Source: a virus. Taken from it: DNA of 64,000 bases. Numbering within the stretch: the stretch's first letter is position 1; each line of letters opens with the position of its first letter. The notes under the pieces are model-generated. The model saw only the letters and a list, made by a program, of their open reading frames with translations, did no database searches and had not been told where the DNA came from. A program made the translations under genes and the position numbers. The stretch lies in IMG/VR virus record IMGVR_UViG_3300020045_007300, positions 1 to 64,000 of that record. The stretch is one strand, 5' to 3'. This document shows positions 1-64,000 of the stretch, piece after piece.

Positions 1-1
1 T

Positions 2-2248
2 ACCGATAAACCAGCGGCTAGAAAAGAAGTTAGAAAATGGCAGAACGCCCAAGCATTTAAAGGTACAGAAGCAGAACGCTTGTCGCTATCAGGACTAACA
101 GATAAAGAAGCCGATGATATTCTGGCATCATTAACACCAGCACAACGCACTGAATTAACCAGATTAAACAGAAAAATTAAAGCATTAAGCGATAGTACGA
201 TAGATGATAGTGTTTCGTATGGCTCGATCACGCCAGAGCAAGGAGCAGAGCTTAAAAAAGCAACGCCATTGACGCGCAAAGAAGCGATTGATAAATATGC
301 TACCATGATGGAATCATTGCAGGAAGACTACGAAAAAGCGATTCGACACGGTGAGCATCAAATAGTCTTACGATCAATTGCTGATTTTATTGCTGAAAAT
401 CCAGACAAGAAATTTGCTACTCTGAATGATGTGCCAATGATTACCGAGGAACGCAACGGCTTAAATCGTGAAGTACCAGACCCGCTATTTAAAATGCGTG
501 ATAACGTGGTGATGTACAAGGTTGACGGCGTAGACCATGCGATAGTATTTAATGAAGACAATCCAAATAATACCCGATTGGCATTAAGCATCAAAAAAAT
601 GGACGGGGTGGATTTAGATAAATTTGAATCATTTGTTGCACAGGGTACACGCTGGTTAGCTTCGGTTAATACGCAATATAATGCTATTTTCGGGATTGTG
701 AACTTAGTCCGTGATACTCAGGGCATGGCGTTAAACCTATCTAGCACTGCATTGAAAGGGCAACAAAAAAGCGTTATTGCCAATATGCCAAAGGCGTATA
801 AAGCAATTTTAATGGGCTTAGGTAGAATGAAAGCCGATCCAGCGTTGGTAGCCACGTTTAATGAGTTCAACTTGGAAGGCGGTACGACAGGCTTTAGTCA
901 AATGTTTGGCGATATTAAAGACCGAACCAAGTTTATTGATGACACAGTTAAAGAAATTAGCCCATCTAAGGCGCGTAAAACGTGGATGATTATCAAGTAC
1001 GGCTTGAGTGACTTTAATACGCTTATGGAGAACGTTACGCGCTTGGCTGTGTACATGACAGCGACCAATAGCAAAAATAATTTAGATAAAGCTAAAGCCG
1101 CTAGTATATCTAAAAATATCACTGTAAACTTTAACAAAAAGGGCGCGGTGACTACAAAAGTCGGAGCAATGTACGCATTTTTCAACGCCGCAGTGCAAGG
1201 GACAGCGCGTATTCATGAAACCATGTTTGATGAAAACGGCGGCTTGAGTGATAACGGCAAGCGGATTTTAGTCGGTGGTATTGGATTAGGCGCGGCAATG
1301 ACTGTTATGGCTATGACAGCTATGGGTGATGACTGGGATAAAATACCTGAGTTCATCAAGGAACGCAGTTTGATTATTCCCGCACCGATGACTGAAAGCG
1401 GTTATATTGCCATTCCTATGCCGTTGGGTTATCACATTCTACCTAACATCGGTAGAAAAGCAGTTGAAATGGCTTTCGGCTCAAAGAAAACGACCAATAC
1501 ACAGCACTTGCTAGATTTAGCTGGGTCAACAGTGGGCGCATTCAACCCATTAGGCGGCAGTGACTTATTGGGCGCGGCAATGCCAACCGTTTTAGACCCT
1601 GTAATGTCGTTAGCGCGTAACAAAGATTGGACTGGTAAATCTATCTACAAAGAAGATTTTAACTCGCTCAATCCGACCACAGGATTTTCACGCACTAAAG
1701 ACTCTGCTACCGATGCAAGCAAATGGTTAGCGTATTGGGCAAACTGGGCAACAGGCGGAACAGATGCTAAACATGGTTTATGGAGTCCAACACCAGACCA
1801 GATTGATTATGTTGTAGGTCAATTATTCGGCGGCACAGGTAGAGAAATTCTAAAAGGCTATCAAACTGCTTCTAATTTTGCCAGTGGCGAAGAAATACCA
1901 AAACACAAAATACCGCTTATAGGTAGGTTCTACGGCGATGTATCAGGTGGAGCAAATGAATCGGCAGCCTATCATGAAAACCTGATCAAACTGCATGAAC
2001 ACAAAGCTGAAATGGATGATATGCGCGATAAGAAAAAAGCGAGTGAAATACCCGCTTATTTAGCCGATTATCCAGAAGCTAACGCTGTTAATTCAGGAGT
2101 CGCCATCGAGAAGATTGTGAAACGCCTTGTTAAGCAGAAAAAGGTGTTAATTGACCGCGACGCACCGAAAGAACAGGTACAAGCTAAGCAGGATATGATT
2201 ACCAAGCAAATGAAACGCTTGAATGATAAGATTATTGCTTATCGCTAA
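2..2248 (+). CDS. C-terminal part of large polyvalent/DNA-ejection protein (LPD38-like C-terminus); 5' end outside window
   Basis: The frame is open from base 2. Motifs NITVNFNKKG..YAFFNAAVQG, IPMPLGY and NKDWTGKSI are typical of LPD38-type C-termini of giant podovirus virion proteins. Confidence 0.75.
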   Translation, partial: TDKPAARKEVRKWQNAQAFKGTEAERLSLSGLTDKEADDILASLTPAQRTELTRLNRKIKALSDSTIDDSVSYGSITPEQGAELKKATPLTRKEAIDKYATMMESLQEDYEKAIRHGEHQIVLRSIADFIAENPDKKFATLNDVPMITEERNGLNREVPDPLFKMRDNVVMYKVDGVDHAIVFNEDNPNNTRLALSIKKMDGVDLDKFESFVAQGTRWLASVNTQYNAIFGIVNLVRDTQGMALNLSSTALKGQQKSVIANMPKAYKAILMGLGRMKADPALVATFNEFNLEGGTTGFSQMFGDIKDRTKFIDDTVKEISPSKARKTWMIIKYGLSDFNTLMENVTRLAVYMTATNSKNNLDKAKAASISKNITVNFNKKGAVTTKVGAMYAFFNAAVQGTARIHETMFDENGGLSDNGKRILVGGIGLGAAMTVMAMTAMGDDWDKIPEFIKERSLIIPAPMTESGYIAIPMPLGYHILPNIGRKAVEMAFGSKKTTNTQHLLDLAGSTVGAFNPLGGSDLLGAAMPTVLDPVMSLARNKDWTGKSIYKEDFNSLNPTTGFSRTKDSATDASKWLAYWANWATGGTDAKHGLWSPTPDQIDYVVGQLFGGTGREILKGYQTASNFASGEEIPKHKIPLIGRFYGDVSGGANESAAYHENLIKLHEHKAEMDDMRDKKKASEIPAYLADYPEANAVNSGVAIEKIVKRLVKQKKVLIDRDAPKEQVQAKQDMITKQMKRLNDKIIAYR

Positions 2249-2249
2249 A

Positions 2250-2292
2250 ACAAAACCCCACCAAGGTGTATTTTAATATTGGTGGGGTTATT
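2250..2292. terminator. Bidirectional intrinsic terminator
   Basis: AACCCCACCAA...TTGGTGGGGTT hairpin between convergent genes. Confidence 0.75.
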
Positions 2293-2294
2293 GA

Positions 2295-3077
2295 CTACAA
2301 TCCTAATTCATTAAGTAATTCAGAAAATGAATCACCAAACCAATGCGGTTGGGTTTCGCGTGGATTTTGTGGACTAGTTACATTCTTACCATAAGCTAGT
2401 CCTTTTTCTGTAACCGACTTATATGGTTTTACAACAGCCTTGCCTTTGTTGAATGATTCTCGACTCAATGTGACAATCAACCCATCTTCCTCAAGTAATT
2501 TATTAAAAGCAATTGGAGAAATATTAGCCTCATGTTCTTTTAGTAAATGAGTAACCGAAAATGTAGCACGGCTTGAACCTGATACTTGAGTTCCAGAATC
2601 AATCGCGTAAGACGGTAATGTCATCGGAGAACCATAGCTTTTATTCACTGTCTCAAATAGCATTAGTTTTCCAGAATCAGGGAGTCTCATTGCTTCGGCA
2701 AAAATAACCGCAGCATTAGCCGCTTCTGACATAGAAGGAAGAGCTTTTACTGTTTCGTTTTTTTCAATATCTATGAAGTATTGGCGTATTTTGTAGCCGT
2801 TTTCATTACGCTCCATCATACCAAGATGTTTTGCAATGTCGATAGTAACGTAATATTCAATAGATTTAACTACATCTAAGTTATTGATTCCTTTGACGAT
2901 AATTTTATCGTCAATAAAATCAACACCTTGCAATGCGCCTAATTGCTTTAATCTTGACTTAATCCAGTGGGAAAAGTCTTGCTTACTACCTACAAACTTG
3001 TGAATATCTCTAGCAGAAACGGCATTAACTTCACTATTTCCAATTACATTTTTACTTACTTCAATTAACTTTTTCAT
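2295..3077 (-). CDS. AntA/AntB-family antirepressor
   Basis: VSARDIHKFVGSKQDFSHWIKSR and AKHLGMMERNENGYKIRQYFI motifs; start moved to MKKLIE. Confidence 0.85.
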   Translation of the reverse strand: MKKLIEVSKNVIGNSEVNAVSARDIHKFVGSKQDFSHWIKSRLKQLGALQGVDFIDDKIIVKGINNLDVVKSIEYYVTIDIAKHLGMMERNENGYKIRQYFIDIEKNETVKALPSMSEAANAAVIFAEAMRLPDSGKLMLFETVNKSYGSPMTLPSYAIDSGTQVSGSSRATFSVTHLLKEHEANISPIAFNKLLEEDGLIVTLSRESFNKGKAVVKPYKSVTEKGLAYGKNVTSPQNPRETQPHWFGDSFSELLNELGL

Positions 3078-3089
3078 TACGTTTTGTCC

Positions 3090-3208
3090 AATAAAAAAAG
3101 CCAGACTTTCTAGCGCGTTCGAGTGGGTAAAGAAATTGACCCCGCGCATAAAATCTAGCTTCATTTAATTTCTTTTTCTGTGACTCGAATCACAAAACTA
3201 TTATACCA
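3090..3208 (-). promoter_or_regulatory. Promoter (TGGTATAAT) plus two-hairpin leader with complementary loops and U-tract
   Basis: On the minus strand the hairpin-1 loop TTCGAGT is complementary to ACTCGAA in a terminator-like hairpin 2. Confidence 0.6.
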
Positions 3209-3283
3209 CCAATCACAATAAAACACTGTATAATTAGCCAATAACCCGTGTCGTGAGACATACTATCCCTTGAAGGAATACCA

Positions 3284-3733
3284 ATGGCAGACTTCCGCGC
3301 TCCAAAAGAAAACATTAGCTTCGACAGAGGCAAAGACATCGTATTTACCAGATGGTATCTTGATGATGCTATGGGCGCAGTCAATCTAACAGGCTGGAAA
3401 GCCCGAATGAAAGCCAAGTTAGATATTGACGATGTATTACCTATCACTGGCTGGGATTTTACTACTGAAACTACAGGATTAACTATTTTTACCCAAGCCA
3501 GTGAAACATTCACTTTATTAGCAGGTAGTGTTGTCAATGGCGTTACCTTAATAGTCGATACTGTTTACACGGTCACAAATCCATACGGCGTTAAAGTCCA
3601 CGTTCCAGCCTCCATAACCGCCGTTAAATCATTTGACAGTGCAGTCTATGACATTGAAATAGAAGACCCCGCAGGGCGCGTCTATCCGTTCAGAAAAGGC
3701 ACGTTAAAAGCATCTAAAGAGGTAACTGACTAA
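3284..3733 (+). CDS. Tail/fibre-attachment structural protein (BppU-N-like)
   Basis: Motifs VNLTGWKARM and AVYDIEIEDPAGRV..KG; directly upstream of the fibre gene. Confidence 0.6.
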   Translation: MADFRAPKENISFDRGKDIVFTRWYLDDAMGAVNLTGWKARMKAKLDIDDVLPITGWDFTTETTGLTIFTQASETFTLLAGSVVNGVTLIVDTVYTVTNPYGVKVHVPASITAVKSFDSAVYDIEIEDPAGRVYPFRKGTLKASKEVTD

Positions 3734-6700
3734 TGGCTATCATCATAGGAACAGACCCACAAATAGTCATTGCCAGCAACGATAAACCTGTTTTTGTTCA
3801 CACAGGCGGAGCGCAAGGCGCACAGGGTATTCAAGGCGTTAAGGGTGACAAGGGCGATAAAGGAGACTCTGGAGATACTGGGAATTTTACTGGTTTGGCT
3901 GGGTTTACTAATGCAAACGGTTTTACGGGTAATGTCACAAACAATAACTTGTCTTTAACTTTGCAGAATGCCAATGCCACTCAAGACGGTCAACTAACCG
4001 CGTCATCATTTAATGCGTTTTCAGGTGCGGTATCGAATGTAACTGAATTACAAAACCAGACAGCAACACTATCTAGCAATTTGAACGCTACTAACGTGAT
4101 GTTGATTGAAACGACCAACAACACAACATCTTTAGCGACTACTAAGCTGAATGTCACTGATGCTTTAGTGCTTGGCAGTACAAATTTAACCGCGTACCGA
4201 GGTGACTTAGGCGTTGCGACTACGGGCAATGTTACTGCACTGCAAAATCTTACAACAACCTTATCAGGCGACGCGAATACAACTAATAGCATCCTGAGCG
4301 GTGCAACATCAAACATAACCACGTTGCAAGGCAATGTTTCATCGTTAAGCAACCATACCGCAAATACATCAAACCCTCACGGCGTTACCAAAGCACAAAT
4401 TGGCTTATCTAACGTAACCGATGTTGCACCGCTAGAATTACCAATAAGCAATGCTACACAGACCGCGTTAAATGACAAACAAGGCACGTTAATATCTGGC
4501 ACTAACATTAAGACCATCAATGGTAATTCTGTCCTTGGTAGTGGTGACATGATTATTACTGGCGGTGGTAATATCAGCGGAATAGCAGGGTTTACGGACG
4601 GTAACGGGTTTACAGGTAACGTGACAAGCAATTATCTGTCATTGATATTGCAAAATGCCAACGCCACGCAATCAGGGCAGGTTACGTCAGGTAAATACAC
4701 CGACTGGGAAAGCAAAGGAACAAGCAATTTAACGCTTGGTAGTAATGGAACAACTGCGCTTAAAGGTAATGCGACCACGGCTGATGTTGCCGCTTCTGCC
4801 GACAAAAACTATGTGACCGATGCAAGCCTAGCGATACTTAATCAGACTAGTGGTACAAATACGGGCGACCAAGACCTAAGTGGTTTAGTTACAAAATCAA
4901 CTACGATTAATGGCGTTAATCTGTCATCAAATATCACGCTAACCACTGCCAATATCACGGCATCAACGGATAAAAATTACATCACCGATGCAAAGTTGAC
5001 TGTTTTAAACCAGACTAGCAACACTAACACTGGTGATGAAACAACGGCGACTATTAAGTCAAAACTTGGTATCACTACCTTATCTGGAAGCAATACAGGC
5101 GACCAGGATTTAAGCACGTTAGCGTTGAAATCAACAACTATCAACGGCGTTAATTTATCCAGCAATATCACACTGACGACGGCTAATGTAAGTGTATCTA
5201 CTGACAAAAATTATGTTACGGACGCAAAGCTAATCGTTATCAATGCAACCAGTGGCACGAACACAGGTGACCAAAATTTAAGCGGGTATGTGCAAAGTAC
5301 ACGGACGATTAACAATGCAGATCTTTCTGCTAACATTACACTAACTACCGCTAACATATCGACATCAACTAACAAACAATATGTTACTGATGCTAATTTA
5401 GCTGTTATCAATGTCACTAGCGGAACGAATACGGGTGACCAAACCATAACTTTAAGTGGTGATATATCTGGCTCAGGCACATCTAGCATCACCGCTACAC
5501 TAGCAACTGTAAATAATAACGCTGGTGTTTTTGGTAATGCCACGATAGTACCTATTATTACGGTGAATGGCAAAGGCATAGTTACCAACGTAACGAACGT
5601 AACTATTGCCAATGGCAGCGGTACAGTTACCAATGTAACCGCTACTGCCCCAGTTGTATCAAGTGGGGGGACAAGCCCAGATATAAGCATGGCAGCGGCT
5701 ACATCGTCAGTTAATGGCTACATGACCAGCACTTACGCGGGGAAACTGGACAGTATTGCAGCCAATAGTAACGTGACGTATGTACAAGGTAACGGCACGG
5801 TTAATGGCTTGACGCTATCTGGCAACGTAACAAGTGGTGGTAATTTAACTCTTGGCGGTACGTTATCATCGGTAAATTTAAGCACTCAAACTACTGGAAC
5901 TTTACCTGTAGCAAATGGTGGAACAGGTGTTACTGCGTCTACAGGAAGTGGAAACACTGTTTTATCGACAAGCCCAAATTTTACCACACCTATTTTAGGA
6001 ACTCCGCAAAGTGGCAACTTAACCAGTTGCACAGGCTATCCAATTTCAGGTGCAGTGACAGCAAATACTACAGGCGTAACCACTCTAACAGCAAATGGCG
6101 TTACATCGGCAAATCTTTTAGCGTGGGTATCAGATGAGACTGGCACTGGTAGCAATGTTTTTGCAAACAACTGTACTTTAAACACACCAAACATCACAAC
6201 ACCAAGTTTCGCCAATTTAACCAGCGCAATCGGGTTACCTTTGACTACAGGGGTAACAGGTGTTTTACCTATTGCAAACGGCGGTACGGGTGAATCAGTA
6301 GTATCAGGCTGGGTAGCGTTAGGTGTGTGTACTTATGAAACTGCCGATAGCCCGACGTTTCAATTTTCAATCGCAGCCGATGTTACTGGGTTTATTGCGG
6401 TTGGTAACAGAATAAAACTAACTCAAACTACAGCAAAGTATTTTATCGTGACGGCGGTCGGTTCATACACAGCAAGTAAAACAATTATCACTGTTTACGG
6501 TGGTACAGATTACACGCTTGCTAATGCGGCAATTACACTGCCTTATTTTTCAGTTGTAAAATCCCCGTTTGGCTTTCCACTTAGTCCTGCAAAATGGACA
6601 GTCACTGTCACTGATGCAACGCTTAGAACACAGGCAACACCGACGGCTAATACTTGGTATAACATCGGAACAACAGCGTCACAGATAAGCGTTCCAATTG

Positions 6701-7011
6701 GCGTGTGGTATCTTGGTTATTCTGTAATTTCTTATATTTCATCGGGGCTAGTTAATTCTAGTATCGAGGTGACGTTATCGACAGGAAATAATACGGAAAC
6801 TAATACTGCGCTATCAGATTATTATTATCATGAAAGTAGCAGTACGACACAGATTCATGTAGAGAAAACATCAGCACAGGATATTATTACCTTGGCATCA
6901 AAAACCACATATTATTTAAACGCTAGAACGCTGCTATCGGCGATGGGAAGCATTAATTATGCAAATGATAAAGTACCTTTATTTATAAAAGCAGAGTGCG
7001 CATTGTTATGA
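3733..7011 (+). CDS. Long tail fibre protein
   Basis: N-terminal collagen-like G-X-Y stretch; NPHGVTKAQIGL and GTNIKTING fibre motifs; four DKNYVTDA..SGTNTGDQ repeats; LPVANGGTG repeats. Confidence 0.85.
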   Translation: MAIIIGTDPQIVIASNDKPVFVHTGGAQGAQGIQGVKGDKGDKGDSGDTGNFTGLAGFTNANGFTGNVTNNNLSLTLQNANATQDGQLTASSFNAFSGAVSNVTELQNQTATLSSNLNATNVMLIETTNNTTSLATTKLNVTDALVLGSTNLTAYRGDLGVATTGNVTALQNLTTTLSGDANTTNSILSGATSNITTLQGNVSSLSNHTANTSNPHGVTKAQIGLSNVTDVAPLELPISNATQTALNDKQGTLISGTNIKTINGNSVLGSGDMIITGGGNISGIAGFTDGNGFTGNVTSNYLSLILQNANATQSGQVTSGKYTDWESKGTSNLTLGSNGTTALKGNATTADVAASADKNYVTDASLAILNQTSGTNTGDQDLSGLVTKSTTINGVNLSSNITLTTANITASTDKNYITDAKLTVLNQTSNTNTGDETTATIKSKLGITTLSGSNTGDQDLSTLALKSTTINGVNLSSNITLTTANVSVSTDKNYVTDAKLIVINATSGTNTGDQNLSGYVQSTRTINNADLSANITLTTANISTSTNKQYVTDANLAVINVTSGTNTGDQTITLSGDISGSGTSSITATLATVNNNAGVFGNATIVPIITVNGKGIVTNVTNVTIANGSGTVTNVTATAPVVSSGGTSPDISMAAATSSVNGYMTSTYAGKLDSIAANSNVTYVQGNGTVNGLTLSGNVTSGGNLTLGGTLSSVNLSTQTTGTLPVANGGTGVTASTGSGNTVLSTSPNFTTPILGTPQSGNLTSCTGYPISGAVTANTTGVTTLTANGVTSANLLAWVSDETGTGSNVFANNCTLNTPNITTPSFANLTSAIGLPLTTGVTGVLPIANGGTGESVVSGWVALGVCTYETADSPTFQFSIAADVTGFIAVGNRIKLTQTTAKYFIVTAVGSYTASKTIITVYGGTDYTLANAAITLPYFSVVKSPFGFPLSPAKWTVTVTDATLRTQATPTANTWYNIGTTASQISVPIGVWYLGYSVISYISSGLVNSSIEVTLSTGNNTETNTALSDYYYHESSSTTQIHVEKTSAQDIITLASKTTYYLNARTLLSAMGSINYANDKVPLFIKAECALL

Positions 7012-7125
7012 GCATAACCATATCAGAATGTTATTTTTACTAAAATACTTTTCCACACATCACTAAAAAGGATGTGTGGCGTATTGCGTTGGGGTTATTA
7101 TTACCGCTTAGTCTTGGATAGGCGG

Positions 7126-7566
7126 TTATTTCAGCATTGATTTAGCTTTTTGGTAACACAGGTAAATTGAATGTTTTGATTTCCAGTCGTCATAATAATG
7201 CTTTATTTCTTTATTATGATAAGGTCTCTCAAATCCACACCCCTCAAATATATAAAACTTAACAAATTTGATATATTGTCGTAATAACATAGCGCAAATA
7301 TCCCGCGCTTCTTTGCTACCTTTGCGTGGTGTGCGGATTGTTTTTATCTTGCATCTAGTAAAATATACAATGTCTGTTTGTGAATCTTTGCTATAATTAT
7401 TACCATAATTGGTATCATAATAACCTCTTTCGTTGCTACCCCATTTTGTGAGAGATGCAAGGGCGACAATGATATATTTATTATATTCATCGAATTCAAT
7501 AATAGCACCAACACCATTATTGAGAGTGACGACTAAATCACCAACTGCAAACGGTCGATTAGCCAT
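7126..7566 (-). CDS. Hypothetical phage protein
   Basis: ORF with RBS in a minus-strand small-gene cluster. Confidence 0.6.
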   Translation of the reverse strand: MANRPFAVGDLVVTLNNGVGAIIEFDEYNKYIIVALASLTKWGSNERGYYDTNYGNNYSKDSQTDIVYFTRCKIKTIRTPRKGSKEARDICAMLLRQYIKFVKFYIFEGCGFERPYHNKEIKHYYDDWKSKHSIYLCYQKAKSMLK

Positions 7567-8068
7567 TTTTACCCCCTTGTTTACCAAGCAAGTAGCAGCG
7601 TAGGACCGCTTCGTTGATTGTTTTACCTGTTGCTACATAAAAAATATCATCAATCACAATCTCAGCTTCCCATAAATCAGGTGCGCAGGGCGTAACACTT
7701 ATTTTCTCGCGTTCCATGATTTCTAATAGCTGTTGTCCGTTATTATTTGGGTTAAATCTGCATCCATTTACTTTTGTTCTAACTTTATTCCAATCTGCAA
7801 TTTTACAGCCAAATGCAGTAATTTTAGCTTTATGCTTCATTGCAATAGCCACGGAACAATCCAGCTCATCACCTCTCAAATTCATTATTTCATCGTTACA
7901 TTTTACGGCCTGTTTTTCTTTTACTAATGCCTGAGCAAAACTCATTGTGTAGTTCCCACAAAACATACTTACACCGCCATGTAGTGCATATCCGATACTA
8001 AGAAATTCATTAACTTTTTTTTCAACTGCAAATCTGTCAACACCTTGTACTATTTTATACTCAATCAT
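7559..8068 (-). CDS. DUF1737-like N-terminus fused to NinX/DUF2591-like domain
   Basis: YKIV..VNEFLSIGYALHGG..FAQAL, then ELDCSVAIA..IMEREKISV..AVLRCYL. Confidence 0.6.
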   Translation of the reverse strand: MIEYKIVQGVDRFAVEKKVNEFLSIGYALHGGVSMFCGNYTMSFAQALVKEKQAVKCNDEIMNLRGDELDCSVAIAMKHKAKITAFGCKIADWNKVRTKVNGCRFNPNNNGQQLLEIMEREKISVTPCAPDLWEAEIVIDDIFYVATGKTINEAVLRCYLLGKQGGKNG

Positions 8069-8175
8069 TTTGCACCGCCTTTATATCAAATAAAATAAAC
8101 ATGATAATAAAAGCATCAATCCCACCAAAAAAGAAAGTGTAATTGACACGATACGCACTAATAAAAATCTTAATA

Positions 8176-8715
8176 TCATTTTAACCGCCTTTGGTATTTC
8201 ATTCGTAAATCGCACAAACAAATATTATCTGATGCTCCGTTTAGACTACGATACATCAATTCATTATTTAAAATAAAATGATTACTACAGAATTTTAACG
8301 CTAATAAAACCCACTTATTACCGTTAAACCATTCTACAACATCACCCGCTTTTGCCCGATCAAGGCAGAATGGCAGATAGGCTGAGGCTTTACGTTTAAC
8401 TAATGAGCGACCATCGGTTAAAGCACACTCGACAGTAAAGTTGCAGTTAAAAGAAAAATTAAATTTCAATACCCATTGTGTGTCAATGTCCCACATTAAA
8501 TAAGCATCATCACCATAGACTTTAACATCGTGCGCAAATAATTCGGGCAGTGGTTTTAAATGAGTGTCTTGCAAGTCATAATCGCTAAAGTCGCTATTAT
8601 TTTGCAGCTGACACTGGGTGTCAGAAAAATGCGGAGCGTACCGCCGTGTAAACCGCTCATGCGCCAATTCGCCAAACTCATCAATCGCTTGCTGTACTAT
8701 CTGCTCAATACTCAT
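8176..8715 (-). CDS. Hypothetical phage protein
   Basis: ORF with overlapping start/stop coupling to its neighbour. Confidence 0.6.
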   Translation of the reverse strand: MSIEQIVQQAIDEFGELAHERFTRRYAPHFSDTQCQLQNNSDFSDYDLQDTHLKPLPELFAHDVKVYGDDAYLMWDIDTQWVLKFNFSFNCNFTVECALTDGRSLVKRKASAYLPFCLDRAKAGDVVEWFNGNKWVLLALKFCSNHFILNNELMYRSLNGASDNICLCDLRMKYQRRLK

Positions 8716-9041
8716 TTGTCAGCCTTTGGCAGTGGTAGCCATTTAATATAATTTTCGCGTTCAAAACTTGCTAAAAGCATTTGATTTAAAATAACACCAT
8801 CGGCTTCCATTACTAAAATGGCCTTTCTAAGCGGCGCACTATCCATATCCTGCCAAGGCGCAAAAATCCACCATTCAGCGGCTGTTAGTGGTACGTCTTT
8901 GTTAAACCTTTGACCGCTGCCGATAAACGGCATACCTTCATGTGCAGCGTCATATCTAGTTACTAATGCAATAAAGTTTCCATTGCATTTACACAACACC
9001 CCGCTAGCGGGAATGTTTTCGTGCCATTTTTTCATGCCCAT
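8712..9041 (-). CDS. Hypothetical phage protein (DUF551-like C-terminus)
   Basis: WQDMDSAP...KWLPLPK motif. Confidence 0.6.
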   Translation of the reverse strand: MGMKKWHENIPASGVLCKCNGNFIALVTRYDAAHEGMPFIGSGQRFNKDVPLTAAEWWIFAPWQDMDSAPLRKAILVMEADGVILNQMLLASFERENYIKWLPLPKADK

Positions 9042-9215
9042 AAATCCTCAATCGCCAGACTTTCATCGGGCGGTGTTGTTAAAATGATGTTTGATTGCCG
9101 ACAGCATATAATTGTGTTTTTAATTCAATTATATCCTTTTTGATTTCAATAATGTGCAGTGCCAGAATTATTATCGACACCGCTTGAATGAATGCTATTA
9201 GCTTTTGGTATGTAC

Positions 9216-9899
9216 TCATTCTGACACTTGCGCATTGACTGCTTGCAGCACGGATAAATGTTGATTGGCGGCTTGTTCGGTTAGATGAATGCTACCGCAT
9301 TCTGTTCTATTGTAATCTTCTATATGACCGTTCCATGTGTCAAAAAATACAGCCTTAGTGGACGACGCAGCAACCCAATATCTTTTTCCGTTTTCCAACG
9401 GCTCACGGCACGGCTCAGGATATTCCAGCACGTCGCCATTTTCTAGCGTTACTTTGCAGGTGCGATGGCGCAGTCGGTAATTATATTTTTCACTCCATTC
9501 TTGGCTTCTGCAAGTTATCCAATTATCAACCCATTTGGTGTCTTTCCATTGGTACTCCCAACGCAATTTATCCGCATTACTACACCCATGCCACTTAATG
9601 ATGCTTTCGCGGTGTGGGTGTACTCTATGCTCAATTTGTGGCAAGAATGGCGCATTAAACATCCTGTCTAGTGTCTCCCAACCGTTTGGGCTTTTGAATT
9701 GATACAGTTGCTCATAAAAATCAGGATAATCAATTTTGTCCTGCTCACACTGCGCAATAAGTGCTGAATGCGGGTTTGGTTGCTGTTGCCCTGCTTTCCA
9801 AGCGGCATAAGCTATTTCTTTCTGTATCGACCAATCAAAACTTTTTTGATTTTTATTCCACCATTGTTCAAAATCTTTATCTCCCATCACTTTCTCCAA
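9216..9899 (-). CDS. Hypothetical phage protein
   Basis: HPH and YPEPCREPL..YWV..GSIHLTEQAA motifs common in phage accessory genes. Confidence 0.65.
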   Translation of the reverse strand: MEKVMGDKDFEQWWNKNQKSFDWSIQKEIAYAAWKAGQQQPNPHSALIAQCEQDKIDYPDFYEQLYQFKSPNGWETLDRMFNAPFLPQIEHRVHPHRESIIKWHGCSNADKLRWEYQWKDTKWVDNWITCRSQEWSEKYNYRLRHRTCKVTLENGDVLEYPEPCREPLENGKRYWVAASSTKAVFFDTWNGHIEDYNRTECGSIHLTEQAANQHLSVLQAVNAQVSE

Positions 9900-10083
9900 T
9901 TTCTTTAAAAATCACGTCGCGGTCGTTAGTGCATGACCGCACAAATACACCGCTTTCTTTGCGCCATTCAGTAGGACATCTTTGCTCTGTGTATAAAAAA
10001 TAACAACTTATACATGAGCAAATGCTATCACCTACAACATCATCCACCTTTAGCACAACATCATCGGGTAATTTATCGCTCAT
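9877..10083 (-). CDS. Small Cys-rich hypothetical protein
   Basis: SCISCYF..C..C..RDVIFKE. Confidence 0.55.
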   Translation of the reverse strand: MSDKLPDDVVLKVDDVVGDSICSCISCYFLYTEQRCPTEWRKESGVFVRSCTNDRDVIFKEIGESDGR

Positions 10084-10585
10084 TGTGTTTATTCCAATCT
10101 GGGTAAATTGCTGCACTACGCGGCGCAATAACTAACTGTTGTGTATTGCGTGGCTTAGCGCGGGCTGTTGGCAGTGATAACGCTTTATGGCGTTTATCTG
10201 CGGCGATTTGCACTGGTGTTTTCATTTAAATTGACTCGCTACTTGCCCGCTTAAAATTGCAACTAAAAAACACAATTGCACTATATCTATATTTGCACCA
10301 ATAATAATAAAACAAACCGCTGAAATTACGCTTATTAGCGTACAAATATATAAAATATCTTTCATTTGTGTGTCTCACGTTTATAAAAAGGTTGTACTGA
10401 TTCAATTGCGCATAAGTGCTAATTTAAAACCGACTCCAAAGCCTTGCGATTAAAAATACTCGTTGTTATTTTGTTACAGATTGTATTTTCGCTTTTACGC
10501 TTCATATTATACTCTTGTGATTTTTAAAATTTACCGTTTCGGTGACTGAAATAATATCACGATGGTTTTTAATGTCAATTTATTT

Positions 10586-10603
10586 GTCATACATTTGTAT
10601 GAC
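10586..10603. promoter_or_regulatory. Palindromic operator between divergent promoters
   Basis: GTCATACA-TT-TGTATGAC is a perfect inverted repeat next to a minus-strand TTGACA and upstream of 10643. Confidence 0.55.
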
Positions 10604-10642
10604 GTGATATGATAAATTAATATTAACAAAACAGGAATTATA

Positions 10643-10819
10643 ATGGCAACACAGGTACGACACAAAAAACCATTGCGCAACAAGATAACCATCAGGCTTT
10701 CAGATGAACAGGTAGTGCAATTTAATGACTATGGCAAGTCTTTATACATTAGAGCATTGATTGATGCTGATATTGCGAAAGAGACGCGTAGAGTGAAAAT
10801 CAAGGAGGTTAAGAAGTGA
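10643..10819 (+). CDS. Ribbon-helix-helix-like small DNA-binding protein (58 aa, not in ORF track)
   Basis: KITIRLSDEQVVQF..GKSLYIRALIDADI; AGGA RBS. Confidence 0.55.
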   Translation: MATQVRHKKPLRNKITIRLSDEQVVQFNDYGKSLYIRALIDADIAKETRRVKIKEVKK

Positions 10820-11105
10820 AAAAATACTATGCACTGCAATCTAAACGGCGGTGGAATATATTTTTTAAACGCGAAAATAAGTTTAAAATACGGGGATTTA
10901 AACTTAAATATTATTTAGCATTTAAACATGACCACAGGTGGATGAAATGAAAAAACTACTTACTTAAATTTTTATATTTACACTTGCTATCCTTTTATTT
11001 TGTTTGCTCATGCCAATACATTAAAGGCATGAGCAAACAAAGGCGACATAATTACTGCTAATTTTTTAGTTGATAGTCCAATTACAACTGAATCAATATT
11101 ATTGG

Positions 11106-11531
11106 TTACACACCAGTTGAACCAAAACCACCAGCACCTCGCTCAGTTGTCGATAATTCATAGACTTCTTCAAATTTGATTTGAGGATATGGCATAATTA
11201 TTAACTGAGCTACTTTGTCACCAAGATTATAACGAGCGTCACCAACTCTAGTAAACGTAACTTCAATTTCACCGCGATACCCACTATCAATAACACCAAC
11301 GGAATTACACAATTCCAAGTCTATCTTTCTAATTGACGAGCGAGGAAATATAAGACCTAAATAGCCATCTGGAATCTCAACGGCTAATCCAATTCCGTAC
11401 GATACTTTATCGCTTGGAAATTTAATTGTTGTTGCTACTAAATCCATGCCAGCGTCGCCGTCTTTTGCATAAGTTGGGATAACTGCGTTTTTGTCCAATC
11501 GTTTAATTTTTACTTGCAAGGGTTGTTTCAT
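11106..11531 (-). CDS. dut: Trimeric dUTPase
   Basis: AGMDL, PRSS, GVIDSGYRGEI, KVAQL and RGAGGFGSTG motifs. Confidence 0.97.
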   Translation of the reverse strand: MKQPLQVKIKRLDKNAVIPTYAKDGDAGMDLVATTIKFPSDKVSYGIGLAVEIPDGYLGLIFPRSSIRKIDLELCNSVGVIDSGYRGEIEVTFTRVGDARYNLGDKVAQLIIMPYPQIKFEEVYELSTTERGAGGFGSTGV

Positions 11532-11555
11532 TATTTTTCCTGTTTTGTGATATGA

Positions 11556-11579
11556 AAAGCCCTGAATTAACAGGGCTTT
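11556..11579 (-). terminator. Intrinsic terminator
   Basis: AAAGCCCTG-AATTAA-CAGGGCTTT. Confidence 0.65.
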
Positions 11580-11585
11580 GGCTTG

Positions 11586-12073
11586 CTATCCGTTTATCGC
11601 TGAACCATGATCTTTATGCCACGCTGTGTGACATTTAGAACATAGCCATCGAACGGTCATTGGGTAGGCGTAGTTATCGTGATGCCCATGTATTCTTACG
11701 CCTGTTACATTGCATTGTGAACATGATGACGGTTTTATTATTTTGCCGTCACGGACTGCGTTATTAATTATGTGACTAGCGGCTCGTTTTATTACATTTT
11801 CTTCTGACCATTTTTTTTTGACTTTCTACAGGACTCTTTCCCTGCTTCTGTTTGAGAATACTTCTTTTTCATTTCAATTCTATGCGATAACTGGTCTCGT
11901 TGCCTATCGTACTCCACATAATAATCTTTATTCTTTTCAGTATTCTCTTTAACATCTTTTTTATTACATTCCTTACATTTGTTTAAATACCCGTCAGCCA
12001 TTCCCTTGTGCTTGTAAAACTCAGTTAATGGCTTACGGGTGTCACACTTAAAACATATCTTTGAATCGCACAT
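11586..12073 (-). pseudogene. HNH-type zinc-finger endonuclease-like gene frameshifted at an A9 tract
   Basis: The N-terminus KICFKC..KPLTEFYKH..CKEC continues in the -1 frame as WSEENVIKRAASH..CSQC..IHGHHDNYAYPMTVRWLCSKCH*. Confidence 0.8.
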
Positions 12074-12117
12074 AGCTTTATCCTTAGTGATAAAATAAAG
12101 CTCATTATAGCACGATT

Positions 12118-12555
12118 CTAATTAAAAGGAATATCATCGGAATAATCCGCATCAAAGTTATCGCCATGCGTAGGTTGATTGTTGCGTGGTGGTTCATTTT
12201 TAGACTGTGCAGCAGGTTGTTGACCTTGTGCTGGTGAATCACCTTTTTTGCTCACCAACTCAATAATGTTAGCATTTAGTTCAAGGCTTGTTTTTGCAGC
12301 ACCATCATTACCAGTATAACTGCTTTGCGTCAATTCTCCTGAAATGAAGATTTTTGTACCTTTCAAAAGGAAGTCTTTTAGCTGTCCTTCCGCGCGCTTA
12401 CCCCACAATTGAACACGAATGAACAGTGTCGTTTGTTTATCACCGAAACCCTGATTATTTGCTACGTTTACCGTTAAAACAGCCTGACCAGACGGAATAA
12501 ATCTAACTTCCGCATCGCGAGTACACGTTACAACTGCATTAAAAACATTCGACAT
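12118..12555 (-). CDS. ssb: Single-stranded DNA-binding protein
   Basis: RDAEVRFIPSGQAV, LWGKRAE and an acidic DDIPF tail. Confidence 0.96.
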   Translation of the reverse strand: MSNVFNAVVTCTRDAEVRFIPSGQAVLTVNVANNQGFGDKQTTLFIRVQLWGKRAEGQLKDFLLKGTKIFISGELTQSSYTGNDGAAKTSLELNANIIELVSKKGDSPAQGQQPAAQSKNEPPRNNQPTHGDNFDADYSDDIPFN

Positions 12556-12776
12556 TATTTAACTTCCTTCAATAGTTTTTCTAAATCATCAAGCGAACCA
12601 CCGACTTCAAGCAGCCCGATGAAACCGCGTTTCTTTTTAATATCAATCTGAGTTTGCACGGAATCGGCAAACAGTACATTAAACTTATTTGGCTTCTCAG
12701 CCTTGAATATCGCCAGCGTTGATTCGCTATCCTTACATCGTTGAAGAACATCGTAGATATTGGTATGTAAGCTCAT
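12555..12776 (-). CDS. Hypothetical protein
   Basis: Translationally coupled ORF in the recombination operon. Confidence 0.6.
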   Translation of the reverse strand: MSLHTNIYDVLQRCKDSESTLAIFKAEKPNKFNVLFADSVQTQIDIKKKRGFIGLLEVGGSLDDLEKLLKEVK

Positions 12777-12958
12777 TTATCACCTTCCGATTCTGCCATT
12801 ATTGCCATTTTTTCAAGATTGGCATTTGATAATTCAGCCAGAGTAATTCGCTCATCTTCGCTGGTAAAAGGTACAGGGATAAACCCTATTCCAGAAAGTA
12901 CCATTAAATTAACAAGTTCTATTACTTTTCGCGTTTCAACTGGAGATTGTCTTTGCAT
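12773..12958 (-). CDS. Hypothetical protein (DUF1382-like)
   Basis: SPVETRKVIELVNLMVLSGIGFIPVP motif. Confidence 0.6.
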   Translation of the reverse strand: MQRQSPVETRKVIELVNLMVLSGIGFIPVPFTSEDERITLAELSNANLEKMAIMAESEGDK

Positions 12959-13003
12959 TATTATTTTCCAAGTTACGCCCCATCATTACACGGGGCTGAT
13001 TAA

Positions 13004-14011
13004 TTAAAATTCGATTTTCAACGCACCCAATTTGCCAGCGCACGCTAATTTAACAACATTGATAGCCTGTTCATCGGTCAAGCCAGACGCAATCAATGCC
13101 AGCTTCACCGCTGTTTTAATCTCGGTTCGATGTTCAATATTGGCTTTTCTTGCATCATCAATAGCTTTCTGTTTAGCCGCTTCTGCTTCAACACGCTTGC
13201 GTTCGTCTTCAACCGCTTGCAATTGTTCACGTTCAGCTTTTTCTAATGCAGCAACACGCGCATTTTCAGCATCAATCAATCGTTGTTTTTCCAATAATTC
13301 AGCGTTTTCTTTAGCAACCCGCGCGGCTTCAACCGCCTGTTTTTCGCGCTGTTCAGCTTCGAGTTTTTCACGTTCAGCTTTTTCCAGTGCGTCTTTGCTT
13401 GCCTGTTCAGCGGCTAACCTGCCTTGTTCGACCAGTTCATCTTCACGCGCTAAGCGTTCTTTTTCGTCCTGTTCGGCTTGCTTGGCTTTCGCAATTTCAG
13501 CCTTTTCTTTGTCAATGTCAAAGCGGTCATTCATTACATGAGCTTCATCCCACAATAATGCAAACATCCGTTCATTTTCGACTTGTTCAGCCTCAACCCT
13601 TGCTATCTCAGCAAGTCGTTCAACTTCTTTGTCGTCATCATACGCCTTATTCATAATCAAGGCTTCGTGATGAGTTAATGGCATTCTCACCATGTCGTAG
13701 GTATAATCAAGCTCAGATTCAACCTGCTTCATGCTGTCAATAATCAGATTGGGAATAGCCTTTAAATCTCTAGTCAGGTCTTTACCTGCTTTTAAAATAG
13801 CGGATTTCTTTTGCTTTACCGAATAAGCATTGGATTTAATGCCATCTAAGCCTTTTTTGGTATTGCTATCAAAGACAAGGCTATTTGCATCTAAAGCAAT
13901 CTGACTGACAATACGATCAAGCGTATCGTCACCACCCTCTTTAGTCATGATGACGACTAATTCAGAGTTCTTTTTGTTTTCAAGCGTTATCAAATCATGC
14001 GGCATTCTCAT
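13004..14011 (-). CDS. Conserved coiled-coil phage protein of recombination operons
   Basis: Long E/A/K/R-rich coil; C-terminal RKANIEHR..ALIASGL..VVKL. Confidence 0.75.
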   Translation of the reverse strand: MRMPHDLITLENKKNSELVVIMTKEGGDDTLDRIVSQIALDANSLVFDSNTKKGLDGIKSNAYSVKQKKSAILKAGKDLTRDLKAIPNLIIDSMKQVESELDYTYDMVRMPLTHHEALIMNKAYDDDKEVERLAEIARVEAEQVENERMFALLWDEAHVMNDRFDIDKEKAEIAKAKQAEQDEKERLAREDELVEQGRLAAEQASKDALEKAEREKLEAEQREKQAVEAARVAKENAELLEKQRLIDAENARVAALEKAEREQLQAVEDERKRVEAEAAKQKAIDDARKANIEHRTEIKTAVKLALIASGLTDEQAINVVKLACAGKLGALKIEF

Positions 14012-14066
14012 TCCCCAAGTTAAAATTATATTTTCATTCTTCCAGCAATGCCTCGAAAGATTGACA

Positions 14067-14951
14067 CTATACTGGTGTTAATGCTTCTTTTTTAGCGTCT
14101 TTAGCCGCTGTCAAAGCGGTTTTATCGACATTACCAAGGTCTTGCCACGCTTGTTTAAATACATTTTCAAGCGTGACCATATTGGTACACGCATTAATCA
14201 GGATGATTTTTTTAGCAAGTAAATCAGCTATGCGTTGTTGCTCTATTATGTCAAAATCAACACCACTTTCTAGCCAAAATTTCAACCTTTCACCTGTTGC
14301 CTTGGTGATAACTTCTGGCTCTGAAAATACACCTGTTCTATCCTTGCTTGCGGTAGCCCAATGACCCTCATGGACTAAATCAAGTACAGCGGTAAACTCA
14401 TACTCAATCCCCTCGCGCTGTTCGTACTTCATGCCTAATTTGACGACAACTTTTTTACCACTTGCCCCCTCTTGTTGCGCCGTTTCTGTTTTTGTTCTGC
14501 ACGTTGCGATAACATGGCATTTGCTTTGAATCATTGCGTCCAAAAACAGTCGATGACGCGCATTTGTTACGTTCCACGCACTCCATGTATTGCCGCGAAA
14601 TTTAGCATCTGCAATGACACTATTTAACTCAAGACAGCCGCCAGAACCTACCCACTCATGGGTTATAGAATCCACTAAAATAGTGTCATACCCTGATTTT
14701 TCAGCTAACTTGATAGCATCAATGTATTTTTCAGGCGTGTACGGCGGCGACAATTCCAGAACATCAAAATCTGGACACCATGCCATACCCTCATAAAGTG
14801 ACGCACTGCCGTTTTCGCTATCAATAACGGCAATCTTGCCACCAATCCCTGCCGCCATTAACAGCGCACTCATTGTTTTACCGCCACCGCTGGGCGAAGC
14901 AATTAATACCCGTGCTTTTGCCTGTTTTCTCTGCGCTTTTTTAAATTCCAT
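14067..14951 (-). CDS. Sak4-like AAA_24 ATPase (single-strand annealing)
   Basis: Walker A SPSGGGKT, IAVIDSE, VDSITHEW, QREGIEYEF. Confidence 0.88.
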   Translation of the reverse strand: MEFKKAQRKQAKARVLIASPSGGGKTMSALLMAAGIGGKIAVIDSENGSASLYEGMAWCPDFDVLELSPPYTPEKYIDAIKLAEKSGYDTILVDSITHEWVGSGGCLELNSVIADAKFRGNTWSAWNVTNARHRLFLDAMIQSKCHVIATCRTKTETAQQEGASGKKVVVKLGMKYEQREGIEYEFTAVLDLVHEGHWATASKDRTGVFSEPEVITKATGERLKFWLESGVDFDIIEQQRIADLLAKKIILINACTNMVTLENVFKQAWQDLGNVDKTALTAAKDAKKEALTPV

Positions 14952-14967
14952 TATCTTTCCTTTTTCC

Positions 14968-15084
14968 AACAAAAAACCCAGATATTACAGGACGAGTGCA
15001 ATAGAGCTGGGTTTGTCGCAAATCAATTAGATTTTCTTTAATGCCTCGTCCGCAATACAGAAAATCCGAGTTAATTATATCACC
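14968..15084 (-). promoter_or_regulatory. Promoter (TGATATAAT) plus two-hairpin leader with complementary loops and U-tract
   Basis: Transcript loop 1 GGACGAG is complementary to loop 2 CTCGTCC; hairpin 2 AAACCCAG..CTGGGTTTTTT. Confidence 0.65.
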
Positions 15085-15439
15085 AATTAAGCATCATCCC
15101 GCATTCTTTTTGCTCAGTCTCATACTGAAAGCCGTAACCGTTAATATAATGTTCATTGTCAAATCGTTGGCTAAATCCAAGTTTGCAGTGCTTAACGCCA
15201 AGTATAAAGAAGTAAGCCGACAAAAATAAAGACATTCTTTTTACAGCTTCTATTTCCATTGGAATATCGCTACCTACCGATTTACTGAATGAAGCCCTGT
15301 ATGGTGGTCTAAACGGCTCTAATTGCTTATGCCATATAGCCGCATTAGCTCTGATTTCAGGATTAGCAACATTAACCAATTTACCTTTGGCTTCCATTGC
15401 CGCTTTGAATTTTTCAACATCAAACATCACGCGCACCAC
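15080..15439 (-). CDS. Hypothetical protein
   Basis: ORF in the early leftward operon. Confidence 0.55.
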   Translation of the reverse strand: MVRVMFDVEKFKAAMEAKGKLVNVANPEIRANAAIWHKQLEPFRPPYRASFSKSVGSDIPMEIEAVKRMSLFLSAYFFILGVKHCKLGFSQRFDNEHYINGYGFQYETEQKECGMMLNW

Positions 15440-15618
15440 TCAAATTTATCTAACCGACGTTGAAAGCGTTGCACAGCTCTCATAAAAGCGCGATTAACGC
15501 GTTCATATCGTTTGTACTGGCATCTAATTGATGCAACATTCACCTGTAAATCCAGCGATTCTTTGAGCTTGTGAGCCTGTATAACAAGTGTGTTAATTTC
15601 ATTCATAGCATTACCCAA
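15427..15618 (-). CDS. Hypothetical protein
   Basis: ORF in the early leftward operon. Confidence 0.5.
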   Translation of the reverse strand: MGNAMNEINTLVIQAHKLKESLDLQVNVASIRCQYKRYERVNRAFMRAVQRFQRRLDKFEWCA

Positions 15619-15811
15619 AAAAAAAGAAAAATAAAGCTAGTGATATAACAACCGTTACTACAACCCACAAAAAAAACTGTTTTAACGACGGGTAAGTTCT
15701 TGGTTTATTTACTAGCGGTGGGTATTTAATAGAAGGTGGGTTATGTGCTGCGTTCTGCATAATACCACATCGTTTAACTGCCTTACGCTCTGCTATTGTT
15801 TGATTTCTCAT
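15611..15811 (-). CDS. Small membrane protein
   Basis: GGAGA RBS; C-terminal hydrophobic segment. Confidence 0.5.
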   Translation of the reverse strand: MRNQTIAERKAVKRCGIMQNAAHNPPSIKYPPLVNKPRTYPSLKQFFLWVVVTVVISLALFFFFFG

Positions 15812-15887
15812 ACTTTTCTCCAGATATAAAATCTGCCTTGCTATCAGCGGTTGTGGTGTCGGTCATGCCGACATCAGGTATTAATCT

Positions 15888-16787
15888 TTATTCTACAAGT
15901 CCACCAAACCAGCCAATCATCGCACTAATAAACTTGGTTAATTCACCCGTCATAATTGCAAAATCAGCATAGAATCGTTGTTCAGGAGTTTCAATATCTT
16001 CATGCGATAACTCAGCGTGAACAGCGTCCAGAAACTTGAGTTTTTTAACTGCCAGTGTGTCATCAAGCGTGAAACTGAGACGGTCATAATAGCCAATTGC
16101 AAGGCTTGTTACCAACTTCCCAGCACCAATATGATTTTTAATTTCGCTGCAAAACAATTCTTGATTTTTACACCGAATAACGCTTTTTTCATCACCAACT
16201 GACTTAAGAACTGCATCGTATTCAATGCTTATAAAGTTTGGAATATTTCCAGAATTAACCCAATCAGTCATTACAAATGCAGATGTGTCATTAGTGTTTA
16301 AAGGCACGCAAGCCAACGAACCCAAACACTTACGCAACAAACTCAGCACATCTTCTGCTACACCCTGTGATGATGTGTCAATGACGATAAAACCGCCTTT
16401 AACGTCGATGTATGCGTAGGTTAATTTTGAGGTTGTCAACGCCCTTGGAAGCAACTCAAAAACAATTGCTTCCTTTAATTCTTTGCGCTCTATAGTCGAT
16501 AGCTTTCGACTATTTTCATACTCAAAAACTCCTCTTCTTTCTTTGTATTCATCATTCACCGCAGATGACGGTAATACTTTTTTCTGTGTTTTTACACAGA
16601 ACATCATGTAACCATTTGCCGCGTTAACTAGTGACTTATTACCTACTGGATAAACAAACCCAGTTGATGATTCTTCGTGTAAGCCACATGGCTTAAATTC
16701 CATTGCACTAAGTTTTTCACTTAGCTGTTCTTGGTTTTGTTCAAAAAATTCAGTTAATTTGAAAGCCATTAAATTCTTGAAAAACAT
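15888..16787 (-). CDS. rdgC: Recombination-associated protein RdgC
   Basis: MFFKNL, KKVLPSSAV, ELLPRA, LRKCLGSL, VKKLKF and ADFAIMTGEL motifs. Confidence 0.95.
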   Translation of the reverse strand: MFFKNLMAFKLTEFFEQNQEQLSEKLSAMEFKPCGLHEESSTGFVYPVGNKSLVNAANGYMMFCVKTQKKVLPSSAVNDEYKERRGVFEYENSRKLSTIERKELKEAIVFELLPRALTTSKLTYAYIDVKGGFIVIDTSSQGVAEDVLSLLRKCLGSLACVPLNTNDTSAFVMTDWVNSGNIPNFISIEYDAVLKSVGDEKSVIRCKNQELFCSEIKNHIGAGKLVTSLAIGYYDRLSFTLDDTLAVKKLKFLDAVHAELSHEDIETPEQRFYADFAIMTGELTKFISAMIGWFGGLVE

Positions 16788-17360
16788 AAAAACCTCTTTG
16801 TTAATGTAATAACACACTGTTATTACTAATAAACAGCTTATTTCAAAGTTGTTTATTAGTAAAGCCGCTTGCCCTGCGGAAATACTAATTTTAACCTTCC
16901 ACCTATTCAGTCAGTTAAGTTAGCATCCTGAAATTAAACGGTTCAGTGTCCGTATTAACGCCCAGCCATAAGGATGAGACATACTGTCGTTAATGGTCTA
17001 TGTTAGCTGATATGGAGCAGCGGCATCCTCAGACTGACCAGCAAACTTTTCCGCGTTAGCCAAGCGTTTGAATAAAAAATGCACCGTGTCTACGGTGCGA
17101 ATGGTTTACCCTTTAGTGGTAAAAAACACAAACAACTGGATAACCTAAATTACCCAGCAGTTTGTATTCTTTAAATATATTGTTAAATATAATTTAACAA
17201 TATATTTCATTTGCAGTTGTTCTGCTTACTATTCCTTGTTATCCCGTCATTCCTGCTTATCACAGGGCGGTTCAGACATCTTCGGCGCGTGTCGTGCGGT
17301 AAATATACTGAAATGTTTTACGGGCTTCCTGTCGGTGTTTCCCTCTTCCATTGGAAAAGA

Positions 17361-17388
17361 AGTATAAAGCATTTAACTTTGTTGTCAA
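17361..17388 (-). promoter_or_regulatory. Strong sigma70-like leftward early promoter
   Basis: Minus strand TTGACA-16 bp-TATACT. Confidence 0.7.
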
Positions 17389-17470
17389 CGATTTTTCTAG
17401 TAAATTTTATAGTCGAATTTATTTTGCTTTTATGTTGTATTGTGGTAGCATTTAATCTGTTTTAATTAAT

Positions 17471-17725
17471 TTGGAAAATCAGATGAACGGATATGCTTTA
17501 AAGAGACAGCGCGAGAAAAATGCCAGAAAATTATTTCAGGTGGCAAGCGGTAAAAGCATTGCAGAGACAATTGGAAAAGGTGGTGATTTTGTATCTAAAA
17601 TCAAACTAGGCAATAGCCCACTCCCAAGAAAATACATTGAACCACTAAATGCCCGTTACGGTATCTACGGCATCACTGTAGAATATTTGGAAACTTTAAC
17701 TAAGGAAGAGAAAGACAGGTTATGA
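17471..17725 (+). CDS. Cro/XRE-like HTH regulator
   Basis: KSIAETIGKGGDFVSKIKLG helix-turn-helix; first gene of the rightward operon. Confidence 0.55.
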   Translation: MENQMNGYALKRQREKNARKLFQVASGKSIAETIGKGGDFVSKIKLGNSPLPRKYIEPLNARYGIYGITVEYLETLTKEEKDRL

Positions 17726-17819
17726 AAAAAATAATACTTGAAATTCTCATATTCACACTAGCTGCATTGGTGTTCTGTATTGCGCTACCTATTTTGTACT
17801 GTCATGAGGAGTGTGTAAA

Positions 17820-18017
17820 ATGAGCAATTCAAAAAATTTTATTGTTGGCAATAAGTATAAATGGACATGCTCTCCTGAAATACTTATTTACTTAGGCAAT
17901 AATTGGTCTGGTAATGGTTATTGGCATCAATTTTCCAAGGTAGAAAACCCTGAAATGGTCTGGTGCGAAGTGATCGATTCAGACTTGCAAATGATTGAAC
18001 AAGTAAAGGGATCGTAA
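17820..18017 (+). CDS. Conserved small phage protein
   Basis: GNKYKW..LIYLG..WHQFSKVE..VWCEV. Confidence 0.7.
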   Translation: MSNSKNFIVGNKYKWTCSPEILIYLGNNWSGNGYWHQFSKVENPEMVWCEVIDSDLQMIEQVKGS

Positions 18018-18019
18018 TT

Positions 18020-18262
18020 ATGAGTAATTCAATAACAGTAACTTGCGGACAGTGTCAACACTTTACCCGCCATGAAGATTATGACGACAACGGAAGCAAC
18101 GGTTCATGTACTGTGTATCTGGGAATAACTAAGAAAATATCCTCAATTCTCGCGTTATCACAGTATTTTTCTCGTGACTTAGGCGCATTACCATTTAACG
18201 ATGAAACACCGCGCCACTGCAATAAATTCGTAGGTAAATATCAATTTGTGGTGGGGCATTGA
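18020..18262 (+). CDS. Cys-rich hypothetical protein
   Basis: VTCGQCQHF..GSC..RHCNKF. Confidence 0.6.
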   Translation: MSNSITVTCGQCQHFTRHEDYDDNGSNGSCTVYLGITKKISSILALSQYFSRDLGALPFNDETPRHCNKFVGKYQFVVGH

Positions 18263-18439
18263 TGGCTAAAGAACGCATGGCACAAATGGGCGGGCATATT
18301 GCCCTTGCACACGGAACAGCCAGAGGAGGTGGTCATGTATCGGTAGGGATGAGAATTTGTCCGCGTTGCAAAAATACAAGATTCAGTGCTATTCATAAAT
18401 CAAAATGCAAAATAAATCCTAACGCAGTATGGAATTAAT

Positions 18440-18835
18440 ATGAGAATCAGAAAACAAAAAATTATCAGTTTAGTAGTACCGCCTTATCTTTTAGATACAG
18501 GTAACGAACGACGCGGTTACATCCGTGAATGCGTAACAAGAATTGCATTAAACGACTTCAATCAAGAAGCGTATTTAAAAGCAACTGGGTTTGCACCTAG
18601 TCACTGTGTTATTACTTCGGTTACATTAAATGAAGCTGGAGTAAAATCACTGGAAGCATATCGCGTTAAACACGGATTATCAAGTCGAAACAAGGCGGTA
18701 ATAGCTATTTTGGCGACTTGTTATGCAAAGCAATCACACAGTAAAAAACCAGCCTTGCCTACATTTTATGAGGTGTTCGCAGTAATTGCAGGATATGGTT
18801 CAAAATCAACAGGAGATGTAAATTATGGCAGATGA
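18440..18835 (+). CDS. Hypothetical, possibly RHH-like DNA-binding protein
   Basis: TSVTLNEAGVKSLEAYRVKHGLSSRNKAV. Confidence 0.5.
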   Translation: MRIRKQKIISLVVPPYLLDTGNERRGYIRECVTRIALNDFNQEAYLKATGFAPSHCVITSVTLNEAGVKSLEAYRVKHGLSSRNKAVIAILATCYAKQSHSKKPALPTFYEVFAVIAGYGSKSTGDVNYGR

Positions 18836-19061
18836 TGCAGACTTCGCGGCAGAATATCAACAAAACGATATTGACCGCGCTATTAAAAATGTGCTTAAAA
18901 ATGTTAAGCCAACAAGCAACAAAATTAAAAAGCGAGATTGTGAGGAATGCGGCAATCCTATCCCGTTGGCAAGAATAGCCGCATCCAACTCAGATTATTG
19001 TTTCGAGTGCCAACGTGCAATTGAGCATGAAGAAAAGCAGTACAAACGGGTTATTTTGTAA
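18825..19061 (+). CDS. TraR/DksA C4-type zinc finger protein
   Basis: N-terminal MADDADFA (DxxDxA) and CEECGNPIPLAR..CFECQ. Confidence 0.9.
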   Translation: MADDADFAAEYQQNDIDRAIKNVLKNVKPTSNKIKKRDCEECGNPIPLARIAASNSDYCFECQRAIEHEEKQYKRVIL

Positions 19062-19078
19062 TTTTTTGGAGGAATAGA

Positions 19079-19315
19079 ATGACGTTTCAAGCGATAGTAA
19101 GAGAAAGAGAAGACGGTGATTTTGATGTTATTGCCGCAATACAAGTAAGTGGCTTGCAAGATGAGTTGAATTACATCCCTATCCAGTGGGCAAATGAGAT
19201 TATTGAGTACATGAATAAATGCGCACCGAATGAAACATTTTCCATGCTTGAACTTGAAAATGTGACGGATGTTATTGATGGCGAATTAACGGGGATTAAT
19301 GATGGTAAACGGTGA
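19079..19315 (+). CDS. Hypothetical acidic protein
   Basis: GGAGG RBS; ORF. Confidence 0.6.
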   Translation: MTFQAIVREREDGDFDVIAAIQVSGLQDELNYIPIQWANEIIEYMNKCAPNETFSMLELENVTDVIDGELTGINDGKR

Positions 19316-19907
19316 TTTATTTGATAATACAGATACCGTAAAAACATCGGCAAAGAAAGTAGGTTTTACACATGACAGTGTGGACAATATCAGTGTCGAG
19401 TGGTACACGCCAAAATGGATATTTGACGAATTAGGCGTTGAGTTTGATATTGACGTATGCGCTCCTGCGGTAGGTGTTTTTTCAAATGAAACACTTAGAA
19501 AGAACGGCGTAAACCCCGCTGAATACACTGGTGGCGTTCCTTGGATTCCAGCCAAAAAGCACTTCGATATTCATACTGACGGATTAATTAGTGATTGGCA
19601 GGGGAGTGTATGGTGTAACCCACCATACGGAAAATTCACCCCAAAGTGGCTGGAAAAAATGCACCACCACCGCAACGGTATTGCGTTAGTTTTTGCGCGT
19701 ACCGACTGCGCGTGGTTTCACGATTATTGCGCTAAAGCGGATGCAATCCTGTTTATTCAAAAGCGGGTTAAGTTTGTGGACGGTTTAGGCGTTACATCAG
19801 GTAACGGCGCAGGTAGTGGCTCTATGTTGATTGCATGGGGTAATGAAAACGTAAATGCACTAGAGAGAATGCAGGACAAAGGCAAGCTCTGGATATTAAA
19901 AAACTAA
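19299..19907 (+). CDS. Phage DNA N6-adenine methyltransferase
   Basis: EWYTP, FDIDVCA, WCNPPY and ARTD..WF motifs. Confidence 0.92.
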   Translation: MMVNGDLFDNTDTVKTSAKKVGFTHDSVDNISVEWYTPKWIFDELGVEFDIDVCAPAVGVFSNETLRKNGVNPAEYTGGVPWIPAKKHFDIHTDGLISDWQGSVWCNPPYGKFTPKWLEKMHHHRNGIALVFARTDCAWFHDYCAKADAILFIQKRVKFVDGLGVTSGNGAGSGSMLIAWGNENVNALERMQDKGKLWILKN

Positions 19908-20326
19908 AACCGATACCGCCGACTTTGCCCTGACCTCAGGTCTGCAATTATTGATTTCCCTTGATCATCAAAGCCTGTTATTAACGCTAACAGGCTTTTA
20001 AACTCGTCCTCTGTTCGATTACCTTTACTTTGATTGATACGAGCATCAGTTACACCTAGGTTAAACACCTGAAAACTACCGCCCCTCGATACTGGAATGC
20101 GATGGTCGAACTCAATCTTGCCAATCGGCACTAACGCCCCTGTTAAATAACACGTCAAATAAGCCCGTTTACGCTTAATTGTTATTGGCTGCAATGTTAG
20201 CCATTCTGTAAATTCACGCGGCATAGGTACGTTTGATACGGGAATACCCAGCTTCTTAGCCCTACTCAGACAATTTGTACGGAAAGCTGAACATTTTCGC
20301 TTGATGGTTTCGTGTGTGAGTTCCAT
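19904..20326 (-). CDS. HNH endonuclease
   Basis: CYLTG..EFDHRIPVSRGG..NL..NQSKG. Confidence 0.85.
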   Translation of the reverse strand: MELTHETIKRKCSAFRTNCLSRAKKLGIPVSNVPMPREFTEWLTLQPITIKRKRAYLTCYLTGALVPIGKIEFDHRIPVSRGGSFQVFNLGVTDARINQSKGNRTEDEFKSLLALITGFDDQGKSIIADLRSGQSRRYRF

Positions 20327-20353
20327 TGTTGTTCCTTGGTGAAAATGATATTA

Positions 20354-20496
20354 TTGCACAAAAGTAAAATCATGATAAACTTACCTTAGTTTTGAAGTTT
20401 TCTGTGGTGGAAAAAGTTCAAAACTGAAAATAAGTTTTATTCTAAAGAACCCGCCTTGTAGTTGTCCACCACCGACTGCTTGAGTGGGTTTTTTTG
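20354..20496 (+). promoter_or_regulatory. Promoter plus two-hairpin leader with complementary loops and U-tract
   Basis: Loop 1 GTGGTGGA (20404-20411) is complementary to loop 2 TCCACCAC (20465-20472); hairpin 2 ends GGGTTTTTTT. Confidence 0.65.
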
Positions 20497-20515
20497 TGAC
20501 CACAGGAAAAATACA

Positions 20516-21235
20516 ATGAATACCACTGAATTAGAAATATTCAAATCACAAACAATGTCATCAATTGAAATCGCTAAATTGACTGGCAAAAATCATGACC
20601 ATGTATTGCGAGATATTCGCGTACAATTATTCACTGGTCTTTATAATATTGAATTTGATAATCCAAAAATGGTTTATCCATTAATTCAAGGACTTACAGT
20701 TATTACGGATAATCACACAAAACGTACAAAAGAAATCCTACTTGACCACGAGCATACCTTAACACTCATGACAGGTTATGACGTTAAGGCGCGTCATAAA
20801 ATAAATAAGCGTTGGATTGAACTCGAAGCTGCACAGCCAAAAGTACCGACAAACTACCTTGAAGCACTTGTTGCCTTGGTACAATCAGAAACCGAAAAAC
20901 AATCATTACAGAATAAAATTGAAACCGAAAAGCCAAAAGTGGAATTTGCGGAAACCATCCGTAACACCGATGGTAAAGTATCAGTTGGTGATTTTGCAAA
21001 AGTTATCGGAACTAGTCAAAACAGATTGTTTGAGCGATTGCGTAATGACGGTTTTTTAATGGCAAACAACCGCCCTTATCAACATTCCATTGACCGTGAA
21101 CTTCTGGTATCCATTGAGCAAAAACCGCACGTTTACAATAACGGTAATCCCATCCAAGTTTTAAGACGCTTATTACTGGCAAAGGACAGGTTTATTTTGA
21201 AAAACGTTACAGAAAAGATGTTTTGTAATAACTGA
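20516..21235 (+). CDS. Rha-family regulator with ANT/KilAC C-terminus; frameshift near 21146
   Basis: MSSIEIAKLTGKNHDHVLRDIR; KPKVEFAE; the conserved ITGKGQVYF lies in another frame. Confidence 0.85.
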   Translation: MNTTELEIFKSQTMSSIEIAKLTGKNHDHVLRDIRVQLFTGLYNIEFDNPKMVYPLIQGLTVITDNHTKRTKEILLDHEHTLTLMTGYDVKARHKINKRWIELEAAQPKVPTNYLEALVALVQSETEKQSLQNKIETEKPKVEFAETIRNTDGKVSVGDFAKVIGTSQNRLFERLRNDGFLMANNRPYQHSIDRELLVSIEQKPHVYNNGNPIQVLRRLLLAKDRFILKNVTEKMFCNN

Positions 21236-21308
21236 TTGTTATGTTGACAGATTTATTTTTAATCTGTAAATTGTATTTTTATTTTTATTAATTCATTAGG
21301 AAAAAACA

Positions 21309-21482
21309 ATGACTAGGCAAGATGCGGCAAAATTAAAATTGAGACGGTACAGCACTGGTAAGCCATGCAGGTACGGTCATAAATCCGACAGATTTACTCT
21401 TGACGGTTCGTGCGTTGAGTGCAGAAGATTAACATCGGAAAAACAGCGGTTGTTTTATAAAGACGCTCTTGCTGGAGTTTAA
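21309..21482 (+). CDS. Small Zn-binding protein (57 aa, not in ORF track)
   Basis: YSTGKPCRYGH..R..CVEC motif; AGGA RBS. Confidence 0.65.
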   Translation: MTRQDAAKLKLRRYSTGKPCRYGHKSDRFTLDGSCVECRRLTSEKQRLFYKDALAGV

Positions 21483-21483
21483 A

Positions 21484-22494
21484 ATGAGTTTTCAATCAAC
21501 AAGCCATCAACTAAGTGTTGACGTTGCTGTTAAGTACGGCATCGAAGAAGCCCTTATTATCAGCAATTTTCAATTCTGGATTAACAAGAATTATAGCGAC
21601 GGTATCAATAAACATGATGACAGAACGTGGACGTACAACACGACTGAATCATTAGCAAAACTGTTTCCTTACATGACTACAAGAGCCGTTCGTTATGCGC
21701 TTGATGGACTGGTAAAAAAAGGTGTTCTAATTAAAGGAAATTACAACAAGGCGGGGTATGATAGAACCGCTTGGTATGCTTTTTTTGATGAAAAAACGTG
21801 GCTATACACCGTAGCGTCTGATTTGACAAAAACGGCAAATGGATTTGACAAAAACGTCAATTCCCATTTGACAAAAACGGCAAATGGATTTGACAAAAAC
21901 GTCCAACCTATACCAGATAATAAACCAGATAGAAAACAACAGATAGAAAACACAAATAAAGAGATAAGCGAAAACGCAAAAAGCGCGTTTGTCGCACCCG
22001 AACTTGAAAAACCAAAAGTAAAAGCTGAAAAACCAAAGCCGTACTACGAAACTGTAGAACTGCCCTTGTTTATTGACCGTCAATTATTTTTAAACTGGCA
22101 CGAAATGAGAATAGTTAAGAACGGTAATGGAAAATCAAAGCTAACTGAGAATGCGGTAAATCTGCAAATAAAAAGGCTTTCTGCACTTGAGCAAGATGGA
22201 TACCCAGCAAACCAATGTCTATTAATTTTGAGTGAAACAGGCTGGTTAGGTGTTACCCCAGAGGGATGTATTAAGCAAATCAACGAGTCAAGAAATCGTC
22301 AGGCACAAAAAAACCCCAACAGTGCTACCAACATCAGTCAGGGCTTACAATATCAAGCTAACAAATCAGGTGTAAATTATGGCACAAAAAAACCACCTCA
22401 GCACGAATTTTATGCACTTGATCGCAATGGCGACTCAAATGCTATCGATTCAACAGCTATTCCCGTTGATGTTAAACGTATTGGAGCATTGTAA
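21484..22494 (+). CDS. Replication initiator (lambda O-like, winged helix)
   Basis: AVKYGIEEALII..WTYNT..NYNKAGYDRTAWY N-terminus; internal iterons. Confidence 0.85.
   Translation: MSFQSTSHQLSVDVAVKYGIEEALIISNFQFWINKNYSDGINKHDDRTWTYNTTESLAKLFPYMTTRAVRYALDGLVKKGVLIKGNYNKAGYDRTAWYAFFDEKTWLYTVASDLTKTANGFDKNVNSHLTKTANGFDKNVQPIPDNKPDRKQQIENTNKEISENAKSAFVAPELEKPKVKAEKPKPYYETVELPLFIDRQLFLNWHEMRIVKNGNGKSKLTENAVNLQIKRLSALEQDGYPANQCLLILSETGWLGVTPEGCIKQINESRNRQAQKNPNSATNISQGLQYQANKSGVNYGTKKPPQHEFYALDRNGDSNAIDSTAIPVDVKRIGAL
21821..21901 (+). repeat. Four iterons ATTTGACAAAAACG (putative replication origin)
   Basis: Exact copies start at 21821, 21843, 21866 and 21888 within the initiator gene, followed by an A-rich tract. 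Confidence 0.85.
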
Positions 22495-23276
22495 TGATTG
22501 ATGCCGATTTTATTCCATTCTGTGAGGTCTGGACAGCAACGCATGATGTTATGCCATTTGGCAAAGTTTTTACCCAAAAGCACATGGTTTTGATATTTGA
22601 GGATTTGGAACATTACCAGTTCGATATTATCAAGCAAGCGATAAAACGCCATAGACAAACCGCTAAAGCAGCTCCAGCGGTTTATGATATTATTGAAATT
22701 ATCAATGATTCGTTTGGCAACAAGCATCTTGGCGTAGAGGAAGCGTGGGCATTGGCTCAAAACTTATTTGATGAAAATGCCACCGTTGTTATCACTGACG
22801 AGATTATGGCGGCGTGGGGCGTTGCTGAATGCGTCTATCCAGATAAAATCGGCGCGAGAATGGCATTTAAAGAAAAATACCTAGCCATTATCAAAACCGC
22901 ACCTGGGCCTAAATGGTGGGCAACGCAAGGAGATAGTAGAGAACAACGCATATCAGCAATCAGTCAGGCAGTCGATTTAGGGCGATTAACACATGAGAGG
23001 GCTAGTCAGTTATGTTTGGGTTATGATAAGCCTATAACGACTGTTTCTGGACTACTTGAATCGGCAGTTAAAAAAACCAACGTGATTAATGCAAAAGAAC
23101 ACTGGGAAAATATCGGTAATTTACTTAATGCACCGCCGACAGAAAAAAGCAAAACAGACTTACTGAAAGAGCATGACGAAGCGGTTAAGGAAAAATCACG
23201 ACTTGCGATTGCCGAGCTTAAAAGATTGCATCCAGACGAGTTCACTAAGTCGGAGGATTCTACTAATGGCAAATAA
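22494..23276 (+). CDS. Helicase loader / replication P-like protein
   Basis: Follows the initiator; EEAWALA..ATVVIT..ARMAFKEKY motif. Confidence 0.7.
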   Translation: MIDADFIPFCEVWTATHDVMPFGKVFTQKHMVLIFEDLEHYQFDIIKQAIKRHRQTAKAAPAVYDIIEIINDSFGNKHLGVEEAWALAQNLFDENATVVITDEIMAAWGVAECVYPDKIGARMAFKEKYLAIIKTAPGPKWWATQGDSREQRISAISQAVDLGRLTHERASQLCLGYDKPITTVSGLLESAVKKTNVINAKEHWENIGNLLNAPPTEKSKTDLLKEHDEAVKEKSRLAIAELKRLHPDEFTKSEDSTNGK

Positions 23277-23589
23277 TAAACCGAATGGAATTATATTCTC
23301 CGAAGAAAAAAAATGCGTAGTTTGCGGCGAACCAGTAGCAGATATTCATGATAAATTTTGCTCAAAAAAATGCGTGGACATTAAAAACGAAACGGCTTTT
23401 CAGAAAACTTTTGACGCTAAAAAGTATCGTGCGGAAAATAAAAAACGTATTTCAGAAGTAGCAAAAAAGCGTTACGACGAAAACAAGGAAAGAATACTCG
23501 CTCAGAAAAAGCAGTATTACGAAGCAAACAGAGAAATCATTTTGGCAAAATTAAAAGCAAAGAGGGGTAAAGCATGCGTGATAAACTAA
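23266..23589 (+). CDS. Zn-finger basic hypothetical protein
   Basis: CVVCG..FCSKKC; YxENKERI repeats. Confidence 0.6.
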   Translation: MANNKPNGIIFSEEKKCVVCGEPVADIHDKFCSKKCVDIKNETAFQKTFDAKKYRAENKKRISEVAKKRYDENKERILAQKKQYYEANREIILAKLKAKRGKACVIN

Positions 23590-23795
23590 AACAAAAATTA
23601 ACAACCGCACACGCGGCACTAGGCTATGCAATCACCACTGGTAACGGCATTCACGAAGCATCAATTGCGTGGGATAAAGCCACTGATGATTATTACGCAT
23701 TGCTTGACGCTGAATGTATCACTCAAGCTGTCGAAAGTTACATTGCCCAATGCAATGAGAAAGACAATAAAGAAAACACGCTACTGGAGCTATGA
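23574..23795 (+). CDS. Hypothetical protein
   Basis: Translationally coupled ORF. Confidence 0.55.
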   Translation: MRDKLKQKLTTAHAALGYAITTGNGIHEASIAWDKATDDYYALLDAECITQAVESYIAQCNEKDNKENTLLEL

Positions 23796-24415
23796 ATATG
23801 AAAGTTTTAATCGCTTGTGAGGAGTCTCAGACTGTTTGCAAGGCATTTAGGCTGTTAGGTCATGATGCTTTTAGTTGTGACCTTTTGCCGCCAAGTGGAG
23901 GACATCCTGAATGGCACTTGCAGAAGGATGTTTTAGAAATTTTGGACGATGAGTGGGATTTAATTATTGCCCATCCTGAGTGTACGCGGCTCACAGTAAC
24001 AGCAAACAAATGGTATAAACCAGAGTATGCGCACCGCTTCCCGACAATACATGAAGATAGAAAAAAAGCAGTTGAATTTTTTATGATGATGGTTAATGCA
24101 GATTGTCCCAGAATTGCCATTGAGAATCCTATCGGCATAATGTCAACCAGATACAGAAAGCCAGATCAGATAATTCAGCCGTATCAGTTTGGACATAATG
24201 AACGTAAAGCTACTTGTTTATGGCTAAAAGGATTGCCAAAGTTAGTACCTACTGAGATAGTAGAGCCTGATATTGTTAAGTTTAAATCAGGTAAAACCAT
24301 GAGTAAATGCCATTTAGACGCTTGCAAATTACCGAAAGAAGAACGCAGGAAACAAAGAAGCGTTACATTCCAAGGAATTGCGGACGCAATGGCTAAGCAA
24401 TGGGGCAGTTTGTGA
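23792..24415 (+). CDS. Phage DNA cytosine methyltransferase-like protein
   Basis: KVLIACEES, DLIIAHPECT, IAIENP, QPYQFG and KATCLWLKGLP motifs. Confidence 0.8.
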   Translation: MNMKVLIACEESQTVCKAFRLLGHDAFSCDLLPPSGGHPEWHLQKDVLEILDDEWDLIIAHPECTRLTVTANKWYKPEYAHRFPTIHEDRKKAVEFFMMMVNADCPRIAIENPIGIMSTRYRKPDQIIQPYQFGHNERKATCLWLKGLPKLVPTEIVEPDIVKFKSGKTMSKCHLDACKLPKEERRKQRSVTFQGIADAMAKQWGSL

Positions 24416-24648
24416 ATTACCAAGATGAACTTAAAAAAATGAAACCTTCGCAAAAAGAGCTAATGCTTGATACAATCAAACTTGCTGGAATTGCAAGAAT
24501 GACAAGCGGAAACTGGCAACAGGTTTTCTTAAACGCTAAAAACAAAACAATATCGCCGCGTGTTAAATCGCTTCTACAAGCGTTTGCAGACACAGCGGAT
24601 ATAGATTCGGCGATAGACGCTTTTATGTCTGTTATGCCACAAAAATAG
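24412..24648 (+). CDS. Hypothetical protein
   Basis: Translationally coupled ORF. Confidence 0.55.
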   Translation: MNYQDELKKMKPSQKELMLDTIKLAGIARMTSGNWQQVFLNAKNKTISPRVKSLLQAFADTADIDSAIDAFMSVMPQK

Positions 24649-24657
24649 AGGTTATTT

Positions 24658-25086
24658 ATGGGTGATTTTTTTAAAAACGACAAACACAACCTTTTTGCAT
24701 TAGGCATTCTTTTTGTGATTTTTATTTTATTAAGCGCGACAGATTCAGAAGCAGGAGAGCGCGAGTGCTTATCAAAAATAGCTTACGCCGAAAGCAGAGG
24801 TGAAAGTGTACTAGGAACAATGGCAGTAATGCACTCATCGGTTAATCATGCAAGACAGATTAAATCGTCAGTGTGCAAAGTTCCTGCGGTGCAGTCATCA
24901 ATTCCTGACGATTTGAAACAAGCGTATTTGGCACTTGCTGGTTTGGTTTTGCGTGGCGGAAACCCAGACCCAAGTAAGGGTGCAAATTCTTGGCGTGGCA
25001 AAGGTGGCAAGGCTAAAGGTGGCAAGGTTACCGCACATATTGGAAGTCACAGATTTTCAAAAGTTATTCACTTGGCAAATAGATAG
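24658..25086 (+). CDS. SleB/Hydrolase_2-like cell wall hydrolase with N-terminal TM/signal
   Basis: CLSKIAYAESRGE, DPSKGA, IGSHRF. Confidence 0.8.
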   Translation: MGDFFKNDKHNLFALGILFVIFILLSATDSEAGERECLSKIAYAESRGESVLGTMAVMHSSVNHARQIKSSVCKVPAVQSSIPDDLKQAYLALAGLVLRGGNPDPSKGANSWRGKGGKAKGGKVTAHIGSHRFSKVIHLANR

Positions 25087-25093
25087 GCGTATA

Positions 25094-25327
25094 ATGCAAA
25101 GTAAAAAACAATCGATAATAGAAAGCATAACAAATACCACTATCGGTTACATTGTAGCTTTATTGTCGCAACTAGCTATATTCCCAATGTTTGACATACA
25201 TATTTCATTTTCTGATAATTTAGCAATAACCGCATATTTTACAGTCATTTCGTTGATTCGCAGTTATGTTGTTAGGCGTTGGTTTAACAGGAAAGCAGTA
25301 GAGAATTGCGTGAGAATATATGAGTGA
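25094..25327 (+). CDS. Conserved two-TM phage membrane protein
   Basis: MQSKKQSIIESITN..RSYVVRRWFN. Confidence 0.8.
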   Translation: MQSKKQSIIESITNTTIGYIVALLSQLAIFPMFDIHISFSDNLAITAYFTVISLIRSYVVRRWFNRKAVENCVRIYE

Positions 25328-25589
25328 ATTTACAGAAGACCAGCAAGCACTTTACGATTTAATGTCTGATTTATCGGAAGAACATTATTTTGCTGGGTGG
25401 ATATGTGACTGCGAAACTTAGCTATGGAATCGGTTAAAAGGAGTTACTAATGGTAATTACAATATCACTGACGCGCAAAAGCAAGAATTGAAATTAGCAG
25501 CGGATAAAGCGCAAGGTTGGATTGTCTGGAATGATGAAATAGACGACCCTGAATTTTTAACCTTTGAGCAATGGAACGATAGGTTGTGA
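25320..25589 (+). pseudogene. Conserved small protein interrupted by in-frame TAG (25419-25421)
   Basis: MSDLSEEHYFAGWICDCET*LWNRL..GWIVW..EQW; the frame continues to a TGA overlapping the next gene start. Confidence 0.7.
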
Positions 25590-25873
25590 GCAACACCACG
25601 CTATCTGACCGCATAAGACGAGCGGGGTTTGAATTACGACTAACGTACTGCAAAAATAATAAGCCAAATGGCTACACTATTAAGCCATTCAATAAATTAT
25701 CAGATTCACAAAAGCAATTCAGTTTAGACAATAAACCAGCAATCATAAAAGAGCTGGTTTATTTATCCGAAAAGTATATTGATGATAGGCATTATTGCCG
25801 CGAATACTCACAAAGATGTAAATCAATTATTGATGATAGACCAAGGCGATGTGATAAATTTGTATCAAGATAG
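25586..25873 (+). CDS. Hypothetical protein
   Basis: KLSDSQKQF..NKPAII..DDRHYC. Confidence 0.55.
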   Translation: MSNTTLSDRIRRAGFELRLTYCKNNKPNGYTIKPFNKLSDSQKQFSLDNKPAIIKELVYLSEKYIDDRHYCREYSQRCKSIIDDRPRRCDKFVSR

Positions 25874-25933
25874 CGGTAGATACCAAGTTGTTTTTTGGTA
25901 TAATATGTTTAAATTAATTTTTGGATGTAAAGA

Positions 25934-26518
25934 GTGATTAGATTCTTAAAGAGAAAGTTTCCAAAGGTATTCATACCTAAAGGCTTATTGTCATATAACG
26001 ACCTGTGCATATTGGTTGAGTTAGGCGTTATTGACGCGCCTATCAATCATGTGAACGGTAGCAGCATTGATGTAACACTTGATAAATATATCCGTGTGGA
26101 GGATATGTCTGGCAGTATGGATAAGGTCAATTTAATGGCAGGTGAAACCATTAAAACTAAAGAAATTGAATTGACTAGCTATGAATATATGATGCCAGAT
26201 GCTGTTTTACTGGGCAGTACCGCAGAAGCATTAAACCTGCCATCTTGGTTGTCGGCTGATTTTTCATTAAAAAGCAGTGTTGGTAGGTCTTTCTTAGGTC
26301 ATGAATTAGCAGGATGGTGTGATGCTTGGTTTAAAGGCAAGGTTACACTTGAGCTTAAAAACAATAATCAGTTTCATAAGTTGATATTGTCAGAGGGATT
26401 AAAAGTCGGTCAAATTAAATTCTGGAAACATAGCCCAGTACCGCGCAATAAAGGTTATGCGGTGCGAGGGCAGTACATGAACCAAACCAAAGTACAGCGA
26501 TCAAAGGGGGTAAGATGA
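25934..26518 (+). CDS. dcd: dCTP deaminase
   Basis: SSIDVTL, LKSSVGR, AGWCDAWFKGKVTLEL, GQI and GQY motifs. Confidence 0.9.
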   Translation: MIRFLKRKFPKVFIPKGLLSYNDLCILVELGVIDAPINHVNGSSIDVTLDKYIRVEDMSGSMDKVNLMAGETIKTKEIELTSYEYMMPDAVLLGSTAEALNLPSWLSADFSLKSSVGRSFLGHELAGWCDAWFKGKVTLELKNNNQFHKLILSEGLKVGQIKFWKHSPVPRNKGYAVRGQYMNQTKVQRSKGVR

Positions 26519-26979
26519 TTAGCATAGAAAAAATGATTTCCAGTGATGAGGGGAAAAAACTAACTGTTTACCGCTGCACTCGCGGATTTAAGACCGTTGG
26601 CATCGGTCACAATTTAGACGCAGACGGCGCACTTGATATTCTAAAAAGACAACTGAACATCGGCGACAAGATTGCTGAAGCAGAATGCTCAGCTCTTTTT
26701 AAGCGAGACTTAGATAATGTTTATGCTGGTATCAAGCGCAATATGCCTTTCTTTGATGCGCTTGATGACAAATACAAGCCTGTCATTATCAATATGATTT
26801 TCCAAATGGGTATTAACGGCGTGATGGCATTTAAAAACACATTACAGGCAATGCGTGATAATAACTCACAAAAAGCGATAGCTGGCATTAGAGCCAGTAA
26901 ATACCACTCACAAACGCCAGAACGTGCTGAACGCATGGTGTCGTTGATTGCAGGTAAAAAGGTTAAAGAATATGAGTAG
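26515..26979 (+). CDS. T4-like lysozyme (GH24) endolysin
   Basis: DEG..VYRCTRGFKTVGIGH, NMIFQMG, QTPERAER. Confidence 0.92.
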   Translation: MISIEKMISSDEGKKLTVYRCTRGFKTVGIGHNLDADGALDILKRQLNIGDKIAEAECSALFKRDLDNVYAGIKRNMPFFDALDDKYKPVIINMIFQMGINGVMAFKNTLQAMRDNNSQKAIAGIRASKYHSQTPERAERMVSLIAGKKVKEYE

Positions 26980-27081
26980 TAGTTATGAAAAAATTAAGCA
27001 TGGAATTAATAATGATACTGGTGGATGGGTAACCGCTGTTTTTTGTATTTTGGTGATAGCTTTTTTTATGGAAGCGATGAA

Positions 27082-27480
27082 ATGAGCAATCCTTATCAAA
27101 AACTAGGCGATTATGACCCTTTCGGTGTAGCACATCGTTTTAATCTTCCCTTTGCATTAGCCGAGGCTTACAAGAAATTAATGTGTGGCGGCATTGATGG
27201 TCGTTTAAAGACAGCAGCACAAGATTACAAAGAAGCGGTATACAGCATTGAGCGCGGCATTAAAGATATTCCAATTTGCAACACTTACGACACAATTAAC
27301 GAGCGAATAAATCCGATATTTGATTTGTATGCAAAGGTTTTTCCAGATGCTAATGAAAATGCGGTTAGTGCGGCAAGGTCTATTTTGTTGTTTGCACAAT
27401 TCAGATCTGAAAGTTATTTACACAATGCTTTGAAATTAGCACAGAAGGCGGTGGAAAATGAGTCCAACAAGAGCAATTGA
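27082..27480 (+). CDS. Hypothetical protein
   Basis: AYKKLMCGG..K..QDYKEAVYSIER motif seen in phage nucleotide-metabolism regions. Confidence 0.6.
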   Translation: MSNPYQKLGDYDPFGVAHRFNLPFALAEAYKKLMCGGIDGRLKTAAQDYKEAVYSIERGIKDIPICNTYDTINERINPIFDLYAKVFPDANENAVSAARSILLFAQFRSESYLHNALKLAQKAVENESNKSN

Positions 27481-27627
27481 AGTAGCAAAGAACCAAATTA
27501 AATGGCAACATAGAGGCGTACCAGTGCCTTTTGAGGAGTTGAATAGCAAGTTACTTATGGAGGCATTGATATGTTTGGTGGATATTGCTGAAAAAGAACT
27601 GAGCGAAGACGCGGCGTGGGTAAGTAA

Positions 27628-28443
27628 ATGAGTCAAATTAGCGCAAAAGTAATTGAAGATAGTATTTCGCTGGACGGTGCAAGATTAACTACACTGGAGT
27701 TGATATATCATCGGTACATTCATGCCGAATTCCTCACCCATCGGATGTTTTCACGCAATGCCAGCTCAAGCCGTGCAATACCGACCCATAAACTGATTGA
27801 ACAGGTTAGAAATAACCCAATGATGCCTGTACACTGGGGGGCGAATCAATCAGGTATGCAAGCGCGTGAAGAAATTAAAAATCATGCTGATTTTGGTCAA
27901 GGTGAATATCAGTGGCGTGGTGCAGCAATGGAAATGGCTAGCAGAGCAGAAACTATGTTGCAGCAAGGTTATCACAAGCAAATAGTAAATAGATTGCTAG
28001 AGCCATTCTTGCCAATACACGTTATTGTGACGGCTACTGAGTGGGATAACTTTTTTTCATTACGGATTCACCCTGATGCACAGCCAGAAATTAACGAACT
28101 GGCTACCAAGATGAAGGCGGCAATGGATAGCTCAGCGCCTAAATTATTAAAGACAGCTTATGATTGGCATTTGCCGTTTGTAACAAACGAAGAACGAAAA
28201 TCTGGACTTGACAATAAAACATTAGCTAAGTTAAGCGCGGCACGGTGCGCTAGAGAGTCATACCTGACTCATTACGGCGAGAATCCAAGTCTTGATAAAG
28301 ACGTAGCACTGTATGATCGGTTAGTAGGCTCTAAGCCTGTTCATGCTTCACCAGTAGAGCATCAAGCGTACCCACTAAGCAATAAAGATGAATGGTGTAG
28401 GAATTTCAGGGGATGGAAACAGTTTAGAAGTTTGATTGACTGA
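27628..28443 (+). CDS. thyX: Flavin-dependent thymidylate synthase
   Basis: THRMFSRNASSSR, HKQIVNRLLEPF, AQPEI, HASPVEHQA. Confidence 0.93.
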   Translation: MSQISAKVIEDSISLDGARLTTLELIYHRYIHAEFLTHRMFSRNASSSRAIPTHKLIEQVRNNPMMPVHWGANQSGMQAREEIKNHADFGQGEYQWRGAAMEMASRAETMLQQGYHKQIVNRLLEPFLPIHVIVTATEWDNFFSLRIHPDAQPEINELATKMKAAMDSSAPKLLKTAYDWHLPFVTNEERKSGLDNKTLAKLSAARCARESYLTHYGENPSLDKDVALYDRLVGSKPVHASPVEHQAYPLSNKDEWCRNFRGWKQFRSLID

Positions 28444-28449
28444 GAGAAT

Positions 28450-28481
28450 AATAGCCCAGAACTTACGAACTGGGCTATTTA
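28450..28481. terminator. Bidirectional intrinsic terminator
   Basis: AATAGCCCAG..CTGGGCTATT between convergent genes. Confidence 0.75.
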
Positions 28482-28501
28482 TTGCCTGAAAAGTCTAAAT
28501 T

Positions 28502-28714
28502 TTATGACGCACCAGCTTGTTCTTTTAAACTTTTTACTTCCTTAGCTAAGACATCAAGTTTTAATTGAATGGTATCATGCACTGTTACGCCATCTAACCA
28601 TTCTTCCCACCAGTCAGCCGTACTATGATAAGCTGCACCTGCCGAATTAAGCATATTAACAATTACATCAACAGATTCGTCACCAGTTTTATTTAAAATA
28701 ATATATCCGCTCAT
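28502..28714 (-). CDS. Hypothetical protein
   Basis: ORF with RBS. Confidence 0.6.
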   Translation of the reverse strand: MSGYIILNKTGDESVDVIVNMLNSAGAAYHSTADWWEEWLDGVTVHDTIQLKLDVLAKEVKSLKEQAGAS

Positions 28715-28721
28715 AAATCAC

Positions 28722-28973
28722 CTATCCAAAAATATCAACTTGGGTAAAAACAGGTTTAGCAGAATGTCTAAACTCACTAAATACCCCATCACTATTAAAA
28801 TACCCGCATTTACCAGTCGGTGAAAACTGATAAAATCAAGATTCTATTGGGTATCTATCACCGCGTAGAATCATCGGTTGTTTTGTGCCATCGGTTTTCA
28901 TATCCCACGCCACCATTAGCACGTCTGATTGACTTAGTAGCCATTGGGTGAATTGGTGCTTAAGATTATTCAT
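28722..28973 (-). pseudogene. Small ORF interrupted by in-frame TGA (28836-28838)
   Basis: MNNLKHQFTQW..YPIES*FYQFSPTGKCGYF..DIFG*; fills the gap between neighbouring genes. Confidence 0.5.
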
Positions 28974-29160
28974 TGGTAATATTCCTTTCGCTTAATTGCC
29001 TTTTCAATATATTTTATTACAAACATAACCTCTCCCTTGGTCGGCCTATTTCCAGAGTCCTCATCGGAAAACATTGATGGCGCATTTTGATAATCAATAG
29101 TTTTTAATTTATGCAGATGCTCTAATTCTGTTTTTCAATTATGAATATGGTGACAACTCA

Positions 29161-29445
29161 TCACATACCCCTTTCAATATCGCGCATTACATCCGATAAC
29201 GTACCATTACCACTAACAAGTCCTTCTACTAGTTCGATTGTGCGTCTATTGCTTGTAATACCACTTAAATCCAGTTTTTTAACATCATTTGATAGGCAGA
29301 TAATAGCCTTTATGTTTGTGCCAGCAATCATCGTTAGCGCGATAAATTCAACGCCGTCATCGTTTTCTGTAAGCAAAGCACCGTCCACGTTGCTTAAGTT
29401 CAGTAGTAAAGTTCCTCTTGTTGATTCAAGTCTTAATGAACCCAT
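29161..29445 (-). CDS. Hypothetical protein
   Basis: ORF with RBS in a minus-strand island. Confidence 0.55.
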   Translation of the reverse strand: MGSLRLESTRGTLLLNLSNVDGALLTENDDGVEFIALTMIAGTNIKAIICLSNDVKKLDLSGITSNRRTIELVEGLVSGNGTLSDVMRDIERGM

Positions 29446-29447
29446 GA

Positions 29448-29630
29448 TTATTCCTTATTCTCAGTTAATTTCTTTTTAGCGAGACATCTACGCACCCCCT
29501 CAAGGTTTTTGCATCTAGGACATGCCTCAGCTTCGATCCTAGCGGTGAATTCGCTACCACATCTAGGGCAGTCTCGTGTTGATACTTTTCGGTGTGCTAC
29601 AAGCGCACGACCAGCGTTAAATTCTTCCAT
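29448..29630 (-). CDS. Small zinc-ribbon protein
   Basis: CPRCGSEF..CPRC. Confidence 0.6.
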   Translation of the reverse strand: MEEFNAGRALVAHRKVSTRDCPRCGSEFTARIEAEACPRCKNLEGVRRCLAKKKLTENKE

Positions 29631-29841
29631 GATATTCAGTATTCCATATTTGTAAACTAATTAATGCCATTTCATGATTAAGCTTGTTAAGGCAGCTAAC
29701 AACCGCATCAAATGTTTGGTCGTTGATGTTGCCATGAAATCTTTCGCTTATTTTTTTATAGTGAGATTTAAGAACTTCGAGTTTTCCATTTAATGCCGAA
29801 ATAAACTCGGCTTTTGAGATTTGGTTTTTTATGATAGCCAT
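29617..29841 (-). CDS. Hypothetical protein
   Basis: AGGAG RBS; ORF. Confidence 0.55.
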   Translation of the reverse strand: MAIIKNQISKAEFISALNGKLEVLKSHYKKISERFHGNINDQTFDAVVSCLNKLNHEMALISLQIWNTEYHGRI

Positions 29842-29855
29842 GATAATTCTCCTGA

Positions 29856-30131
29856 TTAACTTAGTTTTGAACCGTCAAGACCAATTTTAGCCCCTAGCTC
29901 ATTAAATACTGTAACCATCCATCTTTGAACTCCGCCAGCAAATTCGACAATCACACCATTAGGGGAATCTCTAAATTGATAAGCAGCTTTAAACGCGCTT
30001 AACTCATCATCAACAAAGAAATTAAACCCCCAGTCAACCATAGTAATGTCATACTGTTTTATTCCTTCACTTTTGCCAGTCTGTTTGTTTTTTGTGTAAA
30101 TAACGCTATCTTTACTCATGACACACCTCAC
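29856..30131 (-). CDS. Hypothetical protein
   Basis: GAGG RBS; ORF. Confidence 0.55.
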   Translation of the reverse strand: MRCVMSKDSVIYTKNKQTGKSEGIKQYDITMVDWGFNFFVDDELSAFKAAYQFRDSPNGVIVEFAGGVQRWMVTVFNELGAKIGLDGSKLS

Positions 30132-30431
30132 AGATTAATGTAAATTAAAACGGTTGACACTACAGCGGTTAAATTCATTAAAGCAATTACTAAGTAACCC
30201 ATGACACTCTCCAAAAACCACCTTCCCGACATTTTGCCGTTCTTTGATGTTGGGTATATTAAATCATAGTTTAATGCTTTACGCAAGACATTAATTACAA
30301 TCAAATGAATATAATTCTGTAAGTGATGATTTGCCTAGTGGTAAGGTACGAATATTTTTAATATCACACTGTTTAATTGGTGGTATAATGACTTAAATTA
30401 ATTAACGCTGTGAAGCGTAAAGGTAGTAAAA

Positions 30432-30725
30432 ATGAACGTTGATATGAATCTCATTATATTAATAGCTGGGACGGCATTAGCCGCAATCGGATGGCAATTT
30501 AAAAAACATGATGATAGGATTGGAGACAATGAGAATGAGATTAGCAATATTAAGATAACAATTGCTAACGATTATGCAAAAAAAACAGAGGTTAATAGCC
30601 TTGAGCATTCAATTAAAACAGACGCAGAAAGGTTGGAACGTGCAATGTTTGCTAAGCTAGATAGAATAGAGAATAAACAAGATGGGTTATTGATTGAAGT
30701 GTCTAAAAAAGTTGATAGAACATGA
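30432..30725 (+). CDS. TM plus coiled-coil protein (holin/hemolysin-like)
   Basis: N-terminal TM helix; ANDYAKK..KLDRIENK. Confidence 0.6.
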   Translation: MNVDMNLIILIAGTALAAIGWQFKKHDDRIGDNENEISNIKITIANDYAKKTEVNSLEHSIKTDAERLERAMFAKLDRIENKQDGLLIEVSKKVDRT

Positions 30726-30925
30726 GTGTTGAAAAAAACCAACTATGGGTTCGTAGGATAGACCATCATACCATCGTGATTGATGATGTGTTACCTGATT
30801 ATGTTCACACATACGAATACCACAACAAAGATGAAAAAGTATTTTACCGAATGAGAGCCTTTTTAGACACACATTACTTAATGCCGATTGATGATGCAAT
30901 GGCGGAAATTGGCGGGATATTTTAA
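30722..30925 (+). CDS. Hypothetical protein
   Basis: Translationally coupled ORF. Confidence 0.55.
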   Translation: MSVEKNQLWVRRIDHHTIVIDDVLPDYVHTYEYHNKDEKVFYRMRAFLDTHYLMPIDDAMAEIGGIF

Positions 30926-31401
30926 TGGACGATGCAAGCATTGAAAGAATGCAGTATAAGTGGGATATTAAGTTACTAACTAACTTCTTTAATGCGCCTA
31001 ACTATAAAATATATTTCATATTCTTTAATTTTGTTCGTGATAATGATTTAAAGATTGAAGACTATAAAAAACTTAAAAGAATCCCCATTGCCGACAATGC
31101 TTATGTCTATAAATCAACAGACGTTTACTTGTTTGTTGCGTCAAGACTAAAGCCGCTTTATAACTACATTGAAAGCAAAGACATAACAGATGTTTTCGAT
31201 ATTGCTGATAAGTTAAAGGTATCAAATGTAGATACACGGTTACAAAGAGACCATTTTGATGATATAAAAAAAGAAAGGGATCAAGCAAAGCGAAACGAAA
31301 ATATGTTTAATAGGGATAGGAAGTTTTACAAGGATTTTGTAGAACACTCAAATGCAACAATCAGAAGCTCAGGCTTAAAAGTTAGGTCGATAAGAACATG
31401 A
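30925..31401 (+). CDS. Hypothetical protein
   Basis: Translationally coupled ORF. Confidence 0.55.
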   Translation: MDDASIERMQYKWDIKLLTNFFNAPNYKIYFIFFNFVRDNDLKIEDYKKLKRIPIADNAYVYKSTDVYLFVASRLKPLYNYIESKDITDVFDIADKLKVSNVDTRLQRDHFDDIKKERDQAKRNENMFNRDRKFYKDFVEHSNATIRSSGLKVRSIRT

Positions 31402-31676
31402 CAGATAGCAAGCAATTAATACAATGCGGCAGCTGCGACAAGTGCTTTACTCTTTACGAGCCTGTAAGCGAGTGTTACTGTCCGTATTGTGGTGTAATCG
31501 ATACGATTGAGGATGATGATGACAGTACCACCTCTTAACTTGCCAAATTATCATGCCCACAAAGAGTGGTTTGATAATAGCTTGTGGTTAAAACAACATA
31601 GCAAAGATACCGCTAACCGCACCAGCGTTGTACGCGCTGAAAATAAGAAGCCTTCCGATTTTATGAGAGACAGATA

Positions 31677-31901
31677 ATGAATTTAAGCAATACAGTTTTA
31701 ACTTTAGCTACACCGAAAGAACTGCAAGACCTTATGATATTGTCTGTAGTCGGCAGAGTGACGGATGATATTTTATCGACAGTGCAAAGTAACGTAATTT
31801 ATCGCGTCGTGATAACAATAGAATCAGAAATTAACATGATTGAGTGTAGATGCGATCAACGTGCCAACAGGATTGTTGAATTATGCTTGACTGGAAAATA
31901 G
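31677..31901 (+). CDS. Hypothetical protein
   Basis: ORF. Confidence 0.45.
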   Translation: MNLSNTVLTLATPKELQDLMILSVVGRVTDDILSTVQSNVIYRVVITIESEINMIECRCDQRANRIVELCLTGK

Positions 31902-32068
31902 CTCTTATTGTCATAGCTATCATTGTAATAGCATTCAGCTTATGGGTTGATTCAGAGATGTGTGCGTATCGGTTTAGTGATAACGGGATTGAGTCTAAGT
32001 ATACGATCACTGATGGCTGTATGGTTTATGACGGTAAAGACTGGGTAACTGAAAGGGAGTTTTTGTAA
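31883..32068 (+). CDS. Small membrane protein
   Basis: TM segment, then C..SKY..GCMV..W motif. Confidence 0.6.
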   Translation: MLDWKIALIVIAIIVIAFSLWVDSEMCAYRFSDNGIESKYTITDGCMVYDGKDWVTEREFL

Positions 32069-32706
32069 TGGCTGAAAAACGGGTTATTGATTGGGATGAT
32101 ATGTACCCTCATTGGTGCGCTGGAATAATTACTCTTAGTAATCTATCAAGGCAGTATGGTGTATCAAGACCAGCAATCGAAAAGCACTGGGATAAACTTG
32201 GAGTGCCTAGAGACCTTACTGCAAAGATAAAAGCCAAGGCAGATTCTATGAGCGTGATGCGCGATGATTGGCGTAACGGGATTGTTTCCTTATCTGATAT
32301 GTCAAGAAAATACAATATAACTATTCCAGCAATAAAAAAATACTGGGGAGATTTAGGGATAGAAAGGATTGTTGTAGAACGTAGCGTTAATAATTGCGGC
32401 GTTAAACTAATTGAAAAAGACGATTTTGATTGCTCAGGTTTTATTTATGTTATTTACATAGATACAGGGTTAGAACGGATTTATAAGATAGGTCTGGCAA
32501 AACATTTCAGCTCAAGATTTAATCAGCATCAATGTTCGTCGCCTTTCGATATATTTGTATCAATTGCTTATTTTGTTGAAAATATGAGATTAGAGGAAAG
32601 AACACTTCACAATATGTTTGATGATAAGCGAGTTCGTGGTGAATGGTTTAAACTTAATAGTGATGATTTGATAGAAATAGCAAAAAGGAGTTATATCGGT
32701 GGCTAA
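32068..32706 (+). CDS. TerS-like HTH repeats fused to T5orf172/MUG113 GIY-YIG nuclease
   Basis: Two DW..GI.SL..SR.Y.(V/I)..PAI repeats; GFIYVI..YKIG..ERTLHNMFDDKRVRGEWF. Confidence 0.75.
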   Translation: MAEKRVIDWDDMYPHWCAGIITLSNLSRQYGVSRPAIEKHWDKLGVPRDLTAKIKAKADSMSVMRDDWRNGIVSLSDMSRKYNITIPAIKKYWGDLGIERIVVERSVNNCGVKLIEKDDFDCSGFIYVIYIDTGLERIYKIGLAKHFSSRFNQHQCSSPFDIFVSIAYFVENMRLEERTLHNMFDDKRVRGEWFKLNSDDLIEIAKRSYIGG

Positions 32707-33244
32707 TATCAAACAGGTAAACTGGGAGTCCGTAGAACGCGAATACTCGCTAGGTGTTAGGTCTAATGTCGAGATAGGAAGTATCTTTAATATCTCGGAG
32801 GCATCAATTAGAGCAAGATCTAAAAAGTTTGAATGGAAAAAAGACCTTAGTGCAAAAGTAAGAATTGCAGCAGAAAGTAAACTGCGAGAAGTAAACTGCG
32901 AATCAACATACGAAGATGTTGTAAATCGCAAGTTGACTGAAAAAGAACTAATTGAAAGCACTGCCAACATCCAAGCAACGGTAATCATAGAAGAGCGAGA
33001 AGACGTTAAACGGCTAACGCGGATATGTGAACTACTTGAAAAACAGCTTGAGACCATTGCTAACGACCCTGATAGCGCAGAAGACTTAGAAAAGAAAGCG
33101 CGTATAAATAAAACCCTTATTGAATCTCGTGACAAGGTTTTTAATATGCGTCGTAGAAACTATGGTATCAATGATAATGCGAATGGCGATGCTGATAAAG
33201 ACGGTAGTTTTGAATCAATGTTAAATAAGCGTAATGGAAGATAG
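32699..33244 (+). CDS. Terminase small subunit
   Basis: NWESVEREYSLGVRS..ISEASIRARSKKFEWKKDL; directly upstream of TerL. Confidence 0.8.
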   Translation: MANIKQVNWESVEREYSLGVRSNVEIGSIFNISEASIRARSKKFEWKKDLSAKVRIAAESKLREVNCESTYEDVVNRKLTEKELIESTANIQATVIIEEREDVKRLTRICELLEKQLETIANDPDSAEDLEKKARINKTLIESRDKVFNMRRRNYGINDNANGDADKDGSFESMLNKRNGR

Positions 33245-34763
33245 AGAGCAACAAGCGTTTAATAAGATCATTGATGACTTTGAAATATACGCCGAGGTCA
33301 ATTTAAAGATTAAAACCAAAGAGGGTAAAATTTACCCTCTGGAGTTTAACGACCCGCAAAAATACATACACGCCCAGTTACAAAAACAACTGAGCGAAAC
33401 AGGGAAAATAAGAGCCTTGCTTTTAAAGGGGAGGCAGCAAGGAGCAAGTACATACACCGAGGGGCGTTTTTATTGGCGAACATCAACTGGGTTTGGTAAA
33501 CAGGCTTACATACTTACGCATGAGCAAGCGGCAACTGATAACCTTTTCATAATGGCTAAACGCTATCATGACAACGCTAACGACAAGCTAAAGCCAAGTG
33601 TGGGGGCATCTAACGCAAAAGAATTGCTTTTTAATAAGCTCGACTCAGGTTACAAAGTTGGCACAGCAGGAAGTAGGGCTGTAGGGCGGTCAGGAACAAT
33701 CCAATTCTTTCACGGGAGTGAAATCGCTTTTTGGAATAACGCCGATGAACATTTTGCTGGTGTACTTCAATGCGTCCCCGATGGTAATGATTCAGACGGC
33801 ACAGAAGTTATTTTAGAGTCAACGGCAAACGGCGTTGGTGGTAAGTTTTACGACCTATGGATTGAAGCGATTGCTGGTAAAAACGACTACATAGCGGTCT
33901 TTGTGCCTTGGTTTTGGAGCAAAGAATACAGAAAAAGCGCGATTGATTTTGTGCCTACACCCGACGAGCTTAAAAAACAGGCATTATATGGCGTAGACAA
34001 CGAACAGTTAGCGTGGCGTAGGTCAAAGATAACTGAACTTGGTAACGACCTTTGTAATCAAGAATACCCTTATTGCTGGGAAGAAGCATTTTTATCTACA
34101 GGGCGCACAGTTTTCGATAAAGACGCAATGGCAAAAGCCATGCTAGAATGCTACAACCCAATTAAGCACATGGTACTGGAAAACGGTAAGTTTGTTGCAC
34201 GGAAAGACGGTTATTTGAAAGTATGGAGTGAACCAAAGGCGGGTATGCGATACGTCATAGGTGCGGATGTCGCCGAAGGGCTTAGCGATGGAGACTACTC
34301 AACAGCAACTGTACTAGATAAGCAAGGGTATCAAGTAGCACAGTATCACGGTCATATCGCCCCTGATTTGTTTGGTAAGCTATTAATAGCACTGGGTAAT
34401 ATGTATAACTCAGCTCTACTGATACCTGAATGCAATAATCACGGATTACTAACTGCTACCGTTATTAGAGACTCATACTACCCATATTTGTATGTGCAAA
34501 AGTCAGTTGATGATGGTTACACAGACAGCAAAGAGCAAACTAGGGTTGGCTGGTTGACGACCCGCAGAACAAAGCCGTTGATTATTGATACACTAAGCGC
34601 GGCACTACGCGATGGTACGCATGGAATATGCGACAAAGAAGTGATAAAAGAATGCCAAAGTTACATTATCAATGATGATGGTAGCTACGGAGCGCAACGC
34701 AAGACGCATGATGATCGCGTAATGTCATACGCAATTAGTTTTTACGCCCTACGATTTATTTAA
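33234..34763 (+). CDS. Terminase large subunit
   Basis: LKGRQQGAST, HGSEIAFW, LESTANG, IGADVAEG, HDDRVMS. Confidence 0.96.
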   Translation: MEDREQQAFNKIIDDFEIYAEVNLKIKTKEGKIYPLEFNDPQKYIHAQLQKQLSETGKIRALLLKGRQQGASTYTEGRFYWRTSTGFGKQAYILTHEQAATDNLFIMAKRYHDNANDKLKPSVGASNAKELLFNKLDSGYKVGTAGSRAVGRSGTIQFFHGSEIAFWNNADEHFAGVLQCVPDGNDSDGTEVILESTANGVGGKFYDLWIEAIAGKNDYIAVFVPWFWSKEYRKSAIDFVPTPDELKKQALYGVDNEQLAWRRSKITELGNDLCNQEYPYCWEEAFLSTGRTVFDKDAMAKAMLECYNPIKHMVLENGKFVARKDGYLKVWSEPKAGMRYVIGADVAEGLSDGDYSTATVLDKQGYQVAQYHGHIAPDLFGKLLIALGNMYNSALLIPECNNHGLLTATVIRDSYYPYLYVQKSVDDGYTDSKEQTRVGWLTTRRTKPLIIDTLSAALRDGTHGICDKEVIKECQSYIINDDGSYGAQRKTHDDRVMSYAISFYALRFI

Positions 34764-34987
34764 AAATTTAAATTAAAATGCCTAATAAAGAAATTGATAA
34801 TTCTTGCAGTAAAAATGCCAAGGAATCCAGTGACTTAATTGATAGATGGTTTTTAGAAGATATTACTAAGTATGCAGAAAGAATAGCTGGTAAAATTCTT
34901 TTGATAAAAACCAAAAGAAAGCGAATTTATCGCTAAACAACACATAAATTGTCGCGACGACAATCAATCCCAAAGCTGGAATAGAAG

Positions 34988-37246
34988 ATGAAAGACATCG
35001 GTTTAGAGCTTGATACAAGCCCACCACAGGCACTACAAAACAATATCACTGTTCCAGATGATGACCAACTGGGGCAGACATTACAGAAGCGTTGGCAACA
35101 ATGGTTTCAAGCCAAGCGCAACATCGAAGAAGAATGGCTGAAAGACTTACGCGCATTCAATCAGATAAACGACGCTGATGTTGCAGGAATATCAAAGTTT
35201 CACAGTCATATTTACATCGGACTAACGCGCACTAAAGCAATGGCAGCTTATGCGCGTATTAGTGACTTAATGTTTCAAACTACTGCACGGCACTGGACAT
35301 TATCACCCACGCCTATTCCAGAAAATCAGCAATTAAATACTCAAGATACGTTCGAGCAAAGCAAGTTAAAAGCTGATGCGATGCAGAAAGAAATTGACGA
35401 CCAGTTGATTGACGTTGACTATGAATGCTCTGCTAAATCAGCAATTCTTGAGGCGTGTATTATTGGTACGGGTTGTGTAAAAGGTATTACCCCAAGTGTT
35501 AAGCAGGTAACGCGCTGGAGTAAGCAAGTATCAGAAGACGGCTTAAGTGAAGATTGGGTTGTTGTAAAAGAGGAAATCCCCGCCCCGAAAGGCGCAATTG
35601 TTTCTTGCTTTGATTTGTACCCAGACCCTTACGCCTCAAGCGTTGAGAACATGAGTGGCATTTATGAGCGTCACATTCTCAATCGCACTCAATTTATTGC
35701 ACTTAAAGACAATCCGCAATTTGATACCGATAAAATCAATGAGATTTTAGAACGTACTGACAAAGGAAATCACATACCACTTTATCATGAGGTGGATCGC
35801 AGAAACATTGCCAAAATAACCGACACCACAGCGGCACAGGCTGAGATGTACGATGTACTTGAATACTGGGGGCAGGTATCAGGAAGATTATTGACATTAG
35901 CAGGTGTTGAAGGTGTTAGCGAGACAGAGAGCGCGTGGTGTAATGTCTGGACGTGTTCAGGTGTTACCTTATTGGCTAAGGTTATGCCGATGGCTAAACA
36001 ACGCATTCCGTACAACTTCTTTATCTATTCAAAAGTTCCATATCAATTTTGGGGCGTTCCACCTACACGCATGATGCGCCACACACAAGCCGTTGTGAAT
36101 GGCAGTGTTCGTATTATGCTGGACGGTATGGCTATGTCTGCAATCCCAATGGCAGAAGTTAATACACTGATGCTTAAAGACGGGCAAGACCCTAAGGTCA
36201 TGAAAGCTGGGCAGATATGGCTTAGAGACAAGGGCGACCAAGGCGAACCAGCAGTAAGATTCTTTCAGCCAAATGTGCCAACAGGTGCGTTAATGGATAT
36301 GATTCAACTATTCAAAGGTTATGCGGACGATGAAACATCGTTACCAGCGTACACCTATGGAGACAATTCAGGAGAGGTAAATCAAACGGCTAAAGGCTTG
36401 TCTATGCAATTAGGACAAGCAGCAATACCCATCAAACAAGTTATCAAAAACCTTGAGGACGGATTAATTAAGCCTTTCATTCAAAGTCTTTATGACTGGA
36501 ATATGCAATGGTCTGACAAAGAAGAATTAAAATCTGGAGATATGGAAATTCAGGTTCTTGGTTCATCTTCATTGATAGCTAAGGAAGCCAAGGTACAGTC
36601 GCTTATGCAATTCCTTAACATAGCATCATCTAACGCGCTGGTGGCTAAATTTACCGATGTACGCTACTTGGCTACAGAGATTGCTAAAAACATGGACATT
36701 GATGCAGAAAAGGCAGTTCCTGAAATGCTACCAGAAGACCAGCAACCACAACCACCGCAAAATAATGTTGCTGATGAAGCGAGGGCTAAGTTATACGAAG
36801 CTCAAGCGGTAACTGAACAGGAAAATGCCGAAAAGGTTAAGGAAGAAGTATTGACTCAAAAAGAAACTACTGAAAAAGTTAAGGCTGAACGCATTAACAC
36901 CAGTACCAAAACAGACTTTACCGCGATTGAAGTAGCTACCAAACTAAAAGAAGCGCAAATGTTAGCTCCTGATATTGTTGCCATTGCACAAAGCATTGAA
37001 GATTCGAATGGTAAGGTTGATGTTAATGGTACGCCATTGGCAACATTACCCGCTGCTACCCAGTCAATACCACAACACCAGCCTGAGCAATTACCACCAA
37101 TGGACGTTAATACATCCCCACAAGACCCAGCGTTGCCAGTTGGCAGTGAATCTTACACACCAGAGCCAGATGCGGTACAGGGCATGGATATTGGGCAAGG
37201 GCAAGATGGTATAGAAACTGTGGCTAATGAAGGATTGAGCCAATAA
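34988..37246 (+). CDS. Portal protein
   Basis: Follows TerL; DLYPDP, VLEYWG, QTAKGLSM motifs. Confidence 0.9.
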   Translation: MKDIGLELDTSPPQALQNNITVPDDDQLGQTLQKRWQQWFQAKRNIEEEWLKDLRAFNQINDADVAGISKFHSHIYIGLTRTKAMAAYARISDLMFQTTARHWTLSPTPIPENQQLNTQDTFEQSKLKADAMQKEIDDQLIDVDYECSAKSAILEACIIGTGCVKGITPSVKQVTRWSKQVSEDGLSEDWVVVKEEIPAPKGAIVSCFDLYPDPYASSVENMSGIYERHILNRTQFIALKDNPQFDTDKINEILERTDKGNHIPLYHEVDRRNIAKITDTTAAQAEMYDVLEYWGQVSGRLLTLAGVEGVSETESAWCNVWTCSGVTLLAKVMPMAKQRIPYNFFIYSKVPYQFWGVPPTRMMRHTQAVVNGSVRIMLDGMAMSAIPMAEVNTLMLKDGQDPKVMKAGQIWLRDKGDQGEPAVRFFQPNVPTGALMDMIQLFKGYADDETSLPAYTYGDNSGEVNQTAKGLSMQLGQAAIPIKQVIKNLEDGLIKPFIQSLYDWNMQWSDKEELKSGDMEIQVLGSSSLIAKEAKVQSLMQFLNIASSNALVAKFTDVRYLATEIAKNMDIDAEKAVPEMLPEDQQPQPPQNNVADEARAKLYEAQAVTEQENAEKVKEEVLTQKETTEKVKAERINTSTKTDFTAIEVATKLKEAQMLAPDIVAIAQSIEDSNGKVDVNGTPLATLPAATQSIPQHQPEQLPPMDVNTSPQDPALPVGSESYTPEPDAVQGMDIGQGQDGIETVANEGLSQ

Positions 37247-37473
37247 AAAACATCTCAATACTTCAAGATCAGAAATAAGCGGATAACTAAAGAGAGAAAA
37301 TATAATGAACCCACCAATACTAGCAAAACCGTGTTTTAAATGCGGAATAAGGACGAGTGAAACACAATCTGTCTTCGGAGTTGGTCATCAGCAGTGTTAT
37401 GACCAAGCTATTGATAATGTGAGCAACGGAAAAGCTATTACGATTTATTTAACTAAAACCTATATTGAAATAA

Positions 37474-37686
37474 ATGACCAAACAACAAGCTGATAAAATC
37501 TACGCACTAACTTCCTCAAGCAACTGGCAGGCATTTGAGGAGGTTTTAAATGAGCAGTTACGCGCATATCAACATGAATTAGAGAGTTGCAGCGAAAACA
37601 GGCTGTATATTGCAAGAGGAGCAATAGCTCAGATTCGCACGACATTATCAATACGAAATAGCGCTGAGGAGTTGTTAGAAAAATAA
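37474..37686 (+). CDS. Small head-associated protein
   Basis: Between portal and scaffold; NWQAF..ARG motif. Confidence 0.65.
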   Translation: MTKQQADKIYALTSSSNWQAFEEVLNEQLRAYQHELESCSENRLYIARGAIAQIRTTLSIRNSAEELLEK

Positions 37687-37801
37687 TATATTGACTTTCG
37701 TAATTTATGGTATTATGAGCCATAAATTAAACATCGTTTAATTACCAGCAGAACCAAGGTTGAAATACCCTGCCCATGTCGAGAGACATACAAACACTTA
37801 G

Positions 37802-38764
37802 ATGGATAAATATAGAATGACGCAAGAAACAGATAAACGTTATCAGTCCCTAGAAGATGATGCTAATTCCCAGCTCAAAGCCATGTATGGTGATGATTTA
37901 CAGGGAATGGCAGAACCAGAAGAAAACTCCCCTGATGAAGGTACAGAGTCGGATAGCGACAACGAAGAAACCGAACAGGAGCTTGAGCAAAGTACACCTG
38001 AAAGCGAAAACGAACCGCAAAAAGATAATGAAGAATCTGAGCCAATGGTATCAGAATCACGTTATAAATCCGCCGTTGTTGCAATGAATAAAGCGCAGCA
38101 GGAAGCAGCAGATTTACGCAAATCAGTCCAAGCTTTACAGTCTGAAAATGAAGAATTGCAATCCATGCTTGAAGAGGCGTTGAATGGCGATGATGACAAG
38201 AGTGCTGGTAATGATAGCGAAGAATATGATTTTGACAAAGCCATTGATGATTTGCCATTAATTATTAAGCAGAATAAAGAACTGGTTAATAAGGTGGCCA
38301 AACTTGAAACTGAGTTAGCAGGGGTTAAGACAACTACAGACAGAGTTCAAGAACAAGACAATAAAACAGCTCATCAAAGTTACTGGAATGAAATTAAAGG
38401 GGCGCACGGTGACATCGACGGATTAGCCGAAGACCCAGCGTATAGCGAATGGTGGGCGCAACAGCCACAAGGCGTTAAGAGCTTGCTTACATCCAGTGAC
38501 GCACAAGAAGTTATCAAAGGTTTAAACCTGTTCCGCGCAGACGTACCACGCGCTACCGACACTAAAAAGCCATCGACTTCACGCAATGATAAGCTAGAAG
38601 CGGCTAGAAATGCCGATTCACCAACGATTCAAAAGCAATCCAAAGAGCCATCATCGGGTAAACGAACTTTTACAAATGCCGAGATTGCCAAAATGTCACC
38701 CGCTGAATTTGCGCGTAACGAAAAAGCGATTGATGCGGCATTAGCTCGTGGCGATGTGATTTAA
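37802..38764 (+). CDS. Capsid scaffolding protein
   Basis: Acidic coiled coil; C-terminal FTNAEIAKMSPAEFARNEKAIDAALARG. Confidence 0.88.
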   Translation: MDKYRMTQETDKRYQSLEDDANSQLKAMYGDDLQGMAEPEENSPDEGTESDSDNEETEQELEQSTPESENEPQKDNEESEPMVSESRYKSAVVAMNKAQQEAADLRKSVQALQSENEELQSMLEEALNGDDDKSAGNDSEEYDFDKAIDDLPLIIKQNKELVNKVAKLETELAGVKTTTDRVQEQDNKTAHQSYWNEIKGAHGDIDGLAEDPAYSEWWAQQPQGVKSLLTSSDAQEVIKGLNLFRADVPRATDTKKPSTSRNDKLEAARNADSPTIQKQSKEPSSGKRTFTNAEIAKMSPAEFARNEKAIDAALARGDVI

Positions 38765-38898
38765 ATGATTTAACTATCGTCGCGAGACGAAAGAACCTTT
38801 TATTCCCGCCAAGTGAGCGTGTTACTTGGTATAGCCACAAGGCTATAGATGGAGCGCACTAATTTAATTACTGTCGTGATGACAGAAAGGAAAAGACA

Positions 38899-39768
38899 AT
38901 GCCTACTAACGTAGCAAGAACTGGTAACAACTTACCTAACGGCAATTTTGCACCCGCTATCTGGTCGCAAAAATTGAATGCCAAGTATTACGCTCAAACT
39001 TGCCTGTTTGACATCACCAACTCTAAATGGGAAGGCGAGATTAAAGGTCAAGGCTCGCAAGTTGAGATTCGTAACCGTCCGACTGTTGCCATCACTGATT
39101 ATTCAGTGAATCAAGACATTCAGTATCAAGACATTATTGATGAAAAAATCACTTTGTTAATCGATAAAGCGAAATCTTTTTCATTCAAAGTTGATGATAT
39201 TGACGCAGCTCAGTCAAACATTGCCATTATCGACGAATTGACCCAAGACAGCGCGTATCAGATGAAAATCGCTATTGATACACAGGTCTTAGGTTCGATT
39301 TACGCCGATGCTTCCAACGCTTTAGCTTCGATTACCATCGACAAAACCAATGTTCTTGATTGGATTATCGACGCGGAGGTGAAGATGGAAGAAAACAACC
39401 TGCCAAACGACAACCGCTGGATTATCATTCCACCTAAAGTCGCTGGTTACATCCAAAAATCTGATTTAAAAGTGGCTTCATTAACTGGTGATTCTAAATC
39501 TATCATCCGTAGCGGCATGGATAACGGTCGTTTAGGTATGATTGGTGGTATCACTGTGTATGTCAGCAACAACCTATCTAAATCAGGGACTACTTATCAG
39601 TGTATCGCTGGTCATAAATCAGCCGTCACTTATGCGTCACAAATCGTAAAGGTTGAGAGCTTACGCTTACAAACCAAATTTGGTGATGCAGTTCGGGGTC
39701 TCAATTGCTTCGGATATAAAACAGTAATCCCCAGCGGGCTCGTAAGTATGCCTGTAGTAGTGGTATAA
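38899..39768 (+). CDS. Major capsid protein (P22-coat-like)
   Basis: NFAPAIWSQK, WEGEIKGQG, FKVDDID, FGDAVRGL..G.K. Confidence 0.92.
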   Translation: MPTNVARTGNNLPNGNFAPAIWSQKLNAKYYAQTCLFDITNSKWEGEIKGQGSQVEIRNRPTVAITDYSVNQDIQYQDIIDEKITLLIDKAKSFSFKVDDIDAAQSNIAIIDELTQDSAYQMKIAIDTQVLGSIYADASNALASITIDKTNVLDWIIDAEVKMEENNLPNDNRWIIIPPKVAGYIQKSDLKVASLTGDSKSIIRSGMDNGRLGMIGGITVYVSNNLSKSGTTYQCIAGHKSAVTYASQIVKVESLRLQTKFGDAVRGLNCFGYKTVIPSGLVSMPVVVV

Positions 39769-39860
39769 TACGGTTAATGGTGGATAGGGCATCGAACCCG
39801 AAAGACGGAAACCTACCGTTTGCCACCAAACTTTTTAGGTTGTTTTGAATAGGTATCAAA

Positions 39861-40349
39861 ATGTTGACACAAGAAAAGTTAAAAGAAGTTTTACATTATA
39901 ATGAAGAAACTGGTTATTTTACTTGGCTAATATCTAACTCAAATAGGGTTAAAATTGGCAGCAAGGCTGGCTCTAAAATGGCTAATGGTTACATGGAAAT
40001 TCAAATTTTTAGCGAACGATTTACATTGCATAGACTGGCTTGGTTATATGTGAATGGTAAAATGCCAGACAATCATATAGACCACATTAATGGTGTTCGT
40101 GATGATAACAGAATATGTAATTTAAGACCCGTTAGTCGTGAATTGAATATGCAAAACATGAGAGAGCCAACAATAAGAAATGCACTAGGATTGCTTGGTG
40201 TTCATCTTGATAAAAGCCGAAACAAGTTCATTGCACAGATAATGTACAACGGAAAACATAAGCATCTTGGTCGATTTAATACCAAAGAAGAAGCGCATCA
40301 AGCATACTTAATTGCTAAGCGTGAATTTCATTCAACCTGTACAATTTAA
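39861..40349 (+). CDS. HNH endonuclease with AP2-like domain
   Basis: MLTQEKLKEVLHYN, HRLAWLY, IDHINGVRDDNRICNLR, HLGRFNTKEEAHQAY. Confidence 0.93.
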   Translation: MLTQEKLKEVLHYNEETGYFTWLISNSNRVKIGSKAGSKMANGYMEIQIFSERFTLHRLAWLYVNGKMPDNHIDHINGVRDDNRICNLRPVSRELNMQNMREPTIRNALGLLGVHLDKSRNKFIAQIMYNGKHKHLGRFNTKEEAHQAYLIAKREFHSTCTI

Positions 40350-40363
40350 TTTCAGGAAATATA

Positions 40364-40846
40364 ATGGCTACATATACACTTACAAAAACACCAACAACCG
40401 TTGCTCCTTTTTATCCTCATGCACAAGTTGTCAATGAAAGCCCCGTTAAAACAAGATCAGCGGTATTTGACGGCGCAAAAGCAGCGGCATTTAAAGGTTC
40501 AGCGATTGCCACAGCCGATGTGTTTGAATTGTTGACAATTCCAGCAGGTTCATTCGTGTTGTCAGTAACACATCAAGTTACCACAGCAGAAGGCGGAGCT
40601 TGTACTTTTGACATCGGTGACGGCACTGATGACAATGGTTATGTTGTTGCGGCAACTAACGGCAATGGCAATTCAACATCAACAAATTCAAATTCGTTTA
40701 ACGGTACAACAACACCCGCTTTTGGTGTTGGTAAATACTATTCAGCGGCTGATACAATTGACTTGACTCTGGTATCTGGCACAGCGGCAGCGGTTATCGT
40801 TAAGATTTCCGTAACTTATGTTGCAGTTAGTCCGTTAGCGGCTTAA
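40364..40846 (+). CDS. Capsid decoration/cement-like structural protein
   Basis: LTIPAGSFV, DIGDGTD, YYSAADTIDL. Confidence 0.7.
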   Translation: MATYTLTKTPTTVAPFYPHAQVVNESPVKTRSAVFDGAKAAAFKGSAIATADVFELLTIPAGSFVLSVTHQVTTAEGGACTFDIGDGTDDNGYVVAATNGNGNSTSTNSNSFNGTTTPAFGVGKYYSAADTIDLTLVSGTAAAVIVKISVTYVAVSPLAA

Positions 40847-40896
40847 TTGATTTGGCTACTCGTCACTGGGTAGCCATTCTTTACAGGATTTAAAAA

Positions 40897-41475
40897 ATGT
40901 CACAATTTGAAGATTTAATTGTCGGTAAATTGACAATGACGGGCGGCGGCTTTATCGGCACACAAGCGGCTATTGCTGGCTTGTCGGTAGTTCATAAGCA
41001 AGTCGGTTTCTTACGTCAATCCGTGTTTACACTGGACAACGTAGCTCAGACTGTTGTAAATGGCACTGAATACCAAGGCACTAAACTCTATGACTTTCCC
41101 GAAGGTCGTGTATTGGTACTGGGTGTTACCGCAAGATTGCAACAAAAAACAACTAGCGCACTGGCTGGCACACTGAACGCAAGTTCTACAGGTGCGGTAT
41201 CATTAGGCACTGTAACGGCTTCGGCAACTACTTTAGCCACCACAATGGTTGATTTATTGCCATCTACTGCATTTACATCGTCAGCAACGGTAAACGTGGC
41301 AGGTACGGCAGTTGGTGCAGCATTAGCAGCTTCCGCGCAATTCGACGGCACAGCTACCGCAAAATCAATGTTCTTAAATAGCGCATTTGCGACTACTACA
41401 GATGTTGATGGCGATGCAACTATTACATGGAGCGGTACTATTATCGTAACCCATATTGATTTAGGTGATTACTAA
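40897..41475 (+). CDS. Virion structural protein
   Basis: A/T/G-rich; KLYDFPEGRVLVLG; C-terminal LGDY. Confidence 0.65.
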   Translation: MSQFEDLIVGKLTMTGGGFIGTQAAIAGLSVVHKQVGFLRQSVFTLDNVAQTVVNGTEYQGTKLYDFPEGRVLVLGVTARLQQKTTSALAGTLNASSTGAVSLGTVTASATTLATTMVDLLPSTAFTSSATVNVAGTAVGAALAASAQFDGTATAKSMFLNSAFATTTDVDGDATITWSGTIIVTHIDLGDY

Positions 41476-41750
41476 TGCTTGATATTAGCTCATTAGACAA
41501 AGATGCTTTGGCTGATTATGCGCGTACCGTATTCAAAACTGAATTAGATATGCGTAAAAATCTTGAGTCTTTGCGTAAAGACGTAAAGGCTATGCAGGAT
41601 AAACCAGCAAAGCCAGATGAATTGCCATTAAAAAAGGCTTCTCATATCAAAAATAAAGCCAATGGTCGTGTATTTCCTTACACTCAGTTGTTAGTCGCCC
41701 ATTTAGGCGATAACGCAATTCCATGTGATGAAAACGGCGAACCAGCATGA
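41475..41750 (+). CDS. Hypothetical head-module protein
   Basis: Translationally coupled ORF. Confidence 0.6.
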   Translation: MLDISSLDKDALADYARTVFKTELDMRKNLESLRKDVKAMQDKPAKPDELPLKKASHIKNKANGRVFPYTQLLVAHLGDNAIPCDENGEPA

Positions 41751-42391
41751 GCATCGCAAGCCTAATTCAAGACGTTAGAGAGGACATAATTGATGACGTT
41801 GGTCTTCAAAAAAGACTTTCTGATAGTCAATTGACTAGGTTTGCAAATGAAGCCATCAAGGAGGCGTGTATACGCGCCCCTTTGTTGGTGACAACAAAAA
41901 CTTTCAAGGTTATTGCAGGTAAATCTGAATATAAACTTGATGAATTTACCAGACAAATAATAGATGTTAAGTTCAGCCTGTCGCCACACCCGCTAAGACA
42001 AGAAACCGATGATGGATTATCACTCACTTACGGTAGCGATTGGAAACTACGCGCAGCACCACCGACACACTACACCCGATTAAACAGAGTATTGCGGATA
42101 TATCCAATTCCTGTTGTTGACGACGTGCTGTCAGTGAAAATGTCGCGCATTCCCGATGATGATTTTGATTTAGACGAAGACATAGACCCGTCTTATTACG
42201 ACTCATTCAAGTATTACGTTGCTTACAAAGCATTTTCTCAACGTGATAATGATAATTACGATCCCGTTAAGGCATCAAGTTTTCTTGAGTTGTTTAACTC
42301 GATGTTTGGCACTAAGCATTCTGCAAAATATGACACTGTTAATTTTAATACACCCATGTATGCGACGGTAACGTCAGGCAGGATGTGTTGA
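41747..42391 (+). CDS. Head-tail adaptor protein
   Basis: LSDSQLTRFANEAIKEACIR, LRIYPIP, YVAYKAFS. Confidence 0.75.
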   Translation: MSIASLIQDVREDIIDDVGLQKRLSDSQLTRFANEAIKEACIRAPLLVTTKTFKVIAGKSEYKLDEFTRQIIDVKFSLSPHPLRQETDDGLSLTYGSDWKLRAAPPTHYTRLNRVLRIYPIPVVDDVLSVKMSRIPDDDFDLDEDIDPSYYDSFKYYVAYKAFSQRDNDNYDPVKASSFLELFNSMFGTKHSAKYDTVNFNTPMYATVTSGRMC

Positions 42392-43563
42392 AGCAGCCAA
42401 CTACTCAAGTATTAGCCTTCCTAGGCTTACACAACAAAGCCCAGTCACGCCGTCAACCAAAAGGTGAAGGCGGCACACTGATTAGCATGGCAGATTGCCA
42501 GAACGTACAGCTGGATGACGAAGGCGGTGTAAGTAGTCGTGATGGCAATACGCTTGTAATGCCAACAACAGGCATTACAGCCGCGTTTAACATTGAGAGT
42601 TACCAGTATGGCTACATTGTCGATAATGGCGTATTAAAGCGCGTCAATGGCGATTTAAGTACCGTAGACCTTGGAACTGTATCAACACAACATACAGAAT
42701 GGCTAGAAATCGGTACACGAGTGTTTATGTCCACTGGCTACTTGATTGATAATAACGTGTTAATGCCTTGGGTAACTCCAATACCAGTACAGCCTGACGT
42801 TATTATTGGCAATGGTTATTTAGCCGCTGGTCAATATCAATTAACAATCACATCAATATCACAAGACGGTAGAGAATCAGGTAGTTGTGAGGTTATTCCG
42901 TTAAATCTTCCTGATAACAGCGGGTTGGTATTAATTGGCACTGATAATTGCATGGTTTACATGACCGCATTAAACGGATCTGTGCTATATGAGATTGGTA
43001 TCGGTGTTACTGTTATTGACAGTATTATTCAATTGACCGAAAAATCAATAAATGTTGATAGGCTAATAACCCAGTCAGTACCGCCAGTGGTTGATAAAAT
43101 CGCGTACTACAATGAGTGTTTACACTGTTCTGTTTACGATAAATCAACCAACACCAGTTCTATATTCTACTCAAAATCATTCATGTTTAACGTATTCGAC
43201 TGGTTTGAAGACGTTATCAGTGATATTGCTGGAGAAGTGCGCGGAATACTGGGTATACCAGAGGGTTTATTAATCGGTACAGACAGGGAAATACTACTGT
43301 ATAATATCGACAGTGGAATAATTAAACTTGCTGGTTATGGTGTTGCAAGTGGTAAACCTATTAAACGAAACCGTGACGGACAGATATTTATTCAGTCATT
43401 GCGTGGAGTTTGTACGATGCCATTTAAAAATTTGACAGGTGATAAATACACCGCACCATTAGGCGGCGAATGTTCCACAGCAATGCTTGATTCATCGGGT
43501 ACTGAGTTATTTGTAACGATTACTGATGGATTAGGAAAAACAGAAGACAGCGTTGACTTCTAA
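42385..43563 (+). CDS. Tail nozzle/stabilisation protein
   Basis: FLGLHN, NVQLDDEG..RDG, LAAGQY..GRESG; follows the adaptor. Confidence 0.65.
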   Translation: MLKQPTTQVLAFLGLHNKAQSRRQPKGEGGTLISMADCQNVQLDDEGGVSSRDGNTLVMPTTGITAAFNIESYQYGYIVDNGVLKRVNGDLSTVDLGTVSTQHTEWLEIGTRVFMSTGYLIDNNVLMPWVTPIPVQPDVIIGNGYLAAGQYQLTITSISQDGRESGSCEVIPLNLPDNSGLVLIGTDNCMVYMTALNGSVLYEIGIGVTVIDSIIQLTEKSINVDRLITQSVPPVVDKIAYYNECLHCSVYDKSTNTSSIFYSKSFMFNVFDWFEDVISDIAGEVRGILGIPEGLLIGTDREILLYNIDSGIIKLAGYGVASGKPIKRNRDGQIFIQSLRGVCTMPFKNLTGDKYTAPLGGECSTAMLDSSGTELFVTITDGLGKTEDSVDF

Positions 43564-43667
43564 GTTAATGTATAATGATTATGTGGGCAGGTGTTGCAAC
43601 ACTGAGCTGATTATCCTAAGCTCAGCCCACGCCATTTTGGATAGATTATTTTTGGATTTGAAATAAA

Positions 43668-44390
43668 ATGAACGAATTAATTAAAAATACAGAGCAAACT
43701 ATGTCCTTAAAAGACATAACAGACCTGCTTGAAACCCGCCATAATGATGCAATGAAAGTTGTTGAAAAAATGGCTGAAAGCCTTGAATTTGGTAGCGTTA
43801 CGAAAATATCGTATCGCACAACACAAGGTAATGAGTATGATACTTACGCATTAGATAAGCGTCAGTCTGTTGCGGTATCAGCAAAGTTAAACACCGCATT
43901 GTTAATGCGTGTTATTGACAGATGGCAAGAGCTTGAGTCAGCACAGCCAAAAGTGCCAACTAATTTCATTGAAGCGATGCAATTAGCAACCGCTACTTTG
44001 ATTGAAAATCAAGCATTACAGTTGAAAATTGACTATGATAAGCCAAAAGTTGAATTTGCCGAAAAAGTACGCGCTTTGGACGGCTCAATATCAGTTGGCG
44101 ACTTTGCAAAGCTCATTGGCACAGGTCAAAACCGTTTATTTAAACGACTTCGTGACGATGGATATTTAATGGTTAATAATCATCCAATGCAATCCGCTGT
44201 CGAACGAAAATTACTTGTTCAGATTGAGCAAACACCGTTCACTGATTCAAATGGTAAGTCACATCCAGCATTTCAAACAAGAATCACTGGTACTGGTCAA
44301 GTTTATTTTGAAAAACGGTATCGCGTAGCTGTTAGTGAATCAGTGAAAGATAAAAAAGACTTAACTATTTTAGTAAGTAAAACAAGCTAA
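43668..44390 (+). CDS. Rha-family regulator with ANT/KilAC antirepressor domain
   Basis: TMSLKDITDLLETRHND, VIDRWQELE, KPKVEF, TRITGTGQVYF. Confidence 0.88.
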   Translation: MNELIKNTEQTMSLKDITDLLETRHNDAMKVVEKMAESLEFGSVTKISYRTTQGNEYDTYALDKRQSVAVSAKLNTALLMRVIDRWQELESAQPKVPTNFIEAMQLATATLIENQALQLKIDYDKPKVEFAEKVRALDGSISVGDFAKLIGTGQNRLFKRLRDDGYLMVNNHPMQSAVERKLLVQIEQTPFTDSNGKSHPAFQTRITGTGQVYFEKRYRVAVSESVKDKKDLTILVSKTS

Positions 44391-44498
44391 GAAATAGCTT
44401 TACAACAGGCGTAGGTTACGCCCATATCCCAAGCAGCCATAATGGCGTAGACGGAAAATTTAAACAACTAACGTCGTGATGACGTAAGGACAAATAAA

Positions 44499-45017
44499 AT
44501 GGCAAACGATTCAACAGGTTTTTTAAAAATGTTGCTGGGTAAATCAACACTAGTAACAGGCGCTAGTTCAGTAGGAGGTGTATTTGATGCCAGTGTGATT
44601 GATGTCTACGATGGCACACGCCCTGTAGATGCCGATGATGCTATTACCACGCAAACCCTATTGTGCAGAATTACTCTAAACGGCGGTGCATTTGTCGAAG
44701 GAACTGCTACTAATGGTCTTGTTTTTGGAACTCCTACGGTAGATGGAACAGGGGCTTCTAAGATTGGTCATTTATCCAAACCTGCGCTAACTTTATGGGC
44801 TGGAACAGCGGGAACTTTATCTGGTACAAAGACTGCCACATGGGCAAGATGGCGTGGAAATGCAGTTGATTCTGGTGGAGCTTCAACAACTTTGCCAAGA
44901 AAAGATTTAACTGTATCTGACGCAACAGGCACAGGCGAATTAAAACTAAGTACGGTTACATTCGTTACTGGCACGGAAGCACAGGTTGCATCATTTAGTT
45001 ACAACCAGGGCGTTTAG
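44499..45017 (+). CDS. Virion structural protein
   Basis: VYDGTRPVDADDA..ATWARW motif of phage tail proteins. Confidence 0.7.
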   Translation: MANDSTGFLKMLLGKSTLVTGASSVGGVFDASVIDVYDGTRPVDADDAITTQTLLCRITLNGGAFVEGTATNGLVFGTPTVDGTGASKIGHLSKPALTLWAGTAGTLSGTKTATWARWRGNAVDSGGASTTLPRKDLTVSDATGTGELKLSTVTFVTGTEAQVASFSYNQGV

Positions 45018-45019
45018 TC

Positions 45020-46048
45020 GTGGCATGGGGTGATGTTTGGGGTGGTGCAGCATGGGGCGATAGCTCTGGTAGCGCACCGCCTTTTGATATAGACATTGTT
45101 ATCAATGTTAGCGATGCAGTCATTACCTCATTGGCTGGTGGATTGAGTGTCGTTGCTTCAAAATCAAACATCACATCGTCGTCTGGAAACCTAGGCATTG
45201 TTAATGCTTATTTTAACGTTGACTCACTGGCAAGCGGTATCAGTAACGTATCGACAGCCAATCCAGAACTAATAAGCCGTGCAGGGGCATTCAGCAAAAC
45301 ATCAACCAATAGACCTACATTAAAAAGTTTGTCGGGTGGCTTTGGTGTCACTAATTCATCACTGCCAAGCGTTAAAAGCAATGCCGCTGGATTATCTAAT
45401 CTGGCAATGGCACGAATCAGCATTAATTCAACTGCCTACGATTTACTACCCAGTGATACAGGTGGTATTCGTGTCAGAAATCCGACCATCACATCAACAG
45501 CAAGTGGCAACAGCTCAATAGTCTCGCTAAAGCCGTCTATCAAGTCCTACGCCGCAGGTGCAAGCATTATTGTTGTACCAAGCTCTTATATCATATCAGG
45601 CGTTGAGCAAGCGCGTGTTGCGTATGCAATGAATGTGCAAACTGCCGAAACAACCAAGTTTACCAATTATGATTTTATTGAAATAATCCGTATCGGCTCA
45701 GATAAGTACGGCGTTAAACCCACAGGTCTTTATAAAATAGGCGGAATAACTGACAATGGAACAGCAATCAGTGCGAGCTTTACAACGCATGAAACGCGCT
45801 ACGATACGAACTTACTTAAAAGAGTTCCTAAAGTATATCTTGATTCAGAAAGTGCCACGACGATACAGCCTATTATTGATGGTGTTTACCGTTATATTCA
45901 TGATGCTAATTTTGGGGGACATAAGACACCAATAGGTCGTGGTTATATCGGTAAATGGTGGCAGTGGAAAATATCAAACAAAAACGGTGCAAGTATGCGC
46001 GTTGGTGCGATAGAAGCTATTATTGAAAATATGAGCAGGAGAGTGTAA
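45020..46048 (+). CDS. Tail structural protein
   Basis: C-terminal YAMN..TKFTNYDF..GRGYIGKWWQWKISN..SRRV. Confidence 0.65.
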   Translation: MAWGDVWGGAAWGDSSGSAPPFDIDIVINVSDAVITSLAGGLSVVASKSNITSSSGNLGIVNAYFNVDSLASGISNVSTANPELISRAGAFSKTSTNRPTLKSLSGGFGVTNSSLPSVKSNAAGLSNLAMARISINSTAYDLLPSDTGGIRVRNPTITSTASGNSSIVSLKPSIKSYAAGASIIVVPSSYIISGVEQARVAYAMNVQTAETTKFTNYDFIEIIRIGSDKYGVKPTGLYKIGGITDNGTAISASFTTHETRYDTNLLKRVPKVYLDSESATTIQPIIDGVYRYIHDANFGGHKTPIGRGYIGKWWQWKISNKNGASMRVGAIEAIIENMSRRV

Positions 46049-46319
46049 TGCTGTGGGTAAAATTCTGGATATTATTTATCACAGTGCTTGCAATTATTTT
46101 TATCGTGATAATTGGGTTATTAGAAATACTACAGTCCGCCTATCAATATAAAAAAGACAGGCGGTATAGTAGGTAGTTACCGATTCAGAACCAGTATATC
46201 CCGTTCATAATTGCGAACCATAACCATTTTTCTAGGAGGCTGAATATCCAGTGTGCATTTGCTTGGTGCATTAACCAATTGATTAAGGCGATTAATCCAT
46301 TGTGATTTTTTAGTTTTCA

Positions 46320-46976
46320 TTAGTCGTGATCATTATTATTACCGTTATTGCCGTTGCTTGAACTTCCAGTTACCGACACGCCGCCATTATTTGCACTGCC
46401 ACCAAAAGCCGTAGACCCAGAGTTACTAGAGCCGCCTGTCGCGCCAGATGTTGAGTTGGACGCTCCGCCAAATGCTGTTGAGCCTGAATTAGATGATCCG
46501 CCAGAAGCATTGCCGCCTGTAGCCGATGAAACACCGCCATTTCCACCTAAAGCACTAGATACACCGCCTTGACCACCAATGGCACTTCCACCTAATCCTG
46601 TTGAATTTGCTGTTGCCCCCGTTGCTATAGCTTGATTGTTGTTCGTAGCACTACTGCCAGAATTATTACTGACATTACTACCGCCGTTTTTCACATTGGT
46701 AACATTTTTGGTTTGCGCAGGTTTGTACAATGGCGCAGCAGCTACACCGAATGTTGCAGCAGCACCTACTTTGGCGGATTCTTTTACCAATATGCTTGCA
46801 ATGCCATCACTTACGACGACCTGTTGAAGCGTTATTTTATTGTCATCGCCTCTCATAGTAACGCCAGTAATTGATGAGTCAAAAGCCCCCTCATAGATAG
46901 CCAAATCCATGTTGCCAACTTTTTCAACATGAGTACACGCAGTTAAAAGTAAAGCTGAGATTAAAATTGTTTTCAT
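46320..46976 (-). CDS. Lipoprotein with glycine/serine-rich repetitive tail
   Basis: MKTILISALLLTAC lipobox; GGxGGVSSA and GGSSNSGSTAFGG repeats. Confidence 0.75.
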   Translation of the reverse strand: MKTILISALLLTACTHVEKVGNMDLAIYEGAFDSSITGVTMRGDDNKITLQQVVVSDGIASILVKESAKVGAAATFGVAAAPLYKPAQTKNVTNVKNGGSNVSNNSGSSATNNNQAIATGATANSTGLGGSAIGGQGGVSSALGGNGGVSSATGGNASGGSSNSGSTAFGGASNSTSGATGGSSNSGSTAFGGSANNGGVSVTGSSSNGNNGNNNDHD

Positions 46977-47144
46977 TTTGATTGCTCGCAAAGGTCTTGC
47001 GCGTCTGAAAAGTTAGAGCAAGGGTTATAGTGGTCTATCGCCATATTAAATGCGATAAATGCGATTATTACTAAGGTAACACACCCAAGTACCATTAAAA
47101 AATCCATTAAGAATTTATATGTTTCTTTAAACATTTCTTACCCA

Positions 47145-47342
47145 TTATTTTTTTGCATTATTAAAAGATTCTTTTGCCACAGCATTCATCATTTCTATTA
47201 ATGAATCTTCTGTGTATATTCCTGTAGTTCCTGCAACGGAGGCGGCAATGCTTGTTAGAATTACTGGCAATAACGCTGGATTAACGCCTATTGTAGGTAA
47301 CACATCAAGTACTCGTTTAACATCTTCTTTAAATGTATTCAT
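47145..47342 (-). CDS. Hypothetical protein
   Basis: ORF in a minus-strand island. Confidence 0.55.
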   Translation of the reverse strand: MNTFKEDVKRVLDVLPTIGVNPALLPVILTSIAASVAGTTGIYTEDSLIEMMNAVAKESFNNAKK

Positions 47343-47892
47343 TTTTACCCCTTAGATAAGTAATACAGCCTTTTACGGCATTTAATACAACATCCTAGCC
47401 ACTTTAAATTAGCATAAGCCTTAAATTCTTTTGGCTTATTGTTTGGATGGTCTGGATTCTGACAAATAAAATCTACTCGCTTACGAAGCAAATTTAACTT
47501 TTTACCTGCGTCCATGTTTTGTGTTGTCCATGACTAAAAACGGGTTTCACGGATTCGATAGGGCATAAATGCAAATCGAATTGTAATAGTTCGAGAATTT
47601 CTTTGATTAACGCTTTCATTTCACACCTGCCGATTGGATTGCACGAATGTTAAAGCATGACATCACGCATTTATGATGCAGCATCTTTTTACTTCTACGC
47701 TTAATTACTTTCAAAGTCTTCATTGTAAAACTCCTGAATAATCGGTATCAGAAATTGATAACGTGGCGATAGTAAATCACTGTTTTAACATTTACGCAAG
47801 CGTTAAATTAAACTTGTTTCAATATCATAATTAAACAGTGTTATAATACACCAAGCGTCGTGATGACGCGCAATCCCACAGCAGGAATTACC

Positions 47893-49623
47893 ATGTCAGA
47901 TTATTCGGTTAGAGCCGATCAACAGTTTGCATTCGCAGAAAAGTACACCACAAAAGGCACTGATACTTTTAATGATGGCTTATCAAAGGCTAATTTATTT
48001 GCCCAAGGTAACGTCGTTATTAAAGAGCGTGACGTTGGCATTCATACTCCTGCAAAGTTAAACCTTGAAACAGTTGAAGCGATTACCGCATTCAATATGC
48101 CAGCGGCTTACACATTAAGCACCACGGGTCTATTCCAAGCGAATCCGCCCGAAGGTACGGCAGGTGTATTCACCACGCCAGCACCCGAAACCGATTTTAA
48201 CAAGATTGATTCCGTATTAAATAGCATTCCTGTTCCCGTGCTGGAAACGGTGGCAATGCCTACCATGCACGATATTAATATCAACCCTGTGCCTACGGTA
48301 AACCTTCCTGTATTCGACCCGAAAACCGTTGTCGAAGTCATTGATAAGCCTGTTAATCAGCAGCCTGCTTTAATATCTCAGTACGAACGTATGCGCCCAG
48401 ATGTTAAAAAGTGGGTTGATGATGGTGTTGATAGCTGGATAGCCAAGTACGCACCCAATTACAAAGAGCTGTTGGCAGCCGCACAAAACAAGCTCATGCA
48501 GGTTATGGCTAATGGCAAGATGCTACGCGAGGATTACCAGACTTATTTGCAAACTCAGTCACGCACCGCTATAGAAGACACCGCTACTGCCGCTATTAGT
48601 GGAATTATCAACGACCGCAGACGCGCAGGTGCAAACTCATTGCCACAGTCTATGACTGCGGGTATTGCCAAAGCCAAACAAGCGAAGTACAACAACCAAG
48701 CCATTGCTAACACCACCATTGAGATAAAAATTATCGAAATGGAAACTGAAAACATTAAGTGGGCAGTAACCGAAGCGTTAAGACTTCAAGGTTCGCTTAT
48801 GCAAGCCTTTTTAGGCTATGCGGGTGTGATGGTACAGGTTAATGAAGCTGCGTGGTCACAGGGTAAAATTTACTGTGATATGTACGCCCAGTACTATGAA
48901 ATGTTACTCAAGCGTTTGGGATTGCAATTGGACGCACTCAAAACCGAAGCGGCAATTTATGATACCCAGCTAAAAGCGGCGTTATCCGTATTAGACGGTT
49001 ATCGGCTTGAACTGGACGCTAAAAAAACACTGGTGGCGATTGATGGTCAACGCCTAGATTTTGTCGGCAAACAGATACAAGTTCAACTTGCAAAGGTTCA
49101 AATCTACACCGCGTTATTGGGTAGTGTTGAAACCCGCGCGAACGTGGAAATGTCAAAGGTCAAACTGTTTGCCGAAGAAGTCAATGCCTACAACTCACAA
49201 TTGCAGGGTGACAAAATCCGCAATGACATATTCTTAGCTGGACAGTCAGGCGATATGAACAAGCTGAAAGCTAAAGAAATTGAGCTGGAAGCATGGACTA
49301 AAACTACTGACGCACTGATTAAAGCCAAGCAGATTGATATTGCCACTAAATCATTTGGTATTGAAAAGAACAAGATGCTCATGTCTAAGTTTGGCTATGA
49401 CCTTGACTCACTGAAAACAGAATATGAGCGTGATCGTTTATTAATCGCACAAGACCAGTTTAACGCCAAAATTATGACTGACGTGATGACCAATCAGGTG
49501 CAATCAATCAATCAACATTATATGCAATTGGGCAATCTATACGCCCACGCAGGGCAGACTTATAGCACTATCGGCGCATCCGCCATTAACGCAGCAACAT
49601 CATCAGTAACATTACAAGTTTAA
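47893..49623 (+). CDS. Virion/tail structural protein (Pro-rich N-terminus, coiled-coil C-terminus)
   Basis: Long ORF in the late region with a late-gene leader hairpin. Confidence 0.7.
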   Translation: MSDYSVRADQQFAFAEKYTTKGTDTFNDGLSKANLFAQGNVVIKERDVGIHTPAKLNLETVEAITAFNMPAAYTLSTTGLFQANPPEGTAGVFTTPAPETDFNKIDSVLNSIPVPVLETVAMPTMHDININPVPTVNLPVFDPKTVVEVIDKPVNQQPALISQYERMRPDVKKWVDDGVDSWIAKYAPNYKELLAAAQNKLMQVMANGKMLREDYQTYLQTQSRTAIEDTATAAISGIINDRRRAGANSLPQSMTAGIAKAKQAKYNNQAIANTTIEIKIIEMETENIKWAVTEALRLQGSLMQAFLGYAGVMVQVNEAAWSQGKIYCDMYAQYYEMLLKRLGLQLDALKTEAAIYDTQLKAALSVLDGYRLELDAKKTLVAIDGQRLDFVGKQIQVQLAKVQIYTALLGSVETRANVEMSKVKLFAEEVNAYNSQLQGDKIRNDIFLAGQSGDMNKLKAKEIELEAWTKTTDALIKAKQIDIATKSFGIEKNKMLMSKFGYDLDSLKTEYERDRLLIAQDQFNAKIMTDVMTNQVQSINQHYMQLGNLYAHAGQTYSTIGASAINAATSSVTLQV

Positions 49624-49638
49624 CAATAGGTATTAAAA

Positions 49639-49884
49639 ATGAACAAATTATTACTAGCACTCAAAGTATTACAATCAGGCGAATGCCTAGCAAACGCCGC
49701 CACATGGAAAAACAGACAGTTAAGAACTAATGCTTTACTGATTGTCGTCGGCGCAATACCACAGCTATTTGACGTGGATTTATCACCGTCTGATGTGAGC
49801 TTAATCTCTTATGGCATAGCTGCCGTCGGTGGACTGTTCAATAGTTATTTGACCGTAGCAACCAGCGAGAAAGTCGGGTTCTAA
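49639..49884 (+). CDS. Small two-TM protein (holin-like)
   Basis: ANAATWKN..YLTVATSEKVG. Confidence 0.55.
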   Translation: MNKLLLALKVLQSGECLANAATWKNRQLRTNALLIVVGAIPQLFDVDLSPSDVSLISYGIAAVGGLFNSYLTVATSEKVGF

Positions 49885-51536
49885 TGTTACCCCCTAAGCG
49901 TCAAAACCTATTCCCACCATTCGCCACTACGTTTGACGGCGACCCTGCTGAGTGTTCCAAGCACTTAGGCAGGGCAAGGGGTATGCTTAGCTTAATGTGC
50001 CGCAGTATGCCGCCTGTCAAGTCACGCACAGAAACTACGGCTGATGGTGTTGAGATACGGGTTACTACCAATCCTCATCATGTTTATATTAAGTCTGGTA
50101 GTACGTTATTTTGCACGTCATTTAATGAAGGCGATTTAGGTACGCAGATATATAAAAAACCATACCCTCCAGTAACAAGAGATGGTCTTATTTTAGATAG
50201 TGACAATCCCAATAAACTTGTCCTACCATCACCGACCTACAGCGCACGAGCTAATTATTGGGCAAATACTAGAGAAAATGCCACAGTTAGCTGGGATTAT
50301 GTTGAGTATTTAGATATATTTTACCCTGTTGGTCACGCCAGCAGACTAAGAAAATACGGAAAAATAGCGGTAAATGGTATCGAAACTGACTTGCTATGGG
50401 GTAAGTTTTTAGAACCGTTGGTGTGCGCATTAATCGATAAAGATGCTGATGATTTGCCTGTTCAGCGGATTGTGATTATCTATGTTGATAGACTTAATTA
50501 TGCGGGGACGGGCAATAATAGATATATTGCGGTGTACGATTATCAGATAGACACAAGCGTTTCTTTAACGGAGATTTCAAAAACTAATTTTAATGTGCTT
50601 GGCTACAGTACAAACACATTAATAGGATTTTTTGGTGATGCTAAACGGCTGGCTATATACAGCACTGTTGATAGGATTTATTACCCATCAGATTACCCAC
50701 TGGGAATTACAAAGCACGTTCCGACAATAAATGTTATTGATTTTAATAGCGCGTTTGTTATGGTCGTAAATGACGAAATTATTTACGAAGAATCGCCAGA
50801 GGTAAGCCTTGGCTATAACTATGTATCAAGCGGCGAAACGACAACATTAGTCATCCCGTTTGAGCATATATCCAGCGCATTTATAGATGTAAGAGGCGAG
50901 TATATTTCTTTTTCTGCATCTAAGACTATTATAAAAATAACAATATTGGCTGCGGAAGTATCGTGGGAAGGCGGCATCTATCGTCCATATAATAGTGATT
51001 CATCGACAGTGGAACATCACCTAGTATCGTGGTCAAAAAAAGACACTTTACAGAGATTACTTTTAAAAGCCACGTCAAGCAGTCACTCTGGAACAACCAC
51101 AGAGTCAGGCGGTCGGTTATTAAAGACGGGTATTTATTTAGAAAAATACATTTACTGTTCCCTGTTCTTAAAAAAGCAAAATGAATGTATTTATGCTGAA
51201 CATACGCAGTCAGGGACTAGCTCATCGGTAGAAGGTACAAAGCCAGCTGGTGATTGGGGAATAATCTCTAGCGAGTCAACGCAACGCAATCAAGTAGAAA
51301 TAATATCAAAAAATCTTGGCGAATTATACACAAGTGACTTAACGCTTGGCGGTGATGGTTGGGTGGGGGATTATTCGTACACTAAAAGTACGCTGGTAGT
51401 ATCAATATACGCATTTGATTATGATACAGAGGGCAATGAAACCGATAAATCATTTACGCTTGTTTCAAATATGAAAAGTAAGTACAAAATAATACCTACG
51501 GAAGCTAAAAACATATCACTGACTAAATTTCCGTAA
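49884..51536 (+). CDS. Tail-associated protein
   Basis: Long beta-rich ORF in the structural region. Confidence 0.55.
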   Translation: MLPPKRQNLFPPFATTFDGDPAECSKHLGRARGMLSLMCRSMPPVKSRTETTADGVEIRVTTNPHHVYIKSGSTLFCTSFNEGDLGTQIYKKPYPPVTRDGLILDSDNPNKLVLPSPTYSARANYWANTRENATVSWDYVEYLDIFYPVGHASRLRKYGKIAVNGIETDLLWGKFLEPLVCALIDKDADDLPVQRIVIIYVDRLNYAGTGNNRYIAVYDYQIDTSVSLTEISKTNFNVLGYSTNTLIGFFGDAKRLAIYSTVDRIYYPSDYPLGITKHVPTINVIDFNSAFVMVVNDEIIYEESPEVSLGYNYVSSGETTTLVIPFEHISSAFIDVRGEYISFSASKTIIKITILAAEVSWEGGIYRPYNSDSSTVEHHLVSWSKKDTLQRLLLKATSSSHSGTTTESGGRLLKTGIYLEKYIYCSLFLKKQNECIYAEHTQSGTSSSVEGTKPAGDWGIISSESTQRNQVEIISKNLGELYTSDLTLGGDGWVGDYSYTKSTLVVSIYAFDYDTEGNETDKSFTLVSNMKSKYKIIPTEAKNISLTKFP

Positions 51537-51625
51537 ATACAAAACTGTATTTTAGCTTTTATGTGTAGCACACCCAAAGGCATCACCAACTCTCAGTAAC
51601 ACGCTTACCCAAAAAGGTATAAAAA

Positions 51626-52678
51626 ATGGCAACTAAAATAGTCTTTAGAGGACAACAAACAACAACCACTGCGTCAGGCACTAATTTAACGCTTATCGCA
51701 GCAGCGACTGGGTACGAGAACTTTAACCCTACTTGTGGAAACGGTGATTCTTTTTATGGCATACTTGAATTACAGGATAAGCAATGGGAAGCAGGGCTGT
51801 TTACCATCGTCGGCTTATATCCAACAGTAGTAAGTAGACCAACAACGCCTATCGCGTCAAGTACGACTTTTACGATGACGGCAGGCACACACACTTTAAA
51901 ATGTTGTGATATGCAGGGTAGCGCATTCCCTGATCCGAACACGAGTAATTTTGATTTTCATAATGCCTATATATTAAACGCATACTTTAATAAAGCTAAA
52001 GGGCAATACGGAGATATAATTCGTAATGCAAATTCTGCTAGTGGTGTTTTAAATATGAATTACGGGGGGTTTTCGACAATAACCCTTAATGCAGATGTCA
52101 GCTACTCAAAAGAAACCACATTGCCAGACGCTACGGTAGCATTGCCTAATAGCGGCGAGGCTCAAACATTAATTATAGAGGTTATTCAAGATAACGCAGG
52201 TGGACATACATTTACGCTAAATGCACCATTTGCTCCGTATACTGACGGAGATTCAGCAACCGTAGGAGTAAATATAGACCTTACCCCATATAGCAAAACG
52301 TACATAGTTCTGGTAAACAACGTGTACACTGTTATTAAAAAGCCGCATTTAGTTGTTAATAGCATCTTTGATGTAGACTATGATGTCTCTTTTCCAAAAG
52401 GGTTTGAAAACAGCATTGTACACCGAACCAGTGCAGACACTACAGCGCGAACGTGGACTATCCCTGCAAACTCAGCAGAACCCTTTCGTACAGGTACAAA
52501 AATGAGACTGTTAAACATGGGGGCATCTGGCAATGTTTCAGTACCAATTACTACTGACACGCTTAAATGGCTACCAACGGGCGGCACAGGAACGCGCACT
52601 ATCGCACCAAATGGTTATCTTGATATTGAAAAGATAACTGATACCATGTGGATTTGTTCAGGTGTTGGCGTGACTTAA
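51626..52678 (+). CDS. Tail fibre/receptor-binding-like protein
   Basis: QTTTTASGT N-terminus; ARTWTIPANS..TGTRTIAPNG..WICSGVGVT C-terminus. Confidence 0.75.
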   Translation: MATKIVFRGQQTTTTASGTNLTLIAAATGYENFNPTCGNGDSFYGILELQDKQWEAGLFTIVGLYPTVVSRPTTPIASSTTFTMTAGTHTLKCCDMQGSAFPDPNTSNFDFHNAYILNAYFNKAKGQYGDIIRNANSASGVLNMNYGGFSTITLNADVSYSKETTLPDATVALPNSGEAQTLIIEVIQDNAGGHTFTLNAPFAPYTDGDSATVGVNIDLTPYSKTYIVLVNNVYTVIKKPHLVVNSIFDVDYDVSFPKGFENSIVHRTSADTTARTWTIPANSAEPFRTGTKMRLLNMGASGNVSVPITTDTLKWLPTGGTGTRTIAPNGYLDIEKITDTMWICSGVGVT

Positions 52679-52730
52679 TGCGGTAATGTGAATTAAAGGG
52701 GCAACATTGCACCTTTGTTTTCATCGATTT

Positions 52731-54065
52731 AGCTCCGAGATACCCCTTCCTTTAGGTGGGGGAGGAAAGGAGTGCTTTTGATTTTCGCTGCACATAGTTA
52801 ATTCCTAAAATATCTGTTGTGTTATCACATTTTTTAAATTAAAATGTGAGTTATGAAAAATAGAGCTTACAAATACCGCTTTTACCCAACGCCCGAACAA
52901 GAAACCTTGCTTGCTCAGACGTTTGGCTGTGTGCGTAAGGTCTACAACACCGTTTTGCGTTGGCGTACAGATATGTATTACCAAAGCAAGGAAAAAATAG
53001 GGTATATTCAAGCCAGTGCTAAATTGACTGAGCTTAAAAAACTTCCTGAACTCTCTTTCCTGAATGACGTTTCTTGTGTCCCATTGCAACAATGCTTGAG
53101 GCATCAACAAACCGCGTTTAAAAACTTCTTTGAAGGTCGCGCTAACTATCCGACTTTCAAAAAGAAAAATAGAAAGCAATCCGCTGAATTTACCAAAAGC
53201 GCATTTAAGCACATTGACGGTAAACTTTATATTGCCAAGTGCAAAGAACCGCTTAACATTCACTGGACAAAAAAGCGTGAAAGTTTGCCTTGCGAACCCA
53301 GTACGATAACTATTTCCAAAGACTGTGCAGGACGCTATTTTGTTTCGTGCCTGTGCGAGTTTGAAAACCAAATCCTGCCAAAAACTGATAAAACCATCGG
53401 CATTGACGTAGGAATAAAGCATTTGTTTGTGACTAGCAACGGTCTCAAAATCGACAATCCCCGCCATACTGCTAACTTCGCGGTTCGATTGGCTAAAGCG
53501 CAACGCAGTCTGAGTAAGAAAAAACTCGGCTCTGCGAATCGCGCTAAAGCTAAATTGAGCGTTGCGCGACTTCATGCAAAAATCTCTGATTGCCGATTGG
53601 ACAACTTACACAAGTTGACCCGTGAACTGATTAACGATAACCAAGTGGTTTGTGTTGAATCGTTGCGCGTAAAAAACATGATTAAAAACCCTAAGTTGAG
53701 CAAACATATTGCGGATGCAAGCTGGGGTAAGTTTGTCCAGCAATTGGAATACAAAGCCGATTGGGCAGGTCGAACACTGGCAAAAATAGACCAGTTTTTT
53801 CCTAGCTCAAAACGCTGCTCTTGTTGTGGGTATACCTTGCCCCGCTTATCTTTAAGCGTCCGCAACTGGGCGTGTCCAGAATGCTCAACAGAACACGACC
53901 GCGATATTAACGCGGCTATAAACATCAAAACCGCAGGGCTTGCGGGGTTAGCCTTTGGAGAGACTGTAAGTCTTGTGTAGCTAGTCTGCATAAGCTGTTC
54001 TCGTTGAATTAGGAAGTCTTAGTAGTGATGCTAAGAATCCCCTACTCTTTAGGGGGGTATGTCAA
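52731..54065 (+). mobile_element. tnpB-only IS200/IS605-family element (IS1341-like)
   Basis: Left-end hairpin CCCCTTCCTTTAGGTGGGGG; right end GAATCCCC..TTTAGGGGG..GTCAA ending in TCAA; no tnpA. The left boundary is approximate. Confidence 0.85.
52853..53980 (+). CDS. tnpB: RNA-guided endonuclease TnpB
   Basis: AYKYRFYPT HTH; RuvC GIDVG, VESL and DRDINAA; zinc finger CSCC/CPEC. Confidence 0.96.
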   Translation: MKNRAYKYRFYPTPEQETLLAQTFGCVRKVYNTVLRWRTDMYYQSKEKIGYIQASAKLTELKKLPELSFLNDVSCVPLQQCLRHQQTAFKNFFEGRANYPTFKKKNRKQSAEFTKSAFKHIDGKLYIAKCKEPLNIHWTKKRESLPCEPSTITISKDCAGRYFVSCLCEFENQILPKTDKTIGIDVGIKHLFVTSNGLKIDNPRHTANFAVRLAKAQRSLSKKKLGSANRAKAKLSVARLHAKISDCRLDNLHKLTRELINDNQVVCVESLRVKNMIKNPKLSKHIADASWGKFVQQLEYKADWAGRTLAKIDQFFPSSKRCSCCGYTLPRLSLSVRNWACPECSTEHDRDINAAINIKTAGLAGLAFGETVSLV

Positions 54066-54073
54066 ATTAAATC

Positions 54074-54330
54074 TTGACAATAGTTATTTGGTGGCATAAT
54101 AACAGTGGGCTTCAAAACTCAAATACCAAGCGTTACCCGCACACGAAAGTTACGCGGATATTTCACCTTTCTGTTTTCGCAAACCTATCCTTGTGGTAGA
54201 CTTGCACTGCGATTGGGAGTGTCACGAATATATTGAATAAGTGCGCCACGCTTGGTAGTGGTTTTGAAACTCCTAATTGTACCCTTCGGGGCGTTTCAGT
54301 TCTTAGAATCACCAAGGATTCATCATGTCA
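54074..54330 (+). ncRNA. C4/ash-like antisense immunity element (P1 C4 / P4 CI type), downstream gene apparently lost
   Basis: TTGACA..CATAAT promoter. TTCAAAAC and ACCAAGCG are complemented by CGCTTGGT and GTTTTGAA (about 54250-54268). A second ACCAAG overlaps the RBS of a 10-codon ORF. Confidence 0.6.
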
Positions 54331-54380
54331 CAAGTAAATGTTGTGGATATGTGCTGAATGTAAAACAACTTTAAGTTAAA

Positions 54381-54596
54381 ATGACAATCCAACTAAAACG
54401 CCATCACCGAGCAAGGCTTAAGCGCAATAGAAAATATCACTTTGGGCGCGATTTAAGCGATAAACACTTAAGTACGGCTATCAATACACCTAGACCGTGT
54501 TCATGCGTCATGTGTGGCAATCCTAGGCGTTATTTTGGCAATAAAACGCTTGCTGAGTTGCGTAATGCCGAATTATATAACGAACAGGAAAATTAA
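54381..54596 (+). CDS. Conserved small basic Cys protein
   Basis: RHHRARLK..TPRPCSCVMCGNPRR. Confidence 0.7.
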   Translation: MTIQLKRHHRARLKRNRKYHFGRDLSDKHLSTAINTPRPCSCVMCGNPRRYFGNKTLAELRNAELYNEQEN

Positions 54597-54597
54597 A

Positions 54598-54828
54598 ATG
54601 AACGATTTGCTGTATGAAAAAGCAATGCAAGGAATGATACTACGGTCTTTCACCACTAAAGAAATAGTTGATTTTATGCGTAGCAAAGGATTTTACGCTG
54701 ACATTGATAAAAAATGCGGGTTTGGAAGGATTTTTATAACATTTCACCATGAAGATGCCTTGATAAAAGATGTTGTACTTACTGTGGATTGGTATCGTGG
54801 AGGTATGATGTTGAGTCGCTTAAATTAA
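54598..54828 (+). CDS. Hypothetical protein
   Basis: MNDLLYEK start with AGGA RBS. Confidence 0.5.
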   Translation: MNDLLYEKAMQGMILRSFTTKEIVDFMRSKGFYADIDKKCGFGRIFITFHHEDALIKDVVLTVDWYRGGMMLSRLN

Positions 54829-54855
54829 ATAATTCTTGAGCTTTACTAGAAATTC

Positions 54856-55056
54856 TGTATAATTGTTCATAGGGTTTTCAGTATTTGTCTTGGGAAAGGC
54901 GTAAATACTGAAAACCCCGCAATAAAACGAATGCTTTGCAGCCTTTCCCATCTGGTAAAGCATTCGGAACAATAAAACCGTTTTGTGACACCTCTAGCAA
55001 AACGGATAACCTTTAAGAACCCGCGTTTGCTATTTTAGTAAACGCGGGTTTTTTTT
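54856..55056 (+). promoter_or_regulatory. Promoter, kissing-loop hairpin pair, third hairpin and strong terminator
   Basis: TATAAT at 54858; loops TGGGAAAGGC and GCCTTTCCCA; terminator AACCCGCGTTT..AAACGCGGGTTTTTTTT. Confidence 0.7.
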
Positions 55057-55069
55057 AATGTCTAAAATT

Positions 55070-55510
55070 TGCCACCTAAGACGTGGTAATCATAAAACCC
55101 CAAAAATGTACGAGACACACAGTGTAAGCCTAGACATGGGGCAGATTCTCAGAGTGCCATGCAACGCTAAATTGGATTAGCGACAAGACGGATGAAGACA
55201 TGGAAAAGCCTATGTGTGGCGGCAATACACAGAACATCAAGACTAATCGGGGAAGTATGAAATAGCCAACCCAGAGGGGTAACCACCCTCACACACGACA
55301 TAATAGTGAACTGCCATAGGAGTATGGCACATAGAGTTATCGAGCTGAACTCACGCACTGCATTTGCGAAATACAGCTAGTCGGTTAATAGGTTTAGTTT
55401 GATTAGTCCATGTGAGTTGAATGGGTTATGTATTCTCTTGTCACTGTGTAACCATGCAGTAGTTTGTACAAGAGTTCACATACGGCTTAATTGATTACTA
55501 TTGTCTAAAT
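55070..55510 (+). ncRNA. Putative large structured ncRNA, class not recognised
   Basis: No sense-strand ORF, and many local and long-range complementary segments (see findings). Confidence 0.55.
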
Positions 55511-55526
55511 TTAAAGGTGGGTTAAA

Positions 55527-55772
55527 ATGGAAAGAAGTTTAACAAGAATATCAAAACCTTTTGGAAAGGTAATTTTGGGTATTGATATGCACGATTTTTT
55601 AGAAGTAGCCGCTATTTACGAGATAATAAAAGTAGGCGATGAATTAGTTCTAACTAAAATTGGCAGTACATCAATTCATGAACCTAAGCCAATTGGCTCA
55701 TTACATGGATATTCTATTCAGGAATTGGCTTTAGATGGCCGATACTTATTTACTGATGATGAATTAAAATGA
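55527..55772 (+). CDS. Hypothetical protein
   Basis: ORF with RBS. Confidence 0.55.
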   Translation: MERSLTRISKPFGKVILGIDMHDFLEVAAIYEIIKVGDELVLTKIGSTSIHEPKPIGSLHGYSIQELALDGRYLFTDDELK

Positions 55773-55966
55773 CCATACAAAATGAATTTATCGTTGCTGA
55801 ATTGGATTTCACTCATGTTTTACGCAACCAATGCGTTCAAGAGCAAGGTATTATCACTTGCATACAAACTGGCAATAAAGGCTATTTTTGGTTAGAAGCG
55901 GGTAAATTTCCTTCTCGCCAAGACCTAGCGATTGTAAGCAATAAAAGAACTATTAAATTATCATGA
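55769..55966 (+). CDS. Hypothetical protein
   Basis: Translationally coupled ORF. Confidence 0.5.
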   Translation: MTIQNEFIVAELDFTHVLRNQCVQEQGIITCIQTGNKGYFWLEAGKFPSRQDLAIVSNKRTIKLS

Positions 55967-55983
55967 ATTAGGCGTGGATTGAA

Positions 55984-56550
55984 ATGGTCTTACTAGCAAA
56001 GAAGCATGACCTTTACCTAAAAAAATTAGGGGAAGCGATAAAAGAAAACATGAGTCTTATTATTGAGCTGCAAAAAACAGGCTCATTGTCACCAGAATCT
56101 ATTTTATGTAAAAACAAAATAGACGACAATTTAAAAAAATATAAAGAAAAGTGTTTTTCAGTGTCACCAGTTAAGGAAATTGATTTTTGCCGAAAACAAT
56201 ACTTAGCAGGTCAGTACAATAAAAGATTCATTGTGTCAGTAAGTGGGATTTATTTCAATATCTGGAGAAAAACAGGGAATGGCTTTTTTTTACTGCCGAT
56301 ACAATACCCAAGAGACATATTTGTTGATAATATGTACTCGAACACATATCTGCTAGATATTTCATTTATGAAGGATGGGCGTTATTATGATGTTCATGGA
56401 AACGAGGATTTTGAGTGTTTTATTGATGATTCTTTCAAAGAAAACAGGAAGACGTTAGGAGGAATGCAGAAGGCACTGAACATTGAATTAGATGGAATAC
56501 CTACTATTTTAGGGTTTAACAACCAATTTCAGGTTTATAACCATCATTAA
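55984..56550 (+). CDS. Hypothetical protein
   Basis: 188-aa ORF. Confidence 0.55.
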   Translation: MVLLAKKHDLYLKKLGEAIKENMSLIIELQKTGSLSPESILCKNKIDDNLKKYKEKCFSVSPVKEIDFCRKQYLAGQYNKRFIVSVSGIYFNIWRKTGNGFFLLPIQYPRDIFVDNMYSNTYLLDISFMKDGRYYDVHGNEDFECFIDDSFKENRKTLGGMQKALNIELDGIPTILGFNNQFQVYNHH

Positions 56551-56576
56551 ATGGCAAACAATTAATCAGTCAGTAA

Positions 56577-56819
56577 TTGAAATTACACAAAGACAAATTG
56601 AGTTTAACTGTGACCGATAAAATAATCAACTTCCCAGCATCAACCAGCCTAAATGTTGACCAAGCCTTAGCTAGTGCAGCGCAACTGAATATGACCGATG
56701 TGCTGATTATTGGCTACGTCGGAAATGGTCTGTTGAAAATTAGAAGTTCAAAGATGGATAGAAAAAACGCCTTATGGCTTATTGAATCAGCAAAGAGAGA
56801 GATATTTAGTGATGAATAG
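56577..56819 (+). CDS. Conserved small phage protein
   Basis: DVLIIGY..IRSS..ALWLIESAK. Confidence 0.65.
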   Translation: MKLHKDKLSLTVTDKIINFPASTSLNVDQALASAAQLNMTDVLIIGYVGNGLLKIRSSKMDRKNALWLIESAKREIFSDE

Positions 56820-57033
56820 ATGTAAAGATTGCAATTACTTTGACGTGGACGGATTAACCAAGGCTATGTCAATAAGTGATAAGGGATTATGCGTACTTAT
56901 TTCAACAAGCGAATATGGCTTAAAAAGCCTAGATTCAAATATAGCTGAATCAGTTTGTGTAAATGAAGGTATTGGTGGTGAATTAATTGTTTCTCCTGAT
57001 TTTGGCTGTGTAGAGTGGACAAACAATGTTTGA
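56812..57033 (+). CDS. Cys-containing hypothetical protein
   Basis: CKDCNYF..C..PDFGCVEW. Confidence 0.65.
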   Translation: MNRCKDCNYFDVDGLTKAMSISDKGLCVLISTSEYGLKSLDSNIAESVCVNEGIGGELIVSPDFGCVEWTNNV

Positions 57034-57226
57034 ATTATCATTTGACGCTACCCGATGCGTGGCGAAACAACCATGTGAACTTAAGCAATACTGCGCCAGA
57101 TTTACATCAAAATGGCAACCAGAAGGACATCAAGGTTGTGTTGATGCTAGTAAGCTGTTAATTGACGGTAAAGACTGCGCGATGTTTGTTTCAAATAAGA
57201 ATGAAGACCATGGTAACTACAAATGA
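57026..57226 (+). CDS. Small Cys-rich protein
   Basis: DATRC..CELKQYCARF..CAMF. Confidence 0.6.
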   Translation: MFELSFDATRCVAKQPCELKQYCARFTSKWQPEGHQGCVDASKLLIDGKDCAMFVSNKNEDHGNYK

Positions 57227-57317
57227 TAACTTCTACTTTTCGCACCGCCGTAGGGCTGTTCATGATGATTGTTTTACTGGGGTATTTAATGATGATAGAA
57301 CTTAGGCATAAAAAATA

Positions 57318-57986
57318 ATGACAACTGAAATTCAAAAGAAAATCACCGCATACAGAGTAGTTGATAAAAACGCAGAAGAACTGCCTGTTATTGCCGCAAA
57401 TGAACTGCCTGAAATGATGCACGAAGGCTTATCACGCCCTGAAATACTCAAGGGTTCATCATACAAGATTAAAACGCCGCAGTCAGAACACGCACTGTAT
57501 GTCACTATCAATGATATGGTGTTAAACGAAGGTACGGATAATGAAGAATTGCACCCTTATGAGATTTTCGTGAACTCAAAAAACATGGAAAACTTTCAGT
57601 GGATAGTGGCATTAACACGGGTCACATCGGCTGTGTTTCGTAAAGGTGGCGATGTTGGCTTTTTGGTCGATGAATTAAAAGCGGTATTCGATCCACAAGG
57701 CGGCTACTGGAAGAAAGGCGGTGTGTTTATGCCTTCTTTAGTAGCAGAGATAGGCTGCACCATTGAAACGCATTTAAAGTCCACTGGTCGCATTAAAGTA
57801 GTGGTTGATGCTCATCAACAAGCGTTTATTTCAGCCAAGCGCAAAGAGTTTAATGAACGCGAAAGTGAGGAGTCTACTGGGTTTCCTGCTAATGCGACAA
57901 TGTGTAAGTCATGTTCAACAAAAGCGGTTATTTTAATGGATGGATGTGAAGTTTGCTTGTCGTGCGGCTCGTCTAAATGCAATTAG
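57318..57986 (+). CDS. nrdJb: NrdJb-like (TSCPD domain + zinc ribbon) subunit of split class II ribonucleotide reductase
   Basis: RPEILKGSSYKIKTP..ALYVTIND, EIFVNSKNM, ALTRVTSAVFRKGGD, DGCEVCLSCGSSKC. Confidence 0.88.
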   Translation: MTTEIQKKITAYRVVDKNAEELPVIAANELPEMMHEGLSRPEILKGSSYKIKTPQSEHALYVTINDMVLNEGTDNEELHPYEIFVNSKNMENFQWIVALTRVTSAVFRKGGDVGFLVDELKAVFDPQGGYWKKGGVFMPSLVAEIGCTIETHLKSTGRIKVVVDAHQQAFISAKRKEFNERESEESTGFPANATMCKSCSTKAVILMDGCEVCLSCGSSKCN

Positions 57987-58158
57987 TTCTTATTTAGGGA
58001 AAGAAAATGAACCACGCAGAACTATTAAGCTACTTACTCAGTGGTAAAACACTGATAAACAGAATATGCAAGACCATTAAAATAGAAAATGGTGTTTTAA
58101 TGGAAGCCTCCCCGACGGGCGAACACTGGAAAGTTGACGACCTTAATCTTAACGATGA

Positions 58159-58530
58159 TTGGAAATTACACGAGGAACAATAGTGCACGGATTAACAACG
58201 CAATACGACAAACAGCTATCCATTGCCTTAGATTATGACGAAACTTTCACTGCTAATCGTGAGCTTTGGACTGGATTTATTGCCTTAGCAAAAAGCATGA
58301 ATTGCAAGATTACGTTTGTTACGTTTAGAATGCAAAATGCGCATAATATGGATATTATTTATGATGCTCAGAAATTAGGATTAAATGTAATTTTTAGTAA
58401 TGGAAAGCCTAAATCAAGCATATTTACCGCTGATATTTGGATAGATGATAGCCCTGTAACTATTCCTAGTTACGATGCAATGACCGAATTACTTAACAAT
58501 GTTTATGAGGAAACACAATGCCAAAAATAA
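58159..58530 (+). CDS. HAD-superfamily phosphatase-like protein
   Basis: IALDYDETFT (DxDxT), K, and WIDD motifs. Confidence 0.75.
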   Translation: MEITRGTIVHGLTTQYDKQLSIALDYDETFTANRELWTGFIALAKSMNCKITFVTFRMQNAHNMDIIYDAQKLGLNVIFSNGKPKSSIFTADIWIDDSPVTIPSYDAMTELLNNVYEETQCQK

Positions 58531-59063
58531 CAATCAAATACGAACATTCGCATGAATTAACTGATTTATTGGGTAAGTTAGCGCAAATTTATGTTGTGCC
58601 AGAAGCTACTTGTGGTGTTGATGTTCCATATCCAGAAAATTATAATCAGGGTGATTCGGAATCTGTATTAGAAGCTAAGTTAAAAGGTATTGAAGCTACG
58701 ACTAAATACCGCGATGTTCTTAATCAAATACATAATTTAATTATTGAGAGAGGCTTGCTAAAAGATGTCTCATTTGAGGATGGTATTAAGGATTTTCCAT
58801 TACTGATTAGCTGTATTTTCAGGGAAAATAGGGAAATGAGGAACTCGCTTAGACAATTGGGAGTTCCTATTTATACAAAAGACAATACCGCATTTATTGC
58901 CGACACTGACAATCAATTATTCACACTCGAAGAAGCGGCTGAATACTTGGAGATTAACAAATTCAATGTTTTTAGTCTTATGAATGATGGTGATTTGAAG
59001 TGCCAAGGTTTTTTATTATCAGACTTGCGAAAAGTAAAGAAAAGTTGGGAGGATAGTGTATAA
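58518..59063 (+). CDS. Protein with C-terminal excisionase-like HTH
   Basis: LFTLEEAAEYLEI..LMNDGDL. Confidence 0.6.
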   Translation: MPKITIKYEHSHELTDLLGKLAQIYVVPEATCGVDVPYPENYNQGDSESVLEAKLKGIEATTKYRDVLNQIHNLIIERGLLKDVSFEDGIKDFPLLISCIFRENREMRNSLRQLGVPIYTKDNTAFIADTDNQLFTLEEAAEYLEINKFNVFSLMNDGDLKCQGFLLSDLRKVKKSWEDSV

Positions 59064-59159
59064 TCGCTACTTAGTTCATTACTTGTTGCTGGTTAATTTG
59101 GAGGTTGATATGTAACACGTTACCGCTTAAGTAAATCAAATTACTGCATTAGTAAATAA

Positions 59160-59200
59160 GAAACCTGTTAGTTTTGTGGATATTACTAACGGGTTTTTTA
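59160..59200 (+). terminator. Intrinsic terminator
   Basis: AAACCTGTTAGT..ACTAACGGGTTTTTT. Confidence 0.7.
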
Positions 59201-59275
59201 TTGCCCATAAAAACGTGATACAATACCTGAACACTGTTTAATTACAACCACGCTGTGAAGCGCAAGGACATCACA

Positions 59276-61027
59276 ATGGCTACTATCGCCCCAAAACCAA
59301 ATAAACCAACTATCGGCATGGTGCGCGGAGCTGGTACGCAAACTTCCGATAGCATTGACGCTAAATTATCAACTGGTGAATCCGTGCTTAACGCAGGAGC
59401 TACCAAAGCACTCAAGGCGTTGCTTAAGAAAACAGGTGGCATGACCATTGATGAATTTAACGAACTTCACGCACCGAAAGACGCAGAAACTAAGGTAGTT
59501 GATGGTGTTCTTCATGCGGCACTTGGGGTAGACTTGGGCGCACAATCGAGGATAGATGAATTAACAGGGGTTGCAAAAAAGACAATGCCAAGTGCGATGC
59601 AATCCGCAAAAGCATTTGAACAAATGCCGCCAACTAGAGCCGCTACCGCCGCCGATGTTAATTTTGGTAATGGAATTAAACCAACTACCGCGCCAACAAT
59701 CGGAACTCCATCGGCAACACTGGTAAACGACACTACTATTCCCGTTCCGAAAACTGGGTTTTTAAAAGGTGTTGCAAATAACCTAGGTGGCTCTATGTCG
59801 CTTGGAACTGGACTGGCTAGTGAGTACGCACCTAAAGTTTTTGATGCTGGAGTTCAGCAAGCAATGCAGTCTGGTGGATTATCAAAAGATGCTCCAAGTA
59901 GATTATTTGGAGGGAATCAGGTTAGCGACAATGGAGTTACAAATACCGTTGATATTGCAAGTTTAAGAACCCCAGAAACACAAGCTAAGATTGATGCCAT
60001 GCCTAAAGCTCCAATAGCATCAATTGCCCCACCAACAGCCGTAACCGCACCAGATGCAACGGCGAAAGTAGCTCCTCAAGTTGGAGCGAATGATGGAATT
60101 GTAGCTAATTCGTTTAACACTGCAAAGGCTACTAGGGATGTAATTACCCCTGATAGATTAGCTCCTGTAGCAACTATGGCAAGTAACACACAAGCCCCTT
60201 CTCAAGAAGAAGTTAAGCCTGTTATGGTCGGTCAAGACCTTACTGGCAGAGGGATTACTAAAAGTGAAGGTGTTGGCAAGAATGGCTCTACATTGTACTC
60301 AGATGGTGGGATGGCTAATTTAGCCACCGCTCCGCAAGTTGGAGCGCAACCACAAAAAAGATTATCAGAGGAGCAAGTTAGACAACTATACCGTGAATTA
60401 CCCGCAGATTCATTTAGTGCGGCTGGTATGGGTGGAACAACAACACAGCAGCGTTATGACAAACAACAATTACCTGAAAATAGATTAAATCTTGCGCCAC
60501 AAGTTGACCCGAACGCACAACGTAACGCACTAATCGCGCAAACCAAGCAATCTGGAAACATTGGCGATAAGGCTATTCGTGATTCAGCAAACGCGCAATT
60601 AGCCGCACTGGATGCTAACGCCAGAAGCGACCAAGATAATAAATATAAAATGGCTTCATTAGGTCAAAACGCCAGCCAGTTTGAACAGCAACAACAAGTG
60701 GCTATGGCTACGGCTAAGAATGAAGCCAATAAGTACGCCAACGAACAAGCATTAAAAGAAAAAGAGTTTTCCCTAAAAAGCGAGGGTGGAACTACTGCTA
60801 TTGAAAAAGAAGACGGAACAACGGAATATCGGACAACAGGACGTGCTGGAGAAAGAAAAGCGTATGTCAATGAAGCAATGACGGGGTTAGAAACCAACCC
60901 TGAATATCTTGGTGGTGTTAATAAATTAATGAAAGAACGTGGCATGAGTCAGGTAGAAGCCGAGGCAGCAGCTAAAGACGCTTATAGACGACACCACTTA
61001 GAGATATTTAATAAAGGTGGTAAGTAA
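59276..61027 (+). CDS. Internal virion / DNA-ejection protein
   Basis: GMVRGAGTQTSDSIDAKLSTGESVLNA motif; low-complexity A/Q/P-rich body. Confidence 0.7.
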   Translation: MATIAPKPNKPTIGMVRGAGTQTSDSIDAKLSTGESVLNAGATKALKALLKKTGGMTIDEFNELHAPKDAETKVVDGVLHAALGVDLGAQSRIDELTGVAKKTMPSAMQSAKAFEQMPPTRAATAADVNFGNGIKPTTAPTIGTPSATLVNDTTIPVPKTGFLKGVANNLGGSMSLGTGLASEYAPKVFDAGVQQAMQSGGLSKDAPSRLFGGNQVSDNGVTNTVDIASLRTPETQAKIDAMPKAPIASIAPPTAVTAPDATAKVAPQVGANDGIVANSFNTAKATRDVITPDRLAPVATMASNTQAPSQEEVKPVMVGQDLTGRGITKSEGVGKNGSTLYSDGGMANLATAPQVGAQPQKRLSEEQVRQLYRELPADSFSAAGMGGTTTQQRYDKQQLPENRLNLAPQVDPNAQRNALIAQTKQSGNIGDKAIRDSANAQLAALDANARSDQDNKYKMASLGQNASQFEQQQQVAMATAKNEANKYANEQALKEKEFSLKSEGGTTAIEKEDGTTEYRTTGRAGERKAYVNEAMTGLETNPEYLGGVNKLMKERGMSQVEAEAAAKDAYRRHHLEIFNKGGK

Positions 61028-64000
61028 TGAGTTCTTTTAATGATTTTCTCGACAAACAATATGCGGAAAAACCAGAGGCGGCAAGCACCACTAAGGTAAA
61101 GTCATTTAATGATTTCCTAGATGAGCAGTACAAGGGAGTAGAGCCAGAAAAACCAAAAGCCAGCGGTGGCGTAGTAGCCGATATAGGGAAAGCCATAGTT
61201 CGCGGCGTGGCGAAAGCCCCCGATGCAATAGCAGGGTTAGCGCATACTGCTTTATCAGATAGTGCCATAGTAGGTGATGCAGCACTGGGCAACATGGATT
61301 CTTCCAGAATATCACCAGCACAAGCAGCTATTGATTATGGCTTAGGAACGGCAAGGGATAATACCACCCGTGCGTTTGCCGATAAAGTAGCAAAGGAGTT
61401 GCCGTATTCACAAGAAACACTGGATGCTTCTGACAGGCAGCAATCCGATAAAGCCGAGCGACTAAAGCAGATTGACATTGATACGCCTAAAATTAAGTCT
61501 GATGGCTTAATTCAAGATTTAAACGCTAACAATGCGTGGCGTACTGCCAAGCAAATAGGCGCGGGGGCAATTGCTGGATTAAGCGAACCACGCAGCTTAA
61601 TCCCCAGTGTTATTGAATCAATTCCTGAATTTGTCGCATTAGCGGCAGGTTCAAAAGGTGCGGGCATTGCTAAGGGCGCAGGTGGATTGGGCGATGCTTC
61701 TGTATTGGCAGAAAAGGCTAGGTTGGCGGGGGCTGGTGAATCGGTATCTGCTAAAGAAATGGCTAAACACACTGCGAAAGTAGATGGTTTGGCTACAAAA
61801 TTAGATAATGCAAAATTAGCAGGTGATACCGCGCTTGAAGCGGATATTAGCGCAAGAATAAGGAAAGCTAACGAATGGACAGCTAAAAAAGAACTAGCTA
61901 ATAATGCAGAAAAAGCAGCTACCAGACAAGATTTAGCGATTGCTGGGTTAGGTAACTTTACCCTTGAGGGGCAAGGTGCGTCCGATAGCGCAAGACAACA
62001 GTTTAATAACTTACCCGATGATGAATTAAGAAAAAATCCTGAGTTCGTTAATTTAGAAAATCAATACGGTTTTGAGCAAGCCAAAAAGATTGCCAGTGAA
62101 GCAACGGGTAATAAAGCCTATGCACCAGCGGCGGCACTTGGTTCTGTAGCATCACTTGGAACAGGTGGCGGCTTAGAAGGTGCGTTAATGCGTGGTTTCA
62201 AAGACACTGCCAAAGACGGAATTGTTAAAGCAGGTCTAAAAGGCGGATTTAAAGAGGGTTCAGAGGAATTTATTCAAGGCGGATCAGGTCAATTTGCAGA
62301 GAACACAGCATTAAACCCTTACACTGGCGTTGACTCAATGGAAGGCGTAGCGGCTGCCGCAGGTGAAGGCGCAGCTATGGGATTCTTGACAGGCGGCGGC
62401 GGAAGTGTCGTGGGTGCAGCTTATGATAAATATGCTCAGTCTAAAGCGCAGGCTGATATTTTAAAAAAACAGGCATTATCTCAAACTGGATTATCAGCAG
62501 CAGCTACGCAAGGACAAGCAGCATCAGCTCAAGCTGATGCTGATACACACCTAGCTAATGCACAAGGCTTGCAAGACGGCACAATAGCACCTGTTCAACC
62601 TGAACCAGTAGCCGAAGCTCCAAGTGCATTACCAAAAATAACACCTGACGTACACACGCATATTAGTAATGTACTGGATAGTTCATATCAAGATTATGTG
62701 AAAAAAGGCGACAAGGCGGCACTTAATAAAGGAGCAATTCAATCGGCAGCAAATGATTTGGGTGTTAGTTACGATCCATCAAAGGAATCAACAGCCGATA
62801 TTTTAGTAAAATCCAGAAAAGCACTGCAAAACTACAATATTGCCAATATCGACCCTGTAGCAATTGAACACGCACAAGATACAATTTCCAAGATTAACGA
62901 AAAATCAGCGCAAGGATTGCCACCGACTAATGTAGATAACTACAATCTATCCATTGCCGCTGAGAAATTAGGTACAAAACCAGATTTAAACGCACTCCAA
63001 TCAACCATTGATAAGCACCTTGAACTAAATGCAAAACCAGCACCAGAAAACCCTGTTAGCCCTACAGCAACAAATCCACTCGCAGACGGAAGCACTGAGT
63101 CGAGCTTACAGCCAGATTCAAATGCTGGAGTTACAAGTGAAGCAAAGCCAGCACCAGTTGGAAAAGCTGATACTGCAAAGCCAATCACGCCAAAATGGAT
63201 AGAAAGGCAAGCGGATTCTGATGTTATTAAAAATCCAAATAATTTTGGAAACTTGTCGTTTAAAACCACGAAAGAAGCAAATGATTTTATTGCTACACAC
63301 GGATTAAAAAATCATTCACCAGCTAAAGATGGTTATGGCGGTTATGAAATTCACAGTAAAAAGTTTGCCGAAGCCAATAAGCAAAAGCAAGACGCTGATA
63401 TTCCAGACGCATTGAAGCCAAGCGGTGAATATCACTCAGCGATACCTTCATTGCTTAATGATTTGGAAAAAGGTGGCGGAATTGTTGTTGATAGTAATAA
63501 TCGCCGCAGTCAATCTGTTAATCCAACTTGGTTTAAAGATGGATTTATTCTTGATGGGAACACAACGCCTGAAAAAGTTACAACCATTACGGACGCTATC
63601 CAAAAGTACGCCGACATTAAGGATGGAAAAAGAAAGGATGATTTAACAGGAAAAGACCATCGTATCCTGCAAAAACTTACCGATATTCTTACAGAAGATG
63701 AACGCGCAAACAGTGTTGAATCCGAAGACATCCGCAGCGATGAAGTTAAATCAGCTCATAAATTTATTGATGAATATGAAAATGGCGATTACGATCAAGA
63801 GCAATCAATAGGTCAAGACCTGTTGCATGCAAGAGCGACAGATAATAAAATCAATCCAGAAGATTATCGTAATTCTACTGGAATTTATGATAACTCAGAG
63901 ATTTACAAAGAACTTAAACGTAAAACAGGCTACAACACAAACAATGCAACAGATACACAACCTAATACAGCACAACCTGAATCACCGCGAACAAGTGAGA
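61027..64000 (+). CDS. N-terminal part of a very large internal virion/polyvalent protein (runs off window)
   Basis: ATG overlaps the previous TAA; MSSFNDFLDKQY.. appears open to the window end; EGSEEFIQG motif typical of such proteins. Confidence 0.75.
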   Translation, partial: MSSFNDFLDKQYAEKPEAASTTKVKSFNDFLDEQYKGVEPEKPKASGGVVADIGKAIVRGVAKAPDAIAGLAHTALSDSAIVGDAALGNMDSSRISPAQAAIDYGLGTARDNTTRAFADKVAKELPYSQETLDASDRQQSDKAERLKQIDIDTPKIKSDGLIQDLNANNAWRTAKQIGAGAIAGLSEPRSLIPSVIESIPEFVALAAGSKGAGIAKGAGGLGDASVLAEKARLAGAGESVSAKEMAKHTAKVDGLATKLDNAKLAGDTALEADISARIRKANEWTAKKELANNAEKAATRQDLAIAGLGNFTLEGQGASDSARQQFNNLPDDELRKNPEFVNLENQYGFEQAKKIASEATGNKAYAPAAALGSVASLGTGGGLEGALMRGFKDTAKDGIVKAGLKGGFKEGSEEFIQGGSGQFAENTALNPYTGVDSMEGVAAAAGEGAAMGFLTGGGGSVVGAAYDKYAQSKAQADILKKQALSQTGLSAAATQGQAASAQADADTHLANAQGLQDGTIAPVQPEPVAEAPSALPKITPDVHTHISNVLDSSYQDYVKKGDKAALNKGAIQSAANDLGVSYDPSKESTADILVKSRKALQNYNIANIDPVAIEHAQDTISKINEKSAQGLPPTNVDNYNLSIAAEKLGTKPDLNALQSTIDKHLELNAKPAPENPVSPTATNPLADGSTESSLQPDSNAGVTSEAKPAPVGKADTAKPITPKWIERQADSDVIKNPNNFGNLSFKTTKEANDFIATHGLKNHSPAKDGYGGYEIHSKKFAEANKQKQDADIPDALKPSGEYHSAIPSLLNDLEKGGGIVVDSNNRRSQSVNPTWFKDGFILDGNTTPEKVTTITDAIQKYADIKDGKRKDDLTGKDHRILQKLTDILTEDERANSVESEDIRSDEVKSAHKFIDEYENGDYDQEQSIGQDLLHARATDNKINPEDYRNSTGIYDNSEIYKELKRKTGYNTNNATDTQPNTAQPESPRTSE

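Follow-up and report, generated by a model that had tools for sequence, protein, structure and literature searches.

Within a 64,000-nt window (the whole stretch of viral DNA analyzed), four leaders share a layout but carry different, internally complementary words near their hairpin tips. Do they form one family of RNA elements, and could word pairing control what lies downstream? A sequence-only reading had proposed orthogonal kissing-loop attenuators whose short terminated RNA might act in trans on its own locus, as a timing or immunity layer in a phage with no visible CI. The window is part of a 94.9-kb record of an uncultured virus, 89% complete.

A recurring leader architecture

All four word pairs match that reading in both letters and position (Table 1). 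Its layout of promoter, hairpin 1, spacer and hairpin with U-run also holds, as a sigma-70-type −10 box, a hairpin and a U-run were found at all four sites. The site 1 promoter lacks a good −35 element and was thus missed by a simple promoter scan, and that of site 2 adjoins the stop codon of an upstream ORF (15080-15439). A simple terminator scan called two of the four terminators. Against shuffles, the leader folds gave z-scores of −4.1 to −9.4.

The proposal that one loop pairs with another was borne out in part. In the minimum-energy fold of site 2, both words (X in hairpin 1 and its complement X′) are 7-nt loops, and X′ is likewise a loop in hairpin 2 of site 3. By contrast, a weak apical stem takes up part of X at sites 1, 3 and 4, and X′ of site 1 is a bulge in a branched terminator. 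The site 4 terminator is a separate later hairpin, as had been noted.

Table 1 Features of the four leaders within the window
Site	Feature	Coordinates	Strand	Basis or remark
1	Promoter, extended −10 TGGTATAAT	3208-3200	−	Sequence reading
1	Hairpin 1, GTGA-TTCGAG-TCAC, inferred RNA 5′ end	3180..3193	−	Fold
1	X, TTCGAGT	3189-3183	−	Partly in weak apical stem
1	Linker word Y, AAAGAAATT	3167..3175	−	Complementary to Y′
1	Branched terminator hairpin and U7	3091..3161	−	Fold
1	Inner-loop word Y′, AATTTCTTT	3137-3129	−	Pairs with Y
1	X′, ACTCGAA	3124-3118	−	7-nt bulge of branched terminator hairpin, not apical loop
1	AntA-domain gene	2295..3077	−	Pfam PF08346, E = 1.4e-18
2	Promoter, extended −10 TGATATAAT	15082-15074	−	Sequence reading
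2	Hairpin 1	15029..15067	−	Fold
2	X, GGACGAG	15051-15045	−	7-nt loop of hairpin 1
2	Terminator hairpin, then U6	14968..15013	−	Fold
2	X′, CTCGTCC	14996-14990	−	7-nt loop of terminator hairpin
2	AAA_24 (Sak4-like) ATPase gene, 20 nt past U-run	14067..14951	−	Pfam PF13479, E = 5.8e-22
3	Promoter, TTGCAC-16 nt-TGATAAACT	20354..20381	+	Sequence reading; missed by simple scan
3	Hairpin 1	20386..20427	+	Fold
3	X, GTGGTGGA	20404-20411	+	Partly in weak apical stem
3	Terminator hairpin, then U7	20448..20496	+	Fold
3	X′, TCCACCAC	20465-20472	+	8-nt loop of terminator hairpin
3	Possible second target, ACCACAG, directly 5′ of Shine-Dalgarno	20499..20505	+	Complements CTGTGGT in hairpin 1 tip
3	Rha-ANT gene	20516..21235	+	Pfam PF03374 and PF09669
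4	Promoter, TTGAGC-16-TATAAT	54836..54863	+	10/12 positions match
4	Hairpin 1	54872..54917	+	Fold
4	X, TGGGAAAGGC	54891-54900	+	Partly in weak apical stem
4	Hairpin 2	54928..54966	+	Fold
4	X′, GCCTTTCCCA	54941-54950	+	In 15-nt loop of hairpin 2
4	Hairpin 3	54978..55005	+	Carries word Z
4	Word Z, TAGCAAA	54995-55001	+	Complementary to TTTGCTA
4	Z partner, TTTGCTA	55026-55032	+	Upper terminator stem
4	Intrinsic terminator, 18 pairs, U8; ~450 ORF-poor nt after	55015..55058	+	Fold

The single recurring architecture extends to at least seven copies in the full record rather than four; three of them lie beyond the window, at 70.6, 73.7 and 90.4 kb of the genome. All seven run in the order −10 box, hairpin 1, linker, X′-bearing hairpin and U-run over ~95-190 nt, with X:X′ as the longest non-local complement in each. 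Copies 1, 5 and 7 form one paralogue group and copies 4 and 6 another. Words differ at every site, X and X′ being complementary within each; the 8-10-nt words have no second occurrence anywhere in the genome and each X has one partner. Among the units with leaders are recombination genes, two large non-coding regions and three genes of the AntA/Rha type. In five of the seven units, a gene starts 10-25 nt past the U-run without its own promoter and would therefore be expressed only via read-through; at sites 4 and 6, ~450 nt without ORFs follow instead.

Further candidates were rejected because they lay inside an ORF (85285/85316), had their words in the stems of a perfect palindrome (17146/17190) or lacked a loop complement (unit 59056-59205). 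A leader peptide at site 1 was also discarded, since paralogue 5 lacks the in-frame AUG at 3164 and contains an in-frame stop. A terminator-based detector recovered only three of five known sites and gave no excess over a decoy in unrelated phage loci.

Compensatory changes preserve the pairing

A single 7-mer match proves little because, across the genome, the tips of neighbouring hairpins often share complementary 7-mers (~8 expected per strand, 14-16 observed). This frequency would favor chance or a DNA-level feature, such as protein-bound inverted repeats or an inverted-duplication remnant, as would site 2, where ~19 nt of hairpin 2 look like the hairpin 1 tip in reverse complement, which suggests that hairpin 2 may have arisen by inverted duplication. 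In shuffle tests of promoter-proximal units, a structure-blind rule gave p = 0.004-0.15 per site (Fisher 7.5e-6), and loops taken from the folds, defined post hoc, gave p = 1e-4 to 8e-3 (Fisher 6e-14). The combined p ≤ 7.5e-6, the compensatory changes in paralogues described below, and site-specific words spaced at 40 to 62 nt, varying among sites and incompatible with one DNA-binding protein, leave chance or a DNA-level feature hardly credible.

Paralogues 1, 7 and 5 align, and one covariance model scores them at 101-112 bits. Four of the eight columns in their X:X′ helix are changed on both sides with pairing intact, and one compensatory pair at the center distinguishes site 1 from site 7. 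Across the whole structure, 90% of positions remain paired, versus 76% when shuffled and 42-52% when slid. Paralogues 7 and 5 also retain the Y:Y′ pairing of site 1 (95% of cells paired). Homology between sites 4 and 6 extends across ~650 nt, yet X reads TGGGAAAGGC in the former and TAGCGGGAC in the latter; the site 6 counterpart of the site 4 Z pair is TTCAGCA/TGCTGAA. The covariation claimed within one genome is thus found as compensatory changes between paralogous copies (three plus two paralogues, all from this genome), which, read at the sequence level, show the loop pairing to be under selection.

Orthogonality likewise holds in silico. Cognate duplexes of the seven pairs have energies of −8 to −19 kcal/mol, every cross pair is weaker, and complementarity between sites extends to at most 5 letters. 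By these sequence criteria, the leaders are a real, uncatalogued RNA control element, for which a candidate role is proposed below.

A proposed model of cis attenuation

We propose, at about an even chance, that the leaders are one family of promoter-proximal RNAs acting as cis transcription attenuators, with private loop pairing setting read-through. Host sigma-70 polymerase would start ~7 nt past the extended −10, a predicted start at the foot of hairpin 1. The hairpin 1 tip (X) would then form 7-10 Watson-Crick bp with the unpaired patch X′, located in the loop of the predicted terminator hairpin at sites 2 and 3, in a bulge of the branched terminator at sites 1, 5 and 7, and in a hairpin just before the terminator at sites 4 and 6, where Z:Z′ would link on to the terminator tip. 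Such pairing would set how well the terminator closes.

The nearest mechanistic precedent is the guanidine-IV riboswitch (mepA motif), in which a kissing loop hinders terminator-stem completion and leads to read-through (PMC11611296); sites 2 and 3 also have a hairpin and a terminator hairpin with complementary loops. In guanidine-IV, conserved loops make up a ligand pocket, whereas the leader loop letters differ in every copy, and the leader helix of 7-10 Watson-Crick bp should need no small ligand; the leaders also precede phage genes and have no Rfam match. By analogy, we lean slightly toward pairing that would hinder completion of the lower terminator stem and thereby promote read-through. 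At sites 2 and 3 the X:X′ pairing fully uses up the loops, and we estimate that the 15-20-nt linker would have to span ~100 angstroms with both stems complete, which would place stem and kissing interaction in competition of the kind reported for guanidine-IV (PMC11611296). For the branched type (sites 1, 5 and 7), our geometry estimate gives no clash between pairing and terminator, and the direction of the effect is unsupported there. Strong, ligand-free pairing that always formed would make the terminator pointless, barring a modulator; no modulator of loop pairing was found.

The sequence-only reading placed the action in trans, with each short terminated RNA kissing hairpin 1 or 2 of nascent transcripts from its own locus and shifting termination as a private feedback timer. 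Such address-coded autoregulation is possible but doubtful. Consistent with it, cognate and cross duplex energies are well apart, and the single central compensatory pair between sites 1 and 7 is the type of change that separates antisense-system specificities. If a complete terminator sterically excludes cis pairing, as estimated for sites 2 and 3, the short RNA, once free, would have both loops exposed; precedents are the IsrK short RNA on its own read-through mRNA and P4 CI on seqA/seqC (PMC4825925). However, cis pairing, hugely favored kinetically by local concentration, would leave neither loop of the free RNA accessible, and within-molecule pairing accounts for the covariation equally well. 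Neutral compensated drift in a cis helix would produce just such orthogonality even if it were not itself selected, the words have no additional genomic targets, and there is no lysogeny machinery requiring immunity. No integrase, S24 repressor, CI-type repressor or HTH_3 gene was found in the 94.9-kb record (89% complete), in agreement with the absence of a visible CI noted earlier; the phage looks virulent, and the suggested immunity role is therefore unlikely. A hybrid, in which cis pairing would give read-through and the terminated by-product would in trans block pairing on later transcripts of its own unit, is somewhat less probable again; if true, early/accessory cassettes of a virulent phage would silence themselves after a private delay without a protein regulator.

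Every unit comes with a promoter and a terminator of its own, an arrangement that would also suit stand-alone small RNA genes whose loop pairing serves compaction, nuclease resistance or self-association like that of phi29 pRNA, with no role in termination. The 5′-terminal hairpin is a typical stabilizer, the linkers are A-rich and followed by a U-tail, and sites 4 and 6 precede ORF-free sequence instead of a gene. The phi29 pRNA resembles the leaders in having two complementary loops in one RNA. Those loops covary among related phages, and their intermolecular pairing builds the packaging ring; the pRNA has one copy per genome and is not a leader. Small RNA genes are nevertheless improbable, as the terminator should gate the closely following, otherwise promoterless gene in five of the seven units, and X′ always lies in or adjoins the terminator hairpin, a placement not needed for stability alone.

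Alternatively, an antitermination factor of the phage (Q-, N- or put-like) could release the terminators. The factor or the polymerase would then recognize the kissing fold, as a scaffold, by its shape, and such recognition would tolerate differing loop letters. The leader layout is that of lambda PR'-6S RNA-tR', with a strong promoter, a close intrinsic terminator (within ~200 nt) and genes needing read-through. In lambda, protein Q is loaded at the promoter, and 6S RNA is not known to have complementary loops. Release by such a factor is a distinctly remote prospect for the leaders, given that searches of the record (89% complete) found no Pfam Q-type antiterminator and that no common sequence box for a single factor was seen among the seven leaders. 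PF03589 and PF06530 were absent from the same record, and the PF06323 search did not recover its control.

Relation to known phage RNAs

Among the precedents first invoked, P4 CI and P1 c4 stand, together with IsrK, as the nearest phage analogues, but c4 blocks translation, P4 CI uses two boxes, and the Rfam C4 and IsrK models gave no match. As in P4 CI (seqB with seqA/seqC) and IsrK/SeqA of Gifsy-1, each leader has a box and its target on the same strand of one phage leader transcript, with the boxes tied to termination or expression of downstream genes (proposed for the leaders). P4 CI arises by processing and has two target boxes; IsrK, a short isoform ended by termination upstream of an antirepressor gene, acts on the read-through mRNA of its own unit (PMC4825925). 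CI is cut from a longer transcript, whereas leader ends would be set by promoter and terminator; in place of two targets, each leader has one partner box, mostly inside the terminator hairpin and otherwise adjoining it. IsrK remodels a ribosome-binding site, unlike the leaders with their terminator-associated box.

P1/P7 c4 and the small processed RNA of N15 resemble the leaders in that short private boxes sit in hairpin loops ahead of ant-type genes and that a few base changes confer a new specificity. The P1 c4 RNA acts at the ribosome-binding region, where it blocks translation (PMC12197685), whereas all seven leader partner boxes are within the terminator hairpin or adjoin it; an additional 7-nt match beside the Shine-Dalgarno sequence (ACCACAG/CTGTGGT), which may be due to chance, is confined to site 3. 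Moreover, c4 belongs to temperate-phage immunity systems, in contrast to a phage without visible lysogeny genes.

At gathering score, Rfam (window and two further sequences) gave no leader match, including to C4, IsrK/SeqA and pRNA, and one tRNA only; a whole-window search at E ≤ 5 gave nothing relevant. Megablast and blastn against GenBank phages yielded no usable leader homologue, and by tblastn the nearest cultured phages had 64% (Sak4) and 33% (portal protein) identity. Sak4 homologues on other contigs are 71-72% identical, and AntA homologues in other IMG/VR phages have a loop that complements a box further downstream. When IMG/VR was scanned with peptide patterns from Sak4, Rha-ANT and TerL, no usable leader homologue emerged; the TerL scan returned short fragments only, none covering a leader site. 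The covariance model of copies 1, 5 and 7 found no copy among 54 loci from the AntA alignment scan, a JGI metagenome scan gave a single GC-rich locus without a leader, and DNA pattern scans gave chance matches only. The leader design is absent from Rfam and from the literature searched.

Implications

If pairing gates termination, at least seven transcription units of this phage would be under a modular RNA device whose specificity is rewritable by two compensating mutations. The leaders would then be a protein-free, ligand-free relative of riboswitch expression platforms and a natural orthogonal part set for synthetic biology, and could explain gene timing in virulent phages without recognizable regulators.

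Seven leaders of one layout

The sequence-only reading had described four leaders of one architecture, before the AntA gene (site 1), the Sak4-like gene (site 2), the Rha-ANT gene (site 3) and a putative large RNA (site 4). All four were recovered, with every word pair at its proposed position, and the count proved too low: three more units (sites 5–7) lie outside the window, traced partly via a list of −10 boxes across the whole record. Each of sites 1–4 is headed by a sigma-70-type −10 box, and transcription would in every case start ~7 nt past it, at the foot of hairpin 1. Their minimum-energy folds comprise hairpin 1, a 10–25-nt linker and a second hairpin (z = −4.1 to −9.4 versus shuffles).

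The two words, X at the tip of hairpin 1 and its complement X′ in or just before the terminator hairpin, had both been taken for loops. This description fits site 2, where the 7-nt loops of both hairpins are exactly the two words, and fits X′ alone at site 3, where the 8-nt terminator loop is exactly the second word and the first lies partly within a weak apical stem. It does not fit site 1, in which hairpin 1 has just 4 bp and X′ is a 7-nt bulge in a branched 64-nt terminator hairpin. At site 4, 10-mers lie within 15–16-nt loops; beyond them come another hairpin and then, separately, an 18-bp terminator.

Sites 1, 7 and 5 (the branched type) are alignable paralogues; their joint covariance model scored 101–112 bits on each and <20 bits elsewhere. 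Sites 4 and 6 are homologous across ~650 nt, including the ORF-poor stretches behind them, neither of which has an Rfam match. None of the seven units matched an Rfam family, and a published description of a kissing-loop terminator leader design was not found in the literature searched.

Leader units and other elements of the record
Feature	Motif or words	Location	Strand	Remark
Site 1, −10 box	TGGTATAAT	window 3208-3200	minus	
Site 2, −10 box	TGATATAAT	window 15082-15074	minus	
Site 3, promoter	TTGCAC-16-TGATAAACT	window 20354-20381	plus	
Site 4, promoter	TTGAGC-16-TATAAT	window 54836-54863	plus	
Site 5, X/X′	GTCGTAG/CTACGAC	genome 90467-90345	minus	before second AntA gene
Site 6, X/X′	TAGCGGGAC/GTCCCGCTA	genome 73745-73590	minus	
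Site 7, X/X′	TTCGCGT/ACGCGAA	genome 70640-70520	minus	before 21-codon ORF
Site 1, linker/inner-loop pair	AAAGAAATT/AATTTCTTT			
Site 7, linker/inner-loop pair	CAGAAAT/ATTTCTG			
ORF-poor stretch, site 4	CATGGGGCAGATT (shared block)	window 55060-55520	plus	~450 nt
ORF-poor stretch, site 6	CATGGGGCAGATT (shared block)	locus L004 ~9130-9590	minus	~450 nt
Shared AntA 5′ segment, first copy		window 3010-3075	minus	CDS 5′ end
Shared AntA 5′ segment, second copy		locus L005 ~14269-14334	minus	CDS 5′ end
AUG in site 1		window 3164	minus	AntA frame
Perfect palindrome		window 17172-17206	minus	35 nt
Strong hairpin and U-run		window 17125-17168	minus	adjoins palindrome
Terminated unit	TGTATAAT (promoter)	window 59056-59205	plus	next promoter directly after
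Second leader type		window 39761-39860	plus	
Second leader type		genome 68195	plus	
Second leader type		genome 74502	minus	
Third leader type		window 30381, 47839, 59216	plus	
Third leader type		genome 74513, 90482	plus	

Pairing signal and covariation

A lone 7-mer common to two neighbouring hairpin tips is unremarkable (~8 expected per strand, 14–16 seen), and for a 7-mer joining the interior of a terminator to an arbitrary upstream position, p is ~0.2–0.3. The pairing signal is clear once limited to promoter-proximal units. Under a structure-blind rule, in which the first 50 nt of the transcript were compared with the remainder up to the U-run and the longest complement was scored, these units gave p = 0.004–0.15 per site (Fisher 7.5e-6); fold-derived loops, a post hoc definition, gave p = 1e-4 to 8e-3 (Fisher 6e-14). 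Among non-local complements, X:X′ is the longest one in 7/7 leaders.

Covariation is a stronger argument than the shuffle p values. The helices of sites 1 and 7 differ by a single A-U to C-G exchange, and site 5 departs from both in three more columns, on both sides each time, so that four of the eight X:X′ columns carry double changes among these paralogues of one genome. The annotated structure is 90% paired in sites 1, 7 and 5, versus 76% in shuffles and 42–52% with slid partners. In three sequences such covariation is suggestive and not statistical proof. Change with pairing kept nonetheless recurs independently in sites 4 and 6, whose words, 10 and 9 nt long, are quite unlike each other but equivalently placed.

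Further pairings were found around the terminators. In the branched type, an A-rich linker is complementary to the terminator inner loop, forming a second conserved long-range pair (95% paired across sites 1, 7 and 5). At sites 4 and 6, the hairpin preceding the terminator bears a word complementary to the terminator's upper 5′ strand, again differing by copy (TAGCAAA/TTTGCTA and TTCAGCA/TGCTGAA, respectively). As the terminator tip or interior is matched in all types, the common denominator of the 7/7 units is an upstream loop addressing the terminator hairpin. The hairpin 1 tip of site 3 is also complementary to ACCACAG beside the Shine-Dalgarno sequence; no such match was seen at the six other sites.

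Genes behind the leaders

The gated loci are two AntA genes, one Rha-ANT gene, one tiny ORF, the two homologous ORF-poor regions and an AAA_24 (Sak4-like) ATPase gene, which lies downstream of RdgC and comes first in a block that also includes SSB and dUTPase. Start codons lie 10–25 nt past the U-run with no intervening promoter, and downstream expression would therefore need read-through. The AntA paralogues share ~66 identical nt (23 identical residues), beyond which protein identity is 31%; the leaders immediately upstream have diverged. The shared segment points to gene conversion or to constraint at the RNA level. The AUG within site 1 has no stop before AntA and would add 29 codons through the terminator hairpin; it is probably fortuitous, as paralogue 5 has an in-frame stop.

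Other control elements were also noted. The palindrome sits between the early gene blocks that run leftward and rightward, and the region 17125–17206 resembles an operator or other control element; it was rejected as a family member because its TAAATTA/TAATTTA match is located in stems. The terminated unit, consisting of promoter, leader and strong terminator, shows no loop complementarity (p = 0.29), making it a negative case for this layout. The second leader type resembles c4: an extended −10 box precedes a terminator-like fold with a three-way junction, and the second loop of this fold matches sequence shortly downstream, Shine-Dalgarno region included. In the third type, a structural-gene promoter is followed by a small GNRA-type hairpin near the ribosome-binding site.

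The phage and known RNA systems

The IMG/VR record, whose first 64 kb form the window, has 94,892 bp (linear class, 89% complete, GC ~40%). It encodes a portal protein with no cultured-phage counterpart above 33% identity, and Sak4 proteins 71–72% identical to the one here are encoded on Logan and JGI contigs. A 6.5-kb contig, IMGVR_UViG_3300020045_001564, carries a TerL fragment 97% identical to that of the window, and thus a very close relative is present in that sample; the contig spans no leader site. Pfam models run against all six frames of the record revealed no integrase, S24 (CI/LexA-type) repressor or HTH_3 domain. The phage therefore looks virulent; the remark that no CI is visible was correct, and the immunity role suggested for the leaders is unlikely. 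A Q-type antiterminator was likewise not found by search of the 89% complete record with the Pfam models PF03589 and PF06530.

Among known phage RNAs, c4 of P1/P7 acts at the ribosome-binding site (PMC12197685), P4 CI arises by processing and has two targets (PMC4825925) and the N15 anti-immunity RNA is described as likewise processed (Ravin et al. 1999, as cited in PMC4488713). Upstream of AntA matches in other IMG/VR phages, hairpin loops show complementarity of the c4 kind to a downstream box (11, 9 and 10 nt at loci L009, L016 and L047). These leaders are not homologous to the present ones by the covariance model of sites 1, 7 and 5, and self-targeting leaders before ant-type genes seem common in unrelated phages.

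Action in cis or in trans

The proposed orthogonality of the loop pairs holds in silico: all cross pairs are weaker than the cognate duplexes of the seven pairs, which reach −8 to −19 kcal/mol. This would suit the earlier proposal that each short terminated RNA acts in trans on its own locus. IsrK, also short and terminated, provides a precedent by acting on its own read-through message (PMC4825925). We nevertheless consider action in trans less likely than action in cis, as pairing in cis is kinetically favoured, drift with compensation yields the identical pattern and no further target of the longer words exists elsewhere in the genome.

Among systems with a worked-out mechanism, the guanidine-IV riboswitch comes closest: its first hairpin and its terminator hairpin form a kissing loop that impedes full formation of the terminator stem, and kissing loop and stem compete via linker length (PMC11611296). 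The pairing uses up the loops entirely at sites 2 and 3, and by rough estimate the 15–20-nt linker would be stretched ~100 angstroms with both stems complete, which makes a similar competition plausible there. In the branched type such a clash is not apparent from rough geometry, which leaves the sign of the effect close to balanced, with promotion of read-through by pairing in cis slightly favoured. Our preferred reading, to which we give an even chance, is that the leaders are cis-acting attenuators, in which a private loop pairing would set how well each terminator closes.

Follow-up and report, generated by a model that had tools for sequence, protein, structure and literature searches.

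A sharply bounded, modular non-coding unit behind a kissing-loop attenuator in a freshwater phage, and its predicted long-range pairing with the next gene's translation start

RNA structures sequester the ribosome-binding sites of homing-endonuclease genes: I-TevI, I-TevII, I-TevIII and segB of T4 and mobE of Aeh1 (PMC2988022). The hairpin in these leaders is local, spanning tens of nucleotides. A different arrangement is found in P4 CI RNA and P1/P7 c4 RNA, where a promoter is followed by hairpins that pair their loops through copy-specific letters and then by a terminator; in kissing-loop leader units the gene comes directly after. The hok-type toxin mRNAs join their 5' and 3' ends in an inhibitory fold-back, and type I toxins have long, inert 5' untranslated regions. 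Then there are the several-hundred-nucleotide non-coding RNAs GOLLD, ROOL, OLE, raiA and HEARO, associated with phages or mobile elements and restricted to particular lineages, and the MPMEs, ultra-small mobile elements of mycobacteriophages, about 440 bp in length.

The locus described here comes from an uncultured freshwater phage without close relatives in culture; no catalogued phage has a capsid protein more than 37% identical to its own. The window covers the first 64 kb of an IMG/VR virus record of 94,892 bp (completeness estimate 89%). Within it, a stretch of about 440 nt stands between the terminator of a kissing-loop leader and the start of an 81-aa open reading frame (ORF); with its leader it is called copy A, and a paralogue in the same record copy B (Table 1). 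As in the T4 and Aeh1 endonuclease leaders, a selfish or accessory gene (HNH, in the paralogue) lies behind a terminator, and prediction places its ribosome-binding region in a duplex with upstream sequence. In contrast to those leaders, this duplex would form across about 440 nt, with a conserved core lying between its strands, and no internal late promoter, such as the T4 endonuclease genes have, is established here. The upstream unit is laid out like P4 CI RNA and P1/P7 c4 RNA, but both copies add the extension of about 440 nt before the gene. The predicted closure resembles that of hok-type mRNAs in keeping the start region inaccessible until processing, but it joins the leader's 5' end to the start region, and neither an antisense partner nor a toxin gene has been identified here. 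With GOLLD, ROOL, OLE, raiA and HEARO the stretch shares its size, its lack of coding capacity, its phage association and its restriction to a lineage; unlike them, it has neither a covariance-model match nor an IscB-type protein. It is like the MPMEs in size, in phage host and in being a discrete, insert-like unit, but it is single-copy here and lacks terminal inverted repeats at its very ends.

Table 1. Coordinates of features at the locus and of its paralogue (positions of the virus record)
Feature	Position	Strand	Remarks
TnpB gene	52853-53980		upstream of the element; then two small ORFs
Promoter P1 (sigma-70 type)	54836-54863	+	TTGAGC-16-TATAAT; 10/12 consensus matches
Leader hairpin 1	54872-54917	+	loop pairs with loop of hairpin 2
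Leader hairpin 2	54928-54966	+	loop pairs with loop of hairpin 1
Leader hairpin 3	about 54970-55010	+	also given as about 54975-55008; additional to the two hairpins first described
Intrinsic terminator	55015-55057	+	hairpin and T tract (also given as 55015-55053); 18-pair stem, 8 T
M1, predicted clamp 5' strand	55058-55101	+	opens with left direct-repeat copy
M1, anti-Shine-Dalgarno CCACCU	55072-55077	+
M1, AGACG	55079-55083	+
M1, UGGUAAUCA	55084-55092	+
M2, 63-nt cassette	55102-55164	+	two unrelated alleles; not notably structured
M3, hairpin CGCUAA/UUAGCG and linker	55165-55207	+
M4, conserved core, 294 nt	55208-55501	+	ends with predicted clamp 3' strand (55492-55500)
Right direct-repeat copy	55499-55512	+
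Shine-Dalgarno AAGGUGGG	55514-55521	+
AUG of 81-aa ORF	55527	+
Copy B	73,138-73,760	-	same layout as copy A

Copy A sits in an island of small accessory genes with virion genes on both sides. Between the end of tnpB (53980) and the element there are two ORFs and one promoter. The ORFs of 81, 65 and 188 aa downstream match no family, and further on the C-terminal fragment of a B12-type ribonucleotide reductase stands alone. The match of the 222-aa ORF (57318-57986) is confined to the C-terminal TSCPD region of class II ribonucleotide reductase; since no N-terminal part is seen nearby, this would be a split or remnant gene. Directly behind TnpB (OrfB_IS605 / Cas12f-like TNB) is an ORF-free gap of 389 nt (53992-54380), the expected site of the TnpB omega-RNA and right end; no TnpA is seen nearby. 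The element itself was considered as an IS200/IS605 end or TnpB omega-RNA and rejected, as it is neither contiguous with tnpB nor similar to its flanks, with no such similarity elsewhere in the genome. The genome had been portrayed as otherwise packed with genes, which overstates the case: 20 gaps of at least 200 nt contain no ORF of at least 60 aa. Long stretches without such an ORF occur elsewhere in the record at 91447-93629 (2.2 kb) and 10129-11105 (1.0 kb).

The upstream unit is as the preliminary description had it, with a promoter, two hairpins with 10-nt complementary loops and a strong terminator. The loops of hairpins 1 and 2 are perfect complements over 10 nt (54891-54900 / 54941-54950), and the only change listed for a relative in the stem of hairpin 2, 54934 C>T, gives a G.U pair. 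The sequence CAATAAAAC stands before both hairpin 2 and hairpin 3, its copies 50 nt apart (54920-54978), which suggests that a tandem duplication gave rise to the two hairpins. The kissing hairpin of the paralogue (its hairpin 2) has its sequence homologue in hairpin 3 of copy A, not in hairpin 2, so in copy A the hairpin seems to have been duplicated and the kissing loop shifted. Directly before 55051 and 55059, the terminator hairpins of relatives are different ones with a similar loop. Another leader in the same genome has its start codon about 17 nt past its terminator. The 5' arm and loop of the terminator of copy A (55025-55035) are complementary at 91% over 11 nt to the start of M4 (55260-55270), a putative pairing that could rival the terminator hairpin only once it has been read through.

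The stretch past the terminator is non-coding, on the same strand as the flanking genes. The claim that it holds no sense-strand ORF is borne out by 7-16 stops in each of the six frames of 55058-55526. All three stop codons are present, so no single stop reassignment opens it, and recoding of stop codons is ruled out, every frame being closed by all three. Among 5.8 billion proteins, none is related to the longest frame on the minus strand (55170-55376).

Is it then, as was first thought, a single RNA of about 430 nt, densely paired and pseudoknotted? The complementary pairs on which that picture was built are each present once, at the coordinates given for them, and both local hairpins are found as listed; the pair AAGCCTATGTG / CACATACGGCTT is correctly located but imperfect, needing a one-base bulge. 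Exact 7-nt inverted complements number 16, against 6.4 +/- 3.3 in dinucleotide shuffles (p ~0.012), and those of 8 or 9 nt show no excess over such shuffles. The minimum free energy (MFE) of the whole element has a z of -2.14 on the plus strand, a fold matched by 3 of 100 shuffles, and of -0.96 on the minus strand; z is -1.52 for the best-conserved part, 55208-55501, where the fold is no better than 15 of 200 shuffles, and about +0.4 to +1.1 for the 5' 70-125 nt (mononucleotide shuffles). The signal of dense pairing is marginal, only modestly above chance. A folding energy that barely beats shuffles, a make-up of exchangeable modules and a paralogue that has only the first ~110 nt in common (its z is +0.92) all speak against the dense RNA, and the elaborate internal fold is not supported. 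What stands of the conditionally expressed large structured RNA proposed earlier is a discrete, unusually conserved non-coding unit; the dense fold does not. The claim that the ends pair holds in silico, and the predicted pairing is more extensive than was claimed, as it includes the Shine-Dalgarno sequence.

That the stretch is not tmRNA, RNase P, GOLLD or ROOL agrees with the absence of any Rfam 15 match at gathering thresholds across the whole window; over the element, the best sub-threshold match (E up to 10) has E above 1, the level of chance. The Rfam library, which includes the C4 antisense RNA family, has no match to the element, and on the paralogue it gives chance-level matches only, with no RF02033. 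ARAGORN finds neither tRNA nor tmRNA. HEARO or an IscB omega-RNA is rejected in view of the missing RF02033 match, the HNH-only protein of copy B and the lack of a nuclease gene behind copy A. A blastn search with the element against catalogued phages and plasmids gives no match, and exact-motif scans of IMG/VR, JGI metagenomes and GTDB genomes give nothing, or chance matches inside unrelated genes. Searches of IMG/VR and GTDB genomes anchored on the flanking proteins of 76, 81, 350 and 590 aa find no such locus, though the protein collection does contain relatives of the 590-aa protein.

Relatives of the stretch itself come from contigs aligned to it, taken from three DNA runs and a single RNA run. 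By word matching, 4-18% of the words sampled from 54600-55800 occur in each of 20 runs from 17 studies, nearly all of them on freshwater, drinking water or wastewater; statements on habitat rest on the three aligned runs, and the small k-mer shares of other runs are not used. The contig matches begin at 55051, 55059 or 55079 and end sharply at 55501, past which the contigs run into unrelated sequence. Within one sample, 55208-55501 is ~98% identical, the leader ~92% and the 81-aa gene 84%. Judged by these sequences, the ~440-base stretch is a real, sharply bounded unit, better conserved than the neighbouring genes. Recombination has left at least five breakpoints in 450 nt, and the mosaic of alleles, terminators and breakpoints in the contigs resolves the element into four modules, M1 to M4.

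In M1 the sole listed change of relatives is 55098 C>A. M2 is replaced in some relatives by an unalignable segment of 62 rather than 63 nt, and both alleles are present within one drinking-water sample. The window's allele also occurs in one 151-nt contig from the RNA library of a marine metatranscriptome run; this contig spans 55090-55207 and diverges beyond, and it is too little to claim transcription. A common fold of the two alleles was sought and none found, and inspection of the alignments rules out that M2 is an inverted segment. The motif TAAGCCT-N3-CATGGGGCAGATT-N-TCAG, with 24 fixed bases in 28 columns, is identical in the paralogue. Being the same in both copies of this genome and swapped in relatives, M2 has the appearance of a site that some phage-specific factor recognises. 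Its motif can also be read as a micro-ORF, MGQI(L/I)R..C, at 55135-55179 and in the paralogue (14 and 21 codons, without a Shine-Dalgarno sequence), which is probably fortuitous because relatives swap the whole cassette.

The substitutions of relatives in M3 (55172 and 55173) sit in the loop of its hairpin. M4 is ~98% identical in contigs from three independent metagenomes, of freshwater and drinking water; across 295 nt, one relative's contig shows 5 substitutions and a single 3-nt insertion. M4, like M3-M4 as a whole, is single-copy in this genome. Of four listed M4 substitutions, 55343 A>G keeps its MFE pair as G.U, 55458 A>G weakens to G.U a pair of probability 0.6, and those at 55393 and 55440 break MFE pairs. 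An imperfect direct repeat of 14 nt, 12 of them identical, lies exactly at both boundaries of the element (TAATGTCTAAAATT at 55056 and TATTGTCTAAATTT at 55499). The paralogue has a comparable boundary repeat, and the chance probability is ~0.03-0.08 per copy, so that each is only weakly significant alone.

The layout of copy B is a promoter (TTGAAA-16-TATAAT), a kissing hairpin pair, a terminator and then about 450 ORF-free nt. Its loops are perfect complements over 9 nt, in letters that differ from those of copy A. Homology between the copies is confined to 54959-55170 (nhmmer E 2e-8), which takes in one leader hairpin, the terminator and ~110 nt at the start of the element; the genome holds two copies, no more. 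The 3' ends or interiors (~350 nt) of the two have no significant similarity, and the MFE of copy B is no better than that of shuffles. Behind copy B lie a gene for a 233-aa HNH endonuclease and one for a ProQ/FinO-domain protein (71958-73137, minus strand). Besides its HNH domain, the 233-aa protein has a weak, sub-threshold match to DUF5710 at its N-terminus; compared with IscB it matches in the HNH domain only, at 27.7 bits against a cut-off of 175. A phage ProQ/FinO protein encoded beside terminator-ended leader RNAs is a candidate partner for them. In the leader of copy B, the 3' arm of hairpin 2 and the 5' half of the terminator are complementary at 90% over 10 nt (L003 1610-1619 / 1645-1654), a possible antiterminator alternative.

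What the two copies have in common beyond their homologous part is a predicted pairing. In each, prediction pairs the ~35 nt that follow the terminator with the translation start of the next gene, ~440 nt downstream. In copy A about 20 pairs would form (55072-77:55515-20, which takes in the Shine-Dalgarno sequence, 55079-83:55502-06 and 55084-92:55492-55500), with probabilities mostly of 0.87-0.99, lower at two G.U options at 55083 and at the terminal pair. The duplex energy, -24.4 kcal/mol, compares with -13.5 +/- 3.6 in the background (P 0.005 for random genome windows; p < 0.001 against shuffles). In copy B the homologous position of M1 has a perfect 10-nt complement in +8..+17 of the HNH ORF (P ~0.003), extending to about 17 pairs over codons 3-9, with probabilities mostly of 0.83-1.0 (0.54-0.66 at two central U-A pairs, which have alternative registers); the duplex energy is unexceptional (P 0.06). 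The predicted clamp thus covers the Shine-Dalgarno sequence in copy A and codons 3-9 instead in copy B. In a relative with the same M1 and a different right flank, the duplex still reaches -20.2 kcal/mol (30 letters of flank). The two copies use different letters at homologous positions of M1, in a sample of two paralogues and one relative's flank. A Shine-Dalgarno or start region held in a stable upstream duplex is what marks a leader that sequesters its ribosome-binding site, and in silico such a duplex is found here.

I propose, tentatively and at somewhat less than even confidence, that the element is a modular long 5' leader with a kissing-loop attenuator before it and a clamp of its 5' end to the translation start. 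On this reading 55058-55526 would be the leader of an accessory-gene cassette, and probably not a single giant folded RNA. A host-type promoter would start transcription of a ~190-nt leader with kissing loops, and most transcripts would stop at the strong terminator. Molecules that read through would carry M1, the first ~35 nt past the terminator, and M1 would pair with the initiation region of the first gene, closing the leader into a loop and hiding the landing site of the ribosome. With terminator and clamp in series, the downstream genes would be gated twice. The clamp might be opened by nuclease cleavage of the duplex, by a shorter transcript, or by a protein such as the phage's ProQ/FinO-domain protein. 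Computation shows the parts and their homology, where the modules begin and end, how well they are conserved, and a predicted pairing that is rare among controls; the production of the RNA, the formation of the clamp in the cell, the block to translation and the trigger that opens it I infer. Counted against the proposal are the strong terminator standing before the element and the two of four listed M4 substitutions that break MFE pairs. A clamp needs no 400 nt, so the 98% identity kept in M4 calls for something more than a clamp alone, and so do the two alleles of M2.

The same stem between M1 and the start could equally serve as a processing stem that frees an interior RNA. The interior (M2-M4 or M3-M4) would then be a stand-alone non-coding RNA, its flanks pairing like the RNase III stems at rRNAs, and cleavage would free an RNA of ~400 nt and the start of the downstream gene together. 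I consider this unlikely but give it real weight, for M4 has remained ~98% identical while the leader and the next gene diverged to ~92% and 84%, parts of the stretch are present in the runs of 17 studies, its GC (0.45-0.48) is higher than that of its surroundings (0.32-0.36 downstream), its end pairing persists beside different flanks, an RNA-binding ProQ/FinO protein is encoded behind the paralogue, and Rfam has no match. The comparison of M4 with shuffles (15 of 200) tells against it, as do the unrelated interior of the paralogue, z +0.92, and the fact that no promoter or terminator of its own was found. A bolder form, which I hold doubtful, is that large phage non-coding RNAs include an uncatalogued class, common across freshwater phages, whose core is M3-M4 (~340 nt), freed from a conditionally read-through leader by cleavage of the flank stem, and furnished with an exchangeable 63-nt specificity cassette matching a phage-encoded factor. 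It is improbable, to my mind, that the stretch is instead a small non-autonomous mobile or recombined DNA insert, lodged between the attenuator's terminator and the gene start and nearly identical among relatives by recent spread. In favour of such an insert are the 12/14 direct repeats exactly at both ends (55056 and 55499), the boundary repeat of the paralogue, inverted segments near both ends, contig matches that end at 55501 with unrelated sequence beyond, and another leader with its gene directly after the terminator. It fits less well with boundary repeats of weak individual significance (p 0.03-0.08), a single genomic copy of M3-M4, no linked transposase and nothing resembling the sequence on either side of the nearby TnpB gene; moreover, the right inverted segment of copy B lies inside the HNH coding sequence, which better fits an RNA role, and the left flank of relatives resembles a diverged form of the same leader and terminator, not unrelated sequence.

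One might also see here a largely functionless mosaic spacer, left by phage recombination or by the decay of small genes, with pairings due to chance in A+T-rich sequence. The thermodynamic signals are weak, at least five recombination breakpoints fall within 450 nt, and the genome has many other ORF-poor gaps, but neutral DNA should diverge faster than the adjacent gene and this stretch has diverged more slowly (98% identity against 84%), neither a frame nor a protein relative is found, and the clamp in two copies has a naive product of P of ~1e-5 to 3e-4 (for tests chosen after seeing the data); a mere spacer is quite improbable. Very unlikely is that M2 and the start of M3 form an internal factor-dependent promoter (TTCTCA 55146-51, 16 nt, TAAATT 55168-73), whose transcripts would lack M1 and so be translatable. 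The homology of the copies does end at the putative -10, where the paralogue has TTATCA-16-CATAAT, the motif upstream is asymmetric and identical in both, and the late promoters of T4 endonuclease genes are a precedent (PMC2988022). Against this, copy A matches the consensus at 8 of 12 positions, promoter-like matches are no commoner than in shuffles, and relatives change TAAATT to TAAACG (55172-73), losing the key final T and keeping the hairpin stem. Hardly credible at all is an ORF-less group I intron or a replication origin. GACUA at 55241 with UAGUC at 55378/55404, CCCC at 55098 with GGGG at 55249 and an A-rich joiner resemble P7, P3 and J3/4 of a group I intron. The intron is rejected nonetheless: RF00028 finds nothing at the locus with E up to 10, there is no convincing P1 helix with a U.G pair at candidate 5' splice sites (at best 3-4 exon pairs), and the element lies between a terminator and a ribosome-binding site, not inside a gene. 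The RNA-primed origin that had been offered as an option is likewise unlikely, as the stretch has no iterons, only two-copy short repeat matches, a GC above its surroundings, and an O-like initiator gene 33 kb away (21469-22494).

New here are the element's occurrence in relatives with a sharp right end, the alleles of M2, the second copy in the genome and the predicted clamp on the start region. If the clamp is true, phages would gate accessory or selfish genes at two levels, with an attenuator and then a pairing across ~440 nt, and the short hairpin controls of T4 endonuclease genes would gain a long-range version. The pattern of M4 together with a two-allele M2 would point to a functional RNA of unknown class or to an actively spreading element, and this may matter more.
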